Source: Bugula neritina (lineage: Eukaryota; Animalia; Bryozoa). From it: a stretch of 64,000 nt of DNA. Every line of letters begins with the position of its first letter. Position 1 is the first letter of the stretch. The stretch lies in the NCBI GenBank assembly GCA_964035545.1, contig OZ037769.1, positions 868,001 through 932,000 on the forward strand. Direction: 5' to 3'. Below the pieces are notes generated by a model. That model worked only from the letters and a program-made list of their open reading frames with translations, was not told where the DNA came from and did no database searches. Positions 1 through 64,000 of this stretch are shown piece after piece. A program made the translations under genes and the position numbers.

Positions 1-728
1 ATGAAGCTTAAAATAAATATAAAGGGTGGTCACCCTACGTCCCAACTTACTCTGACACTAGTGTAACTAGGGTAGCACTAGCTAATTGCAAACTAGTTTG
101 TCCTCAGCTTAGCAATTGTAAATTGTTACTTCATGAATATTCCAGCAAAAAGATGATGTAGCAATGGAAACCAACGCAGAATGTTAATAGAGGTCATGAT
201 TCACTCCAGCCGCAAGTATTCTCCACTCTTAACACTTCACTGTGGAATAACGCAACTAGCCGCAGAAAGTAAAGGTTTAAGCTGGGGAGTAGAGTGATTA
301 TTTGAGGGTATTTCCTCACACAGATAATTCATTTCCTTATTTTGTAAACAAGTAACTGGAAACAAAACAACGCTTGACCTTCTTTTTACAACCACTGTCA
401 ACTATAGCCTACTCATTGTTGAAAATTACATCTTTCTAGACCCTTCCACTGTCACCATAAGAACATACAAATGTAGTTACTGAAAGCTTGTGAATTGTAT
501 TTTCCAACCAAATCATTCTGAAATGAAACCCTCAAACCTGGTAACCCTCAGAGCTGGTGTCTGTAGAATAGCAAGTGCTCTGTGTAAGATGTAAGTACTT
601 TATGAAAGGTGTAAGTTTCCTATGGTGTAAGTATACACATACTTATAGGTTGTTAGTGCAAGTGTAAGTGTAAGTTACAGAAACTGGGAGCACAAGACTA
701 CTAGCTATACTAGCAGTAGTTACTCCTA

Positions 729-905
729 ACTTACATGTAAGTACACAACCACATAATAGTCATATAAACTCTTTACTTACATGTAAGTACACAACCATAT
801 AATAGTCATATAAACTCTTTACTTACATGTAAATACACAGCCACATAATAGTCATATAAACTCTTCACTTACATGTAAGTACACAACCACATAATAGTCA
901 TATGA
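729..905. repeat. 46-bp minisatellite, ~4 copies
   Basis: Unit ACTTACATGTAAGTACACAACCACATAATAGTCATATAAACTCTTT starts at 729, 775, 821 and 867; the unit begins with the 14-bp palindrome ACTTACATGTAAGT. Confidence 0.85.
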
Positions 906-1099
906 ATATTCCACACTTACACACACTACTGAAACAGAGTGTCAAACGAAAAATCCCCACAAAGTATCTGATATTCAACATGTTTTCTATCGGGCTGACT
1001 GTGACAGCAACTTGTGTTAATATAAGTGAACTCTGACCCCAGATGAATGTTGAAGCATGCATTGCCTTTTACTCTCACGTCTTAACTAACAGCTGCTGA

Positions 1100-1306
1100 T
1101 GGTAGTAGTATGAGAATATTAGTAGTAATAATAGTTAAAATAGTAGTAATAGTAGCAGTAGCAGTGCTACTACTACTACTACTACTACTACTAGTACTAC
1201 TAGGACTAGTACTAGCAGTACTACTACACCAGTACTACTACACCAGTACTACTACTACTAGTACTGCTATCAGCGCTACTACTAGTCCTAGTAGTACTAG
1301 TAGTAC

Positions 1307-1338
<32 letters not shown>

Positions 1339-1670
1339 CTGGTGTAGTAGTACTGCTAGTACTAGTCCTAGTAGTACTAGTAGTAGTAGTAGTAGTAGTA
1401 GTAGTGCTACTACTACTGCTACTGCTACTACTACTACTACTAGTACTGCTACTACTACGACTAGTACTAGCAGTACTACTACTACTACTAGTACTAGCAG
1501 TACTACTACACTAGTACCGCTATCAGTACTACTACTACTAGTACTACTACTACTAGTACTACTACTACTAGTACTACTACTAGTACTAGCAGTACTACTA
1601 CACTAGTACTACTACTACTACTACTACTAGTACTACTAGTAGTAGTAGTAGTAGTAGTAGTACTAGTAGT
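1100..1670. repeat. (TAG)n/(CTA)n trinucleotide low-complexity tract with alternating orientation
   Basis: Blocks of tagtagtag alternate with ctactacta; this explains the spurious poly-V/L/S ORF 1110..1514. Confidence 0.9.
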
Positions 1671-2050
1671 ATATCATAGTGACTAGTCACACTGCCAGTG
1701 TGTAGAGTTAAATCAGACAATACATCATTTAAATGTGATTAGTAGTACATCCTGTTAGACTAGAGAACTGCACACATCTGTATGTCCAGAGCTAGTGATA
1801 GCCGTGGTGTAGTTAAGGCACACATCCCACTCACATTATATAACCTAGTAATGTAGTAACTAACCCTTAGCTAAGAGCTGCCATAGCAGCACACAGCCAC
1901 ACATTCTACAGAGATGACTGCCCGCCACCTCTCCTGGTACCAGCACAATACACTAGAATACTGAGAGAAATAATCCCCTTAATTACTGAATTTGGGATTA
2001 AATCAGCAGTTACAAGTACCTCTACAGCAGACCCACTGATCTCTACTCAC

Positions 2051-2342
2051 CTTTCTCTTTGTCGCTCAACTCGCCCTTGCTGACCTTGGTTCCCGGCTTC
2101 CTAGAGTTGACTGTGATGTTCTGTAGACTAAGGGCATTGGCGTTGGTAGCAATAGTCGTGATGGGGGTCAGTTCCATCTTCTCATCGTGTTTCTCGTGTT
2201 TGGCTATGGTGGTGATTTCTAGCGTCTCGGCATTGATGTAGTGCACAGCCGGTGCTATGAGGATTTGCTCTCCTTCACTTGTCTCGGGAATCATGACGAC
2301 TCTGTCAGCGTAACGCTGCTGTGGCTCTGCGTAAACAATCAT
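2051..2342 (-). CDS. Probable first coding exon of an unidentified gene continuing leftwards
   Basis: ATG-initiated ORF (MIVYAEPQQRYADRVV...SDKEK), more GC-rich than its flanks, ending at a strong donor AAG|GTGAGT (intron starts 2050). No recognisable domain; downstream exons not found. Confidence 0.45.
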
Positions 2343-5300
2343 GGTGTTGTAGCAGAAGATGGCACGGGTTACCAGAGAGTAGTGTGTAGCATGTAGTGGA
2401 GCAGAACTTTTACAAACTAGTAAAATGCTAGAAGGAGTTCATTCGGCACACATTTAATTAGTCACATTTCACTGGCTTTCTTCATTGAAGCATGTAAAAT
2501 TTAGGGAATACCCGTAGAGTGGGAGAACCCTCTGTTGCAGTACTCAAAACTAATCAAGCAAAACAAAACACTCAATAGCCACACGGAAGCAGGCGTGTGG
2601 AACACAAAGTCAAACAAATACTTACACGGAGTGAGAGAATCGGTCGTCTGCGCTGAGTAGCTCGTCTGTAGGGAGTAGCTTTCACACTGAGTGTATCCAG
2701 GCTGATTACAATGGCTGAAACTGCATAACTCGAGTAGAGTTTAGTGTTGCTGGTGATACGGGGTGATGATTGGTTGATTAGTATAGTGGTTGCTAAATCA
2801 GCCTACCAACTTTAGCTCCTACTCTAATGACAGAGCAAGGCCATCATTCACTCACTCGATCTGCCTAGTGTACCAACAATAGTCACATAGACCTGCATAT
2901 AATTTTACTTGATGGAAAGATATGCTAATTTATAGGTATGATCATTTATCATTCTTGTCATTTTATGCGCCTCAATGCCTGTATTCATCATGCAATGCTC
3001 ACATACTTAACTAGATACGTTTAGTCGAGAGCAAAAAATGCCCTCAATTCAAGTGAAATGGAATATACTGATAACATCAGCTAATGGAGTAATATTTTAG
3101 TCATTTTGCAACTGCCATGTGTATCATGAATAGCCTCTTTACAAACAACCGACAATGTAAATTCTTATTCTAAATACTACAATTACACAAAATGGTTTAC
3201 ACCCAGGCTCGCACAGCACTGTGACGAAATCACTCACCTCCTTGAAACTAGACACCTATTTGTAGGCAGAATGAAAATAGATATGGAGATTTTGCATGAC
3301 ATCAGCTACAAACAAAAATATGATGCAAGAATTTTAATTGAAACAATACAATGTTATGCAAAAGATGACAAGGGTTGTTTACAAGTCTCACTCAAATGTG
3401 GGGACATAAACATTGTTGTTTGTCGAGTATTCCTAGCCAGCAGTGAATAGCATTACCAAGGCAAGTGCCTTCAATGCTGAATTATGAAGAATGAAGTACT
3501 TCACATTATTTACTTCTTCAATCATATTCTATGATTGTTTATTATTTACAAGGTATGAAGAATTTAATAACCCTGCAAGTTCACCCTTTTATATAAGCAG
3601 ATATTGCAAAACATTATCATCACATTTCAACACACAAATATCTTACTTTTAAAGACAAATATCCTAATGCTCACAACTATTTTTTTAAATTTTTTCAAAC
3701 CGTAGTACCTTTTTCTTAAAAACTAAAGATTTAAATGCTAAAGACTGTAATATTGTGATAACAGAGGCTGTATTTGAAGAAATGAAACGGGTTGAATTCT
3801 GCTGATTCTCCCAGCAACATTGGAAGACTTATTGGTAAGCCATTTGACTAGGGATTATATCCAGTGATTAATTACCATAGAAACCCCTACAGAGCCATGG
3901 AATACTTAGAAATAAGAGTTTAGCCAGCATTGCAGGTGATTACAAGACCTCCAGGTGTTGACTCAACCATTTTGAAATAAGCTTCTTACAGCCCACCACT
4001 ATGTAGTCATATATTCAAGTGATGGTTGCTGAATATCTGCCTGGTTTAACTACTCCAATGGTTGGGGTATTCAAAGCAAATTTCATGACATCACTGAGTC
4101 TTCAGTCTGGTATCTGCTTCAGTAGATTTGAATAGCTAGGCGTGTGCAATCAGTTGTGTGGTTAGTTATGTGACAACAGTGACCTTTAACCTTCAACTTC
4201 ACTAAGATCTGTCATAGCATTTACAATTAGCTACTTGCACTTAACTTCTGTATTGTATTTCAAGGAAAACCAGAGCGAAATTAATTTGCTGCAATGAATT
4301 CTTGTTTCATGTCCATAAAACTTGTCAGGAAAGAATTTGAATACCGAACAAAATATGCACAGATAAAAAGAAGTCCTTGATATTCATATATGAATATAGC
4401 TATAGCTGTTCAATAAGTGCTTTCTCTTGGGAGTAAGCCACTTGCCAATAAGCGGCAGCAGGGCTAATCCTGACAGCTCTTGGCAGCACTAATGTAAAGA
4501 TAATTCCAGCAAGAGTTAAAGCAGACTACTGGCGGCTGTTTGCAAACAATTTTCTAATTCAAGCAATGTTTTCATGTTTAACAATTCTGGGAGAGGCATG
4601 TAGTATAAGGTTGGCCCCACTAAACAAGTAAAATCCAAATAAAACAATCACTGAAACTTTTCCTGAACCCAATACATTCAATTGAACTTTTAAAATATTT
4701 AAATGTTTTTTTCTCATACAAGCATTTAACTTTTACACAATTACAAAATTCACAGCACAGCTGGAAGGTAAAACAACTGTCAAAATTTGAGAAAACAAGA
4801 TTTTGAGGAGTAAATAGAAACTTGTAAGCTCAAAGTTATTTGTTTACAAACTGGTAGAGAGGAGAGTAAGGGTTAGTTCAAATCTTCAAAGAGGTGTAAC
4901 GTGTAGAGTATAAACCAGGAATATCATATTGCACAGCCTACTGGACCTGCTCCCATTCAACCACAAAGCATAGCTGACTACAATGGTCTTTATGAAATAC
5001 AATCTGCAGGTAAACAGAGCTGCGCAGGTAAACAGAGCTGCGCAGGTAAACAGAAAGCTACAGGTCCACTGAGTTGCAGATTCTGATAACAAAGTTACCA
5101 ATTCCTTATTCCAAAATATTGACTGCCCAAAACTTTTGGCAGAAAGGGTTTAGTGTTTGACCATTCCAACACTGAGTGAAATTTAAAAGAAATTTCACGT
5201 AGTAATAGCTATTTCTATGTATGCAGCTAAAAACAATAATAAAAAATCACTATTAAAACTTGTCAATTTTCTAATGACATGATATTAGATACCAGTGGCA

Positions 5301-7027
5301 TGGCTAGGCGGTACAAATAGCATTCTTTTGACACTTTAAAAGAACAATACAGCAGCGAGTATACTACTATAGTACTATGGTATTAGTACTTCAGTTAGCC
5401 ATCACTAATTCCAATGTTGTAAGTTGAGAAATGTAAATTAAATTTTATGTTTTGGACACTTTGGGTTTTGCATTATGTAAGCAACGTTTCTAGTTATCTA
5501 ATTGGCACCAACGAATCTCTTTGAGCTATGCCAAAAATACATCAACCTTTTCCTGAAATAAGTGTTATGCAAGAAGTAACTAATCTACAAGCGTCACTGA
5601 GTTTTATATAATGCTATGTAAAGTTTTGAAATCGTTCTCTTAGTTGTTCTAGCAGCTTCATAGTTGATTATTACTTTATTAAAGTTATGAAGATTTGCAA
5701 ACATTCTCTGGTTCTTTTATTTGATATTAAATAAAATAAACCATTTAACAATCCAACTTGCAGTTCCAGCGCAACAGCTACAATAAGGTTAGTTTGCTGC
5801 ACCTTAGTCTTGTTTTGTCTGAAATATCTTGACATTCCAACACATATACCTCCAGTCAAAGAAACTGATACAAGTCTCCAGCAGACACTGTGACATCCAC
5901 TGTAGTTCTGATTGAAAGACTCAGTACAGACTCAATCCAAGTCTAATTCTTTGTATCATGTCTTTTCATGATGAAAATAATTTTGTATCTGGAGCAGTTG
6001 CACTGACTATAAGCTATTTCAAGTTGCAGTATTCAACATAAAGATATTTCATATTATTAAGGCTCAGCCCACACTCGTGCTATGCTAAACATTAATAGCA
6101 GCTGACAATAAATACAGCAAATGCTGACATTAGAAGTAAGTAGTAGTTATTGTCCTGTGGTAAGTGAGTGACAGGATATATTTCAGCTTAAGAATACAAA
6201 TTCAGTCTCAAAGCAGGAATAATGTGCAGACAGTCGACTAATTTGCTCTTCCATTACATACTTTCTATTAACACCATTAATACTAGAAATAGTCACTAAA
6301 TATACTTCAGCACTAAATATTTTTCTATTATTTAATAAAATAGTATGAAACATGATGCCTAGTAGTTATAATAACAGTCATGTTCAAAATAAATATCCTT
6401 TAATATTTCATATTTAACTTCTTGAAATATTATTTGAACTGAATGCATGCTCAATCATCACGACTCTGGCTATCACAATCGCAATGAAAATCATTTCCAC
6501 GATAGCAAGCCTAAGTGGTTGTCATAGTCATTGTACAACTAACTGTGCCTATCTCTTATCACTTAGGCCCTTTGAAATTAAATGTTGCAATATAAATACC
6601 CATGTTCATTTTGATATTCAATGTCAATATCATATCGATAATCCTAGTAGTAATACTACGAGTAGTAGTACTAGTAGTAGCAGCAGTGTCATTAAAATAT
6701 AATTTTAAGTTTACGTATTATACTAAATGCATATAATAAGAAATTAGAAATAGCAACAATAATTATTATTATAATAAGTGACAACTAAAAGAACTATAGC
6801 CATAGGCATAGGTAATAATTATATTATTTCAATCTATTAAATAATTATTCACAAAATAAAATTAAATTATAATTCCAAATATTTATATTATCATTTTATT
6901 TATATTATTATAATTATATAAACATTTAAAATAATTTAACCCATCATATTTATGATTATCATTATGTTTATGGCCTTTAGTTTTACTCTTATAGTTAGTG
7001 CTACACTTGCAGTTACTACACCACTAC

Positions 7028-7222
7028 TGTTGATGATATGCTGAATAAGCTTTGTTTTTGTTTGTAAAGGTTTATACTTTATACTATGTTATTCGTGTTA
7101 TTAATAATAGTCAGTTTGTGCTTTTAGATCTATCCAGAGTGGACCTTTAATATCTTGAGCAATAAACTATCTTAAACTCTTTGACCGGTCTCTGAATCTA
7201 TAAAGCAAACATAGCATAAACA
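7028..7222 (+). repeat. 5' LTR
   Basis: TGTTGATG...ATAAACA; identical by eye to the 3' copy; contains AATAAA. Confidence 0.95.
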
Positions 7223-7240
7223 TGGTGCCCCGAGTGAGGA
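7223..7240 (+). promoter_or_regulatory. Primer binding site complementary to the 3' end of elongator tRNA-Met
   Basis: TGGTGCCCCGAGTGAGGA is the reverse complement of TCCTCACTCGGGGCACCA, one mismatch from the metazoan elongator tRNA-Met 3' end as I recall it (TCCTCACACGGGGCACCA). Confidence 0.75.
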
Positions 7241-7331
7241 CTTAAAGAAACTAAAAGTAAAGTGTTTGCTGGAAAGAGAGACAACAAACAATACAACTAA
7301 ATCAAAAACAACAAAAAATCACAATATCAAG

Positions 7332-8078
7332 ATGAGTATCAGTGTTGACTTTTTAGCCCCCAAGCCTATTCAAGATGGCTCTGACTTGTCCAACCAGTGG
7401 ACGAGATTTAAAGAAGAATTTGAGCTATTCCTCACAGCAGCTGAGAAAGCAAATTCTGATGATAAAGTCAAAGTAGCCATTATGTTAAGATGCATAGGCC
7501 CAAGAGGCAACGACATATTCAAAACATTCACTTTCTCAGATGGTAAATCAAAAGAAGTCTATGCTGATGTTGTGGAGAAGTTTGATGCTTTTTGTCAACA
7601 AGGCACTAATAAAGTAGTAAAAAGACATCAACTGTTATCAACCAAGCAGAATACCATGAACATTGATGAATATGTCACCTCGCTTCACAAAATCGCTCGA
7701 GAGTGTCAACTGGACACAATGTATGACGATTTCATGCTTCAAGCTTTACTCCTGGGCATCAACGATGCCCAACTAAGAAGGAAGCTATTTGATGATGCCA
7801 GCGGGGACATTGGCTTAGGACTAGAAGAAGCTATAAAGAAATGTCGTATTGCTGAGAATTCAAGGAATGACATGGCTGCAATCCAGTCTGAAGAATCAGT
7901 GCAGTTCATCGGTTCCAAAAAGAAGCATAATAAGCCAAGCAAAGATGAGGATGATAATGCAGTAAGGTCCACTCGAACAGGAAACTTCTCAAAAGGAAGT
8001 TGTGGCAACTGTGGGCAGTCTCACCCTCCCAGAAAGTGTCCTGCATACGGTCACCAGTGTCATAACTGCAAAAAGTGA
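7332..8078 (+). CDS. gag: Retrotransposon Gag with CCHC zinc knuckle; second knuckle truncated
   Basis: ATG at 7332 (MSISVDFLAPKP...W..F...FELFL); CGNCGQSHPPRKC knuckle followed by PAYGHQCHNCKK and a stop. Confidence 0.85.
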   Translation: MSISVDFLAPKPIQDGSDLSNQWTRFKEEFELFLTAAEKANSDDKVKVAIMLRCIGPRGNDIFKTFTFSDGKSKEVYADVVEKFDAFCQQGTNKVVKRHQLLSTKQNTMNIDEYVTSLHKIARECQLDTMYDDFMLQALLLGINDAQLRRKLFDDASGDIGLGLEEAIKKCRIAENSRNDMAAIQSEESVQFIGSKKKHNKPSKDEDDNAVRSTRTGNFSKGSCGNCGQSHPPRKCPAYGHQCHNCKK

Positions 8079-11000
8079 TGGCTCAAGTGAATCGTTGTTG
8101 AGCATACAGGTAGTCAGAAAGAACAAAAAGTTGATGACAACTATAAGAGCCAGTGTGAATGATAGTCACAAACCGACACAGTTTCAGATTGACACAGGAG
8201 CATCCTGTAACATTCTCAATCACAAAGATTTTGTTGATCTCGGTAAGCCAAAGCTTGACAACAACCAGACAAGACTAAAGCAGTTTGATGGTTCTATCAC
8301 TCGAGCATTAGGAGGATGCGAACTGGAAGTAGCTGGAGAGAAGCTGTATTTTCTGGTGCACAAGACACAAAATCACAGCCTTCTATCTGGTGAGGCCGCT
8401 CTTCAGCTCGGTTTGATAACCATTAAAGAGGAGTGGGTTAACCTAATAAGCAATGCCAGCCTAGATGACATTCTCGGAAGCTACCCAGAGGTTTTTGAAG
8501 GTATTGGATGTTTGCCTGGGGAATACCATATTGAAATAGATGATAAGGCTATCCCAAGACAAAGTCACAACAGAAAGACGCCTCTCTCGATGGTAGCTGA
8601 TCTCAAACAAAAATTGCAGTCATACACCCAGAAAGGTATCTTAAGTCCAGTAGACTATCCAACAGCTTGGATAAACAATCATGTGGCTGTGAGAAAACCC
8701 AATGGCACACTGAGAGTATGTTTAGACCCAAGCAACCTAAACCAAGTGATTCAAAGAAATCATTTTCCAATGCCGACGCTGGACGATGTGCTTAGCGAGC
8801 TGGATGGTGCTCGAGTATTCTCATTGTGTGATGCCAAGGACGGCTTTCTGCAGATAAAGCTCAGCAAAAAGTCCAGTGATTTAACTACATTCTGGACGCC
8901 ATTTGGCAAATACAAATGGCTGAGGATGCCTTTTGGGTTGTCCTCAAGTCCTGAAGAGTTCCAGAGGAGACTCTCAGATGCACTTAGCGGTCTCGACGGA
9001 GTAACTGTAGTAGCAGACGACATCCTAATTTATGGGAAAGGAGCTACTCAAGCGGAAGCAGTGCAAGACCATAACCAAAAGCTCGAAAAACTTTTAGCCA
9101 GAGCACGTAGGGTTAATCTCAAGCTAAACAAAGAAAAATGTAAGTTTCTTCTAGAAGAGCTACCTTATATTGGTCATTTGATAACAAAAGATGGAGTGAA
9201 GCCCGATCCTAATAAAATCCGAGCCATAACGGACATGAAGCCCCCTGTCAACAGTGAAGAAATACAGAGGTTTCTTGGTCATGTGAACTACCTATCAAAG
9301 TTCATACCTCACTGCTCTGCTGAATGTGAACCACTAAGACGGCTGATTGGTGTAAGCAAGGAAGAGTTTGTCTGGGGCCAAGATCAAAAGAGAGCGTTTG
9401 ATGAGATTAAAAAACTCATCACGAAAACTTCTTCACTCAAATACTTCAACATGAACCAGCCAGTAGTTGTACCGACTGATGCAAGTCTAGAAGGGCTCGG
9501 AGCTGTACTTTTACAACAGGGACAACCAGTAAGCTATGGCTCTAGAAGTTTGACAGATAGTGAGAAAAACTATGCACCTATTGAACTAGAACTTCTGGCC
9601 ATCGTCTATGGGATGCAGAAATACGATCAGTACGTTTTTGGAAACCCAGATGTAACTGTACACACGGATCACCACCCTTTAGAAACAATATTTAAGAAGC
9701 CTCTGAACAAAGCGCCTAAACGCCTGCAATCAATGCTATTAGCTCTGCAAAGATACCAAATTAAAGTGCACTACAAACCTGGTTCTGAACAAGTTACAGC
9801 AGACATGCTGTCTCGCGCTCCTGTTGGTGAACCCCAGAACAATACATCAAAAGAACAGATTTTCACAGTTAATCAATTAAAGTCATTTATGTCTGACCTA
9901 AGCGAAACGGGTCTGAGGCAAGACCTGCCAGTGTCAGAAGCGACCTATAAACTGATCCAACAGCATACGGGTAATGATCCAGTAATGGTGCAGCTGCAAT
10001 CTCTGATAACCTCAGGATGGCCTAACAAATTATTTCAACTTCCAGAAGAGGTGAAGCCGTACTATTCATACAAAGATGAACTTGCAGTACTAGATGGGAT
10101 TATTTATAAAGGATCTAGACTGGTTGTGCCCATAGCTGCCAGAGGTGAGATACTCAACAAGCTTCACACTAGCCATCAAGGAACAGCTGCCACTATCAGA
10201 AGAGCTCGCAATGCGGTATTCTGGCCTCAAATGGCTGAGGACATTCGAATGAAAACTGACAAGTGTGTCACATGTGCAATGGATGCACCTTTACAACAGC
10301 ATGAGTCTCTGCAAAACCATGACATACCAGACTTACCTTGGAGTAAAGTAGGCATGGACATACTAACCTATAAGCATTAGGATTATTTGATGCTGGTAGA
10401 TTATTACTCTGACTTCTTTGAGTGTGAACCTTTATCTGATACACAATCTAGAGCAGTAATCAAGGCTTGCAAGAAAACTTTCGCAAGGTATGGAATCCCT
10501 CACCAGCTTCAATCAGACAATGGACCACAATTCACCTCGGCCGATTTTGCTCGATTTAGCACTGAATGGGGTTTCAGCCATACAACCTCATCTCCGGGAC
10601 ATCAGCAGTCGAATGGGAAGGCAGAAGCAGCAGTTAAAATAATCAAAAGGCTGATGAAGAGAGCAGAAGACCCATATTTGGCTCTGCTAGAGTATCGAAA
10701 TACCCCGACTGCAGGGATGACCTCATCACCAGCTCAGAGGATGTTTGGGCATTCCACGAGGTCTATTCTTCCTACAGGTGACATGCCAAAGAACAATGTC
10801 TTACAGCAAAAAGCTAACAAGAGAAAAGTGGTACAGAGCAGCTACAATAAATCAGCTAAAGATTTGACAAAGTTGGCTATTGGCTCGCCAGTGCTGCTGA
10901 GAGACTTTGTGTCACAAAAGACTAGATGGCAGCAGGGTAGAGTGGTTGAACAGCTGTCGGACCGATCATACCTTGTCTCAAACAAAGACACAGACATGGC

Positions 11001-11253
11001 TGTGAGGCGAAACAGGGCCGATTTGCGCCCTCTGAGTGATGTGGAAGCTAGTCAGCCATTGACTACAGTTGAAATACCAACAGACGCCAATGACCCAGTA
11101 TCCAGTCATTCTGTTCCAGACGCACAGATTCAATCAGCCGCAACAGCAATTCCTACAGAAGTGAATACAAACCCTGATCCAACCCCAGTTAGATGGCAAC
11201 GGTCAAGACAAACAAAAACCCCAGCTAAATATGAACAATACGAACTATACTAG
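8002..11253 (+). pseudogene. pol: Retrotransposon Pol (protease, RT, RNase H, integrase) with in-frame TAG at 10378-10380
   Basis: Protease FQIDTGAS; RT MPFGL and VVADDILIY; RNase H TDAS and ELELLAI; integrase HTSHQG..CVTC, GMDIL, SDNGPQF, SNGKAEAAV. ORF 10387..11253 continues in the same frame after the stop (YKH*DYLMLVDYYS). Confidence 0.9.
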
Positions 11254-11521
11254 ATAATTATACCTAATCTGACCGAAGGCAATCGGACAATAAACTCTTG
11301 AAAAAAAAAAACAAAAAAAACTTAGATTTAAATAGCCCAAACCCAGAAAATAATATACTGTACTTTAAATTAACAAGGGAGACAATCTTGTAATAATATG
11401 CTAATCTGCTATAGACTGTTAATAACAAAATTGTATTACTTGTTCATGTATCAATTCTTAATTTTTTGTTTAGTTTTTTTTCGTTTGTTTGTTCAACATT
11501 GTCAAAGATTTGTAAAGGGGA

Positions 11522-11716
11522 TGTTGATGATATGCTGAATAAGCTTTGTTTTTGTTTGTAAAGGTTTATACTTTATACTATGTTATTCGTGTTATTAATA
11601 ATAGTCAGTTTGTGCTTTTAGATCTATCCAGAGTGGACCTTTAATATCTTGAGCAATAAACTATCTTAAACTCTTTGACCGGTCTCTGAATCTATAAAGC
11701 AAACATAGCATAAACA
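11522..11716 (+). repeat. 3' LTR
   Basis: Identical by eye to 7028-7222; preceded by the PPT and followed by TSD ACTAC. Confidence 0.95.
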
Positions 11717-13535
11717 ACTACTATTAGTATTAGTATTACTATTAGTAATAGTATTACTATTGGTATTATTAAAAATTAAAATATAGTAGTTATTATTTAT
11801 TATATTGAATTTAACTACTATAACTATAAGTATAAGCATAAGTATATCATCATATTTAATAATTAATATTATAATCATTATTATTATATTTATAAAGTAA
11901 TATTCGAAGTTAGGATTGGGTGTGTATAACTATAATTAAAATTATCAATATAAATATTATTATCAATTTATGAATATAAAATTGAATAACATGAAATTGA
12001 ATAACTTAATATGAATATGAATATCAATAAGTCAAAGTGGATATGAAATTGAATATGATTATGAAATTGAATATCAATCATATGATAATCATATTGATAA
12101 TAATAATAATAATATTAATAATAAATTCAACATTTATAAATAATATAAATATCAATATGGCAATGTACCTATGACCAAGAATCAGGGAATGAGATACATA
12201 CATTTACAATGAAATTGGTACTATGGTCTGTTAGCTGATGATTTCTTTTGAGTAAGCATGTGCTCACAAATATAGTAAACACTGTAATTTTGTTTTAAAT
12301 TCTATTTCAACTGCAGACGGCAGTGCAGAGGCTGTCACAATTAGAACTAGTAGTACTGAATTGTTTTATTAGCAGCGCTAAGTTAGAGGATGACTGAGTG
12401 CAGTGTTTTGCAGTTTTCGAGTTTGCAGTTGGGAGTTTCAAACTGCTGCACTTAGTCAACCCCAGATTGGAGCTGCTTATAGATTAATTCATTAAAACCA
12501 GACAACCACTTTGCATGTGCGCTCCACGTTTGTTTTTACTTCCTAGCTTTAGTGAATAATGGCCCGTCAATGCAAATGTGAACAAGGTTGTTTCTTTCAA
12601 AGACATAAGGCTATAGTAATACCTCAAGACACGTCTTTGAGCCGAGCTCTCTGTGCTGCGATAATATTTCTAAACAAATCAATTGAGAGCGAGTCCATTA
12701 CAGCTTGTTTACAGCTTCCGGTATTCAAAAGGATAGGGAGTTACCATCGTTACCTAATCTGCATATAAATATTGCTCATGCAAGTTTAGCATTTATATAA
12801 TATGCATCGCAATCTGGACACAATGTAACAGTTATGTAGCACTATACAATAATATATAGCTATACATATATACCACAGTATAACTATATTTATATGTTTA
12901 AGTAATCAAATCATTGGAGTATGCATATACGCTATCTTGGAACCATTTTGATTTTACCGGTTTTAAGAAAACAAAACTAATTTCACTAGATAGGCCTGTT
13001 ACACTTACTATAATACTATGACATTTCCACACCAAGTATGCTACTACATTACCTCTGTCTTTGCAGTAGAATTATGTAATTCAACTACTCATCTTTAAGC
13101 ATCAAGCTTTAGCACTATAACAAATCAGATGTTTATATATAATACACACTGCATATACTATTACACAATTACATATATACTGCATATTAGTCACATAATT
13201 ATTTGCTGTATTACAGCAGCTATAATTGTGCGTAAGTCAACCACTCAGTCAAGTGATACATATCATAACATTTCGATATTATATAATATCCCTGTGCTGT
13301 ATATAATGATGTCTCATCTATAATAAGTGGCTATAGACACACTCATTTGTTTTAGAAAAATAATAAAACAGAAACATGTTACTTTTAATATAATAATTTA
13401 TACTATGATATTTTTGCTACATCTATTTTATAGTTTGCATATGGCTTCTACATTATAGATTCTATATTACAACTTCCATATTACAATTTCAATATTATAA
13501 TATTTCTATACTACATTATAAATTATAGCTCCTTA

Positions 13536-13615
13536 TATATTACAACTCCTATATTACAACTCCTATATTACAACTCCTATATTATAACTCCTATATTACA
13601 ACTCCTATATTATAA
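13536..13615. repeat. 14-bp tandem repeat (TATTACAACTCCTA)
   Basis: About 5 near-perfect copies. Confidence 0.75.
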
Positions 13616-16600
13616 CACATAAAACTCATACATTAGTTCTTACTTCCCATCTGATAACTTATCAGTCACATAACATAATGTCACTCAAGTTTTATTACCA
13701 CAAATCTCAGTGGAGACTATAAAAAGGTATTAAGATAAGTTGATAACTGTGACACGACCCTGCTGACGCAAGCCAAGAACTGCCCACTTTGTTCACCACG
13801 CTGCCGTTGTTTCACAGATACTCGGAAATCTCTGCATCTTTTTTGTTTGATTAGATTTGGTCTACACGGAATTCTAAAGGAATAAATTCACAAATATCTA
13901 AGAACACTCCTTAGAATAGTTCACATGTTGCATGTGTTTTATGCAGGCACCACCATTCCAGTCAACATAGTGTCTCTTGTCTCTTTAAATACTTGGTGTG
14001 ATTTATTTCAATATATTCATATAATGTAACATTAAAGCATATAAATTAACTATAGACTATAGACTATAGAATATAGAGCATAATTTTAAGGTTAAATTGT
14101 AATAGTGTGCACATGCGTGTATTTGTGTAAAAGTAGAAACAGCTAATATTCACAAAATAAAATAATAAAGGCTACAATTGCACTTGCAGAAAATAAAACT
14201 ACATGTGTTTATGAAAATCATCACTCGAGCACTACTCAGATGTTCACAAGTTATATAATTTATATACATTAAATTGGGAATACAAAATACAAGTTTTAAT
14301 TTTCTGAATATAGAAACTTCATCATTTTACGTATAGGTTTTCACACACCTCAATTATACTTACAAGTTACAAAATAAATATACTTACTTCTCTTGTAAAT
14401 AATCTCCCAATGCAACTTGTCTAATGATTTGTTAATTACCACGCAGTTCATATTGACTGTAATACAAATTTTGAAAAACATAAAATACTTATTAACAATA
14501 TTATTTGAACAATGAAGACTTTTCAACAATACAAGTAGAAGACAACTCTTTACTCAGTCATATTTTTTACTTTCAGCTGGACACTGAGTGCATGTGTACT
14601 AACAAGTCTAATGAAAATAATTGCATTTTATTATTCATTAGGTTTATTCACTCCATTCTTAAATATATACTTTAGGACAATAAAAAAATTGCAATGCATC
14701 AAAACAAATTACAGATATACACGCATAACTGAATATAAACGTCTTTATTTTTAATAAATATTTATATTATTATTTATAAGAATGATATTTGAGATCACAT
14801 AAGAATACCGCACAAAGTTGTACTGCACTGGCATGATTTCACTTTAGCCCAGTCTTTCCGTCACCTTCTATACTCATTCCTTATTGGAACTTCCTCAAAA
14901 TGGTGGAGTATTAATCACCCCAGCTAGGGCGTAGCTTTACTAAATACCTTCTAATATCATCATTGCCACATGACAAGTAAAATATGCTTTCTCTTCAAAC
15001 ATAATTCATATTTTGAAAATTTCAAACCTGTCACTTATTCATAACCTTTGGAAAAAAAGTGAAAGTAATATATCATTGCAACACTTTTCATAACTTTCAT
15101 AATTTGGGCAAACTTATATAATTAATTATTGTTTTTAAGTGGAACGCAGAAAATAAGTGCAGATTGCAAAATACAAAGAGTCAAAGAGTATGTCCATGTA
15201 ACATTGATAATATGGAGCATATTATGAATAACAATATCCGTCGATATTTACGTATACCACAAATATGTAAACAAGAATGGCCTGCTTTACTGATTCGTAA
15301 GGCAGGTTTATAACATTACCAATTTGGAGAATTTTAGCAAAATTATTTTCATCTCATACAGATTTAAAACACACATAAGTTTTAAAGCTGCTGCAATATT
15401 TATCACTGTGATGTAAGATAATTAGATTTCATGGGTCTATAAAATCTATATTTATACATGATGGGCACTTGATACACGCCATATAAAAAGTATATATTAT
15501 ATTATATATTATACTATTCACTTTAGAACATAAATTTATTTATGTTTTTTTGCAGAATTTGCTAGAATATCATACTAAAAGGAGAGAGGGCGGTATGTAC
15601 AGCTAGATTGATAACTTTATAGCATATTTTAACTTTATTTTAACTATATTTTAACTTATTTAAATCTATTTTAACATCAAATATTAGCACCCAATACCTT
15701 TGATCCATGCAGGTTAGTATTATACATTCTACAGGACATTAGTTCTAGTCAAGTGGTGGAGTGGAAATAACTTTCAGTTTTAATAATATTTTTGTGCGAA
15801 CCCTGGTAAAAAGTTAAGGTATAAAAATATCCGCAGCGACGCAATTAATATTTTCAAGTGTCCACTCAATACTAAAATTATAAGAATAATGTTATGGAGA
15901 ATGAGTTAGATTCCTTCCCCGATTAGAATATCTTAGACTAAAAAATAGTGTGCATGTCACGTGAAAGTCTTGTTGTACTAGTTTTTGATCATAGCACATG
16001 GCATTACCATACGAGTAACTTTTTTACCGAAGTTGCTTAGTTGAAGGTCAGCCAACAGAGACGGGAAATTTTGAAATCACTTATTTAAGATTTAAATTTT
16101 GAGTCCATTTATAAGAAATTGACCTAAAGTTAAATACAACAATACAAAGGATATCTATACTAAAAACTAAAAGCTGTATTAATAATTTCTATTTGAAATT
16201 GTGAGGTCAATGCTAAGGAAGATAATTTACGGTTAGAAAAAATTGATTAATGAGCAGTTTTAACGTGGAAGCTTATTTAAATTCTTTCCCAGCTCTTTAC
16301 AGATTATAAATATTTTACCCTTATCCTGCACATATATAGTAACCTCACAGTGTAAATCCGTTCAGGGAAAACAGGTAAAAATAATTCTTTTTTTACTAAA
16401 ATACTTTTTTCACTAAATGTTTAGTATATTATATTAAGTTTTAATGAGGACACATGTAAAACTTTGAATATTTGAATCTCTTTCTTCTCAGTAATACGTA
16501 ATTTTTGCTAAATGAGATATCATAGGGTATTTTTTTATATGATGGAAGGAATGGTTTGTAATATCATGTGTTTTGTCAATTTTTTTAAACTACATAGCTA

Positions 16601-19214
16601 TTTTATTTTATCCTAATTTATTTATTGATGTGTTACATAACATAAAAGTTAGATTTCACAGAAAAGTGTATTTTACAAATTTTATAAAAACCAAAATACA
16701 GATTATTTTTTGTTGGCATTTAAAGTTTCTTTATTGATGAATTTCACTGTTGAAATTCGTTGAATGCTTTTATTTAGCTAAAAGGTAAAAATAATTTGTG
16801 CCTAATTTAATAATACCTGATATATAAATTATATTGTATAAAATATATCAGGGTAAAGCCTGCTCTATGCACTGTACAGCTCATAATATATAATTTGAGT
16901 ATAACCTGTTTTGCTGATAAATAAACATTTGGACCTTTACAAACATTTTCATTTCCACACACATCTTAGGTTATGAAATTATCATAAAATTGGTAATTGT
17001 CAATTGTTGTGCGTCTCTTAAGAGTTATGACATATAATAATATAATTATGGTATAAATTGAAACAAGCACCTGAAAGATAATATGAGCAGGTTGGATACA
17101 ATTGGTGATTATGAAAATGGCAGGAGGCATCAGGTGCTCTAACATGATCCTATAACTACATGTCAATCTCGGATGTCACATCCCATCAGCTTATTACATA
17201 CAGAAATTGCCAAAATGTATTATATCCAGTTTCCTATAATTATAAGATATCAAGTTTCAGCTAAGAATTATACATGTTTTGGTGATTTAGGTGTGAACGG
17301 ATTGTCACGAGTAAACAATATTGGTATGTGAATAACACCATTTCATGACTCATCTGCTATGGAAGAAAACAAAAGCTAGAAAGATGATTTCACTCGCTAG
17401 CTTACGTCCATTTTTGTATTTACAGATTTCATTCATATTTATTTTCATTGATTAGTAACCATAATTCACAGTCCATATGCGAACTAATGAGGCGCCATTT
17501 CTGTCACAAAACTGTCAGTCAGTTTGTCTCTGTGTTACACACTTTTATTGAAATAAGCAGACGTACTGGGAACTTTCAGCGTCCAGCATTTTTCCAAATT
17601 ATTTAAAGCAGAGAAACATTGGAACTGGACTTCATATGAAATATTAGGGTGCTAATTATACCAACACTTTATTATTGATCAAGGGTTAATTTCGAAACTT
17701 GGGCTACTATTTAATTTCTGTACTTAACACATTACTCATACGGACTTTGTGTAGCCAACACCATTTATTAGTCTATTAAAAATTAATCTACACAGTTGCA
17801 TTTCGCTTCAACAATGTCTTAATTACAATCCAAGCAATAGAATGTATACAATATTAAAATAAAGATTTGATTGCATAGAGTCATAAAGATTTAGAGGATT
17901 GACTTTGAAGTATTAACCATTGGAGAATTTTAGCAGAGATTAAGTTTCTTATGAAGGTGAAAGAGAGGAGAGAAAGAGTAATGGGAGGATGGTGGAGAGC
18001 CATGAGTCTATCGGTGTGGATATTGTATCTAAAGTATGTATGTTTATTATAGAGCCAGCGAGTCTAGCGCGAGTCATAACACGAGTGTATTAGTAGGAAT
18101 GTCGCGGATATAGCACCAAGGGCAGAGATAATGCTATGATATCAATTATATTTATGAACATTAATAGTTAAAATGGACAGAAGAACTGTTCACTGATAAC
18201 ATAGGAGATAATTATACATATTTACACAAAACTTCTTTCAATTACATGTAAATTTATAGAAGATTTCCTCAATTGTCACCTTTCATAAACTACTGACAAA
18301 AATGTTTTCGAATAATATATTTTAAAATGATATTGCATAAACTAATAGATTTCTTCAGAACATTGATGAATATAATACACTATTTAGCAAGGGTTCTAAA
18401 TATTGGAGCGATATCAGTGAGGGCGTTGTCTAGTCCCGCCTATCTTCGTTATTCAAGCCTCCATTCTCACCATGATCTCTGGACCTTCTATCACGGGACC
18501 TGCAACATATTCAGGGACATGGCTGGTAAGAGAAGAGGTTGAGGTAAATTGACAATTTAAAACTCAAATAAAGAGAACCGTGTATTTGATTGTCTCAATA
18601 TATTAATTAGCAGGGTGTGGGTTATATTATGTAACATTAATATACAACATATAATAATAGTAGTATAGCACTTGACACAATATATAATAAATATCATATA
18701 ATGGTGATTTAAACTAGATTATATTCTAATGAATTTACAAGTAATAAGAAATGGCAGGCAAGATATATCTGAGAGACATTTACCTAGCACTCATTAGTTA
18801 CGTGTCATTAGCGGGCGATAAAACACCTCTCTAAGTCAGATTTGACGGTACACACAGCAAACAAGGGGACGTACGTGTCATATGTATCTGTGTGGACACA
18901 GAGATGTGCAGGGCTGATAGTTACCAGGTTATAAATGACTTACAGCTTAGCTAATACCATGCCAATGTACATACACTCACCAAAACACATTACCAAACGG
19001 AAAACAACTTTATTTGAAATCAATTACATATAATATTCTGGTACAATATGCAGCTCCTTCAACACATTCATCCTTCTAAACTGTCCAAATGTATCTTTTC
19101 TAACCAACAATTAACAGGCTGAATTTGATAGTTATTGATTATCATATTTTAAAAACCCAATCAATCAGCTACTTGAGGTCATTATTAGCCCTAGGTATGG
19201 TCTAGCCTAGAGTG

Positions 19215-19591
19215 CTGAGGGGGTAGACAGTGGTGAGGGGTAGACAGTGGTGAGGGGGTAGACACTGGTGAGGGGGTATACAGTGGTGTGGGGGTAGACA
19301 GTGGTGCGGGGGGTGTACAGTGGTGAGGGGTGTACAGTGGTGAGGGGGTAGACACTGGTTAGGGGGTTATACAGTGGTGAGGGGTATACAGTGGTGAGGA
19401 GGGTATACAGTGGTGAGGGGTTATACAGTGGTGAGGGGGTATACAGTGGTGAGGGGTATACAGTGGTGAGGGGGTATACACTGGTTAGGGGGTATACAGT
19501 GGTGAGGGGTATACACTGGTTAGGGGGGTAGACACTGGTTAGGGGTATACAGTGGTGAGGGGTATACAGTGGTGAGGGGGTATACAGTGGT
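19215..19591. repeat. G-rich ~20-bp minisatellite (GGGGTATACAGTGGTGA), downstream of the LUC7 coding exons
   Basis: About 18 degenerate copies with G-runs of variable length. Confidence 0.9.
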
Positions 19592-20408
19592 AAGCATCTG
19601 TGAGATTAGCCTTGAGAGAGTAAAGAGAGACACTATTTATTATTAGCAGAAAGGACAGACTTGAGAGAACAATAAAGGTAATCAAATGGGTGTGTAATGT
19701 TGTGGTTAAACAGTCCAACAACTACTGCATGGATGAACAAAATTACTAGAGAAACATGCAGTGGCTGAGCAAAGAATGTGAAGTATTTATGAGCTTGTCA
19801 AGTGTGAAGGTGGTTGGATGGCAAAACTCTACATGTACAACAACCTCTACGTGTACAACAACCTCTACCCTCCATGTGATAGTAGAATGTTATAACATCA
19901 TACGCTGGCCGAACCTGCCAGTTCTATACTTCCCAAGAGCCAAGTGGTAGAAAACAGTTTCAACAGACCCAAGTTCAAAGTAGAACAAAGTAGAGCAAAC
20001 GCAGAAAGTGCTAACTGGAGCAGAGGAACAGAAAGGACTTGTTAACAGACACTCTGGTGTGTTTTATTACCCAGTGATACCATCAGCTAATAAAATCTGT
20101 CGCCATTATCTTGTACATTTTTGGGATTTCTTGTGACATTAAATTACGTTATTATATAAAAGTTATTAGCGGATTTATCATTCCATCTTGACCACATCTG
20201 GTACCTCCCCACCACTCTAACTCGGTGACACTCTAACTCAGTAGTTAGTCTCACTCTAACTCAGTCTCACTCTAACTAAGTACCACTCTAACACAGTCAC
20301 ATCTGTTTGTCATCGAAACTTTACATGCAAATAAAGAACTAATACTCCCACCTCTCTCTACACACAACACAAAACAATGTCTAGAATCAAGTTACACCGA
20401 TAACTAAC

Positions 20409-21042
20409 CTTGATCTCTTTCTGTTTCGTCTGTCTGACCTCGGTGACCTTGAACGGGATCGTCTACGATCTCTAGAATGGAAGTGTAGAAGAGGTCATAG
20501 TGTAATAGAAAATAAAGTGTCATCAAATGCATTAATATAACTCCACATAAACCTGTTGCCAGGAGCACTGAAGGTTCACCATTTCTCTCTCAGAATGACA
20601 GGAAATGACATCACCGGATAATGAACACTCGGCAAACTTGATATCTACTAACCTTCTGCCTCTATCTCTACTATTCCCACGTCTCCGTCGGTCACGTGAC
20701 CTGCTTCTACGCCTCTCTCTACTTCCTGGCCTTCTCCCTCTGGAATAATCAATAGCCCAATAATCAATAGTTATTTGCAAAACTCGATACCATTCAATAA
20801 TGTGCAATTAGCAATATACAATCATCAATATTATTATTCAATAATATTATTCAGTATTAATATAATATACAACAATAAATACAAAATAATTTTTCTCCAC
20901 AGGTATTGTAACTCAAAATATTAATGAAAACTAAAATATGATACAATGTACTATGCAAATAGGATAATATATATACAGTAAAATATATACATTATAATAT
21001 ATACACAGCATTATATCTACAGGATAATATATATAATGTATA

Positions 21043-21113
<71 letters not shown>

Positions 21114-24100
21114 TAATACTCAGGCTTGTCAGTTCATTACTCCATATTTACGTTTTCATTCTAAGTTCTCTTTTGTTAGTTGAACATTTTATGAGCAATA
21201 TATTGTAGTTGACAAATCTCTCATCTTTTAGCATATCATATCAACACGATATCACGGTTTAAGGAGTTGTTTGATGTAGATTATTAAGCAGACACACGGT
21301 TTAGACTTGGAGACTGGAGGCACCGAATAATGAGCGAGGAAGGAGCAATGTGATACATTTAATTATGTTTCAGTAATAATTAGTGGCTACCCTGAATTCT
21401 TTAGTTATTAATATTCATATCTAGCATTTATCTCAGACAGATATGCTTATATATTCATGAAGAGAGGAGATAATAGGTGATTTGCTAGCGCTCCAACCAG
21501 TTTTTGATCAGCAATTGTCAATTTAATTGAATTAATGAGATTACATAACGTGAGTTAGTTTTGTAAAATTTAAATAATAACTGCATTAATTGAAGTAGTA
21601 TGCTGCATACGTTGAATGACTTTCAGCTTCGACATGATTTATTACTTATGCAGTTGCATTTGCAACTCCTAAAATATTATTTTATGTGTAAAATATTCAT
21701 AATTTCTTATTAAATGAGGAAACATTTATTAATCTCATACCAACTTTCTACAGCATTATACTGCATGCATTATTCTATTTCGTACACAAAGTACACACAA
21801 TAACAAACCAGTATAACTTTATTTGTGATGTTTTTGCCATAATTTCAAGGAATAATTGCTTTTGTAAAATTTTTTAATTACTCTTACCAAATACACATGT
21901 GACTAGCAAAGCTGCCTCCCTATAAAAAGAATAACCACTGAACCCAACTTGTCAACTAAAAGCTATCATGGGGCACATACTGCTCACTGTCACATGACTT
22001 GAGTTTGACGCGTTACAAGAGCGCTATGAGAATAGGCTATGTGCTGTGTCAAACAAATGAAGAGCAAGTTAAGGTGCTTGAAGGTGGCAATACAGTATAT
22101 TAGAAAGGAGAAACAGAAGGAGATGGCAGGTACATGCATGTGCTCATATGCTTTCCGGTATGAATAAAATAAGATGGAAAAAAAAACCTTTATTGGTGTA
22201 GACCGTAGAGTGTAGAGTACAAAAATATGTTACAAGCTGTCCACTGCAGGTTGTTTAGTTTACCAACATGGAGCTCTCTATACTACATCCACAAAACTAT
22301 AGATAGTTTGTTGGCAGCTCTTCCATTACTAAGTCTACTCAGTCACATCATTATGGCCACGGAAATTATCAAATAGAAAATGTGTCACCATAATTACACC
22401 ATCTTCTTTTGTGAAAGCATGGCGCAGGGTGGAATGCAATAAGAACACCGTCCAACCAATTGCTGGCCGAAGGCGTGAGAAGAAAACGTCGCAGTGTTCA
22501 GTTACTAGACTTTCCCAATCTCTGCTTTAAGAAGTCAATTTCACGTTTCATTTACCTTGTACTAACATACATCAATTCACAAATAATGGACGAAAAAGAC
22601 ATTTTATCAGCTGATAAAAATAGTCCCAATTACTCCTCGGTACACTCAAAATATCTTTCTCAAAGATGAACTCAAAAACTAGTTCAATAAAAATAGAATT
22701 TAAACGATGTGAGATTTGTCTTTAGATATTTCAATCCTCACTTAGTTCAACACTTCAATTACTGATAGTAATACAATGTCAAGCTATGGAAGAAAATAAT
22801 ATAAAAGTACATACAAAACTTAATTGTTATATTCTTGATGGGCATATCACTTGAAGAGCGCAACTTAAAACTGCATCAGCAATTTTTTAAAAACTCTGAG
22901 CTGGTATAAATTGAATTTGGAAAATACATTACAAATGCACTCACTTCAACTAAATAGACATCATCTATTGTAAATGACTATTATATACATAATGAAGATG
23001 AGATATTATAAACATAGTGAGTGAAAATGTTTCAAAGATGCTAATCCTTCAATATTATTATGTAATACTTCAAGAGTTGGTAAAAAATGCACTATTATTT
23101 AACTTAATGAGTTAATCAGCATAAGTTAAGCCACACCCAAATGCCAATATTAATATGACAGCATGAAGCAGGTTGCACCCTAGACCAGAATAGAGTGTAT
23201 TATATTGGCAGAGATGAGCAAGTGCTTCCAGACTTATATATGGCAGATGATGTCAGGTGCTTGCACGACATGGTGCCAATACTCTGCTATAGCAAGGAGT
23301 ACAAGTGGAATTAGCCAAGAACAATTAAAACAGTCATTTTTCTCAAACATTGCATTAAATTTACAAGCTCCAAAGATTTATTTTCTAGATGTACAAGTCT
23401 GTTAACCCGATTGCTTTAGCTGAAAACTCAATTGTGAAAAGTTGAAAAATATAAATGCTATTTACAGTTAGAAATTCAAAGCGCCACCTAACAGGAAATT
23501 TGCTGAAAGCCAAGAAGTGTTTCATATAAAATCATATTTTTAAGTGTTGAAATTCATATCTATGTGCTGGAGAAATTTTAATTATGTAAATAGAGGTAAA
23601 TGATGTGTCGAAGTGACTTTGATATAATATTTACGAGGTATTGCCACATGCTAAGAGCCAGCCTGTATTTATATTTTATTAGACTGCAATATTTTGGCAA
23701 GGGTACCTGTTGGGCGAAGATCAAGTTTAGGTACAAGTCTTGCAAACTACCATTAAGTTTATTTATCACCCCACTTGATCAGATAGAGGTTTATGAGCTG
23801 GGTTTAGAGAGAAAGAGAAGACTGTGTTTATCTTGGTGTGATTCAATATGGGCGGACCACAAAATGAAACAGTGAATCGAGCTGAGCTGGTTTCCACCAA
23901 TCTCTAGAGCTGCACCGATTTAAAATGGTGAAGACACCACGGTCTACAAAGTTAGTTAAGAGAACAGGTTGTGAAAGTGCCTGTAGTTAAGAGTATAGGT
24001 TGGGGCTGCCAAAGTCAGTGAGGCGTAGTCATGACTCTAATTTCATGTATTGTTTATGACATGTAAGTTGTGACATGAAAGTGACGAAAGTATTATTCAA

Positions 24101-27100
24101 TAATGAATTGCGTTGCATATGGGCCCATGATTGGTGTGAATTGGAGCCAGCTACTTAAGATGAAACATTATATGAGCAGCACCGAGTCCAATACGTCAAG
24201 TGCCTGCCTTCTAATCATACAGGAAGCTGGTGATTTCCAATGAAGGACAATTGCACCGGTTGCACTGGGTAACCAGAGGTAATTTCTTATCCTTTCCAGT
24301 GACTAATGAAGCGCACCATCTTTAGAGAGAGCCAAGGGTATAAACCCCTCCCCCCACCTCCCGGACCCATGTTTTGATGACAGAGTATTAGAAATTTGAA
24401 AAATGTCACAGCTTATATAACTATTTCTTTTGAATAGAAACTTCTGGAGATATTGAAGAATAAAACAGAAGTTGACTAAAAGCAATACAAAAAAATAAAA
24501 AATTAAACTTATATTATTAATAATATGTCTTCTGTCACACGCGAGCGCGCACACACACACTTATCTCTGTCGCACAACACACACCTGTCTCTGTCACACA
24601 ACACACACCTGTCTCTGTCACACAACACACACCTGTCTCTGTCACACAACACACACCTGTCTCTGTCACACAACACACACCTATCTCTGTCACACAACAC
24701 ACACCTATCTCTGTCACACAACACACACCTGTCTCTGTCACACAACACACACCTATCTCTGTCACGACTTCTTTTTCTGCTCCGTGACCTTGATCTGTCA
24801 CGATCCCGTTCTGCGCGACGTTTCTCCATCCTCTCCTCTCGGTCTTTCTCCCGGGCAGCTCGTCTATCAACCACAGTCTTCTACAAACAGCATACGGCAG
24901 CAGTCAGCAGGGGCCCCCAAAAGGAGTGGATACAGATATTCACAGCAAAGGAGAGGGGGTAGTAAGCTTACCTTGAGTTCGTCCAGCTTGTCCCTGATCT
25001 CTATGAATCCGATGTGCAGTTTCCCACCAAAGTGGTCTGCCAGTCTGCGGTCGTTGTCATGGATACCGAGATACGCTCCGCACACCTCACACACCCTCAG
25101 CTTCTGCTGCTGGTAGGTGCTGGCTGGCATTGAGTTCTTAAAGTCTTCCTGTGATAACAGAGAGGGGGTGACAGACCAACCCAACTACGACCAATATACA
25201 GTAGAACAAGGGCTGTGGCATTACTTTCTAGGCTGTACAATATTTTAGTGAAAATATATATTTTCTGCTAAGATTTATAACTCAAAGTATTAAAACACAC
25301 AAATGAAATTACAAGATCTAATGCAAGTCAACAGCACATTTAGGGTTGTCTTATCATTGTAAAGTAACAAGAAAGAGCAGATAACTTCAAAATATGCCCA
25401 CAAACCAACATTTAAATATAATTAGTTGATTGCTTGGTGAATTGGAATGAAGAATTTAATAAACAAAAGCACAGCCACCATGTTCCCAGCTAAACTAGAT
25501 AGAAGCTAAATAGACTGAGAAACTAAATAGACTGAGAAACTAAATAGACTGAGAAACTAAATAGACTGAGAAACTAAATAGACTGAGAAGCTAAATAGAC
25601 TGAGAAACTAAACAGACTGAGAAACTAAATAGACTGAGAACCTACCTCAGCCTCCGCCTTGGCCTTGTTCAGCTCGTCTACTTCAGCCATCAGCTTCATG
25701 GACTCCTCGATGTTACCCTCTGCACCACACGACTCCGCCTTGGCCAGCTTCGTACCGATCTCTTCTCCCAGTTGCAGGATGGCGTCAGCCTGTACAGGTA
25801 AGAGTGACACAGCAGGTGAGAGTGACATCACAGGTGATACTCTCAGCACAGATAAGTTAGTGAACTAGCAACAGACTCAAAACACTCATCCTTAACATAC
25901 CCAGGTGAGATACTCAGGTGAGACACCCAGGTAAGATACTCAGGTGAGACACTCAGGTAAGATACTCAGGTGAGACACTCAGGTGAGATATTGAGGTGAG
26001 ACATAAAGCACCCACCTTGGAGGTTGCCTCCTCTGTGAGATCATCTTGAGTTTCCTTCAGCTTCTTCTTGGCTATTTCCGTGCGACGGTCACAGTCGAGG
26101 ATGAACTCCTCCAGGTGTTCCATGGCGTCGATGTCGTAGAAGTAGTCCCTCTCCTTAGAGGCCGTGTCAAAGTCAGCTCGGAGGGCGTGGTCGTGTACCT
26201 TAGGACACTCCCCCAAATCCATTCTCTACGCAGCAAACATATATAAGTAAGTAGGAGATGTAAGTAAGAGATGTAAGTAAGAGATGTAAGTAAGAGATGT
26301 AAGTACACCAAGAACTATAAATATAAAGTATTGAACTCTAATGTCAATCCACCCGATTATAGTACTAGTTGCAGTCAAAACTCATTTCTAAAAGTACCGC
26401 CCACATTACTCATAGCACCGCCCACATTACTTATAGTACCGCCCACTACACACAGAGAGACAAAGAAAGGAGTCGGAAGGCAGACGCCGAGACACTTACC
26501 GTACTGGAGAGGATGTCGTGAGGACAACACGACAAAAGGAAACTCTTACATACCCTCGAACTATCAAACTTTACTCGACTCTTAGTTTCCTCCCCTAAAA
26601 AACAAAGAGCTGAGCAGTTAGAGCAGAGGCTAACATCACCAGTCGCAAATTCAAGTCACACGCAAAGGATTTATGAATTTCATCTTACGCATCTGTAGAC
26701 CCGTTTTAACTAGTTGCACGCAACCCGATTCAACTCAGAGCTGTCAGCATCTACAAGGCAGCTGAAAGCCGCCTTTGGGCTACAAATATATCATCATATG
26801 CAAACAACAGTACAGAAATCAGTGTGAAACAAGTATTTGCAACGAGTTAAGAGCTTTACCTGGCCTTACCATACTTAATTCCACAAACTGCTATAAGAGA
26901 CTGAAACATTAAAAAGTACGTCATGGTATGCCTTCAACAGTGTGTGCAATCAACAAGATGAAGACATTGAAAAAGTGGGTTTGCTTTGTTTTTTTACAGT
27001 AAACTCACGGAATGGCGGCAAGAAATGTGCTGACAAGCTACGCTGATCTGCCCTATCTTAGGGGCCCAAGGGCCAAGTCCTTCTGGCCTAACGTGGCCGG

Positions 27101-28116
27101 CATTAGGAGACAAACCTTGAAAAGTGATTGAAAATATACATTAATTCTGGTAGTCTACTTGAGACTGCAAACTACTGAACCAAGTTGCAGCTCAGCTTTT
27201 CACAAATTATAATTCTAGAGGTGAGATTGGAAACAGGATCTTGTTGGGTCCCCAACACAACTACTGGTGGTGATTTATCATCGAACACCTCCCTCAACAT
27301 TAAAAGTGCTAAAATTATTCAAGTAAATCAACTCAAATAATTATATTTAAAAGACTACAAAATAATAAAATGAACAGGTATGTATTTTTATAGTTCCAAC
27401 AAAATGTAGGCCCATACCTACATCTTATTTTTAGGTTAAACTTAGAATTTAAATAGTAAAATAAAATTCAAACTGAAATTAGTAGTTTACTATTGGTCCT
27501 ACTCTCGTGCAGTCAATATCCTACTGTACATTTAACAATCTGCATTGCAATCCCAATTTCACACTCACTTCCCATTTGAATCAGACAATGACAATTGCTA
27601 CAGCCATGGGACTTTGAGCTAGTAATACTAATACTAATAGTAGAACTACTAGTTACTCTTAGTCAGTACCAAGTAACCAATTACTATTACTATTAGTATT
27701 AGCAAAGTAAAGTTAAACTTAATCATAATTATATTTATTATTATGATTATTAAATAAATATTAGAGTTGGAAATATAATATAAACACGAATAATAGCGAC
27801 CCATTTAACGTAATTTACTAATTAAAATGATCAGATTTAAAGATAGGCCTAAAGAATAGAACTAACTGTAAGTGTAAGTCTGTAACACCAGCAGTAACAC
27901 ATTTCGAAATCTAACTGCAAATTATCAAGCTTAAAAGTACTACAAGAAAAAGTAAATTCCAATTACATCTAATTCTATTCTAATTCATAATTAATCATTA
28001 TTGATTATAGCACTAGACAGTAGACGCAGTTATAATAAAACTAAAAGTTGCTTACCATCTCGACCAGTGCCCATCAACTGGTCTAACATTTGTCTCATCT
28101 GATCATGTGCTGACAT
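20409..28116 (-). CDS. LUC7L: LUC7-like U1 snRNP-associated splicing factor (LUC7L/LUC7L2 subfamily); 8 exons mapped, terminal exon unresolved
   Basis: GT-AG exons with consistent phase: 28056-28116 (MSAHDQMRQMLDQLMGTGRD), 26500-26594 (VCKSFLLSCCPHDIL), 26016-26225 (MDLGECPKVHD), 25646-25789, 24972-25148 (QKLRVCEVCGAYLGIHDNDRRLADHFGGKLH), 24753-24880, 20653-20739, 20409-20471 (RS/RD-rich). Both LUC7 zinc fingers and the RS tail are present. Confidence 0.95.
21047..21112. repeat. (TA)n(CA)n microsatellite in a LUC7 intron
   Basis: Direct inspection. Confidence 0.9.
24561..24752 (-). repeat. 24-bp tandem repeat x8 duplicating the LUC7 exon-6 end and 5' splice site
   Basis: Minus-strand unit GTGTGTGTTGTGTGACAGAGAYAG; translates in frame as CVLCDRDR. 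Confidence 0.9.
25501..25640. repeat. 17-bp tandem repeat (GAGAAACTAAATAGACT) abutting the LUC7 exon-4 donor
   Basis: About 8 copies. Confidence 0.85.
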
Positions 28117-28938
28117 TGTGATTCAGAATTTGATTGTTTCTTTATCGATAAGCGGCGATTCAGCTTGAGCTTCCAAGTTCAACTTCAAGAGATCCAGTTT
28201 CAGTTTGAGTTTCGACTTTTATTTTTACTCTAGTTCTAGAGTCAGAGTGCAAAATTAAAATCAAAATGAGAAAAATAAGCTGATAGTTATACTCTGAGCT
28301 AAAACAAATAAGCTGTGTATAAAGTTGTTCACTACTATCTCTAAAAATGAAAACCGAAAACGTTTAGACTAGAAAGCAATCATAATAATGTCATTGTCAC
28401 AATCACAATATCAATATTCTCAGTTCCAGAAACAATTTGAATCAGCAATAACTTTAGCCACACCACTGCGTTTAATAAAACGAGGTTTTGCGTTAACTTA
28501 TACGCAAGCCGTTCTAGTTGAAGGAATGACAACTCCTTTATATTTGCCAAATAAACTTCCATAATAATAATTATAGAGTTAATAACATTGAACTATGATT
28601 TTAGGTCATTGGTTAACAATGCGGATATTATTTTAATTTGAGAAATAGTCTGAATAGTACTGGAATTAATGAGCTAAGCATATAATGTCAACATTTAGTA
28701 ATGAGAGTTTTAGTATAACCCAAAAATCAGCAATTCAAACTAAACTATAACTTTACAAGATTGAGTTGTGAACACAACTTCACATAGTATTGGAAGAGTG
28801 GTAAAATTAACAAACACCGAATAAAAGCATATGCAACATCGCTCAGTTGTAAAAAGTAGCAAAATCAAAAGTCAAATCTTTATGAGCAAGCAATTATACT
28901 GGTATAATACTGTTTTTACTGTAATATGTATAATATAG

Positions 28939-31900
28939 TCAGATGACTGGTGATGTCATATCCTGTCTGTTCTCATAAAGAGGAACTGTTGTGTTCAGTT
29001 GAAGTTGTTCATATGCTGATGATGGAGAGGTGGTGAGCTGCTCGTAAGTGTTGGTGGGAGGATTTGCTGAGTTTGAGGGTCGAGTAGACACAGGTTCTTC
29101 ATATACTTCATGTTTATCAGATGGGGTGTCTCTACAGGGCAGACTACTTCTTTTCAAGTAGAGAATAATACTACCCAGTGTAACCACTGCTAGTACCAGA
29201 ACTACCACCACTCCAATCAAACCATCTAAACACACAAATAATTTACAGTTGATAATTGCAGGTCAAAATTAGCAAAGAAATTATGCTTAGACAAGGCAAT
29301 ATGTATAAATAAATTTGTGCGACCAAAAATGTTCAGAGTAGAACATATCTACTTGACAGATTATAAAGTTTTACAAGACAAATCAATTGTATAGATTTAC
29401 CATTGTATAGTAATGCTGTCAGAGAACTGAAAATTAAGTTGTTCATTGCTGAGCATTACTTGGGTTTAGGTAACTTATCAGTTGTAGTCAATTGCAATAT
29501 TTCGTCAATACAATCACATCTCATATATACAAGCTCACCAATATAATATTTATAAATTTGTTTATAAAGACCGTTATGGTTTGTCACAAACTACTTCCAT
29601 CCGCAATGTATTATTGTACACCTGTGCGGAAATGCAAACTATATAAAACTGTTTTAATTCAGCTCGCTAGAAGTTAAAATAAAAAAACGTGCTCGCTAAA
29701 TATTACATGGTAATAAGCCAATTAGATCAAACACACACGAGCGTGTCGCACTTCTCACTCAGCATGTTAGACACTTGAAAATCCGCACGCAACGTCCAAT
29801 TTTTGAGCTAAATAGCTTTTCTCGCACGTCACGCTCGAGCAAAACGCGTCGTGTGGCCCTACAGTAACAATAGTTTACCAGTGTCACTTACCTCTTTGTG
29901 ACTGAACAGGGAAATGGCTGTTTCCTGAAACTGCAGAAACTTTACCATCTTTGACCAACAAACAACCAGGGTCATGTGACCAGTTACCAGATTCTGTACA
30001 GACATGATCTGTAGTCTTAGTATAACCAATATCACATGAGTAGAGTAGATTATCTCCTCTGTAATATCTGTCTGTCTGTATGTCTCCGTTAGTTAGATTT
30101 AGTGCTGTAGGGTCACACTCAACTGTAAGAATAACCACGGCCACATATATGTATTGTATATACTCCTCAAAGCTGTATTACCATACAACTACAGTTTGAT
30201 GGATGTATATTATTGAAATTAGTCTAAATAATCTTACCAGTTTCAGAACATTCTGGAACACTGGACCAACTACCATCATACTGACATTGGATAACACTCG
30301 GATTTGTTTTCTTGTAACCATAGTAACAATTATACTGTAGAACTTCTTGGTAGAAATATGTGTGAGTTATCCCCCCTTTAGATGTCACATAAGTAGTTGT
30401 TGTGTTGAGAAACAAATCACTAATCTCACATTCCACTGAATAAAAAACAGCAAAGTTTTTTTGCATAATTGCATTGAGACATTATGCTATATTCATGATA
30501 TATTATAGCACAACTATATAGTATAGATATATACCTATTGTACATGTTGAAGATATATTACTCCATATCCATGGTATAATATTACTATATACATATACCT
30601 GGTGTACATGTTAGAGATATATTACTCCATATCCATGGTATATTATCTGTATCAGTAGAACTACATCTAGATACAACTTCTTCTATTCCATTTCTACTTT
30701 CATATCCTTTTATACACTCATATACTGTTGTATGAGTATCAGTCTTAGTTTTAGTAGTAAACTCAACATCTCTCGGCTCTTCTGTACAGTAGGGGACTAA
30801 AAAAGATATTTAAAAGTACTAGTTTGAATTATTAGAATACAATTAGAAGTATTATACTCAGGTATTAGATGAAGTCTATATAATATAATACTTATCATGC
30901 AAGCTTGTGCTATAAATATATACCTGGAATACATTTGATCTCTGATTGGTTGACCCACTTAGCCTCTGTACCATCTACATTACATTCAGAAGTTGAGTTA
31001 TACTTCAACTGATAGTCAGTATCTTCACAAGAATAGTTTATTATCGTACCAGGAAACCAGGGAGATTTAGTAGATGGAGTACTTGTCACATGATCTATTT
31101 CAGGTTTATCTCCACATGTCAGTACTGTGAAACATACAAAATAACATGCAGCAAGATAAACTATAATTAGTCTTATATAATATGTTTTAAAAAGAAAATT
31201 TCTCATTGGTTTGATCAGCCTAATTTCTTGCTCTGATTCTTTGCTTCTCTCACTCACCTGTAAACTGGATCATAAAGAATACTCCCTCTACATCTCCAGA
31301 TACAGGATCTGGTTCTTGTTCATATCTCACAGATAGTTGATTGTTTGTAGAGTTTATGTTATGTAGATATCCATCAGGGAAGTTAGCAAACTCCTGATTA
31401 TCAATAAACCAGAAGTCCTCTTCGAAATCATCTGTCACAATAATAAAATCAAACCTAACATAGTGAGCTGCACTTGGTAGGTTTGATATTGTAAACTCAC
31501 AGGATGGTAATGGCTGTTTATTAATTGTATAAGAGCTGGTGAATATTCCAGTCAACTGTTCAACTTGAAGTCTGTCTGGTATCTGAATATCTTCACCACA
31601 TGATGTCACTGTAACAGAAATTATGCATCCATTTTCTAATTGCTCAATTTGGTAATGCTGTATATATTAGCATAAAACATTAATTTCTTGCACAGGTTAG
31701 CTTTACCTGTAGTATGTACCTGTTGAGAAGAACTCCAAATTGAATCCTGTCATGTTGCTGAGAGTAGAAACTGATAATACAGACGGTTCTTGAGTGAACT
31801 TCTGTATTATACCTTCAGGTCTTGTAGAGTCAATACAGTATGTTGTACCATCTATTTGTATTTCTGTGCAAAAGTATCCTTCAAAATATTTATACCCAAC

Positions 31901-32266
31901 TCCTGGTATACTGATATAACTACCAGCAGGTGTTCTCAGAGTTAGACTACATCTAACAGGTGCCCCCTCTATCTCTCTATGTTCTATTATCCCTGCATAT
32001 CCTCTATCAACTGTCACTGTGTTATTATCACATATATTCACTGGTTTAATATCTTGCCCTTTTATCAATATGATGATATAACCACTCAGTAGCAGCAGGA
32101 GTTGTCTTCTGACTGACTGAAACAAGAACGTTTAATATTAGTGTATATACACTTCTACATTTTGTACAGAAAAACTCAACCAAACTCTATGCATGACTAA
32201 CCCTTTTGCACTGCTGATCCTACTAACTAATATCGGCATACTGTACATACACTGTGTACTTACCAT
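28939..32266 (-). CDS. Receptor paralogue 1: SP - CUB-like x2 - CCP x4 - TM - ITAM-type tail (class A), ~621 aa
   Basis: Exons 32264-32266 (ATG|GTAAGT), 31720-32116, 31258-31608, 30924-31124, 30599-30796, 30238-30435, 29892-30122, 28939-29225 join in frame. Signal peptide MSVRRQLLLLLSGYIIILIKG; CCP pattern C..Y.C..GY....C...G.WS..P.C; TM GLIGVVVVLVLAVVTLGSIILYL; tail YEQL-x7-YEQL. Confidence 0.85.
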
Positions 32267-33969
32267 TATATTGAAGGTACTCTGTAAGTAGGTAGTTTAT
32301 GTATATAGCTGTGATGTGTTCACCTTGTGTAGTATCTTATACACAGTATAGACTTATATATTCCCAATAATACTAGTCAGGGAGTAAAGTATAGTCTATT
32401 ATCACAAGTCAAATACTTCAGTATATATACTTGTGATTATAGATATACTTCCTTGTAGAAAGATAAATAATGTTATCACAATGATTATATTCAACTAGAT
32501 ATATGAACACCTTCACTCTAATCATTCATTCTATAGTCATATACATAGTTATCATACAATACAATATCAAGGTATATTACGTACTTCATACATGGAGGTA
32601 TACCTCTTTAGTGTTTAGTAGATGGGCTCTGCTGGTTATTCATCAACTTCTAACTGCAATTAACAATGAATTTAGAAGCCTTTCACCAAAAGGTGTAGGC
32701 ATAAGATTTAATACAATTTAAAACCATTTAGATTACCCTTTATTGTTTAAGAATTAAAAGCTACCAAAGTTACCACTGGAAAGCAATTAGGATGTACTCA
32801 TGTCTATATATTATTTGTTTTGTATAAAAGGAATAAAATAATAGTTAAGTGTTTTCTCAATGTTTATAACCAACTGCAACTGTGACAAACTAATATTTTA
32901 AAGCATACAATTAAATATAAGCACACTTTTATGCATGAATTCAACAACCTCTTGTTTAAAAAGCATACTGTAGCAGTCTCGTTTCAATTTGTAAAAAGTA
33001 GAAAATTCATTAAGATTTCTGAATTTTAAAATCTACAAAATGTATAGGCTCTGGCAAGGTCAAGGTCAAGTGAAGGGCAAACTTATGACTAGATAGGAAA
33101 CAAATAAATAATTAGAAGATATTTACTTGGAAGTTCATGCAGGAGTCCCAATATTTCCAATACCAGCAAGCAAGATGAGAGAGTATATTGTTCACAAAGT
33201 ATACAATACAGTTTACTGGGTGTATCTTAATTTATTTATATTTTAAAGGTGAATTGTTTCAATACAAGTAAAAAGTTCAGCTGTTTCTCTATTTATATAT
33301 TGTATTCCGTAGGTAGATGTTGTACAATATTAGTGTATATATTCCGTAGGTAGATGATACATGGTCTGACAGCATGGCCTTACGCAGGTACACATCTATT
33401 ACACTCATTTCTGACAAAACATAAAATTATACTACAACAGCAACTCAGTAACAACAGCTTTCCACACATGATATTAATGAATATTTTTGTCATTTGATTA
33501 TAGCTGAATATCAAGTAAACTCTTCAAGGCTCTAGATTTATGCTAGATCAGAGAGTATGATATAATTGTTACGGCAATGATATAATACAGCATGCAGAGA
33601 GATAGCTAATATTTATTAAGGAGAGAATAACTCCGTACATGTTAGTTTAAAGTTGTGTTTATACATCTTTTGAATCTCAACTCGGCCAAATTGAATTTCT
33701 GACTGAAAATCGTGAAGGTATAAAGGCAACTTTACTCTAGAGAGCAGCTCTCTTGATATTAACTATAAATGTCATTACTGAAAGCATAACTGAAACTTGT
33801 ATCTACTAAAGACAAGAGAGTATAATAATTATAATCTTTATGCAAGGAAATAAAACATACAGTGAAAAAATCTCTACTATAAAGTAACATTGTGAATTTG
33901 ATACATGTTGTATGAATAAAGGTTTATGATGCTCACGATTCCTCTCTATATTAGTTATTGTCTCAGGAG

Positions 33970-36900
33970 TTATGCCACCTTAGTTGATGGCAAATTGCTG
34001 ATGCCCACACCTACGAACTCGTAAGTGTTGGTGTTGTTGAGAGAATTTGCTGAGTTTGATGGTCGAGTAGACACAGGTTCTTCATATACTTCATGTTTAT
34101 CAGATGGGGTGTCTCTACAGGGCAGACTACTTCTTTTCAAGTAGAGAATAATACTACCCAGTGTAACCACTGCTAGTACCAGAACTACCACCACTCCAAT
34201 CAAACCATCTAAAACATGTCATGTGATTTATAAAATGTAACACAAAATAGCAAAAGTGAAAGTTTGACAGAGCTCAAAAGAATAGCACAGAGAATGTATA
34301 AATAAAATTTATAAATAAAGTGCGGCTTAATTAGTCGTTATTGAATAAAACAAAGTTATTGCTGGTAACAATGTTTGGATTTTAAAAGTGAGTCAGTTTA
34401 ATTAACCCAGAATAACATCTTTGTTTTAGTTACAATGGTCTCAATTAATTTTCCCTGAATCTGAATATTGTTTATTGTATTTCTAAAGATTTATTTGCTA
34501 TACCAACTGTAGTGGTGTAATAATAGTGCGCCTGCTGTAACCCAGAGTTCTCGGGTTCGAATCCCAGTGGGGGTAAAAGTTTTATGCTATCTCATTGGTT
34601 TGTCAGATTATCTTCTGGCTCCAAGAGTTGGTGAAACTAATTTAATGTGTCTACTAGCTGCTCATTGTATTAATTAGAAATTTAATTTTTACCTTCAACA
34701 ATCAATTTAACAGCATCAAATACCTCTTTGTGACTGAAGGTAGAGCTTGCTCTGCTCTAAGACTTTAAGACGTTTACCATCTTCAACCAACAAACAATCA
34801 GGGTCATGTGACCAGTTACCAGACTCTGTACAGACAGGATCTGTAGTCTTAGTATAACCATCATCGCATGAGTAGAGTAGATTATCTCCTCCGTAATATC
34901 TGCCTGTCTGTAAGTCTCCGTTACTTAGAATCAGTATTGTAGGGTCACATTCAACTATCGAAATAATGGAAAGCACTACTATACTTTAAGTTACTCAGCA
35001 ATCATAGTTTTGCAGTTTTTAAAAATTTGATTAAAAATACGCTGCTTATTAAAATATTAGTAACTATTCGTAACAATCGTATAGTATTGTATCAGATAAT
35101 AATGCGATTTGTGTGCAAAGGGGAGGTTATATACTTGCTTACAATAATATTATAATTTAGTATATAAAATTAAAATATACAGTTTTAGCTTATATACAGG
35201 AGTACATATATCAATTATGAACACATAATTGTTTGCAGTATATTATTACTATATATATACATATACCTGGTGTACATGTTAGAGATATATTACTCCATAT
35301 CCATGGTATATTATCTGTATCAGTAGAACTACATCTAGATACAACTTCTTCTAGTCCATCTCTACTCTCATATCCTTCTATACACTCATATACTGTTGAA
35401 TGAGTATCAGTCTTAATTTTATTAGTAAACTCAACATTTCTTGGCTCTTCTGTACAGTAGGGGACTAGAAAATACAATTATAAGTATTATATTCAGATAT
35501 TAGAGAAAGTCTATATATAATCCTAATTATACAGCCTTGTGTTATGAAAACATACCTGGAATACATCTGATCTCTGATTGGTTGATCCACTTAGCCTCTG
35601 TACCATCTACTTTACATTCAGAAGTTGAGTTATACTTCAACTGATAGTCAGTATCTTCACAAGAGTAGTTTATTATGGTACCAGGAAACGAGGGAGATTC
35701 AGTAGATGGAGTACTTGTCACATGATCTATTTCAGGTTTATCTCCACATGTCAACACTGTAAAAGTACACAGAAGTATGAGCTCATATGCGGCAGACAAT
35801 CTGCATCTTCAAAATCTGAAATAGTTTTAATTGTAGTTTTCGGAATATAATATGTTTTCCATAATGATATTTCGGTAGTGTCTTCACGCAAAACTTATTT
35901 ACTTTGCACTGCTCACTCACCTGTAAACTGAATCATAAAGAATACAGGCTCTACATCTCCAGTAGTAGGATCTCCCTCATTTTCATATCTCACAGAGAGT
36001 TGGTTGTTTGTAGAAATTATGTCATGTGGATATCCATCAGGGAAGTTAGCAAACTCCTGATTATCAATAAACCAGGAGATTCTGGATGATTCTTCAAGCT
36101 CAGTAATAATACTAAACTTAACATAGTGAGCCTCACTTGGTAGGTTTGATATTGTAAACTCACAGGATGATAATGACTGTTTATTAGTTGTATAAGAGCT
36201 GGTGAATATTCCAGTCAACTGTTCAACTTGAGGTCTGTCTGGTATCTGAATATCTTCACCACAGGATGTCACTGTAACAAAAATATGTCTACATATATTG
36301 AACATATATACTACCTTTGCCACAAAGTGAAATGGTCTTCACAGCTTGCTAGAAAACCTTTTTCATCAGGGCTCTTCTCACAAGAATAGCAAACATCAAC
36401 CCTCCTGTTATATACCAATGGACTTTATAAAGTGTTCCTAATAATATCTTACTAATTTGGTGTAACACATGTCTGATATCAAATATACTCGCTATGGTAT
36501 GATATATCCTACAACCTACAACCTAGATGCGTTATTTCTTAATGTTGATTAATCTATGTCCACCAGTCAATAGATAATTGATATTTCTTATATTCCAAAT
36601 GCCAATAAGGTCTGCTGAATATACTGTAAATATATATTGTGTTTAGGTAAGTTGAAGACATAACAAAAGTCAAAACTGAGGGCGACACTAGCTGAGACAG
36701 CAGAATTGGCCATCTGCAAACTGGCAAAATTTCATTGCTACTTCAAAAACTACTGTTTTTCAGTTTCCCTTTAAATATCTTCGTTATGTAAAATTAAAGT
36801 TAAAACTTTGCAATAAAAACATGAAATGCAGTTACGCTGCTAAATAACAGCACTTTTTAATGGTTAGGTGTTCCGCCATTTTGTCACATATACTATAACG

Positions 36901-37310
36901 TACTCGTATGCTCTCACTATACACAGCAGTGATTTACTAGTGCTGTTGGGTTGAAAGTCGGCTGCATTTTTAAAACTATAGATAAATAAGTTTGAGTTGC
37001 TGTTCACTGCTACAAATTATCTTCCAATATTCTTACACTGCCTGGAGGGTGGTGGGGGTTATTAAATGGCTGGTATCACCATTGTATAATATAGTAATTT
37101 GACACATTGAAACACTAATTTAATCATTGTCATATTATTCTACTGCAAGAGGTCAGTACATTGTTCTTATAGAGTTATATAATATATAGAGAGGTGAATG
37201 GAATGAGGCTTTAATAAACCAGCCTTGAATGTTTGAATACAAGATTAACATATAGCGAAAAATATTTTATGAAAACTACATTCTTTCCTAACATATTCAT
37301 CTAGCTATAT

Positions 37311-37381
<71 letters not shown>

Positions 37382-38095
37382 CATGTCACTCAATTTACAA
37401 AATACAAAACTTTTTGCACTTTTGCACCAAAATTTTGCTCATTCAATTAATTTTCCGCTAACTATTATAACGAAAAACTTCATAGTATTTGCATTTCCTT
37501 CAGACAACAAAACTAGCCAAAGATACATAAATATATATTAATATTTACCTGTTGAGAAGAACTCCAGGTTAAATCCTGTCATGTTGCTGAAAGTAGAAAC
37601 TGATAATACAGACTGTTCTTGGGTGAACTTCTGTATTATACCAGGTTCTGTAAAGTCAATACAGTATGTTCTACCATCTATCTGTATTTCTGGACAAATA
37701 GCACCTTCAGCAGCTACCTCAACTCCTGGTATACTGATATAACTACTTATAGCAGGTGCTCTCAGAGTTAGACTACATCTAACAGGTGCTCCCTCTATCT
37801 CTCTATGTTCTATTATCCCTGCATATCCTCTATCAACTGTCACTGTATTATTATCACACATATTCACGGGTTTAATATCTTGTCCTTTTATCAATATAAC
37901 GATGTAACCACTCAGTAGCAGCAGGAGTTGTCTTCCGACTGACTGAAACAAAAACGTTTAATATTAGTATATATATACACTTCTACATTTTGTCCCGAAA
38001 AACTGAATCAAATACTATAATGTATGATTCCCTTATGCACTGTTGATCTTACTAACTAATATCAATATAATGTACATACACTGTGTACTTACCAT
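33970..38095 (-). CDS. Receptor paralogue 2: SP - CUB-like x2 - CCP x3 - TM - short tail (class B), ~538 aa
   Basis: Exons 38093-38095, 37549-37942, 35921-36271, 35556-35756, 35267-35464, 34724-34954, 33970-34208. Lacks the third CCP exon; tail VYEEP...TYEFV...STKVA. Confidence 0.82.
34507..34640 (+). mobile_element. tRNA-derived SINE-like element in the last intron of paralogue 2
   Basis: A-box-like TGGTGTAATAA, B-box GGTTCGAATCC and tRNA-like loop CTGTAAC, followed by a non-tRNA body; second copy at 49711. Confidence 0.6.
37315..37380. repeat. (TA)n microsatellite
   Basis: About 33 TA units; absent at the equivalent site of paralogue 5 (~52395). Confidence 0.9.
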
Positions 38096-39472
38096 TGTAT
38101 TGAAGATACTCTGTAAGTAGATAGTTTATGTACAAGCTGTGATGTGTACACCTATAGTGTTGTATCTTATACACAGTATAGACTTATATATTTCCAATAA
38201 TACTAGTTAGGGAGTAAAGTATAGTCTATTATCACAAGTCAAATACTTCAGTATATATACTTGGGAATTATAGTTATACTTCCTTGTAGAAAATTAGATT
38301 ATATTATTACAATGCAATCATTTAATTATAACATATGTATGAAGCTTGTACAAATTTAATTTGTCAATTCAATTATAAAAGCCTTTGTATGCTGTTAAGT
38401 TTGTCACTTATCATTGTACTTACACATTGTAAAAATAGCCCATCGGGTCTTGGCCTTATCCCTATTTTATGTTAGTTATAGCTTTAATATAGAGATATCA
38501 TTGATATTATATGCTATTGTAAAGCTCTACAGCTTCTGTCAGTGCTTGATCATATTATAGACATGATACAGTAGACTTAACTATAATATATTATTCCCCA
38601 ACAACAGTGCTACTCCAACAAATATACAAGCTAGAAAATTCGTTGCCTGCAGCAATAACGATTTCAATGCGTAATGATTCATAGGAATTTAGAATAAATC
38701 AGTTTGAAGAACTATTGTGCACTGTGTCGCTCAAGCTAAATTTATTTGAAAAAGTAGGAGTAAAATTTATTAGATTTTAGTGCCTTGCGCTCTGAAAATG
38801 AGCTAAATATAATACATGAGAGAGTATATTGTTCATAAAGTATACAATACATTCATAAAAGGTGATAATATGAATATTTCTATATTTTAAAAGTTGAATG
38901 ACCAATATTATAAATAAATAACTCCAGACAGGAAAACTATTTGGTATTATAATATAATTTTATTAATTACGCTTTAGTAATAAGTGATATATGGTATGAG
39001 AAATTTTGTAAAACTTGTAGCCTTATAGTTGTAACCTCAAAAGAAAAAAAGCTAAAAACCTTTAGTTATAATTATATTAATTCAAACTAAAAGTAGTTAG
39101 CAGCTGTGGTTTAGGAATAGCTCAGTGAATGTCTTACAGGTACAAATGGCAAATAAAATTATACAAAAATAGAAACTAAAAGTTGTAATCAATAAACTTG
39201 CTTATCAAAAACTAAAGAAAAATGGCTGTAATTGGAAAGTGAAATAAACAAAATGGGATGAATGGGATAGGTATTATAAAATTCTAAACTGAAGTTGCTT
39301 AAAATTTTCCCAATAAAAATGTTGACAATGCAAAAATTAAAAGTCCACTTCGCCAGCAAATAGCATATAGAAAAATCTTCATTTACTGAAAAATGATCAC
39401 TACAACTACAAGTTAATTTTATTAAAAATAAAAAGTATAAATTGCATATAATTTACTATATAATTCCAACAG

Positions 39473-42400
39473 TTAAATATTTTCATAAGCTGATGATTCT
39501 AGCTGCAGCTTTTCATATGTTGGTGCAGGAGCTCCGTTGTTTTGTAACTTTTCATAAAGAGAACTTTCATTGTTTACAGGGTTGCCATTGGTTACTGATG
39601 TAGACGTGTCCATTTCCTCATAGTTGTGAGTAGCTGAGTTCACTCTGGGAGAGAGTTGAGTAGACATGGGTTCCTCGTACACATCAGGGTCAAAAAGTGG
39701 GTGGGTTGTACAGGGCAAACTATCTCTTTTCAAGTAGAGTATTATAATACTGATTGTAATCACAGCTACAGGTACTGCTATGGTCAGAGCAATGAGACCT
39801 CCTGGAAAGAAGTTAATGTTAAGTCTACATAAACATGTGCAAATTCAACAAATTTATATTCTGTAGACAGCTACTGAACTCTAGTGAGAGGGTATGTAAT
39901 ATATTCTGTAAACAGCCACTGAACTCTAGTGAGAGAGTATATAATATATTCTGTAGACAGCCACTGAACTCTAGTGAGAGAGTATATAATAGATAAAATA
40001 GAAGAAACAAGAACTTACCACTGAGTGGCACAATCTTTTCATCTATGGTAGTAGAACGAGTCATATCCTCAGATACAACACAACCAGGGTCATGTGACCA
40101 GTTACCAGACTGTGTACAGACAGGATCTGTAGTCTTAGTATAACCATCATCACATAAGTAGAGTAGATCATCTCCTCCGTAATATCTGTCTGTCTGTTTG
40201 TCTCCGTTAGTTAGGGTTAGTGCTGCTGGGTCACACTCAGCTGTTAGGAAATAACAGAGTCTGTTGAAATAATTTTACATATGAAAACATAACAAGCTAT
40301 ATTATAGGAATATTCTATTATATTTGAACCTATATATAATTACCTGTCTCTGTACATTCTGGAACACTGGACCAAGTTTTATCATGTTGACACTGTATCA
40401 CGTCCATGTTTGTTTTCTTATAACCATAGTAACAGACATATGATAGAACTTCTTGGTAGAGATATGTTTGAGTTGTCCCTCCCTTAGATGTGATGTTAGT
40501 AGTGGAATTATTGATCGAGAGATCAGTGATGTCACACTCAACTAAAGTTATTATTAAAAAACAAACTTGCGGAGGACAAGGAACATATATACGTAGTGTA
40601 AAATAAAAAATTATTATTGAAAAACAAACTTTAAATTGGCAATGAAATTTTTCGCAAAGTAATTTAAGTTGTCATTACTAATTTAGTATATTAAATTTAA
40701 ATTATGTAGTTTTGGCTATAAAGATAGTATGTAATATATATACAATATCTACACTCTACAGTGCATTATTACTATATACATATACCTGGTGTACATGTTA
40801 AAGATATATTAATCCATACCCATGGTATATTATTACTATATACATATACCTGGTGTACATGTTAGAGATATATTACTCCATATCCATGGGATATTATCTG
40901 TATCAGTAGAATTACATCTAGATACAACTTCTTCTATTCCATCTCTACTCTCATATCCTTTTATACACTCATATACTGTTGTATGAGTATCAGTCTTTGT
41001 TTTAGTAGTAAACTCAACATCTCTTGGTTCTTCTGTACAGTAGAGGACTACAGAAACAGCATTTGGAAGTATTATATTTAGTTATTAGAAAAATTCTATA
41101 TTATCCTCATTATACAGGTTTATGTTATGAATACATACCTGGAATACATCTGATCTCTGATTGGTTGACCCACTTAGCCTCTGTACCATCTACTTTACAT
41201 TCAGAAGTTGAGTTATACATCAACTGATGGTCAGTATCTTCACAAGAGTAGTTTATTATTGTACCAGGAAACCAGGGAGATTCAGTAGATGGAGTACTTG
41301 TCACATGATCTATTTCAGGTTTATCTCCGCATGTTAACACTGTGTAAAAGTAAAGAGAAAGTTGGCTCGCATATGGCAGACACAGGGAGAAAGTCCAAGA
41401 TATTTCTGAAAAAAGTTTCAGTTGTAATTTTCAGAATCTAATTTTGGCTGTGACGGCTTTATAATATTTTGATGCTTAAAAACTCATTTATGTGCGTTTT
41501 TCACTCACCTGTAAACTGAATCATAAAGAATACTGATTCTACATCTCCAGATACAGGATCTCCCTCATTTTCATATCTCACAGAGAGTTGGTTGTTTGTA
41601 GAGATTATGTCATGTAGATATCCATCAGGGAAGTTAGCAAACTCCTGATTGTCAATAAACCAAGAGGTTCTGGATGATTCCGTAAGCTCAGTAATATCAA
41701 ACCTAACATAGTGAGCTTCACTTGGTAGGTTAGATATTGTAAACTCACAGGATGATAATGACTGTTTCTTAGTTGTATAAGAGCTGATGAATATTCCAGT
41801 CAACTGTTCAACTTGAGGTCTGTCTGGTATCTGAAGATTTTCACCACAGGATGTTACTGTAAAAGAAATATACCTAGCAAAATTTACTTTAATGCTTATT
41901 ATATTTTTAAAGATATTTGCTCTACAGTGTTGAGTGAACCTTATTAAATGGGTTGCTTCTCAATGAACACTGTATAACTGATAACTAACAACACAATAGC
42001 ATATCACAACTACAGGCAAGTTAATCATTCAAACTATTTGTTAGCTAATAGATATTAGTTTTCTGTACTTTGAAAAGATTTACAAGTTTTTTACATTAGA
42101 ATTACTTATATAAATTCAAAGTGCATCCCTTTACCTGTTGTAAAGAACTCCAAGTTGAATCCTGTCATGTTGCTGAGAGTAGAAACTGATAATACAGACT
42201 GTTCTTGAGTGAACTTCTGTATTATACCAGGTTCTGTAGAGTCAATACAGTATCTTCTACCACCTATCTGTATTTCTGGACAGATATCACCTTCTTCAGC
42301 TACAAAAACTTCTGTAATGCTGATATAACTACCAGCAGGTGCTCTCAGAGTTAGACTACATCTAACAGGTGCTCCCTCTATCTCTCTATGTTCTATTATC

Positions 42401-42621
42401 CCTGCATATCCTCTATCAACTGTCACTGTATTATTATCACATATATTCACTGGTTTAATATCTTGTCCTTCTATTAATATGGCTGTGTTATAGATACTCA
42501 ACAGTAGGAGTTGCAGAGGGAAGAACTAAAATATAATTAAATTAAATAATGAAAACTGTAGATTGTAAGATTATATACTAGATACTATCCCATGTGTGTG
42601 TAAATAAGTTTTACTCACCAT
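39473..42621 (-). CDS. Receptor paralogue 3: SP - CUB-like x2 - CCP x4 - TM - multi-tyrosine tail (class C), ~629 aa
   Basis: Exons 42619-42621 (ATG|GTGAGT), 42135-42525, 41509-41856, 41139-41339, 40850-41047, 40344-40541, 40019-40240, 39473-39801. TM GLIALTIAVPVAVITISIIILYL; tail YEEP, YEEM, SLYEKL, TYEKL, SAYENI. Confidence 0.85.
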
Positions 42622-44126
42622 TCTTAGACTGATTTAACCAAGCAATTTCGATTCAAATATGGTTTCTAAAAAGTTACATTTACTCTACATGTATCTGTAT
42701 AGTACAAGACATGCACTGTGTGCTGCAGTTAATCTATAACTAACTTTATCAACTTAGCTCATGAATAGAAGGAGTTTATATTTTAACTTCCTCCTAGTAC
42801 CTATAATGTATTATTCACTCAGCGCTTGCTAATTCATAAGCAAATTGAATATGATCATTAGATAAGCAAACATGTATATCTATAGATAGTAACCAACTTC
42901 CCTATTATATACACTATGTTGAGTATTCTATACTATATACTGCACTAGTTATATGAGGGTTATTTATTTTTCTTAGTTATTTGAATAAAGAACTATTACA
43001 ATGTTTTGCTTTACAATCACATTGAAAACTGATTACCCCATCTAGTATCTAATGTTATACTCACAATCTTGCTCACTGTTAGCAGTTCAGTTTCCTGCAA
43101 TTAGAAACTTCTCTTATCAATTTTGTTTTTCTTGTTGGGTGCAAATACAGATTTCAAAATCACAGAAGAAATATTTTGCTTTCAAAACCAAAATATGCTT
43201 CAATATTACATCAACATACATCTAATGCTAATTCATAAGTATTTTGAAAATACAATACTTGAAAAAACTGAACAATACACACACTGTTGTCAGTTATTGT
43301 ACAGCTAATCATATTATACCAGTTCATTTTCTGCGAAGAATAAAGGCAATGCCTATAATACAGGTGTTGAAATGCGTAGCTATGGAGTAAGTGTAAGAGA
43401 TTAATACTCTGCAATAGATTGTAGTTATTGTAATATATAATCATGTGTTTTATCATAGCATTGTAGCTATACAAGCTTTTAGAGAAAAAGCTATGAAAAG
43501 CTTTCAGCTAAATAGCTAATGCTTGATGTATAAATAATGTTTCTAATCTCTCTGTACTATGCAACTAGTTAATACATGTCCTACTCCCAATAATACATGT
43601 TTATTATAAATAATTCTATAGCTAATATTGCAGAGTATCAATTTATATAGAAATTGCTTTTCATAGATTTATTGGGATTAAAGATGATGGTTGAAACAGA
43701 CTTTGTAGCTAGGTATATGCACCTATATTGTATAATAAAAGAATAACTTTTTAAAACTTATCTCATTCACCATCACAGTGCAAAATACAACTACTAATAA
43801 ATTTGTTATTAAATTTCAGAGCATGTGGGCAAAAAATAGAAAAGCAGTAAATAAAATTGTTTGTTCTGACAAATGATAAAATTCTAATATTCAGTAATGT
43901 GAGTTTTAGTAGTGCAAAAAATAAATAATTCAAACTAAAATATAACTTTACAAAACTGAGTTGTGAAGACAATTCACATGGTATCAAAAAATTGGTAGAA
44001 GTATTAAATACTAAATACAAGCATGTAAAAGTTTTCAGTTGCAAAAAGCAGTAGAATCAGAAATAAAGTGTGCATAATTAAGCAAGCAATTATAATACTG
44101 TGTTTACTGTAATATATATAGTATAG

Positions 44127-47100
44127 TCAAATGACTGGTGATGTCATTTCCTGTCTGTTCTCATAAAGAGGAAATGTTGTGTTCAGTTGAAGTTGTTCAT
44201 ATGCTAATGATGGAGAGGTGGTGAGCTGCTCGTAAGTGTTGGTGGGAGGATTTGCTGAGTTTGAGGGTCGAGTAGACATAGGTTCTTCATATACTTCATG
44301 TTTATCAGATGGGGTGTCTCTACAGGGCAGACTACTTCTTTTCAAGAAGAGAATAATACTACCCAGTGTAACCACTGCTAGTACCAGAACTACCACCACT
44401 CCAATCAAACCATCTAAATGAAATTCATATAATTAATAAAATAATAAACAAAATAAAGAAAATTTTTATCTATATAGGTATAAATAAGATAAGTAGAGTG
44501 GAAAACCCTGCTAAAGCTCTAATGCATGAAACAATAAAGAATTTTCTGCAAACAAGTTTAATCGCAGCAAAACCATTATTGTAAAACATAAGGCTTTTTG
44601 GCTGCAGCTTGAAATTCTTGATTTGCTCCAATCATCTGTCAGTTTGAACCCCAGTAGCTGACACTTCCTAACCAGTTGTTTAAGTTACTGAGTACTTTAT
44701 ATATGCATGTATAACTGAATACTAGTCTAATGACAGTTTAACAGCATCACTTACCCCTTTGTGACTGAGGGTATAATCCACTGTTCCCTGTGACATCAGT
44801 AGATTCACCATCTCTGACCAACAAGCAACCAGGGTCATGTGACCAGTTACCAGACTCTGTACAGACAGGATCTGTAGTCTTAGTATAACCATCATCACAT
44901 GAGTAGAGTAGATTATCTCCTCTGTAATATCTGTCTGTCTGTATGTCTCCATTACATTGATTAAGTGCTGCCGGCTCACATTCAACTGTCATAATAGACA
45001 GTAAAATGTATAGAAAATATGAACCAAAATAAATGAAATGATGCCAAACTATTATGTAAAAATTTTTGTTGAGTTTTTCTTTTCATGTATAAAAAAATGA
45101 TAATATACTTTTAAGCTTGTAGCAAACTTGTATTATATGCTAAAAATAAAAATCACAATTAATCACCTGTTTGTGTACATTCTGGAATACTGGGCCAAGT
45201 TTTATCATGTTGACACTGTAACACATCCATGTTTGTTTTCTTGTAACCATAGTAACAGTCATATGATAGAACTTCTTGGTAGACATATGTGTGAGTTATC
45301 CCTCCTTTAGATGTGATCATAGTAGTGGAGTCATTGATGGAGAGATCAGTGATGTCACACTCAACTAAAATTGTTAATAAAAAACAAACTTGCAAATGGC
45401 AATGAGATTTTTACACAAAAAGATTTTATACTTGTTATTATTAAAATTTAGTATGTCAAAAAATAAAATATGCAGTTTCAGTTACAAATATTGTACATAT
45501 ATATGTATTCTTTACAGTACATTTTCACAACTGTGTTATATACCTATTGTACATGTTAGAAATATATTACTCCATATCCATGGTATATTATCTGTATCAG
45601 TAGAACTACATCTAGATACAACTTCTTCTATTCCATCTCTACTCTCATATCCTTTTATACACTCATATACTGTTGTATGAGTATCAGTCTTAGTTTTATT
45701 AGTAAACTCAACATTTCTTGGCTCTTCTGTACAGTAGGGGACTATAAAATACAATTATAAGTATTATGTTAAGTTAATAGAGACATTTTAAATATAATAT
45801 TTCTATTACGTAGCTTTATATTATGAATACATACCTGGAATACATCTGATCTCTGATTGGTTGACCCACTTAGCCTCTGTACCATCTACTTTACATTCAG
45901 AAGTTGAGCTATACTTCAACTGATAGTCAGTATCTTCACAAGAATAGTTTATTATTGTACCAGGAAACCAGGGAGATTCAGTAGATGGAGTACTTGTCAC
46001 ATGATCTATTTCAGGTTTATCTCCGCATGCTAGAACTGCCAAAGAAAACAAAAGTAAGCTCATATGTGGTAGAAACAGGGAGAAAGTCTAAGATATTTCT
46101 GAAAATACTTTTAATTGTAGTTTTCACAATCTAATTTTGGCAGTGAATGCATTATAATATAATATAATAATTATGTTATAAACTCTTATATGTATAAATT
46201 TCTCACTCACCTGTAAACGTAATCATAAAGAATACTGAGTCTACATCTCCAAATAGAGGATCTGGTTTTTGTTCATATCTCACAGAGAGTTGGTTGTTTG
46301 TAGAGGTTATGTCATGTAGATATCCACCAGGGAAGTTAGCAAACTCCTGATTATCAATAAACCAAGAGATTCTGGATGATTCTGTAAACTCAGTAATCAT
46401 ATCAAACCTAACATAGCGAGCTTCACTTGGTAGGTTTGATATTTTAAACTCACAGGATGATAATGACTGTTTATTAGTTGTATAAGAGCTGGTGAATATT
46501 CCAGTCAACTGTTCAACTTGAGGTCTGTCTGGTATCTGAATACCTTCACCACAGGATGTTACTGTAAAACCCCAGCAAATGGCATATTATATATTATTTT
46601 ACACAATACAAATAATTGTTATATTTTGTAGATATTTTTTCACAGCAATATTTTAGTAGAAAGTGAATTGAGAAAAAGCCAGTCTCACAACTCAGCTGAT
46701 CATAGCAAACTTAAGATAACATGTCATAAACACTTACTAAAGTTTAGTGTAGTGTTGAGGGAACCTTATTAAACGGCTTATATACTTTCTAATATACATG
46801 GAGTCTGCTAACAATATATCTTAACTACTTGTTTGCACAGGCAAGCTGCTAAATGCTAACTCAAGATTATTACTAACCTCAATGCAATAAGAATGCTATA
46901 CTCTAGCTACTAGTGTTTGAAATTTTTTTAATATAAAAAGATACATTCATAGATATACAAGAGACATTATGAATTCAGTAATTTCTACCTGTTGTAAAGA
47001 ACTCCAGGTTAAACTCTATCATGTTGCTGAGGTTAGAAACTGATAATACAGACTTTTCTTGAGTGAACTTCTGTATTATACCAGGTCTTGTAGAGTCAAT

Positions 47101-47544
47101 ACAGTATGGTGTACCATCTATCTGTATCCCTTTCTGTATCTCTGGACAGATAGCACCTTCAGCAGCTTCATCAACTCCTGGTATACTGATATAACTACCA
47201 GCAGGTGCTCTCAGAGTTAGACTACATCTAGCAGGTGCTCTCTCTATCTCTCTATGTTCTATTATCCCTGCATATCCTCTATCAACTGTCACTGTATTAT
47301 TATCACATATATTCACTGGTTTAATATCTTGTCCTTTTATCAATATGATAATATAACCACTCAGTAGCAGCAGGAGTTGTCTTCTAACTGACTGAAATAA
47401 GAACGTTTAATATTAGTGTATATATATAAACTCCTACATTTTGCACAGTAAAGCTCAACCAAATTCTATGCATGACTAACCCTTTGCACTGCTGATCCTA
47501 CTAACTAATATCAATATAATGTACATACACTGTGTACTTACCAT
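44127..47544 (-). CDS. Receptor paralogue 4 (class A tail, CCP x4), ~623 aa
   Basis: Exons 47542-47544, 46989-47391, 46211-46561, 45835-46035, 45544-45741, 45167-45364, 44755-44985, 44127-44413, all in frame. Confidence 0.85.
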
Positions 47545-49229
47545 TGTATTGAAGGTACTCTGTAAGTAGATAGTTTATGTACAAGCTGTGATGTGTACAC
47601 CTTGTGTTGTATCTTATACACAGTATAGACTTATATATTCCCAATAATACTAGTCAGGGAGTAAAGTATAGTCTATTATCACAAGTCAAAAACTTCAGTA
47701 TATATACCTGTGAATTACAGTTATACTTCCTTGTAGAAAGATAAATAATATTATCACAATGATTATATTCAACTAGATATATGAACACCTTCACTCTAAT
47801 CATTCATTCTAGTCATATACATAGTTATCATACAATACAATATCAAGGTATATTACGTACTTCATACATGGAGGTATACCTCTTTAGTGTTTAGTAGATG
47901 GTCTCTGCTGGTTATTCATCAACTTCTAACTGCAATTAATAATGAATTTAGAAGCCTTTCACCAAAAGGTGTAGGCGTAAGATTTAATACAATTTAAAAC
48001 CATTTAGATTACCCTTTATTGTTTAGGAATTAAAAGCTACCAAAGTTACCACTGGAAAGCAATTAGGATGTACTCATGTCTATATATTATTTGTTTTGTA
48101 TAAAAGTAATGAAATAATAGTTAAGTGTTTTCTCAATGTTTATAACCAACTGCAACTGTGACAAACTAATATTTTAAAGCATACAATTAAATATAAGCAC
48201 ACTTTTATGCATGAATTCAACAACCTCTTGTTTAGAAAGCATACTGTAGCAGTCTCGTTTCAATTTGTAAAAAGTACAAAATTTATTAAGATTTCTGAAT
48301 TTTAAAATCTACAAAATGTATAGGCCCTGGCCAAGTGCATGGAGCGCAAACTTATGACTAGATAGGAAACAAATAAATAATTAGAAGATATTTACTTGGA
48401 AGTTCAGGAGTCCCAATATTTCCAATACCAGCGAGCAAGATGAGAGAGTATATTGTTTACAAAGTATACAATACAGTTTACTGGGTGTATCTTAATTTAT
48501 TTATATTTTAGGTGAAACATTTCAATACAAGTAAAAAGTTCAGCTGTTTTCTATATTTATATATTATATTCCGTAGGTAGATGTTGTACAGCATTAGTGT
48601 ATATATTCCGTAGGTAGATATAGATGGTCTGACAGCATGGCCTTACGCAGGTACACATCTATAATAACACTGATTTCTGACAAAACATAAAATACTACAA
48701 TAGCAACTCAGTAATAACAGCTTTAACAGCTATTAATGAATATTTTTGTCATTTGATAGCTGAATATCAAGTAAACTCTTCAAAGCTCTAGATTTATGCT
48801 AGACCAGAAAGTATAATATTATAATTGTTAGAATGATAATACAGCAGAAAGCTAGCTAATGTAGATAATATTTATTAAGGAGGGAATAACTCCATACATG
48901 CTAGTTTAAAGTTGCATTTATACATCTTTTGAATCTCAACCCGGCCAAATTGAATTTCTGACTAAAAACCGTGAAGATATAAAAGCAACTTTACTCTAAA
49001 GAGCGACTCTCTTGATATTAACTATAAATGTCATTACTGAGAGCATAACTGAAACTTGTATCTACTCAAGACAAGAGAGTATAATAAATATAATCTTTAT
49101 GCAAAGAAATAAAACATACAGTGAGAAAATCTCTACTATAAAGTAACATTGTGAATTCCATACATGTTGTATGAATAATGGTTTATGATGCTCACGATTC
49201 CTCTCTATATTAGTATAATGTCTCAGGAG

Positions 49230-52200
49230 TTATGCCACTTTAGTTGATGGCAAATTGCTGATGCCCACACCTACGAACTCGTAAGTGTTGGTGTTGTTGA
49301 GAGAATTTGCTGAGTTTGAGGGTTGAGTATACATAGGTTCTTCATATACTTCATGTTTATCAGATGGGGTGTCTCTACAGGGCAGACTACTTCTTTTCAA
49401 GTAGAGAATAATACTACCCAGTGTAACCACTGCTAGTACCAGAACTACCACCACTCCAATAAAACTATCTAAAACATGTCATGTGTTTTATAAAATGTAA
49501 CACAAAATAGCAAGAGTGAAAGTTTGACAGAGCTCAAAAGAATAGCACAGAGAATTTATAAATAAAATGTGGATAATTAATCGTAATTAAGTAAAACAAA
49601 GTTTATGCTGGTAACAATGTTTGAGTTTTAAAAGCTATAGTTAACACAGAATAACGTCTCTGTTTTAGTTAAAATCATCTCAATCAATTTTCCCTGAATT
49701 TGAATGTGAACTGTGGTGGCGTAATGGTAGTGCGCCTGCTGTAACCCAGAGTTCTCGGGTTCGAATCTCAGTGGGGGTAAAAGTTTTATGCTATCTCATT
49801 GGTTTATCAGATTATCTTCTGGCTCCAAGAGTTGGTGAAACTAATTTAATGTGTCTACTAGCTGATTATTGTATTAGAAATTTAAATTTTGCTTTTAACA
49901 GTCAATTTAACAGCAAAAACATACCTCTTTGTGACTGAAGGTAGATGTTGCTCTGCTCTAAGACTTCAAGACGTTTACAATCTTCAACCAACAAACAACC
50001 AGGGTCATGTGACCAGTTACCAGACTTTGTACAAACAGGATCTGTAGCCTTAGTATAACCAATATCACATGAGTAGAGTAGATTATTTCCTCCGTAATAT
50101 CTGCCTGTCTGTAAGTCTCCGTTACTTAGAATCAGTATTGTAGGGTCACATTCAACTATCGAAATAATGAAAAGCACTACTATACTTTAAGTTACTCAGC
50201 AATCATAGTTTTGCAGTTTTTAAAAACTTGATTAAAAATACGCTGCTTATTAAAATATTAGTAACTATTTTTAACAATGCGATTTGTGTGCAAAGGAGAG
50301 GTTATACTTGCTTACAATAATATTATAATTTAGTATATAAAAATTACAACATACAGTTTTAGCTCATACACAGGAGTACATATATCAATTATGAACACAT
50401 AATTGTTTGCAGTATATTATTACTATATATACATATACCTGGTGTACATGTTAGAGATATATTACTCCATATCCATGTATATTATCTGTATCAGTAGAAC
50501 TACATCTAGATACAACTTCTTCTATTCCATCTCTACTCTCATATCCTTTTATACACTCATATACTGTTATATGAGTATCAGTCTTAGTTTTATCAGTAAA
50601 CTCAACATCTCTTGGCTCCTCTGTACAGTAGGGGACTAGAAAAGTACAATTGGAAGCCTTATATTCAGATATTAAAGAAATTCTATATATAATTCTCATT
50701 ATACAGTTTTATGTCATGGATACATACCTGGAATACATCTGATCTCTGATTGGTTGACCCACTTAGCCTCTGTACCATCTATTTTACATTCAGAAGTTGA
50801 GTTATACTTCAACTGATAGTCAGTATCTTCACAAAAATAGTTTATTATTGTACCAGGAAACCAGGGAGATTCAGTAGATGGAGTACTTGTCACATGATCT
50901 ACTTCAGGTTTATCTCCACATGTCAGTACTGTGAAACATACAAAATAACAAGCAGCAAGATAAACTAAAACTAGTCTAATATTATATGTTTTAAAAAGAA
51001 AATTTCTCATTGGTTTGATCAGTCTAATGGTTATATTTATTGCTCCAATTATAATGTGCATTTTCCACTCACCTGTAAACTGAATCATAAAGAATACAGA
51101 CTCTACATCTCCAGATACAGGATCTCCCTCATTTTCATATCTCACAGAGAGTTGGTTGTTTGTAGAGGTTATGTCATGTAGATATCCATCAGGGAAGTTA
51201 GCAAACTCCTGATTATCAATAAACCAGGAGATTCTGGATGATTCTGTAAGCTCAGTAATAATACTAAACTTAACGTAGTGAGCTTCACTTGGTAGGTTTG
51301 ACATTGTAAACTCACAGGATGATAATGACTGTTTATTAGTTGTATAAGAACTGGTGAATATTCCAGTCAACTGTTCAACTTGAGGTCTGTCTGGTATCTG
51401 AATACCTTCACCACGGGATGTCACTGTAACAGAAATATGTCTACATATATTGAACATATATACTACTTTTGCCACAAAGTGAAATGGTCTTCACAGCTTG
51501 CTAGAAAACCTTTTTCATCAAGGCTCTTCTCACAAGAATGGCAAACATCAACCCTCCTGTTATATACCAAGGACTTTATAGAGTGTTCCTAATAATATCT
51601 TACTAATTTGGTGTAACACATGTTTGATATTTAATATACTGGCTATGGTATGATATATCCTACAACCTAGATGTTATCTCTTAATGTTGATTAATCTATA
51701 TCCACCAGTCAATAGATAATTGATATTTCTTATATTGTAAATGCCAATAAGGTCTGCTGAATATACTGTAAATAAATATATTGTGTTTAGGTAAGTTGAA
51801 TCGACATAACAAAAGTCAAAACTGAGGGCGACACTAGCTGAGACTGCAGAATTGGCCATCTGCAAACTGGCAAAATTTCATTGCTACTTCTAAAACCACT
51901 GTTTTTCAGTTTCCCTTTAAACATCTTCTTTTTGTAAAAACTTTGCAATGAAAACATGAAATGCAGTAACGCTGCTAAATAACAGCACTTTTTAATAGTT
52001 AGGTGTTCTGTCATTTTGTCACATATATATATATATATATAACGTACTCTTATCCTTTAACTATACACAGCAGCGATTTTGTTTTACTGTTACAAATTAT
52101 CTTCCAATATTCTTTTACTGCCTGGAAAGGGGGGAAGGGGGGGGGGTGATTAAAAGGCTGGTATCACCATTGTATATAGTAATTTGACACATTGAAACAC

Positions 52201-53080
52201 TAATTTAATCATTGTCATATTATTCTACTGCAAGAGGTCAGTACATTGTTCTTATAAAGTTATATAATATATAGAGAGGTGAGTGGAATGAGGCTTTAAT
52301 AAACCAGCCTTGAATGTTTGAATACAAGATTAACATATAGCGAAAAATATTTTATGAAAACTACACTTTTTCCTAACATATTCATCTAGCTATATTACAT
52401 ACTCAATTTATGAAATACAAAACTTTTTTGAATTAATTTTCCCAATAACTATTATAACGAAATACTTCAAAGTATTTACATTTCCTTCAGACAACAAAAC
52501 TAGCCAAAGATACATAAACATATATATTAATACTTACCTGTTGTAAAAACCTCCAAGTTAAATCCTGTCACATTGCTGAGAGTAGAAACTGATAACACAG
52601 ACTGTTCTGGAGTGAACTTCTGTATTATACCAGGTTCTGTAAAGTCAATACAGTATGTTGTACTATTTATTTGTATCTCTGGACAGATAGTACCTTCTTC
52701 AGCTGCCTTAACTCCTGGTATACTGATATAACTACCAGCAGGTGCTCTCAGAGTTAGACTACATCTAACAGGTGCTCCCTCTACCTCTCTATGTTCTATT
52801 ATCCCTGCATATCCTCTATCAACTGTCACTGTATTATTATCACATATATTCACTGGTTTAATGTCTTGTCCTTTTATCAATATGATAATATAACCACTCA
52901 GTAGCAGCAGGAGTTGTCTTCTGACTGACTGAAACAAAAACGTTTAATATTAGTGTATAATATACACTTCTTCACTTTGTACAGAAAAACTGAATCAAAT
53001 AATATGCATGGTTCCTTTTATGCACTGCTGATTCTGCTAACTAATATCAATATAATGTACATATACTGTGTACTTACCAT
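49230..53080 (-). pseudogene. Receptor paralogue 5 (class B tail, CCP x3), frameshifted in the second CCP exon
   Basis: Exons 53078-53080, 52538-52928, 51073-51423, 50728-50928, 50439-50635, 49925-50155, 49230-49468. The 50439-50635 exon is 197 nt versus 198 in paralogues, turning NIPWIW into NIHGYGVIYL*. Also Cys to Arg in CUB-like 2 (TSCG to TSRG). Confidence 0.75.
49711..49845 (+). mobile_element. tRNA-derived SINE-like element in the last intron of paralogue 5
   Basis: A-box TGGCGTAATGG, B-box GGTTCGAATCT; same position and sequence as 34507-34640. Confidence 0.6.
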
Positions 53081-54433
53081 TGTGTTGAAGATACTCTGTA
53101 AGTAGATAGTTTATGTACAATCTGTGATGTGTACACCTTGTGTTGTATCTTATACGCAGTATAGACTTATATATTCCCAATAATACTAGTCAGGGAGTAA
53201 AGTATAGACTATTATCACAAGTCAAATACTTCAGTATATATACTTGTGAATTACATAGTTATACTTCCTTGTAGAAAATTAAATTATATTATTACAATGC
53301 AATCATTTAATTTAATATATGTATGAAGCTTGTACAAATTTAATTTGTCAATTCAATTATAAAAGCCTTTGTATGCTGTTAAGTTTGTCACTTATCATTG
53401 TACTTACACATTGTAAAAATAGCCCATCAAGTCTTGGCCTTATCCCTATTCTATGTTAGTTATAGCTTTAATAGAGATATCATTGATATTATATGCTATA
53501 TTGTAAAGCTCTACAGCTTCTGTCAGTGCTTGATCATATTATAGACATGATACAGTAGACTTAACTATATTCCCCAACAACAGTGCTACTCCGACAAATA
53601 TACAAGCTAGAAAATTCGTTGCCTGCAGCAATAACGACTTCAATGCTTAAGGATTCATAGGAATTTAGGATAAATTAGTTTGAAGAAGTAATGTGCACTG
53701 TGCCGATCAAGCTAAATTTATTTGAAAAAGTAGGAGTATAGAATTTATTAGATTTTAGTGCCTTACGCTCTAAAAATGAGCTAAATATAGCCTAATACAT
53801 GAGAGAATATACTGTTCGTAAAGTATACAATACATTCATAATAGATAATAATAATGAATATTTCTTTATTTATAAATAAATAACTCCAGACAAGAAAACT
53901 ATTTGGTATTATAATATAATTTTATTAATTGCGCTTTAATAAAAAGTGATATGGCATGAGAAAACTTGTAAAACTTGTAGCCTTATAGTTAAAACCTTAA
54001 AAGAAAAAGAGCTAAAAAACCCTTCATTATAATTAATTTAATTCAAACTGGAAATAGTTAGCAGCTGTGGTTTAGGAATAGCTCAGTGAATGTCTTACAG
54101 GTACAAATGGCAAATGAAATTATACAAAAATAGAAACTAAAAGTTGTAATCAATAAACGTGCTAATCAAAAACTAAAGAAAAATAACTGTAATTGGAAAG
54201 TGAAATAAACAAAATGGGATGAATGGGATAGGTATTATAAAATTCTAAACTGAAGTTGCTTAAAATTTTTCCAATAAAAATGCTGACAATGCAAAAATCA
54301 AAAGTCCACTTCGCCAGCAAATAGCATATAGAAAAATATTCATTTACTGAAAAATGATCACTACAACTACAAGTTAATTTTATTAAAAATAAAAAGTATA
54401 AATTGCATATAATTTACTATATAATTCCAACAG

Positions 54434-57400
54434 TTAAATATTTTCATAAGCTGATGATTCTACTTGCAGCTTTTCATATGTTGGTGCAGGAATGCTGTTG
54501 TTTTGTAACTTTTCATAAAGAGAGCTCTCATTGTTTACAGGGTTGCCATTGGTTACTGATGTAGACGTGTCCATTTCCTCATAGTTATGAGTAGCTGAGT
54601 TCACTCTGGGAGAGAGTTGAGTAGACATGGGTTCCTCGTACACATCAGGTACAGAAGATGGGTGGGTTGTACAGGGCAAACTATTTCTTTTCAAGTAGAG
54701 TATTATAATAGTGATTGTAATCACAGCTACAGGTACTGCTATGATCAGAGCAATGAGACCTCCTGGAAAGAAGTTAATGTTAAGTCTATATAAACATGTG
54801 TAATTCTAACAAATTTATATTTGCAGTAGACAGCCACTAAACTCTAGTGAGAGAGTATATAATATATAAAATAGAAAAAACAAGAACTCACCACTTAGTG
54901 GCACAATCTTTTCATCTATGGTAGTAGAATGAGTCATATCCTCAGATACAACACAACCAGGGTCATGTGACCAGTTACCAGACTCTGTACAGACAGGATC
55001 TGCAGTCTTAGTATAACCATCATCACATGAGTAGAGTAGATTATCTCCTCTGTAATATCTGTCTAGTGTGATGGCACCATTAGCTAGGGTTAGTGCTGCT
55101 GGGTCACACTCAGCTGTTAAGAAATGACAAAGTCTGTTGAGGTAATTTTACATATGAAAACATGATAACAAGCTAAATTATAGGAATACTCTATTTTATG
55201 CTGATTATTGAAAGCCAGAAATAATGACCTGTTTGTGTACATTCTGGAATACTGGACCAAGTTTTATCATGTTGACACTGTATCACATTCATGTTTGTTT
55301 TCTTGTAACCATAGTAACAGTCATATGATAAAACTTCTTGGTAGACATATGTGTGAGTTGTCCCTCCTTCAGATGTGATGTTAGTAGTGGAAACATTGAT
55401 GGAGAGATCAGTGATGTCACACTCAACTAAAATAATTATTAAAAAGCAAACTTGCAGATGGCAATGAAATATTCTGCAAAAATATTTTAAGCTGTCATTA
55501 TTATAACTTAGTATGTTAAATTTAAAGTATGTGGTTTTGGCTATAAAGATTATAGTATGTAATATATTTACAATATATCTACACTTTACAGTATATTGTA
55601 AATATATACATATACATGATGTGCATGTTGGAGATATATTACTCCATATCCATGGTATATTATCTGTATCAGTAGAACTACATCTAGATACAACTTCTTC
55701 TATTCCATCTCTACTCTCATATCCTTTTATACACTCATATACTATTGTATGAGTATCAGTCTTAGTTTTAGCAGTAAACTCAACATCTCTTGGCTCTTCT
55801 GTACAGTAGGGGACTATAAAATACAATTATAGGTATTATATTCAGGTATTAGATGAAGTGTATATAATATAATACTTATCATGCAAGCTTCTGCTATAAA
55901 TATATATATACCTGAAATACATCTGATCTCTGATTGGTTGACCCACTTAGCCTTTGTACCATCTACTTTACATTCAGAAGTTGAGTTATACTTCAACTGG
56001 TAGTCAGTATCTTCACAAGAATAGTTTATTATTGTACCAGGAAACCAGGGAGATTCAGTAGATGGAGTACTTGTCACATGATCTATTTCAGGTTTATCTC
56101 CACATGTCAACACTGTAAAAGTACACCAAAGTATGAGCTCATATGCGGCAGACAATCTGCATTTTCAAAATCTGAAATAGTTTTAATTGTAGTTTTCAGA
56201 ATATTATAATGTTTTATCTATAATAATATTTTGGTAGTGATTGCATCATAATATATGTCTTCAAGCAGAACTTTTTTACTTTGTTTTGCTCACTCACCTG
56301 TAAACTGAATCATAAAGAATATTTTATCATTATCTCCAGATACAGGATCTCCCTCATTCTCATATCTCACAGAGAGTTGGTTGTTTGTAGAGGTTATGTT
56401 ATGTAGATATCCATCAGGGAAGTTAGCAAACTCCTGATTATCAATAAACCAGGAGATTCTGGATGATTCTGTAAACTCAGTAATCATATCAAACCTAACA
56501 TAGTGAGCTTCGCTTGGTAGGTTTGATATTGTAAGCTCACAGGATGACAATTCTTGTTTATTAGTTGTATAAGAGCTGGTGAATATTCCAGTCAACTGTT
56601 CAACTTGAGGTCTGTCTGGTATCTGAATATCTTTACTACAGGATGTCACTGTATAACAGACATAGCAAAAGTTTAATTTATTGCGTTATTTCTTTAGATG
56701 TGTTCTGCTGCAAATTGTATCACCTAATAAACTTTTTATTGCATATGAACATTTTATTACAAGGTTGTAAGCCTCTCAATTTTGACAATTACTATACACT
56801 TGTTGAGTGGACGTTACTAAATTATTTATTCTGTAATATACACCGTACACATGATACATAATATAACATTTCTTAACTATAACATGTACTTGTTTGTACA
56901 GACAAGTTAACTATACTTTAAAGGACCTATTGGCTAATGGATTTTATACTTTTAAATCCTGGATATACATTTTCTCCAAGAGAAAAAATTACTTACAAGC
57001 AGAGAAAACTTTGTAAGTTAATTTCACCTGTTGTATTATAATGTTTTTACCTGTTGTAACGAATTCCAAGTTGAACCCTACCATGTTGCTGAGAGTAGAA
57101 ACTGATAATACAGACTGTTCTTGAGTGAACTTCTGTATTATACCAGGTTCTGTAGAGTCAATACAATAGCGTGTACCATCCATTTGTATCTCTGAACAGA
57201 CATCAATATCAGCAGCTACAATAACTCCTGGTATACTGATATAACTACCAGCAGGTGCTCTCAGTGTTAGACTACATCTAACAGGTGCTCCCTGTATCTC
57301 TCTATGGGCTATTATCCCTGCATATCCTCTATCAACTGTCACTGTATTATTATCACATATATTCACTGGTTTAATATCTTGTCCTTCTATCAATATGACT

Positions 57401-57538
57401 GTGTAGATACTCAGCAGTATGAGTTGCAGAGGGAGAAACTAAAATATAATTAAATTAGATACGTAATGAAAACTGTAGATTGTAAGATTATATACTAGAT
57501 ACTATCCCATGTGTGTGTAAATAAGTTTTACTCACCAT
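54434..57538 (-). CDS. Receptor paralogue 6 (class C tail, CCP x4), ~629 aa
   Basis: Exons 57536-57538, 57051-57438, 56298-56648, 55912-56112, 55616-55813, 55229-55426, 54892-55113, 54434-54762 join in frame; two weak donors (CAT|GTATAT, CAG|GTCATT). Confidence 0.82.
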
Positions 57539-59034
57539 TCTTAGACTGATTTAACCAAGCAATTTCGATTCAAATATGGTTTCTAAAAAGTTACATTTAC
57601 TCTACATGTATCTGTATAGTACAAGACATGCACTGTGTGCTGCAGTTAGTCTGTAACTAAACTTATCAACTTAGCTAATGATTAGAAGGAGTTTATATTT
57701 TAACTTCCTCCTAGTACCTATAATGTATTATTCACTCAGCGCTTGCTAATTCATAAGCAAATTGAATATGATCATTAGATAAGCAAACATGTATATCTAT
57801 AGATAGTAAGCAACTTCCTTATTATATACACTATGTTGAGCATTCTATACTATAGGCCTATAATGCACTAGTTATATAGGTTATTATTTTTCTTAGTCAT
57901 TCGAATAAAGAACTATTACCATCTATTGCTGTACAATCACGGTGAAAACTGATTACCACATCTAGTATCTAACGTTATACTCACAATCCTGCTCACTCTT
58001 AGCAGTTCAGTTTTCTGTAAGAAACTTCTCTTATCACTTTTGTTTTTCTTGTTGGGTGCAAATATACAGATTTCAAAATTACAAAAGAAATATTTTGCTT
58101 TCAAAACCAAAATATGCTTCAATATTACATCAACATACATCTAATTCTAATTCATAAGTATTTTGAAAATACAATACTTGAAAAAACTGAACGACACACA
58201 CACACTGTTGTCAGTTATTGTACAGCTAATCGTATGATGTCAGATCACTTACTGCGAAGAATTAAGGCAATGCTTATAATACAGGTGTTGAGATGCTTAG
58301 CTATGGAGTTAATGTAAGAGATTAATACTCTGTGATAGATTGTATTTATTGTAATATATGATCATGTAGCTATATACAAGCTTTTAGAGAAAAAGCTATG
58401 AAAAGCTTTCATGCAGTTAAATAGATAATGCTTGATGTATATAATGTTTCCACTCTCTCTGTACTATCCAACTAGTTAACATGTCCGACTCTCAATAACA
58501 CATGTTTATCATGATTCTACAGCTAATATTGCAGAGTATCAATTTATATAGAAATTGCTTTTCATAAATTTATTGGGATTAAAGATGATGGTTTAAACAG
58601 ACTTTGTAGCAAGGTATATGTACTTGTATTGTGTAATAAAAAAATAACTTTTTAAAACTTATCTCATTTACCATATCACAGTGCAAAATACAACTACTAA
58701 TAAATTCGTTATTAAATTTCAGAGTATGTGTGCAAAAAAATAGAAAAGCAGTCAATAAAATTGTTTGTTCTGACAAATGATAAAATTCTAATATTCAGTA
58801 ATGTGAGTTTTAGTAGTGCAAAAAATAAATAATTCAAACTAAAATATAACTTTACAATACTACTGAGTTGTAAAGACCAATTCACATGGTATCAGCAAAT
58901 TGGTAAAAGCATTAAACACTAAATACAAACATGTAAAAGTTTTCTGTTGCAAAAAGCAGTAGAATCAGAAATAAAGTGTGCATAATTAAGCAAGCAATTA
59001 TAATACTGTGTTTACTGTAATATATATAGTATAG

Positions 59035-62000
59035 TCAAATGACTGGTGATGTCATATCCTGTCTGTTCTCATAAAGAGGAAGTGTTGTGTTCAGTTGAAG
59101 TTGATCATATGCTGATGATGGAGAGGTGGTGAGCTGCTCGTAAGTGTTGGTGGGAGGATTTGCTGAGTTTGAGGGTTGAGTAGACATAGGTTCTTCATAT
59201 ACTTCATGTTTATCAGATGGGGTGTCTCTACAGGGCAGACTACTTCTTTTCAAGTAGAGAATAACACTACCCAGTGTAACCACTGCTAGTACCAGAACTA
59301 CCACCACTCCAATCAAACCATCTAAAACATGTCATGTGATTTGTAAAGCAGAATGTAAAATAAAAGAAAGAGCAAATGATTGACAATAAGTAGAGTGGAT
59401 AAACCTATAAAACTCGTGAAACATAAAGCAATAGGAAATATTCTACAAAAATAGTTGAACAAAATATACTCAAATTGATTGGCTCTGACTATCCAAATTC
59501 TGGTAAATCCCTCCACTATTATTGTAAATATTAACATAAGGCTGATCAGCTGAAAGTTAAATGTCTTGACTTGACCCAATCAACTGTCAGCTTCAACTCA
59601 GTTAGTAACTGACAATGTCTATAAACTTTTTCAATCTATATACAACTTTAAACAGCATCACTTACCTCTTTGTGACTGGAGGGCTAGATAGCTGTTTCTG
59701 GTGGCTTCAGCAGATTCACCATCATTGACCAACAGACAACCAGGGTCATGTGACCAGTTACCAAACTCTGTACAGACAGGATCTGTAGTCTTAGTATAAC
59801 CATCATCACATGAGTAAAGTAGATTATCTCCTCTGTAATATCTGCCTGTCTGTATGTCTCCATTAGTTAGAGTTACCAATATTAAGGGGTACACTCAGCT
59901 GTAAGAATAACCACATATATTGTATACTCCTCAAAGCTGTGTTACCATACAACTATACAGTTTGATGAATGTTTATTATAGACATGAGTCTAAATAATCT
60001 TACCAGTCTCAGAACATTCTGGAACACTGGACCAACTACCATCATACTGACATTGGATAACACTCGGATTTGTTTTCTTGTAACCATAGTAACAATTATA
60101 CTGTAGAACTTCTTGGTAGAAATATGTGGGAGTTATCCCCCCTTTAGATGTCACATAAGTAGTTGTTGTGTTGAGAAACAAATCACCAATGTCACATTCC
60201 ACTGAATAAAAAACACAAGAGATTTCTTGTATTAATCATTGAAACATTATCCTATATTCATGGTATATTATTACGCTATATATATTATTACTATATTATA
60301 TAGATATACCTGGTATACATGTTAGAGATATATTACTCCATCTCCATGGTATATTATCTGTATCAGTAGAACTACATCTAGATACAACTTCTTCTAGTCC
60401 ATCTCTACTCTCATATCCTTTTATACACTCATATACTGTTGAATGAGTATCAGTCTTAATTTTATTAGTAAACTCAACATTTCTTGGCTCTTCTGTACAG
60501 TAGGGGACTAGAAAATACAATTATAAGTATTATATTCAGATATTAGAGAAAGTCTATATATAATCCTAATTATACAGCCTTGTGTTATGAAAACATACCT
60601 GGAATACATCTGATCTCTGATTGGTTGATCCACTTAGCGTCTGTACCATCTACTTCACATTCAGAAGTTGAGTTATACTTCAACTGATAGTCAGTATCTT
60701 CACAAGAATAGTTTATTATTGTACCAGGAAACCAGGGAGATTCAGTAGATGGAGTACTTGTCACACAATCTATTTCAGGTTTATCTCTACATGTCAGTAC
60801 TGTAAAAGTAAAGAGAAAAGGTAGCTGGCATATGGCAGACACAGAGAGAAAGTCTAAGACATTTCTGAAAAAACTTTTAATTTTAGTTTTCATAATTTTA
60901 TTTTGGCAGTGAATGTATTATAATGTAATAAAATAATGTTTCGATGCTTTTAAACTCATTTATGTATATTTCTCAATTTTACAGGCATAGAACAAATAGT
61001 AATGACCTCTCTCACTCACCTGTAAACTGAATCATAAAGAATATTTTATCATTATCTCCATTGACAAGATCTCCCTCATTTTCATATCTCACAGAGAGTT
61101 GGTTGTTTGTAGAGGTTATGTTATGTAGATATCCATCAGGGAAGTTAGCAAACTCCTGATTATCAATAAACCAGGAGATTCTGGATGATTCTGTAAGCTC
61201 AGTAATATCAAACCTAACATAGTGAGCTTCACTTGGTAGGTTTAATATTGTAAACTCACAGGATGATAATGGCTGTTTATTAGTTGTATAAGAGCTGGTG
61301 AATATTCCAGTCAACTGTTCAACTTGAGGTCTGTCTGGTATCTGAATATCTTCACCACATGATGTCACTGTAACAGAAACAGTGCAAAAGAATTATTTTG
61401 CGACTTGCTATTTATTGTACCATTTTTATACCATGTTATGGGTTTGAGCCCGGACAAAAGCCATTGGTGACGTTAGGAAAAGCATTCAGCCATAATTGTT
61501 CCTGTTCCTCATTTAAATAAGTCCTTAGCCTGCTTTAACAAAAACCCTTTCTATCCGAAGTTTCTAACAGAGATATAAACTTTCGTGAGTTTGTTTGGTG
61601 AGACATATGTGCATATAAATTTGTTAGCTATAATACCATAGTGATATAATTCTGAATAAAACCTTTGCATTGCAGGTTGTTGAAATTTATTTCTATAATA
61701 CACTTTAGCGAAATCTAGTAAAATACCCAACTTTATGATACATCCAGAACAATTCACTAAATTAAATTATATTCAAACCAAGAGAAAATTTGTTCAAGGC
61801 TTCGTTTACATAAAACAGACAAGGTGAATCAAAAATTGTCAAGAAATTCCAAAATCAGGATTCGCCTATCAAAAACAAAAGATCCAGCATAAATCCAAAA
61901 CAATTAGTTTGTCTGAACTGGATGAAAATAAGCACTTAAAAGCCAGTAACTAGACCTTAATATGGTTCTATTTATAAAGAGCTATAGTCTATGGTCTAGA

Positions 62001-62801
62001 CCCTCCTATTATGAAACAGTCTACCAGTGAAACTTTTTCAATAAATTATATTCTTTTTATGATCATTTCAGTATAATTTGGGTTACCAGATGATAACAAG
62101 CTATATATCTTTTCAAACTCTGCATTATTGTGTTATTTTTACTCTTTGCAAACAGCTGATTTGAAAAGAAAATAACAATGCAGAGTTTGAAAAAATATAC
62201 ATTTATCAGATAATTCAAATATACATGCAGAAGATAAAATGTTCAACTTCTACCTGTTGTAAGGAAATTCAAAGAAAATCCAATCATGTTGCTGAGAGTA
62301 GAAACTGACAATACAGACTGTTCTTGAGTGAACTTCTGTATTATACCAGGTTCTGTAGTGCCAACACAGTATATTGTACCATTTATCTCTATCTCTGGAC
62401 AGGGAGAGCTTCCTGCAGCTGTATCAATATATGGTATACTGATATAACTACCAGCAGGTGCTCTCAGAGTTAGACTACATAAAACAGGTGCTTCCTTTAT
62501 CTCTCTATGTTCTATTATCCATGCATATCCTCTATCAACTGTCACTGTATTATTATCACATATATTCACTGGTTTAATATCTTGTCCTTCTATCAATATT
62601 ATGATGTAACCACTCAGTAGCAGCAGGAGTTGTCTTCTGACTGACTGAAACAAGAACGTTTAATATTAGTGTATATACACTTCTAAATTTTGTACAGAAA
62701 AACTGAATCAAATACTATAATGCATGGTTCCCTTTTGCACTGTTGATCCTGCTAACTGCGAGTAATATCAATATAATGTACATACACTGTGTACTTACCA
62801 T
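59035..62801 (-). pseudogene. Receptor paralogue 7 (class A tail), frameshift at the start of the fourth CCP exon
   Basis: Exons 62799-62801, 62254-62644, 61020-61367, 60599-60799, 60310-60507, 60004-60201, 59666-59898, 59035-59321. The 59666-59898 exon is 233 nt and reads ECTP* (TAA at 59882-59884). The gene is intact if that exon is skipped. Confidence 0.7.
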
Positions 62802-63983
62802 TGTATTGAAGATACTCTGTAAGTAGATAGTTTATGTACAAGCTGTGATGTGTACACCTAGTGTAGTATCTTATACACAGTATAGACTTATATATTCCCA
62901 ATAATACTAGTCAGGGAGTAAAGTATAGTCTATTATCACAAGTCAAATACTTCAGTATATATAATTGTGAAATATAGATATACATCTTTGTAGAAAGATA
63001 AATAATGTTATCACAATGAATGCTTTATCTTAAGGAATGTATTCATTTATAATAAATAATATGATATAAACCACTTGACTCGATAATCATTCATTTTACT
63101 TATGCAAATAGTTATCATAAAGTGCATTATCAAAGCCTGATATACTTCACACACAGTGTAGATATACTAGTAATGAATAACTACAATAAATTCTAATTAA
63201 CCACTCTAACAACATATATTGTATATATTACTATTGTTTCATGATTACATCCAGTATTCAGCTAGTCATGTGGACAGGAAGTAAACAAAGTACCCAGAAT
63301 GCACTGCAACAGAGCTACTGAGTAAGAGAAATCTCTGGGAGTTTCTATGTCTTTAAACATAATATGTTGTGTTACTAGAAGTTACTTCAGCTTGTTAACA
63401 ATGGATAATAAACAGCTAGATGTTTATTTAAGTATAACTCATAGTAGAGATGAGAGATTGTGTTGTTCACAAAGTATACAATACATGAATAATTATAATA
63501 AATATATTTATATTGAACAGTTGAATGACCAATACTAAAAATAAAATATATATATCAATGCAGAAACAGCTAGTGTATAAATTTATTGATAGCATTAATC
63601 TAATAATAAATAGTAAATGATATATATATATATATATAGAGCAGTAAGAGTTTCTGTAAAGTATGCTATCTATAATCATGTAACTTAGATATCACCTTAA
63701 ATAAAAAGAAGAAGCAGAAGACCCTTTAATGATTTCCAGCAATTTATAGCTTTAAATTACTTGCAGCTAGAAATAGCTAAGTGAGTGTTTTACAAATTAA
63801 AACAGCAAGTTGTAAAAATTTATTACATGCTGTTGAAAATTATACTCATAGCAATGCTAAGAAAAAAGACATTGCTTGCTAAAAATCAAACAAAACTGTG
63901 TTCAATTATTATAAAAAATTCTTGTTTAAAATTGTTGTGAATAAAACTGTCAACCATTACAAAACCTGAATATATTTTATATG

Positions 63984-64000
63984 CTAAATATTTTCATAAG
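63984..64000 (-). CDS. C-terminal codons of an eighth paralogue (class C tail, ...AYENI*), truncated by the window edge
   Basis: Minus strand CT TAT GAA AAT ATT TAG matches the ends of paralogues 3 and 6 (TAAATATTTTCATAAG at 39474 and 54435); the 3' flank is weakly similar to class C 3' flanks. Confidence 0.7.

Follow-up and report, generated by a model that had tools for sequence, protein, structure and literature searches.

The Alr receptors of Hydractinia (PMC9546547) are encoded in a big cluster of single-pass receptors in a colonial host, with diverse tails, ITAM/ITIM motifs and two tandem beta-sandwich head domains that escape standard profiles, all of which recur in the family described here from the bryozoan Bugula neritina. 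However, the Alr heads are Ig V-set/I-set plus Fn3 whereas those of Bugula are CUB-CUB plus sushi, and no sequence relationship between the two families was found. Moreover, Alr1/2 have been mapped to allorecognition and bind homophilically, whereas the Bugula family is at most a candidate for such a role. In Botryllus, fester and FcoR (PMC12582321, PMC12065747) likewise lie in multigene clusters, with a variable N-terminal domain followed by sushi modules, a variable stalk, YxxL-type tails and two alternating kinds of neighbouring genes. There the head is Ig and the tails carry ITIM/hemITAM motifs, whereas the Bugula receptors have a CUB head (fold searches gave CUB, not Ig) and two-tyrosine ITAM cores; furthermore, FF and FcoR are two distinct pairing families, while neighbouring Bugula genes draw on one head pool. 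Vertebrate paired receptors (CEACAM, Siglec, CD300, KIR/Ly49) resemble the family in their conversion-homogenised heads, different tails and selected binding loops, but they use another scaffold, and Bugula has no clear activating/inhibitory pair.

Two further groups are built from similar modules. SEZ6/CSMD are type I membrane proteins with both CUB and sushi modules, and the SEZ6 tail carries an NxxY-type motif. By language-model features, SEZ6/CSMD were the nearest clusters to a Watersipora member of the family (score 0.91), although no SEZ6/CSMD protein was among the sequence matches. In them CUB and sushi modules alternate, the CUBs match Pfam CUB and the genes are conserved and low-copy, whereas the Bugula family sets two divergent CUBs ahead of all its sushi modules (2-4). 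The interaction region of C1r/C1s/MASP (CUB-EGF-CUB-CCP-CCP) also has a CUB pair followed by CCP modules, and CUB2 of MASP and C1r/C1s was among the top fold matches to the Bugula heads. In contrast to these proteins, the Bugula receptors have neither EGF nor protease and are membrane-anchored with a signalling tail.

Results

The window (the whole stretch of 64,000 nucleotides analysed here) contains a minus-strand array of seven complete gene units, together with 17 bases from the end of an eighth (Table 1), spaced 4.5-5.8 kb apart, which agrees with the original prediction of at least eight head-to-tail genes about every 5 kb. Domains were searched exon by exon, and exons were joined by a local script to check reading frames. 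Each gene runs from an ATG-only exon through one exon for the signal peptide and CUB1, one for CUB2 and three or four for sushi modules to a last exon for the membrane helix and tail; the module exons are phase 1-1 and the introns of intact models are 100% GT-AG. The encoded protein has the architecture proposed for it: behind the signal peptide come two CUB-fold domains and then 3-4 sushi modules, followed by a membrane helix and a tail with tyrosine motifs. Seven full models had been claimed; the units are complete, but only five of the seven frames are intact (621, 538, 629, 623 and 629 aa), since genes 5 and 7 have one 1-base deletion each, which may be real or consensus errors. Gene 8 is an intact 629-aa gene running past the window and is followed by three more. 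The ATG-only exon, which lies 147 bases upstream, recurs in 21 of the 22 genes and was seen spliced; an exon 1 candidate near 33138 was dropped because its ATG is absent from other copies. An assembly artefact was ruled out, as even the exons most alike diverge by 3-18% between copies and a syntenic sister array is present in the assembly of a second Bugula genome.

Table 1. Features of the receptor array in window coordinates; for genes 1 to 7 the higher coordinate marks the start codon.
Feature	Position	Strand	Description
Gene 1	28939..32266	-	intact, 621 aa, four sushi; ATG exon 32266-32264
Gene 1, SP+CUB1 exon	32116-31720	-
Gene 1, CUB2 exon	31608-31258	-
Gene 1, sushi exons	31124-30924, 30796-30599, 30435-30238, 30122-29892	-
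Gene 1, TM + tail exon	29225-28939	-	tail type a
Gene 1, CUB1 hypervariable loop	31868..31906	-	directly before third cysteine; L5 by CUB topology
Gene 1, tail ITAM core	29002..29046	-	YxxL-x7-YxxL; shuffle p about 0.004
Gene 2	33970..38095	-	intact, 538 aa, three sushi; truncated type-a tail without ITAM
Gene 3	39473..42621	-	intact, 629 aa, four sushi; tail type b with five tyrosines, overlapping ITAM cores
Gene 4	44127..47544	-	intact, 623 aa, four sushi; tail type a; sole strict ITIM match
Gene 5	49230..53080	-	three sushi; truncated type-a tail; 1-base deletion in sushi 2 near 50477
Gene 6	54434..57538	-	intact, 629 aa, four sushi; tail type b
Gene 7	59035..62801	-	four sushi; tail type a; 1-base deletion at sushi 4 start, near 59885
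Gene 8	63984..64000	-	last codons + stop, tail type b; rest outside window

The cluster is larger than had been stated, with 11 genes in this array and at least 22 within 360 kb on one chromosome arm, a count that omits the chromosome stretches 640-660 kb and 740-868 kb and a distant member on contig C2. Relatives of the same architecture occur in the second Bugula genome (type-S) and in Watersipora, and a full-length profile search returned Watersipora proteins and nothing else. No named family or one-to-one orthologue appeared in the sequence searches, as the original prediction had anticipated, and no description of the family was found in the literature searched, the coverage of which is incomplete. 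A metagenome scan gave no confirmed locus, and a search for Watersipora synteny via a neighbouring gene gave repeat matches only. The family is expressed: its transcripts are present in RNA contigs of other colonies from two studies, spliced at the predicted joints, and joints 32264/32116, 31258/31124 and 30924/30796 (gene 1 coordinates) were seen in RNA contigs of family members.

The CUB-like character suggested for the heads was borne out by structure modelling and Foldseek, and both domains are predicted to adopt the CUB fold, a jelly-roll beta-sandwich of ~110 residues. For the CUB1 model (pLDDT 89), Foldseek ranks 1-11 were all CUB (best E 2.5e-3, prob 1.0), and VIA comparison with the CUB of TMPRSS6 gave Z 8.9 and rmsd 3.2 over 103; for CUB2 (pLDDT 70) the top rows were also CUB, with weaker scores (Z 6.5). 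Neither the CUB1 nor the CUB2 exon matched Pfam CUB, nor did five full-length relatives or 30 aligned CUB1 relatives (best E 0.11), and the head domains had no match among PDB sequences. A four-cysteine motif had been ascribed to both domains; it holds for CUB1, whereas CUB2 has two cysteines only. Loops were named by inference from the cysteine topology in PMC8051872. In the calcium-binding subset of CUB domains, the acidic Ca2+ ligands lie in L5 and L9; by inspection, L9 of CUB1 lacks a conserved Asp and L5/L9 of CUB2 carry acidic residues. Among the sushi modules, 3 and 4 match Pfam PF00084 at 35.7 and 28.4 bits (cut-off 20.7); modules 1 and 2 have no Pfam match in the window and keep the four cysteines and C-terminal Trp. 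A Watersipora relative has four sushi stretches by Pfam.

One head pool carries several kinds of tail, namely two of ITAM type (a and b), one truncated and an older NxLY tail. Defining the ITAM pattern as Yxx[L/I]-x(6-9)-Yxx[L/I] in the cytoplasmic tail, we found a core in five of the seven window tails, those of genes 2 and 5 being truncated. The spacers are 7 in tail a and 9 and 6 in tail b (shuffle p 0.003-0.007), and these cores fit the consensus applied to Hydractinia Alr (PMC9546547). Acidic residues are missing upstream of them, and all tail tyrosines belong to the generic YE.. docking type. The ITIM half of the predicted ITAM/ITIM-type tails fared less well than the ITAM half: matches are of the loose S-x-Y-x-x-L type and overlap ITAM tyrosines, and a strict I/L/V-type ITIM occurs in gene 4 alone, within its ITAM. 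No separate [I/L/V]xYxx[I/L/V] motif was found in an ITAM-free tail and no purely inhibitory tail was identified, both alternating tails holding ITAM cores. The ITAM is missing from the truncated, NxLY and Watersipora tails, and the NxLY tail is common to Bugula and Watersipora (45% identity, E 4e-19); the ITAM tails are derived and confined to part of the family.

Among 17 young copies the head exons are shuffled. Distance matrices of CUB1, CUB2 and sushi 1 are uncorrelated and independent of tail type and sub-cluster, and sushi 4 is the only exon tracking tail type, a pattern suggesting that gene conversion homogenises the heads across tail types, as in paired receptors. The L5 loops differ in all 17 copies, several by in-frame indels and none by frameshift. 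We compared site models M1a and M2a on these copies using a home-made implementation. CUB1 gave an LRT of 43 (omega2 6.5) with all four flagged sites in L5, and CUB2 an LRT of 35 (omega2 4.8) with five of six flagged sites in L3, L5 and L9, bearing in mind that gene conversion and an indel-rich alignment can inflate such tests; none of the four sushi exons, which are shorter controls, was significant under the same models. A counting test on L5 alone gave a dN/dS of 1.6 (p 0.09). Between the two Bugula genomes, old single-copy members had an omega of 0.17, compared with 0.93 in the CUB exons of young members. These analyses point to positive selection in both CUB domains, mostly in the loops used for ligand binding by other CUB proteins, in line with the lineage-restricted expansion and diversification originally proposed.

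Discussion

We tentatively read these genes, at a little under an even chance, as bryozoan-specific germline-encoded non-self recognition receptors that work like the clustered variable receptors of vertebrates. The CUB fold, the site-model signal, L5 diversity, exon mosaicism, ITAM cores and transcription argue for a diversifying recognition family; the ITAMs without acidic residues, the generic YE.. tyrosines, the L5 test at p 0.09 and the lack of an ITAM in Watersipora weaken this reading. In such a receptor, the two CUB domains at the tip would use their odd-numbered loops to bind a rapidly changing surface molecule of a microbe, a parasite or altered self, with the two to four sushi modules as a spacer. 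Receptor clustering would lead a Src-family kinase to phosphorylate the tail tyrosines, upon which ITAM tails a and b may recruit a Syk/Shark-type kinase, and YEEP, YEN and NxLY tails SH2/PTB adaptors. Gene conversion and unequal crossing-over would keep the head framework uniform while redistributing the head exons over the copies, and a single set of binding variants could thereby feed several signalling outputs. The immune role itself we infer.

The cluster could instead be all or part of a bryozoan allorecognition locus, with variable CUB heads that bind either the same variant or a polymorphic ligand on another colony or larva in contact, and tails that decide on fusion, rejection or kin preference, a reading we hold possible yet unlikely. 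The genomic logic is that of Hydractinia Alr and Botryllus FF/FcoR (clustering, variable N-terminal domain, variable stalk length, tyrosine motifs), tail types alternate in the 11-gene array, and fusion and kin effects are known in bryozoans while their locus is not (PMC3342096; PMC10078279). A comparison of 37 sequences, taken from the present and type-S genomes and from metagenome contigs, also gave 35 distinct L5 loops, but alignable non-coding DNA differs by 9-15% from the other samples, which thus appear to be a sister lineage, so that the L5 variants cannot be taken as alleles. Moreover, a 3.5-kb JGI contig that includes a young CUB1 exon matches the type-S reference at 100% identity, which does not point to extreme polymorphism, unless the same colony or clone was sequenced; the remaining contigs were not placeable as allele or paralogue. 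Bugula is erect, not encrusting, and kin preference was not detected in all populations (PMC10078279). That the 360-kb region is the first bryozoan (and spiralian) histocompatibility complex, on an independent CUB-sushi scaffold where gene conversion re-deals hypervariable CUB loops among different tyrosine tails, we consider rather unlikely.

Distinctly unlikely is a housekeeping role in adhesion or docking, in which pathogens or parasites bind the receptor head, the loops diversify to escape rather than to recognise, and the extra copies serve as decoys or counter-receptors. Old members are indeed conserved, single-copy and under purifying selection, the NxLY tail shared with Watersipora points to an older signalling role, and homogenised heads on differing tails are typical of pathogen-exploited paired receptors (PMC5112662, PMC3210942). 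Nevertheless, no conserved endogenous-ligand surface was identified, and the expanded copies bear full signalling tails rather than being secreted or tail-less. It is also improbable that the family is recently amplified, largely redundant and under relaxed selection, its loop variation due to drift and gene conversion and its motifs incidental docking sites. CUB1, CUB2, sushi 2 and sushi 4 have mean dN/dS values close to 0.8-0.9, two of the 11 array genes carry frameshifts and synonymous change in L5 is raised as well; against this, a site class with omega 5-6 is confined to the two CUB exons, CUB1 indels are in-frame, and cysteines, splice sites and tail tyrosines are kept in a transcribed family. 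Gamete-recognition proteins often show rapid, positively selected change together with concerted evolution, and spermadhesin CUB domains were among the top fold matches, so a role in sperm uptake or mate compatibility in this sperm-casting animal deserves mention; we regard it as very improbable, since spermadhesin is one of many tied CUB matches and ITAM-like, multiple tail types would not be expected.

To conclude, we present an undescribed and diversifying receptor family that is best read as serving non-self recognition, with an allorecognition role possible but less likely. As in immune recognition receptors, its tip loops evolve under positive selection and are swapped between copies with different signalling tails. 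Which genes underlie self/non-self recognition in bryozoans is not known (PMC3342096). This family offers an expressed, concrete candidate, and since its hypervariable loops are defined they could be amplified and genotyped, which makes the question directly testable. The CUB fold would join the short list of scaffolds (Ig, C-type lectin, LRR) of diversified germline receptors on ITAM-like tails, and this would support an old signalling core whose heads are re-invented in each phylum.

Results

Both head domains returned no match in Pfam and PDB sequence searches. Structure comparison of the models (Foldseek, VIA-align Z 8.9, Atlas) nevertheless ranked CUB domains first for the confidently modelled domain 1 (pLDDT 89), and domain 2, modelled less confidently (pLDDT 70), gave the same ranking with lower scores; the CUB-like heads of the original prediction are thus upheld, more strongly for domain 1 than for domain 2. 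In the stalk, sushi modules 3 and 4 were assigned by Pfam, and the divergent modules 1 and 2 retain the cysteine and tryptophan pattern.

Each unit of the array opens with an exon holding only the ATG, followed by exons for the rest of the signal peptide plus domain 1, for domain 2, for the sushi modules (three or four exons of ~200 bases each) and for the membrane helix and tail. The seven genes and the end of an eighth that had been predicted were all located, but only five of the seven are intact: with exons joined by script, genes 1, 2, 3, 4 and 6 have open frames of 621, 538, 629, 623 and 629 residues, and their introns are all GT-AG. Genes 5 and 7, as assembled, each lack a single base of a short run within a sushi exon; since these exons are phase 1-1, skipping them would preserve the frame.

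Expression is borne out at the family level by RNA-type contigs from two runs of different studies, which cover exons and not introns, are joined exactly at predicted boundaries, also link domain 1 to domain 2 and the last sushi exon to the membrane exon, and include type-a tail sequence. As these contigs come from other colonies at ≥85% likeness, they prove transcription and splicing for the family, not for each gene of the window.

Coordinates of the features discussed (window positions unless a contig or stretch is named; C5 holds the window at 868001-932000 and C2 belongs to the same 216-Mb genome, G000; L021 is from the type-S Bugula genome, L027 from Watersipora)
Feature	Position	Strand	Basis
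Seven repeated gene units	28939-62801	minus	self-comparison, translated searches
Eighth gene, last 17 bases	window end	minus	self-comparison, translated searches
RNA contig joints	32264-32116; 31258-31124; 30924-30796		
Duplicated three-gene block	31709-36935/46978-52079; 37442-40588/52428-55472; 42130-44954/57046-59865		
64-bp tandem duplications	30522-30646; 40765-40897; C5 609 kb, 934 kb		
Dispersed element	29626-29863		
LUC7-like gene	~20500-26300	minus	
Ty3/gypsy-type LTR retrotransposon	7028-11716		
First group, three genes	C5 591-615 kb		
Middle group, eight genes	C5 677-714 kb	opposite to the other groups	
Third group, 11 genes	C5 897-951 kb		
Outlying distant member, both CUB exons	G000:C2:28887163-28888136		
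Peptidase M8 gene	G000:C5 ~620-628 kb; L021 1-6596		
RefSeq model "beta-2-glycoprotein 1-like"	L027 10001-42645		

Several other features were seen in the DNA. A block of three genes (~15 kb) is duplicated at 87-90% identity; its conserved units extend from one gene's tail across the intergenic DNA into the next gene's head, and a gene's signal-peptide type tracks the tail type of its upstream neighbour. In several copies the sushi-2 exon has its 3' end, together with the donor site, duplicated in tandem. The last intron of gene 1 holds ~240 bp of a high-copy dispersed element; its other genomic copies carry an inverted end ~200 bp further, so that the piece in gene 1 looks like half of a MITE. 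A LUC7-like splicing factor gene, with three exons matching Pfam LUC7 and RS-rich exons bearing a 24-bp tandem repeat, adjoins the 3' end of the array. The two 195-bp LTRs of the retrotransposon are identical and it has a 5-bp target duplication, which marks it as inserted very recently; gag, protease, RT, RNase H and integrase domains were detected, and a stop near 10378 breaks the pol frame.

Domains 1 and 2 each occur 22 times in C5 591-951 kb, in three groups, the first flanked by a leishmanolysin-like peptidase M8 gene in both Bugula genomes. Of these copies, 17 make up a young group with 72-88% identity in domain 1, and five are older (27-64%). The type-S assembly GCA_010799875.2 keeps the gene order for five middle-group genes and one first-group gene; alignable non-coding DNA differs by 9-15%, and G000 is therefore probably a sister lineage within the B. 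neritina complex. In Watersipora subatra, one chromosome carries at least three full-length relatives with this architecture, two of which adjoin each other; a RefSeq model there lacks the 5' end, and the signal-peptide and both CUB exons lie just upstream. The top named match was a Bugula neritina protein (83%), sequence searches found no named-protein match beyond Bryozoa, and ~40 more divergent domain-1 exons occur in marine metagenome contigs.

Among the 17 young copies, domain-1 variation is concentrated ahead of the third cysteine; smaller patches follow the fourth cysteine and precede the last strand, and domain 2 varies at equivalent places. In CUB domains the second disulfide ties loop L5 to L7, and the ligand site is made up of the odd-numbered loops (PMC8051872); by this topology we infer, from sequence and secondary structure rather than superposition, that the patches are L5, L7 and L9. 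All 17 young copies differ in L5, and 35 of 37 L5 loops from all sources are distinct. In a home-made implementation of M1a versus M2a on a fixed tree, domain 1 gave an LRT of 43 (omega2 6.5, 4% of sites, all within L5) and domain 2 an LRT of 35 (omega2 4.8); the four sushi exons gave no positive-selection signal, and a cruder count on L5 alone gave 1.6 (p 0.09). These values argue strongly for positive selection in the CUB domains but are not final, because gene conversion and indels can inflate site-model tests.

For domain 1, domain 2 and sushi 1, between-gene distances show no correlation with one another and follow neither tail type nor sub-cluster, sushi 4 being the only exon that moves together with the tail. 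In their head exons, positional counterparts of the two Bugula genomes are not mutually closest. Judged from these sequence comparisons, segmental exchange spans 360 kb and both strands. Between the genomes omega is 0.17 for old single-copy members and 0.93 for CUB exons of young members. Synonymous distance (G000:C5 686-700 kb versus L023, a type-S stretch) is 0.29 for old members and 0.105 for young ones, the latter no greater than between paralogues inside G000; possible causes of the gap are constraint on the DNA, gene flow and a deep haplotype within the old block.

Type-b and type-a tails alternate along the 11-gene array, with two truncated type-a tails in the duplicated triplet. Type a carries YxxL-x7-YxxL and type b two overlapping cores. 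Under the definition applied to Hydractinia Alr, such ITAM-type cores arise in 0.3-0.7% of shuffled tails, and they lack upstream acidic residues. The predicted ITAM-type tails stand for types a and b; ITIM matches are loose and overlap those tyrosines. Other tail tyrosines resemble Nck/Crk (YEEP), PI3K (YEEM) and Grb2 (YEN) sites. In the first group, young heads sit on an unrelated tail that spans several exons and repeats NxLY, a PTB-type docking motif. As this tail shares 45% identity with one from Watersipora and cannot be aligned to type a, the ITAM tails look derived; young heads being found on it as well, a single head pool is wired to at least four outputs.

Discussion

The CUB-sushi genes constitute a real, expressed and undescribed receptor family. 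The original prediction had not recognised the architecture as a named family, and indeed we found no description of it in the papers searched. SEZ6/CSMD, nearest by language-model features, are set apart by domain order and sequence. Alr, FF/FcoR and vertebrate paired receptors offer functional likenesses; their heads are Ig whereas these are CUB, which places the family outside all three.

As to function, we give innate non-self recognition a slightly less than even chance. Allorecognition, which we consider unlikely, requires within-species polymorphism and so turns on allele data: a 3.5-kb JGI contig that includes a young head exon matches the type-S reference without a difference, type-S-like samples agree at 99-100% in the old members, and other contigs could be placed neither as allele nor as paralogue. 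The family might instead be an adhesion receptor of older standing that diversifies so as to evade pathogens, which seems quite improbable; relaxed redundancy is more doubtful again, and gamete recognition is the least probable of these readings. Overall, variable binding loops on a constant stalk with interchangeable tails give an anatomy that fits a recognition receptor engaged in an arms race.

Follow-up and report, generated by a model that had tools for sequence, protein, structure and literature searches.

Does a tandem array of receptor genes in Bugula neritina, whose products join related ectodomains to three kinds of cytoplasmic tail, encode activating, inhibitory and decoy receptors, as the initial annotation proposed from the tail motifs? 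The array comprises 11 genes, ordered by tail class as A B C A B C A and then C A C A; seven of them, all on the minus strand, lie inside the 64-kb window, by which we mean the whole stretch of DNA analysed (Table 1).

Gene structure and transcription

Each gene runs from an ATG exon through two CUB-like exons (1 and 2) and three or four sushi exons to a single exon encoding the transmembrane (TM) segment and the tail together, entered at a canonical phase-1 AG acceptor. The claim that the output module occupies one exon is thus borne out, with symmetric phase-1 boundaries. In the gene 1 model, built from exon alignments, every intron is bounded by AG/GT and there are no internal stops. Gene 8 contributes only its last five codons and stop to the window, and the genome sequence confirmed the remainder.

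On balance, and with some reserve, we read the array as a bryozoan lineage-restricted family of type I receptors with a signal peptide, two CUB-like domains, three to four sushi/CCP domains, a TM segment and a tail with tyrosine motifs. Sushi 3 and sushi 4 score 29.7 and 26.1 bits against Pfam PF00084 (cut-off 20.7 bits), sushi 1 falls under the cut-off at 15.4 bits and sushi 2 gives no match; the C…C…C…W…C pattern is present in all four exons. The Pfam CUB model gives no match at E <= 1. AlphaFold pLDDT is 80.5 for CUB-like domain 2 and 65.2 for domain 1, and the top Foldseek PDB matches of both N-terminal domains are almost all CUB, cubilin, MASP and C1r/s among them, and weak (E about 1e-3, TM 0.45-0.55). 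KAF6039007.1 is a member of the family, named 'CR2 [Bugula neritina]' by NCBI because of its sushi repeats; this public model is truncated, with neither TM segment nor tail.

Nine of the 11 genes are intact. Within the window two of seven (genes 5 and 7) are frameshifted. A deletion leaves the sushi 2 exon of gene 5 at 197 nt and shifts the reading frame, so that gene 5 is probably a pseudogene. The sushi 4 exon of gene 7 is 233 nt long after an insertion that likewise shifts the frame; omission of this exon would leave the frame kept.

The RNA evidence consists of assembled contigs from two runs of one sample, and represents an A-type copy from another individual. Contig joints placed on gene 1 (32116>32264, 31124>31258, 30796>30924 and 30435>30599) confirm its splice sites, and contigs over 28903-29225 demonstrate transcription of an A-type ITAM tail. 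One contig of a related A-type copy, placed on gene 1, has sushi 3 spliced straight to the tail exon. This skipping of the sushi 4 exon was likened to a trait in the comparison with Botryllus fester/FcoR and Hydractinia Alr.

Table 1. Features of the receptor genes in the window
Feature	Position	Strand	Basis or remark
Gene 1 (class A), intact	28939..32266	-	exon alignments, RNA contig joints
Gene 1 ATG	32264-32266	-	
Gene 1 E1	31720-32116	-	
Gene 1 E2	31258-31608	-	
Gene 1 sushi exons	30924-31124, 30599-30796, 30238-30435, 29892-30122	-	
Gene 1 TM+tail exon	28939-29225	-	
Gene 1 YEEP	29092-29103	-	
Gene 1 ITAM YEQLTTSPSSAYEQL	29002-29046	-	translation; shuffle P = 0.004
Gene 1 YENR	28966-28977	-	
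Gene 2 (class B), intact ORF, sushi 3 exon absent	33970..38095	-	
Gene 2 ATG	38093-38095	-	
Gene 2 TM+tail exon	33970-34208	-	
Gene 2 YEEP	34075-34086	-	
Gene 2 YEFV	34012-34023	-	
Gene 3 (class C), intact	39473..42621	-	
Gene 3 TM+tail exon	39473-39801	-	
Gene 3 YEEP	39668-39679	-	
Gene 3 YEEM	39611-39622	-	
Gene 3 YEKL of SLYEKL	39545-39556	-	
Gene 3 second YEKL	39506-39517	-	
Gene 3 YENI	39476-39487	-	
Gene 3 canonical ITAM	39476-39517	-	
Gene 4 (class A), intact, mosaic	44127..47544	-	
Gene 4 sushi 3 exon, C type	45167-45364	-	exon identity
Gene 4 tail exon	44127-44413	-	
Gene 4 ITAM	44190-44234	-	
Gene 5 (class B), frameshifted	49230..53080	-	1-nt deletion near 50477
Gene 5 tail exon	49230-49468	-	
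Gene 6 (class C), intact	54434..57538	-	
Gene 6 tail exon	54434-54762	-	
Gene 6 YEEM	54572-54583	-	
Gene 6 ITAM YEKLQVESSAYENI	54437-54478	-	
Gene 7 (class A), frameshifted	59035..62801	-	2-nt insertion near 59883
Gene 7 tail exon	59035-59321	-	
Gene 7 ITAM YEQL-x7-YDQL	59098-59142	-	
Gene 8 (class C), final codons …YENI + stop	63984..64000	-	remainder past window end
Gene 8 tail exon, extended coordinates	63984-64312	-	read from genome

Tyrosine motifs and what they may signal

The description of three tail classes on related ectodomains holds: all seven terminal ORFs translate as the initial annotation stated, and its motif positions are all correct, that of the gene 1 ITAM to the nucleotide. 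Class A tails (genes 1, 4 and 7) carry YEEP, YEQL-x7-Y(E/D)QL and YENR. Class C (genes 3 and 6) has a distinct TM segment followed by YEEP, YEEM and SLYEKL-x9-YEKL-x6-YENI, the last pair having ITAM spacing. The pattern Yxx(L/I)-x6-8-Yxx(L/I) is therefore present in the cytoplasmic tails of A and C, and it is absent from B. Over 100,000 composition-preserving shuffles per tail, the probability of an ITAM arising by chance is P = 0.004 for the A tail and 0.003 for the C tail.

If the classes worked as in KIR/LILR/Ly49 or FcγRIIA/IIB, A would activate through its ITAM, C would inhibit through ITIMs that recruit an SHP-like phosphatase, and B would be a decoy. A and C genes do alternate, with heads common to both, the genome contains an SHP-like tandem-SH2 phosphatase gene (SH2-SH2-PTP; C3:23.740-23.748 Mb), and two C sites fit the ITIM pattern (S/I/V/L)xYxx(I/V/L), at least two such sites having a shuffle probability of P = 0.014. 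However, these roles do not follow from the motifs. One of the two supposed ITIMs, SAYENI, provides the second half of a canonical ITAM of class C's own (YEKL-x6-YENI), SLYEKL is the sole free-standing match, and the pattern also fits class A (SAYEQL or LAYEQL), whose second ITAM tyrosine is among the matches. Since the pattern does not separate the classes, the label 'inhibitory' for C is unsupported. There is also no charged residue in the TM segments GLIGVVVVLVLAVVTLGSIILYL (A/B) and GLIALTIAVPVAVITISIIILYL (C), and no short-tailed activating form.

The decoy part of this reading turns on class B (genes 2 and 5), in which sushi 3 is absent. As claimed, B shares A's TM segment and proximal tail, with 95% identity up to nt 191 of the exon, and translation confirms that it keeps a single YEFV and has no ITAM. 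Beyond nt 191 it is unrelated to A: the A-type homology breaks off after NTYE, and the C-terminus reads …NTYEFVGVGISNLPSTKVA before the stop. Neither B copy has a downstream exon able to restore an ITAM by further splicing. The B reading frame and stop are kept in four copies from two lineages, in line with a decoy, but the tail evolves at about the rate of its flanks, one of the two copies is frameshifted, and no assembled contig from the two runs covers the B-specific part. All told, we consider a division into activating A, inhibitory C and decoy B unlikely. Class B is a rearranged A tail, perhaps a decoy, perhaps in decay. Cut short by the rearrangement, it retains A's TM segment and YEEP and lacks an ITAM, and would thus be a signalling-poor or competing form, possibly heading for loss.

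All of the tail motifs are compatible with YxxΦ endocytic sorting, an observation that counts against an explanation by ITAM signalling. The tyrosines could accordingly be mainly sorting signals, and the family endocytic or scavenger receptors acting through AP-2 without SH2 signalling: YEQL, YEKL, YENI, YEEM and YEFV each fit YxxΦ, the ITAM-less B keeps one of them, and CUB and sushi domains are widespread among endocytic and complement-type binding proteins of the kind that Foldseek returned. We find this distinctly unlikely, given that a single YxxΦ is enough for sorting, whereas exact ITAM spacing is found twice independently, A and C having it at positions that are not homologous, and is kept in a diverged lineage. 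The uniform acidic +1 residue (YE), together with YxN, YxxM and YxxP, is also more typical of SH2 ligands.

We prefer to regard the A and C tails as putative cis-ITAM signalling modules, and infer phosphorylation, SH2 recruitment and the biological role. Phosphorylation of the YExx sites would fall to a Src-type kinase, and the ITAM, once both its tyrosines are phosphorylated, would recruit the Shark-like tandem-SH2 kinase encoded in this genome (SH2-ankyrin-SH2-kinase; C7:14.371-14.378 Mb), leading to activation or engulfment in parallel to Draper in flies and FcγRIIA in mammals. A and C would probably differ in secondary outputs, not in sign: A would add YEEP (YxxP) and YENR (YxN), and C would add YEEP, YEEM (YxxM, p85 type), a third YEKL and a YxN inside its last ITAM tyrosine.

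Conservation and exchange of modules

In class A as in class C, no other part of the gene is as well conserved as the tail exon. Class A copies are 97.5% identical in their tail exons, a figure that drops to 86% in the sushi 4 exon, 83% in the 3' flank and 56% in the intron before the tail exon; for class C tail exons the value is 95%, against 78% and 65%. Metagenome contigs from a lineage about 9-10% diverged contain all three tail classes. There, coding identity of the A and C tails is 95-96.5% against 85-89% for the 3' flank, and every tyrosine and spacing is kept.

Synonymous divergence reaches 0.18-0.24 in CUB1, sushi 3 and sushi 4 but only 0.023 in the A tails. At the level of sequence this shows homogenisation, and similarity of the tails alone is therefore no proof of selection on the protein. 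pN/pS within the A tails is 1.15, based on few changes, and 0.5-1.0 in most exons. In one paralogue a Cys replaces the second ITAM tyrosine, so that at least one copy can dispense with the ITAM.

Such values would also be expected if the array were a largely neutral outcome of recent tandem duplication and concerted evolution, with no functional pairing of the classes, the tail types being historical accidents and several copies dead or dying. The 15-kb triplet duplication, 92-98% identical with intergenic DNA included, and the two frameshifted genes in the window fit this account. It is nevertheless highly improbable in our judgement, considering that introns and flanks have diverged far more than the tail exons, between paralogues as well as between lineages, that most genes are intact, that transcripts of an A-type copy are correctly spliced, and that the second lineage has all three classes.

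The ectodomains were described as near-identical. This is accurate for sushi 1-2 (94-99% nucleotide identity across classes) and does not extend to CUB1 (81-94%), to sushi 3, which has two types 75% alike, or to sushi 4 and the stalk (about 72% between C and A/B). That the output module can be swapped as a unit is upheld by exchange between classes. Gene 4 is a recombinant with a C-type sushi 3 and an A-type stalk and tail, its E5 exon being 91-95% identical to class C genes against 72-75% to other A genes; gene 11 is another, with a C-type 5' end and an A tail. Types of the hypervariable CUB1 patch are common to A, B and C, one group uniting genes 9 (A), 5 (B), 2 (B) and 8 (C) and a second genes 4 (A) and 10 (C). 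The array may have grown as a 15-kb A-B-C unit and then by A-C pairs, with symmetric phase-1 exons as building blocks; unequal crossing-over and gene conversion would have joined recognition heads with one hypervariable CUB1 patch to alternative membrane-proximal and tail modules.

Comparison with known receptor systems

The gene layout resembles that of vertebrate paired immune receptors; for the array, the activating, inhibitory and decoy roles are proposals. FcγRIIA and FcγRIIB are likewise adjoining genes with very similar ectodomains and a motif in the receptor's own tail, without adaptor or charged TM residue. FcγRIIC is a recombinant in which TM and tail modules were swapped by unequal crossing-over, as in the array. 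The FcγRII ectodomain, however, is Ig and not CUB-like plus sushi, FcγRIIB relies on a single clean ITIM without the full ITAM that class C has, and the two systems are not homologous. The comparison with KIR/LILR/Ly49 clusters made in the initial annotation stands as regards tandem clustering, alike ectodomains with variable heads, alternative tails, gene conversion and pseudogenes. It fails on mechanism: activating members of those families are short-tailed, with a charged TM residue and an ITAM borrowed from DAP12/FcRγ, and the array has no charged TM residue and its ITAMs in cis, so that the adaptor mechanism does not apply. Their inhibitory members have ITIMs only, and their ectodomains are Ig-like or C-type lectin.

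The Draper-Src42A-Shark pathway, in which the Draper ITAM is read by an SH2-ankyrin-SH2-kinase, operates in a protostome (PMC4503800; PMC6219719). Draper (CED-1 family) thus shares with the array a cis ITAM in a protostome receptor and a gene of Shark's architecture in the same genome, but Draper is encoded by one conserved gene where the array forms a variable tandem family, and has EMI, NIM and EGF repeats and an additional NPxY; no tail in the array contains NPxY and no gene model an EGF exon. The inhibitory form of Draper is a splice isoform, not a paralogue.

Botryllus schlosseri fester/FcoR and Hydractinia Alr are also lineage-restricted, clustered, fast-evolving invertebrate receptors, their members partitioned by ITAM or ITIM motifs (PMC12582321; PMC9546547). 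In contrast to the array, known from sequence, their loci are tied genetically to allorecognition; their recognition domains are Ig-like, and the fester proteins span the membrane three times and lack motifs of their own. CUB-sushi proteins (the N-terminal modules of C1r/C1s/MASP, CSMD and SEZ6) share the CUB and CCP combination, but differ in domain order and number; the array has no protease domain, and neither these proteins nor KAF6039007.1 has an ITAM tail.

A further reading, which we rate as rather improbable, is that the family serves self/non-self or symbiont/pathogen discrimination in bryozoans, independently of the vertebrate, tunicate and cnidarian systems. Equally speculatively, matched CUB1 patches would feed two ITAM outputs (A and C) and a dominant-negative B, and cells would integrate their ratio. 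If so, paired-receptor logic would have been invented independently a fourth time, and for the first time in Lophotrochozoa.

The receptor array, its exons and its transcripts

A repeat search of the window resolves units of ~5 kb within a 15-kb higher-order unit. With the exons of one gene as tblastn queries against the window and the 30 kb of genome downstream, we find 11 genes, all on the minus strand, that run A B C A B C A C A C A, where each letter gives the class of the cytoplasmic tail; seven of the 11 lie inside the window, and gene 8 reaches into it (see table). The DNA of the window is AT-rich (~32% GC), and the array genes are split by introns, all of them AG/GT. Exon borders, set by aligning all gene copies, give the order E1 (remaining signal peptide and domain 1), E2 (domain 2), E3-E6 (four sushi/CCP domains) and E7 (transmembrane segment, TM, plus tail), with a mini-exon upstream of E1 that is preceded by a TATA-like box and terminates exactly at ATG/GT. 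Exons E2 to E6 are phase-1 symmetric and E7 begins in the same phase; the sushi 3 exon is absent from class B genes. The frame is uninterrupted in nine of the 11 genes, and the frameshift sites of the other two, genes 5 and 7, lie outside long homopolymers. Spliced exon models were used for these frame checks and for the identity statistics, while searches and folds used single exons.

Positions of features, in window coordinates or, where prefixed C, on contigs of the assembly
Feature	Position	Strand	Description
9-nt-period repeat	1239-1680		in an ORF with Leu/Val and Ser/Thr runs
Ty3/gypsy-type LTR retrotransposon	7028-11716		195-nt LTRs at 7028-7222 and 11522-11716, 100% identical
LUC7-like splicing factor exons	24509-26222	-	PF03194
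RS/DR-rich repeat	24535-24870		at the LUC7-like locus; several frames open
ITAM of gene 1	29002-29046	-	YEQL-x7-Y(E/D)QL
Dispersed repeat, intron 6 of gene 1	29500-29899		very high contig depth
Dispersed repeat, spacer of genes 1 and 2	33500-33899		very high contig depth
Frameshift in gene 5	near 50477	-	1-nt deletion, sushi 2
Frameshift in gene 7	near 59883	-	2-nt insertion, sushi 4
Gene 8, part in window	63984-64000	-	last five codons and stop
A-type tail in neighbouring cluster	C5:709170-709484	+	SSACEQL; Cys for second ITAM tyrosine
Shark-like gene	within C7:14369501-14379500		SH2-ankyrin-SH2-tyrosine kinase
SHP/corkscrew-like gene	within C3:23739001-23749000		SH2-SH2-phosphatase

The Cys/Trp pattern of sushi domains is present in all four sushi exons; by Pfam, sushi 3 and sushi 4 score over the cut-off and sushi 1 under it. 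Neither N-terminal domain has a meaningful Pfam match. Their AlphaFold models (pLDDT 65.2 for domain 1 and 80.5 for domain 2) match, within the PDB, almost exclusively CUB domains (spermadhesins, MASP, C1r/C1s, neuropilin, PCPE-1), and these matches are weak (E ~1e-3, TM 0.45-0.55). The models make 'CUB-like' a reasonable name, with membership of the CUB family unproven. Among 1.84 billion representatives, a domain 2 profile finds just ten short matches, one of them 80% identical at C5:692 kb and another without a DNA match in this genome, and no homologue outside bryozoan-like DNA that would allow the tails to be compared in other phyla; a profile search also identifies NCBI KAF6039007.1, 'CR2 [Bugula neritina]', as a family member. 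Within the reach of the databases, the receptor family is lineage-restricted.

Transcription was followed over 28900-34899, i.e., gene 1 and the tail of gene 2, in two RNA-Seq runs (contigs only, both from a single sample labelled 'symbiont metagenome') and in a third, DNA-like run. RNA contig depth is zero across most intron and intergenic bins of this region, and minus-strand GT..AG joints fall exactly at the modelled borders (32116>32264, 31124>31258, 30796>30924 and 30435>30599). The two stretches of very high depth recur in the DNA-like run as well as in both RNA runs, and are dispersed repeats. In a 732-nt RNA contig, sushi 2 and sushi 3 are followed at once by the TM/tail exon (29225>30238), with sushi 4 omitted in frame, and the contig encodes an intact ITAM tail. 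It differs from gene 1 in the same way as a metagenome tail does (for example, T to I in the ITAM spacer and A to V in the TM), and therefore represents an A-type copy from another individual. The same skipping could rescue the frame of gene 7, whose sushi 4 is frameshifted. In this region RNA depth is zero over the stretch of the gene 2 tail that is peculiar to class B but, because the depth of the A tail is also low, class B should be described as not detected rather than silent.

The window spans C5:868001-932000 of an assembly of 216,009,554 bases, and the published B. neritina genome has nine chromosomes and 216.00 Mb (PMC11480708). In many small contigs of the assembly (e.g. C10:262-966, C33, C37, C44, C66 and C176) kinase and phosphatase matches run through numerous TAA and TAG codons yet hardly ever through a TGA, which suggests that these contigs come from an organism whose genetic code is of the ciliate type. 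Within the window itself the Ty3/gypsy-type element looks like a recent insertion, given its identical LTRs and its gag, protease-RT-RNaseH and integrase ORFs.

Tail motifs and the relationship of the three classes

The initial annotation described three tail types on near-identical ectodomains and read them as activating (A), inhibitory (C) and decoy (B) receptors, as in KIR/LILR/Ly49 clusters. Its tail translations are borne out exactly: class A carries YEEP, the ITAM and YENR, class C carries YEEP, YEEM and SLYEKL-x9-YEKL-x6-YENI, and class B a single YEFV. The observation of three tail types on related heads is confirmed, as is the structural part of its interpretation.

The functional part does not follow from the motifs. 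Both classes have an ITAM of their own; by shuffling, one arises in 0.4% of A tails and 0.3% of C tails. By DNA alignment the two tails are diverged homologues (~60% nucleotide identity) that have YEEP in common, with the first YEQL of A opposite YEEM of C and YENR opposite SLYEKL; the C tail then goes on to YEKL-x6-YENI, and the two ITAMs therefore occupy non-homologous positions. The ITIM pattern (S/I/V/L)xYxx(I/V/L) occurs in both classes, as SLYEKL and SAYENI in C and, in A, as SAYEQL or LAYEQL. In addition, SAYENI forms the second half of the canonical ITAM of C, so the motifs do not mark one class as 'on' and the other as 'off'. A pairing of activating with inhibitory receptors is possible, but it is not what the motifs say. 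Classes A and C should rather be restated as two conserved cis-ITAM tails that differ in their accessory docking sites.

Class B is 95% identical to class A over the first 191 nt, whereas the remainder is unrelated. Downstream of the B tails, in both copies examined, there is neither an ITAM remnant nor a credible ITAM-coding frame, so a further exon able to restore an ITAM is absent at both copies; two candidate matches below gene 2 were rejected as AT-rich hydrophobic chance matches that are not found in gene 5. The shared start, the unrelated end and the missing remnant make class B an A tail that a rearrangement older than the triplet duplication has cut short, and the activity of this truncated tail is doubtful.

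Neither TM segment contains a charged residue, and a juxtamembrane LPC, possibly a palmitoylation site, is kept in all classes. Pfam gives no meaningful match for the tails. A natural ITAM-loss variant is found in a neighbouring cluster on the same contig (see table).

Conservation of tails and exchange of modules

The class A tail exon is 97.5% identical between copies, compared with 56% for the preceding intron, 83% for the 200 nt of 3' flank that follow it and 86% for the sushi 4 exon; the class C tail exon is 95% identical, against 78% and 65% for the corresponding neighbours. Synonymous divergence of the A tails is only 0.023, against 0.18-0.24 in CUB1 (domain 1), sushi 3 and sushi 4; the A tails are therefore homogenised exon by exon, and similarity alone is then no proof of selection on the protein. 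For the C tails pN/pS is 0.44. JGI metagenome contigs that differ by 9-10% from this genome allow an independent test: in them, two A tails retain all four tyrosines, and one C tail retains YEEM, SLYEKL, YEKL and SAYENI with unchanged spacing, at a coding identity of 95-96.5% for A and C tails versus 85-89% in the 3' flank. The tyrosine conservation expected of signalling tails thus holds in this lineage. Largely neutral concerted evolution is a less likely account of the array, as is a role of the tail tyrosines as endocytic YxxΦ signals, against which the conserved paired spacing speaks. Two metagenome B tails share the ending YELVGV[E/D]NLPLTKVA*, but their conservation (89-93%) does not exceed that of their flanks (84-92%). 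Searches with the tails among 5.8 billion proteins, limited to short proteins, yielded nothing beyond exon-sized ORFs in two JGI metagenomes; a full-length relative was not among them.

Over all classes, nucleotide identity is 94-99% in sushi 1 and 2, 85-97% in domain 2 and 81-94% in domain 1. Sushi 3 exists in two types that are just 75% alike, and sushi 4 with the stalk is class-linked (~72% between C and A/B). Gene 4 combines a C-type sushi 3 with A-type sushi 4 and tail, and gene 11 joins an ATG exon and signal peptide of the C type to a body that is A-type elsewhere; these mosaics imply that modules have been exchanged. What is seen to move is the stalk together with the tail or, between copies of a single class, the tail exon. 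The proposal that TM and tail form a swappable output module is thus upheld as far as exchange goes, but the tail exon alone is never seen moving between classes.

Domain 1 contains one hypervariable patch with 31-87% amino acid identity, compared with 84-96% outside it. Its pN/pS is 0.92 versus 0.39 in the remaining domain, a value that indicates relaxed or mixed constraint and not demonstrably positive selection. Patch types span the tail classes: one group joins genes 9 (A), 5 (B), 2 (B) and 8 (C), another genes 4 (A) and 10 (C), and genes 8 and 9 adjoin each other in the array. Of all the observations, this sharing speaks most strongly for the idea of one head with several tails.

Candidate signalling partners and related systems

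Genome scans for SH2, kinase and phosphatase domains find SH2, ankyrin repeats, SH2 and tyrosine kinase in that order at C7:14.371-14.378 Mb, the architecture of Shark, which in flies is the kinase that reads the ITAM of Draper (PMC4503800; PMC6219719). At C3:23.740-23.748 Mb a pair of SH2 domains precedes a tyrosine phosphatase domain, the architecture of SHP/corkscrew, and there are several single-SH2 kinases. Judged by domain order, the genome has both candidate activating and candidate inhibitory readers.

Vertebrates, Botryllus and Hydractinia have clustered, fast-evolving receptors that fall into groups by their ITAM/ITIM-type tails. In the literature we found no description of ITAM receptors, or of such clusters, in bryozoans. 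Among known systems the array comes closest to FcγRIIA/IIB in having cis motifs on near-identical heads, to Draper-Shark in proposed mechanism and to the Botryllus and Hydractinia clusters in genomic logic (PMC12582321, PMC9546547). It belongs to none of these systems: unrelated components produce the same logic here, namely CUB-like and sushi domains and an ITAM carried by the receptor itself.

The host is a colonial animal that competes for space and carries a defensive bacterial symbiont. The locus offers testable material in its short tail peptides, the Shark-like kinase and SHP-like phosphatase of the same genome, and natural Y-to-C and truncated tails. It is also a caution that an ITIM-like pattern alone does not mean 'inhibitory', and it opens the question of whether variable receptor families have acquired ITAM signalling modules repeatedly in different animals.

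Follow-up and report, generated by a model that had tools for sequence, protein, structure and literature searches.

A clustered family of CUB-like, sushi-bearing putative receptors with a hypervariable loop in the bryozoan Bugula neritina

Sequence OZ037769.1 of Bugula neritina (GCA_964035545.1) carries 22 members of a family of predicted membrane receptors, arranged in two clusters. Their membrane-distal domain has a CUB-like fold and contains a hypervariable loop that is probably under diversifying selection, with moderate support (p≈0.03) against a null of extreme recombination. An interpretation made from the sequence alone had proposed such a loop between near-invariant flanks; it was largely right, with one correction, namely that the invariance of the flank lies at the DNA level. 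We give about an even chance to the reading that the family serves cheilostome bryozoans as immune-type, non-self recognition receptors with a foreign ligand. A literature search, mostly outside subscription journals, found no description of this family; in the literature searched, bryozoans are reported to tell self from non-self, and no molecule for this discrimination is named. Receptors of this kind seem to be undescribed in moss animals.

Gene family, architecture and transcription

The window is a stretch of 64,000 nucleotides (868001–932000 of OZ037769.1) that includes g1–g7. These belong to cluster 1, which has 11 genes at 897–951 kb. Cluster 2 has 11 genes at 588–716 kb, five of them old and divergent. 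Features of the window genes are listed in Table 1.

From N to C terminus, the genes encode a signal peptide, domains D1 and D2, two to four sushi domains, a transmembrane helix, and a tail with tyrosine motifs. D1 and D2 are two divergent CUB-fold domains, D1 being membrane-distal. Exon 1 holds only the ATG, exon 2 the signal peptide and D1, and exon 3 D2; these are followed by two to four sushi-type exons and a last exon for the transmembrane helix and tail. Exon 6 matches the four-cysteine sushi/CCP module (Pfam PF00084, E=2.7e-9), and exons 4, 5, and 7 are called sushi-type by their Cys/Trp pattern alone. Exon 6 is missing from g2 and g5, and a one-base deletion in exon 5 of g5, near 50477, causes a frameshift in the present assembly. 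Homology searches and structure predictions were run exon by exon, and the joined gene model served only for reading frame and motifs. Across the paralogues, nearest-neighbour genes switch from one exon to the next. An assembly duplication or haplotype artefact was ruled out: D1 differs by 10–25% between copies, introns and tails differ as well, and related copies are present in independent samples.

Table 1. Features of the seven genes in the window; positions are counted from its first nucleotide
Feature	Position	Strand	Remarks
g1, whole gene	28939..32266	-	exon 1 32264-32266; exon 2 31720-32116; exon 3 31258-31608; four sushi-type exons
g1, transmembrane and type A tail exon	28939-29225	-	last exon of g1
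g1, N-flank of D1, mature residues 1-50	31907..32056	-	DNA-homogenised tract common to 19 paralogues
g1, hypervariable core, mature residues 51-62	31871..31906	-	end of beta5 and loop L5, by topology
g1, Cys63-Cys74 hairpin and loop L7	31814..31870	-	moderate variability
g1, exon 3 (D2)	31258..31608	-	odd loops L3/L5/L9 hold a second, weaker set of selected sites
g2, whole gene	33970..38095	-	exon 2 37549-37942; without exon 6; short type C tail without ITAM spacing
g2, hypervariable core	37697..37729	-	
g3, whole gene	39473..42621	-	exon 2 42135-42525; type B tail
g3, hypervariable core	42283..42315	-	
g4, whole gene	44127..47544	-	exon 2 46989-47391; 4-codon insertion after Cys63; type A tail
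g4, hypervariable core	47149..47181	-	
g5, whole gene	49230..53080	-	exon 2 52538-52928; without exon 6; type C tail
g5, hypervariable core	52686..52718	-	
g6, whole gene	54434..57538	-	exon 2 57051-57438; type B tail
g6, hypervariable core	57199..57231	-	
g7, whole gene	59035..62801	-	exon 2 62254-62644; type A tail
g7, hypervariable core	62402..62434	-	most divergent of the loops

Cytoplasmic tails are of three types. Type A (YEQL-x7-YEQL) is found in g1, g4, g7, g9, g11, and A11, type B (YEKL-x6-YENI) in g3, g6, g8, and g10, and type C, which is short and has no paired tyrosines, in g2 and g5. Using the ITAM definition of PMC9546547, the spacing YxxL/I-x6-9-YxxL/I is present in 10 genes (g1, g3, g4, g6, g7, g8–g11, and A11), five of them among the seven in the window. 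These motifs are ITAM-like: the full consensus has upstream acidic residues that are missing here, and the second tyrosine also fits an ITIM, so signalling by the tails could be of either sign. Further predicted tail sites are YxxM, YEN, and YEEP, and the genome has 46 SH2 matches. Judging by these motifs, the tails are putative phosphorylation targets with a signalling function.

Transcription and splicing are established at the level of the family rather than of g1 specifically. The canonical splice joints 32116/32264, 30796/30924, and 30435/30599 were seen in RNA-type sequencing runs and were absent from the two other runs; matching was at 90% likeness, which resolves the family and not g1 itself, and the "RNA" label of the runs is a guess. 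In one contig, intron 3 is skipped. Runs containing family sequences include symbiont-metagenome libraries.

CUB-like fold and the hypervariable loop

The AlphaFold model of D1 has a pLDDT of 89, and its strand order fits the beta3–beta10 jelly-roll of the eight-strand CUB fold. Foldseek ranks 1–17 for D1 are all CUB domains, every one with E above 0.001, and the best CUB match in VIA-align has Z 9.0 and rmsd 3.0 over 101 aligned residues. Spermadhesins, which are CUB proteins, rank among the top D1 fold matches. CUB domains are again the best structural matches for the D2 model (Z up to 8.1), at lower confidence than for D1. A Pfam search (PF00431) gave no CUB match for 18 D1 sequences or for D2, and a PDB sequence search gave no match for either domain. 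Profile comparison of D1 with D2 found no sequence similarity, though both fold as CUB.

In CUB domains generally, the second disulfide joins loops L5 and L7, and the odd loops at one end make the ligand site (PMC8051872). Cys9 and Cys36 of D1 are conserved in 32 of 32 sequences, Cys74 in 29, and Cys63 in at least 18. As deduced from cysteine position, D1 probably carries both CUB disulfides; Cys63–Cys74 would correspond to the L5–L7 bond and close the variable loop. D2 retains only the first cysteine pair of the two-disulfide pattern (L2–L3, L5–L7). Among the acidic calcium-site ligands of L5 and L9, Glu65 is kept in the young genes and not in distant members; L9 reads Ser-Asn, L5 is hypervariable, and no calcium-site motif stands out clearly.

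The seven variable sequences quoted in the sequence-only reading were all located in their places on the minus strand, in exon 2 of the tandem genes, and the described change from near-identity over the first ~50 residues to divergence was borne out. Mean pairwise amino acid identity among the seven genes is 93.3% over the N-flank (QDIK..YISI, 50 residues) and 45.6% over the core loop (PGVG..F, 12 residues). The variable stretch is real but shorter than described: the hypervariable core comprises ~11 residues (mature 52–62) ahead of the third cysteine rather than all 35, and identity over the entire stretch up to GIIQ is 59.1%. Conservation had been said to resume at GIIQKFT, and identity does rise again after GIIQ, but to just 85.6% in the C-flank. 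Indels in the loop are in frame across genes, as reported. Variable residues cluster in a 12-residue window beyond what column shuffles give (p=1e-4 for seven genes, 5e-5 for 17).

Pairs g2/g5 and g3/g6 had been credited with near-identical flanking non-coding DNA. This holds for the 600 nt upstream of exon 2, which are 95.4% identical, but not for introns 3 and 4, which differ by 15–27%. The pairs still differ in the core loop, at 4/12 and 7/12 residues, respectively. Mature position 54 holds 11 different residues among 17 genes, with one codon per amino acid and zero silent variants, and 13 residues once proteins from other samples are added. No two of these 17 genes and added proteins share an identical loop.

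By topology, the hypervariable core maps to the end of beta5 and L5, which would place it at the ligand-binding end of other CUB domains. Diversity per D1 element is 0.56 for the end of beta5, 0.48 for L5, and 0.28 for both L7 and L9; the two-residue turn L6, an even loop, is variable too (0.45). In both domains, variability is higher in the odd loops than in the even ones (D1, 0.29 vs 0.16, p=0.03; D2, 0.22 vs 0.05, p=1.5e-4). From CUB topology rather than from coordinates, we infer that the variable residues form a single three-dimensional surface.

Homogenised flank and selected loop

The invariant N-flank coincides with a tract of ~150 nt, at about nt 40–200 of exon 2, that is carried by 19 genes. 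The tract has 93–100% identity and sharp edges and stops just before the loop. The sequence-only reading of near-invariant flanks had implied protein constraint; this fails because silent sites are equally invariant and lie far below introns (0.04 vs ~0.20). N-flank pS and pN are both 0.04, and divergence at four-fold sites is 0.025, compared with 0.20 in introns. Departures from the majority involve 11 silent and 39 replacement codons over about 30 and 81 sites, a silent/replacement ratio near 1 that rules out protein-level constraint as the cause. Compared with g9, the old and elsewhere saturated paralogues A4 and A5 show 0/35 silent differences within the tract and silent differences of 53–77% in the remainder of exon 2. 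Gene conversion or unequal exchange would leave such a pattern, as would constraint at the DNA level. Since the flank is homogenised at silent sites, the contrast between flank and loop is partly due to DNA homogenisation.

The other samples represent a diverged lineage, in which orthologues of single-copy paralogues have pS 0.14–0.22. Genes of that lineage show zero fixed silent differences in the tract, where 2.7–4.0 are expected (P 0.02–0.07); its A7 orthologue has pS 0.14 and a non-coding difference of 9%. Such silent invariance across lineages may point to the DNA sequence itself being constrained. The flank showed no local RNA structure (z=+1.34), and this candidate was rejected. Silent-site invariance of the tract is a separate, testable puzzle on how recognition repertoires shuffle.

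Selection was analysed mainly in 17 young paralogues, using purpose-written implementations of codon site models and tests, not PAML or HyPhy. Over the core loop, pN is 0.36 and pS 0.20, and dN/dS is 2.1 (range 1.8–2.1, bootstrap P=0.02). Introns 3 and 4 have a divergence of 0.20, equal to loop pS; loop silent sites are therefore at the neutral level, and replacement sites stand ~1.8 times above neutral. Scattered or buried variable residues, or a dN/dS of 1 or less together with divergence no greater than in neighbouring introns, had been named as signs against this reading. The loop has a dN/dS above 1 and more replacement divergence than the introns, and its variable residues cluster on L5 rather than scatter. 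Of the proposed ligand-specificity surface under diversifying selection, what stands is a surface loop with dN/dS 1.8–2.1 and significant site models; its ligand specificity is putative.

For whole D1, M2a against M1a gives 2dlnL 48.8 on a single tree; when N-flank, loop, and C-flank each have their own tree, it is 18.1. M8 against M8a on gap-free columns is also significant (17.5) and agrees. Recurrent selected sites are mature 54, 57, and 62. Site models found no selection in the two D1 flanks or in sushi exons 4–6, and for the seven window genes alone, with three separate trees, selection is not significant (p=0.12). Selection extends beyond the D1 loop: D2 has selected sites on L3, L5, and L9 (2dlnL 28.7; 15.4 with three trees).

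A loop that merely tolerates change and escapes the conversion of its flank could mimic this pattern, with omega>1 arising from recombination, multi-nucleotide changes, or alignment error. The silent homogenisation of the flank (including the 0/35 between g9 and A4 or A5), the match between silent divergence in the loop and in introns, and recombination simulations able to inflate the test statistic all speak for such an account. It does not explain why replacement divergence in the loop is ~1.8 times that of silent sites and introns. The signal also survives removal of gap columns, exclusion of the six genes that diverge most (17.3), and models that allow double and triple substitutions plus site-rate variation (2dlnL 12.6–14.9, p 0.002–0.0006). 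A tree-free minimum-step count finds 51 replacement and 10 silent steps (p=0.015, in a region picked post hoc), and under an extreme-recombination null, neutral and with tips reshuffled every 5–10 codons, only 3/100 runs reached the observed loop statistic of 25.6. We regard the absence of selection as quite improbable.

Proposed role, related systems and distribution

As immune-type receptors, the proteins would present the variable loop (end of beta5 and L5, aided by L7 and L9) at the putative ligand-binding end of D1, held outward by a stalk of D2 and two to four sushi domains. Ligand binding at the CUB tip may be relayed via the tail motifs YxxL/I-x6-7-YxxL/I, YxxM, YEN, and YEEP. Duplication and conversion would shuffle the modules while selection keeps the tips distinct. 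The presumed ligand is a foreign one, from a microbe, parasite, or predator, as opposed to self. The family offers a concrete candidate with a defined ~11-residue putative specificity loop, which makes binding and linkage tests straightforward. If this reading is true, the CUB fold joins the scaffolds used for diversified recognition repertoires.

An allorecognition (histocompatibility or kin) locus, in which the D1 loop would give colonies or larvae allele-specific binding to one another, whether homophilic or through a self ligand, is possible but unlikely. Bugula is a colonial, sessile animal, and bryozoans are among the animals listed as capable of allorecognition (PMC9546547). Clustering, a type I topology, ITAM/ITIM-like tails, and the mix of tail types are features that recall Alr and FcoR. 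The syntenic gene of the published assembly, beside an M8 peptidase gene, bears a loop that differs from that of A3 (pN 0.39, pS 0.18), and every D1 from other samples stays at or below 93% identity to the genes here. The diversity described here, however, lies between paralogues of a single haplotype; because the other samples belong to a diverged lineage, their loops, all of them different, do not amount to evidence of allelic polymorphism within a population. There is no known linkage to a fusion/rejection phenotype, and the Bugula genome paper gives weak Alr1-like hits only (PMC7576161). The same loop might instead act in reproduction or symbiosis, recognising sperm at capture, the egg or embryo (ovicell), or a bacterial symbiont. 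The spermadhesin fold matches and the symbiont-metagenome libraries among runs with the family favour this, and gamete-recognition proteins are known to evolve fast with conversion-homogenised repeats. A shared fold proves no function, however, and ITAM-spaced tails and a large number of diverging paralogues are more in keeping with immune receptor clusters; it is not obvious how one symbiont, inherited vertically, would select 17 different loops. Such a role is rather improbable. With similarly low probability, the genes may form a bryozoan allorecognition/immune receptor complex built on the CUB fold instead of Ig or LRR domains, in which the ~150-nt exonic segment, kept constant as DNA even across lineages, acts as a homology arm for exchanging the variable half-domain immediately downstream.

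The Alr1/Alr2 system of Hydractinia likewise consists of clustered single-pass receptors with a variable membrane-distal domain in a colonial invertebrate, has ITAM/ITIM-type tails in several members, and has conversion or unequal crossing-over as a suggested source of diversity (PMC9546547). Its ectodomain is Ig V/I-set plus Fn3, in contrast to CUB-fold plus sushi, and Alr1/2 have demonstrated allelic polymorphism, homophilic binding, and linkage to fusion, properties that are at most putative in the Bugula family. FF/FcoR of Botryllus shares multi-gene clusters, sushi modules in the ectodomain, tails that swap tyrosine motifs, and intergenic recombination between ectodomain and tail (PMC12582321). 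FcoR has the order Ig-sushi-Ig-Ig and a partner, FF, that lacks motifs, whereas the Bugula family has one architecture throughout (CUB-CUB-sushi x2–4), and its copies are much younger (80–90% identical in D1). Membership of Alr or FF/FcoR was ruled out by the CUB-like fold, with no Ig match among the top structural matches.

CSMD1, SEZ6, and C. elegans LEV-9/LEV-10 types likewise combine CUB and sushi modules in type I membrane proteins; they are encoded by conserved, single-copy genes, and Pfam recognises their CUB domains. Unlike these, the Bugula CUB-like domains escape Pfam and PDB sequence searches, and the family is expanded and diversifying. The paired receptors of vertebrates (KIR/LILR/Ly49) and clustered protocadherins form birth-and-death clusters in which conversion homogenises some modules and selection diversifies binding loops; their folds are unrelated, and the likeness is one of analogy only. 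The family would work like Alr/FcoR/KIR-type clusters yet belongs to none of them.

Of named proteins, the nearest belongs to B. neritina. A full profile search returned Bugula-like sequences, metagenome fragments that share the cysteine pattern, and two Watersipora subatra proteins of full length, XP_067929890.1 and XP_067930168.1 (profile E 1e-9 and 3e-8). The named sources are thus two cheilostome bryozoans only, B. neritina and W. subatra. Judged by sequence profile and layout, the two proteins are true homologues: they share the D1-D2-sushi-transmembrane-tail layout with the Bugula family, but are uncharacterised, with only distant similarity in D1 and different tails. The Watersipora homologue matches CD46, CD55, and factor H.

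Exon 2 tract and 5′ regions

Silent sites are nearly invariant across an exonic tract of ~150 nt in exon 2 (signal peptide and CUB-like D1) of 19 receptor paralogues on the contig. This invariance holds in A4 and A5, paralogues of the 588–716 kb cluster that are saturated elsewhere. A second, diverged lineage has 0 fixed silent differences in the tract (P 0.02–0.07). RNA structure was sought in the tract and none was found. The tract is either a conversion tract or a DNA-level element.

Signal-peptide/5′ regions are of two types, SVRRQ.. (S-type) and FFPLQ.. (F-type), across window 28939–62801 and G000:C5:932–951 kb (contig coordinates). The 5′ type of a gene follows the tail of the gene upstream: F-type after tail A (YEQL-x7-YEQL), S-type after tail B (YEKL-x6-YENI) or the short tail C. 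This link suggests that the breakpoints of crossing-over lie within the exons of the ectodomain that have been homogenised.

The frame of g5 exon 5 is shifted by a one-base deletion, reflecting an assembly error, a pseudogene or a secreted short form.

Tails in the 588–716 kb cluster

A1–A3 (G000:C5:588–616 kb) encode a fourth tail type, spread across several exons, with NSLYD/NDLYD motifs that are also present in Watersipora homologue XP_067930168.1. A10 encodes tail A with Cys in place of the second ITAM tyrosine, and is the nearest D1 match of most genes in the other samples.

Neighbouring and repeated DNA

Judged from its 195-bp LTRs, which are 100% identical to each other, the Gypsy-like element is a recent insertion. 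It has gag-like and pol-like ORFs, the latter broken by a stop near 10380. The LUC7-like gene starts ~800 nt downstream of the g1 stop.

Positions of features in the window, or on the contig where marked G000:C5
Feature	Position	Strand	Basis or remark
Simple-sequence repeat arrays	1100–1670; 19208–19594		spurious ORFs arise from both
Gypsy-like LTR retrotransposon	7028–11716		
Tandem repeats	24535–24870		
LUC7-like splicing factor gene	~24870–28118	minus	Pfam PF03194
High-copy repeat, g1 intron 7	29544–29860		very high contig depth, many loose ends
Exon 2 tract in g1	31907–32056		
g5 exon 5 deletion	~50477		
A10 (L035)	G000:C5:709195–709487
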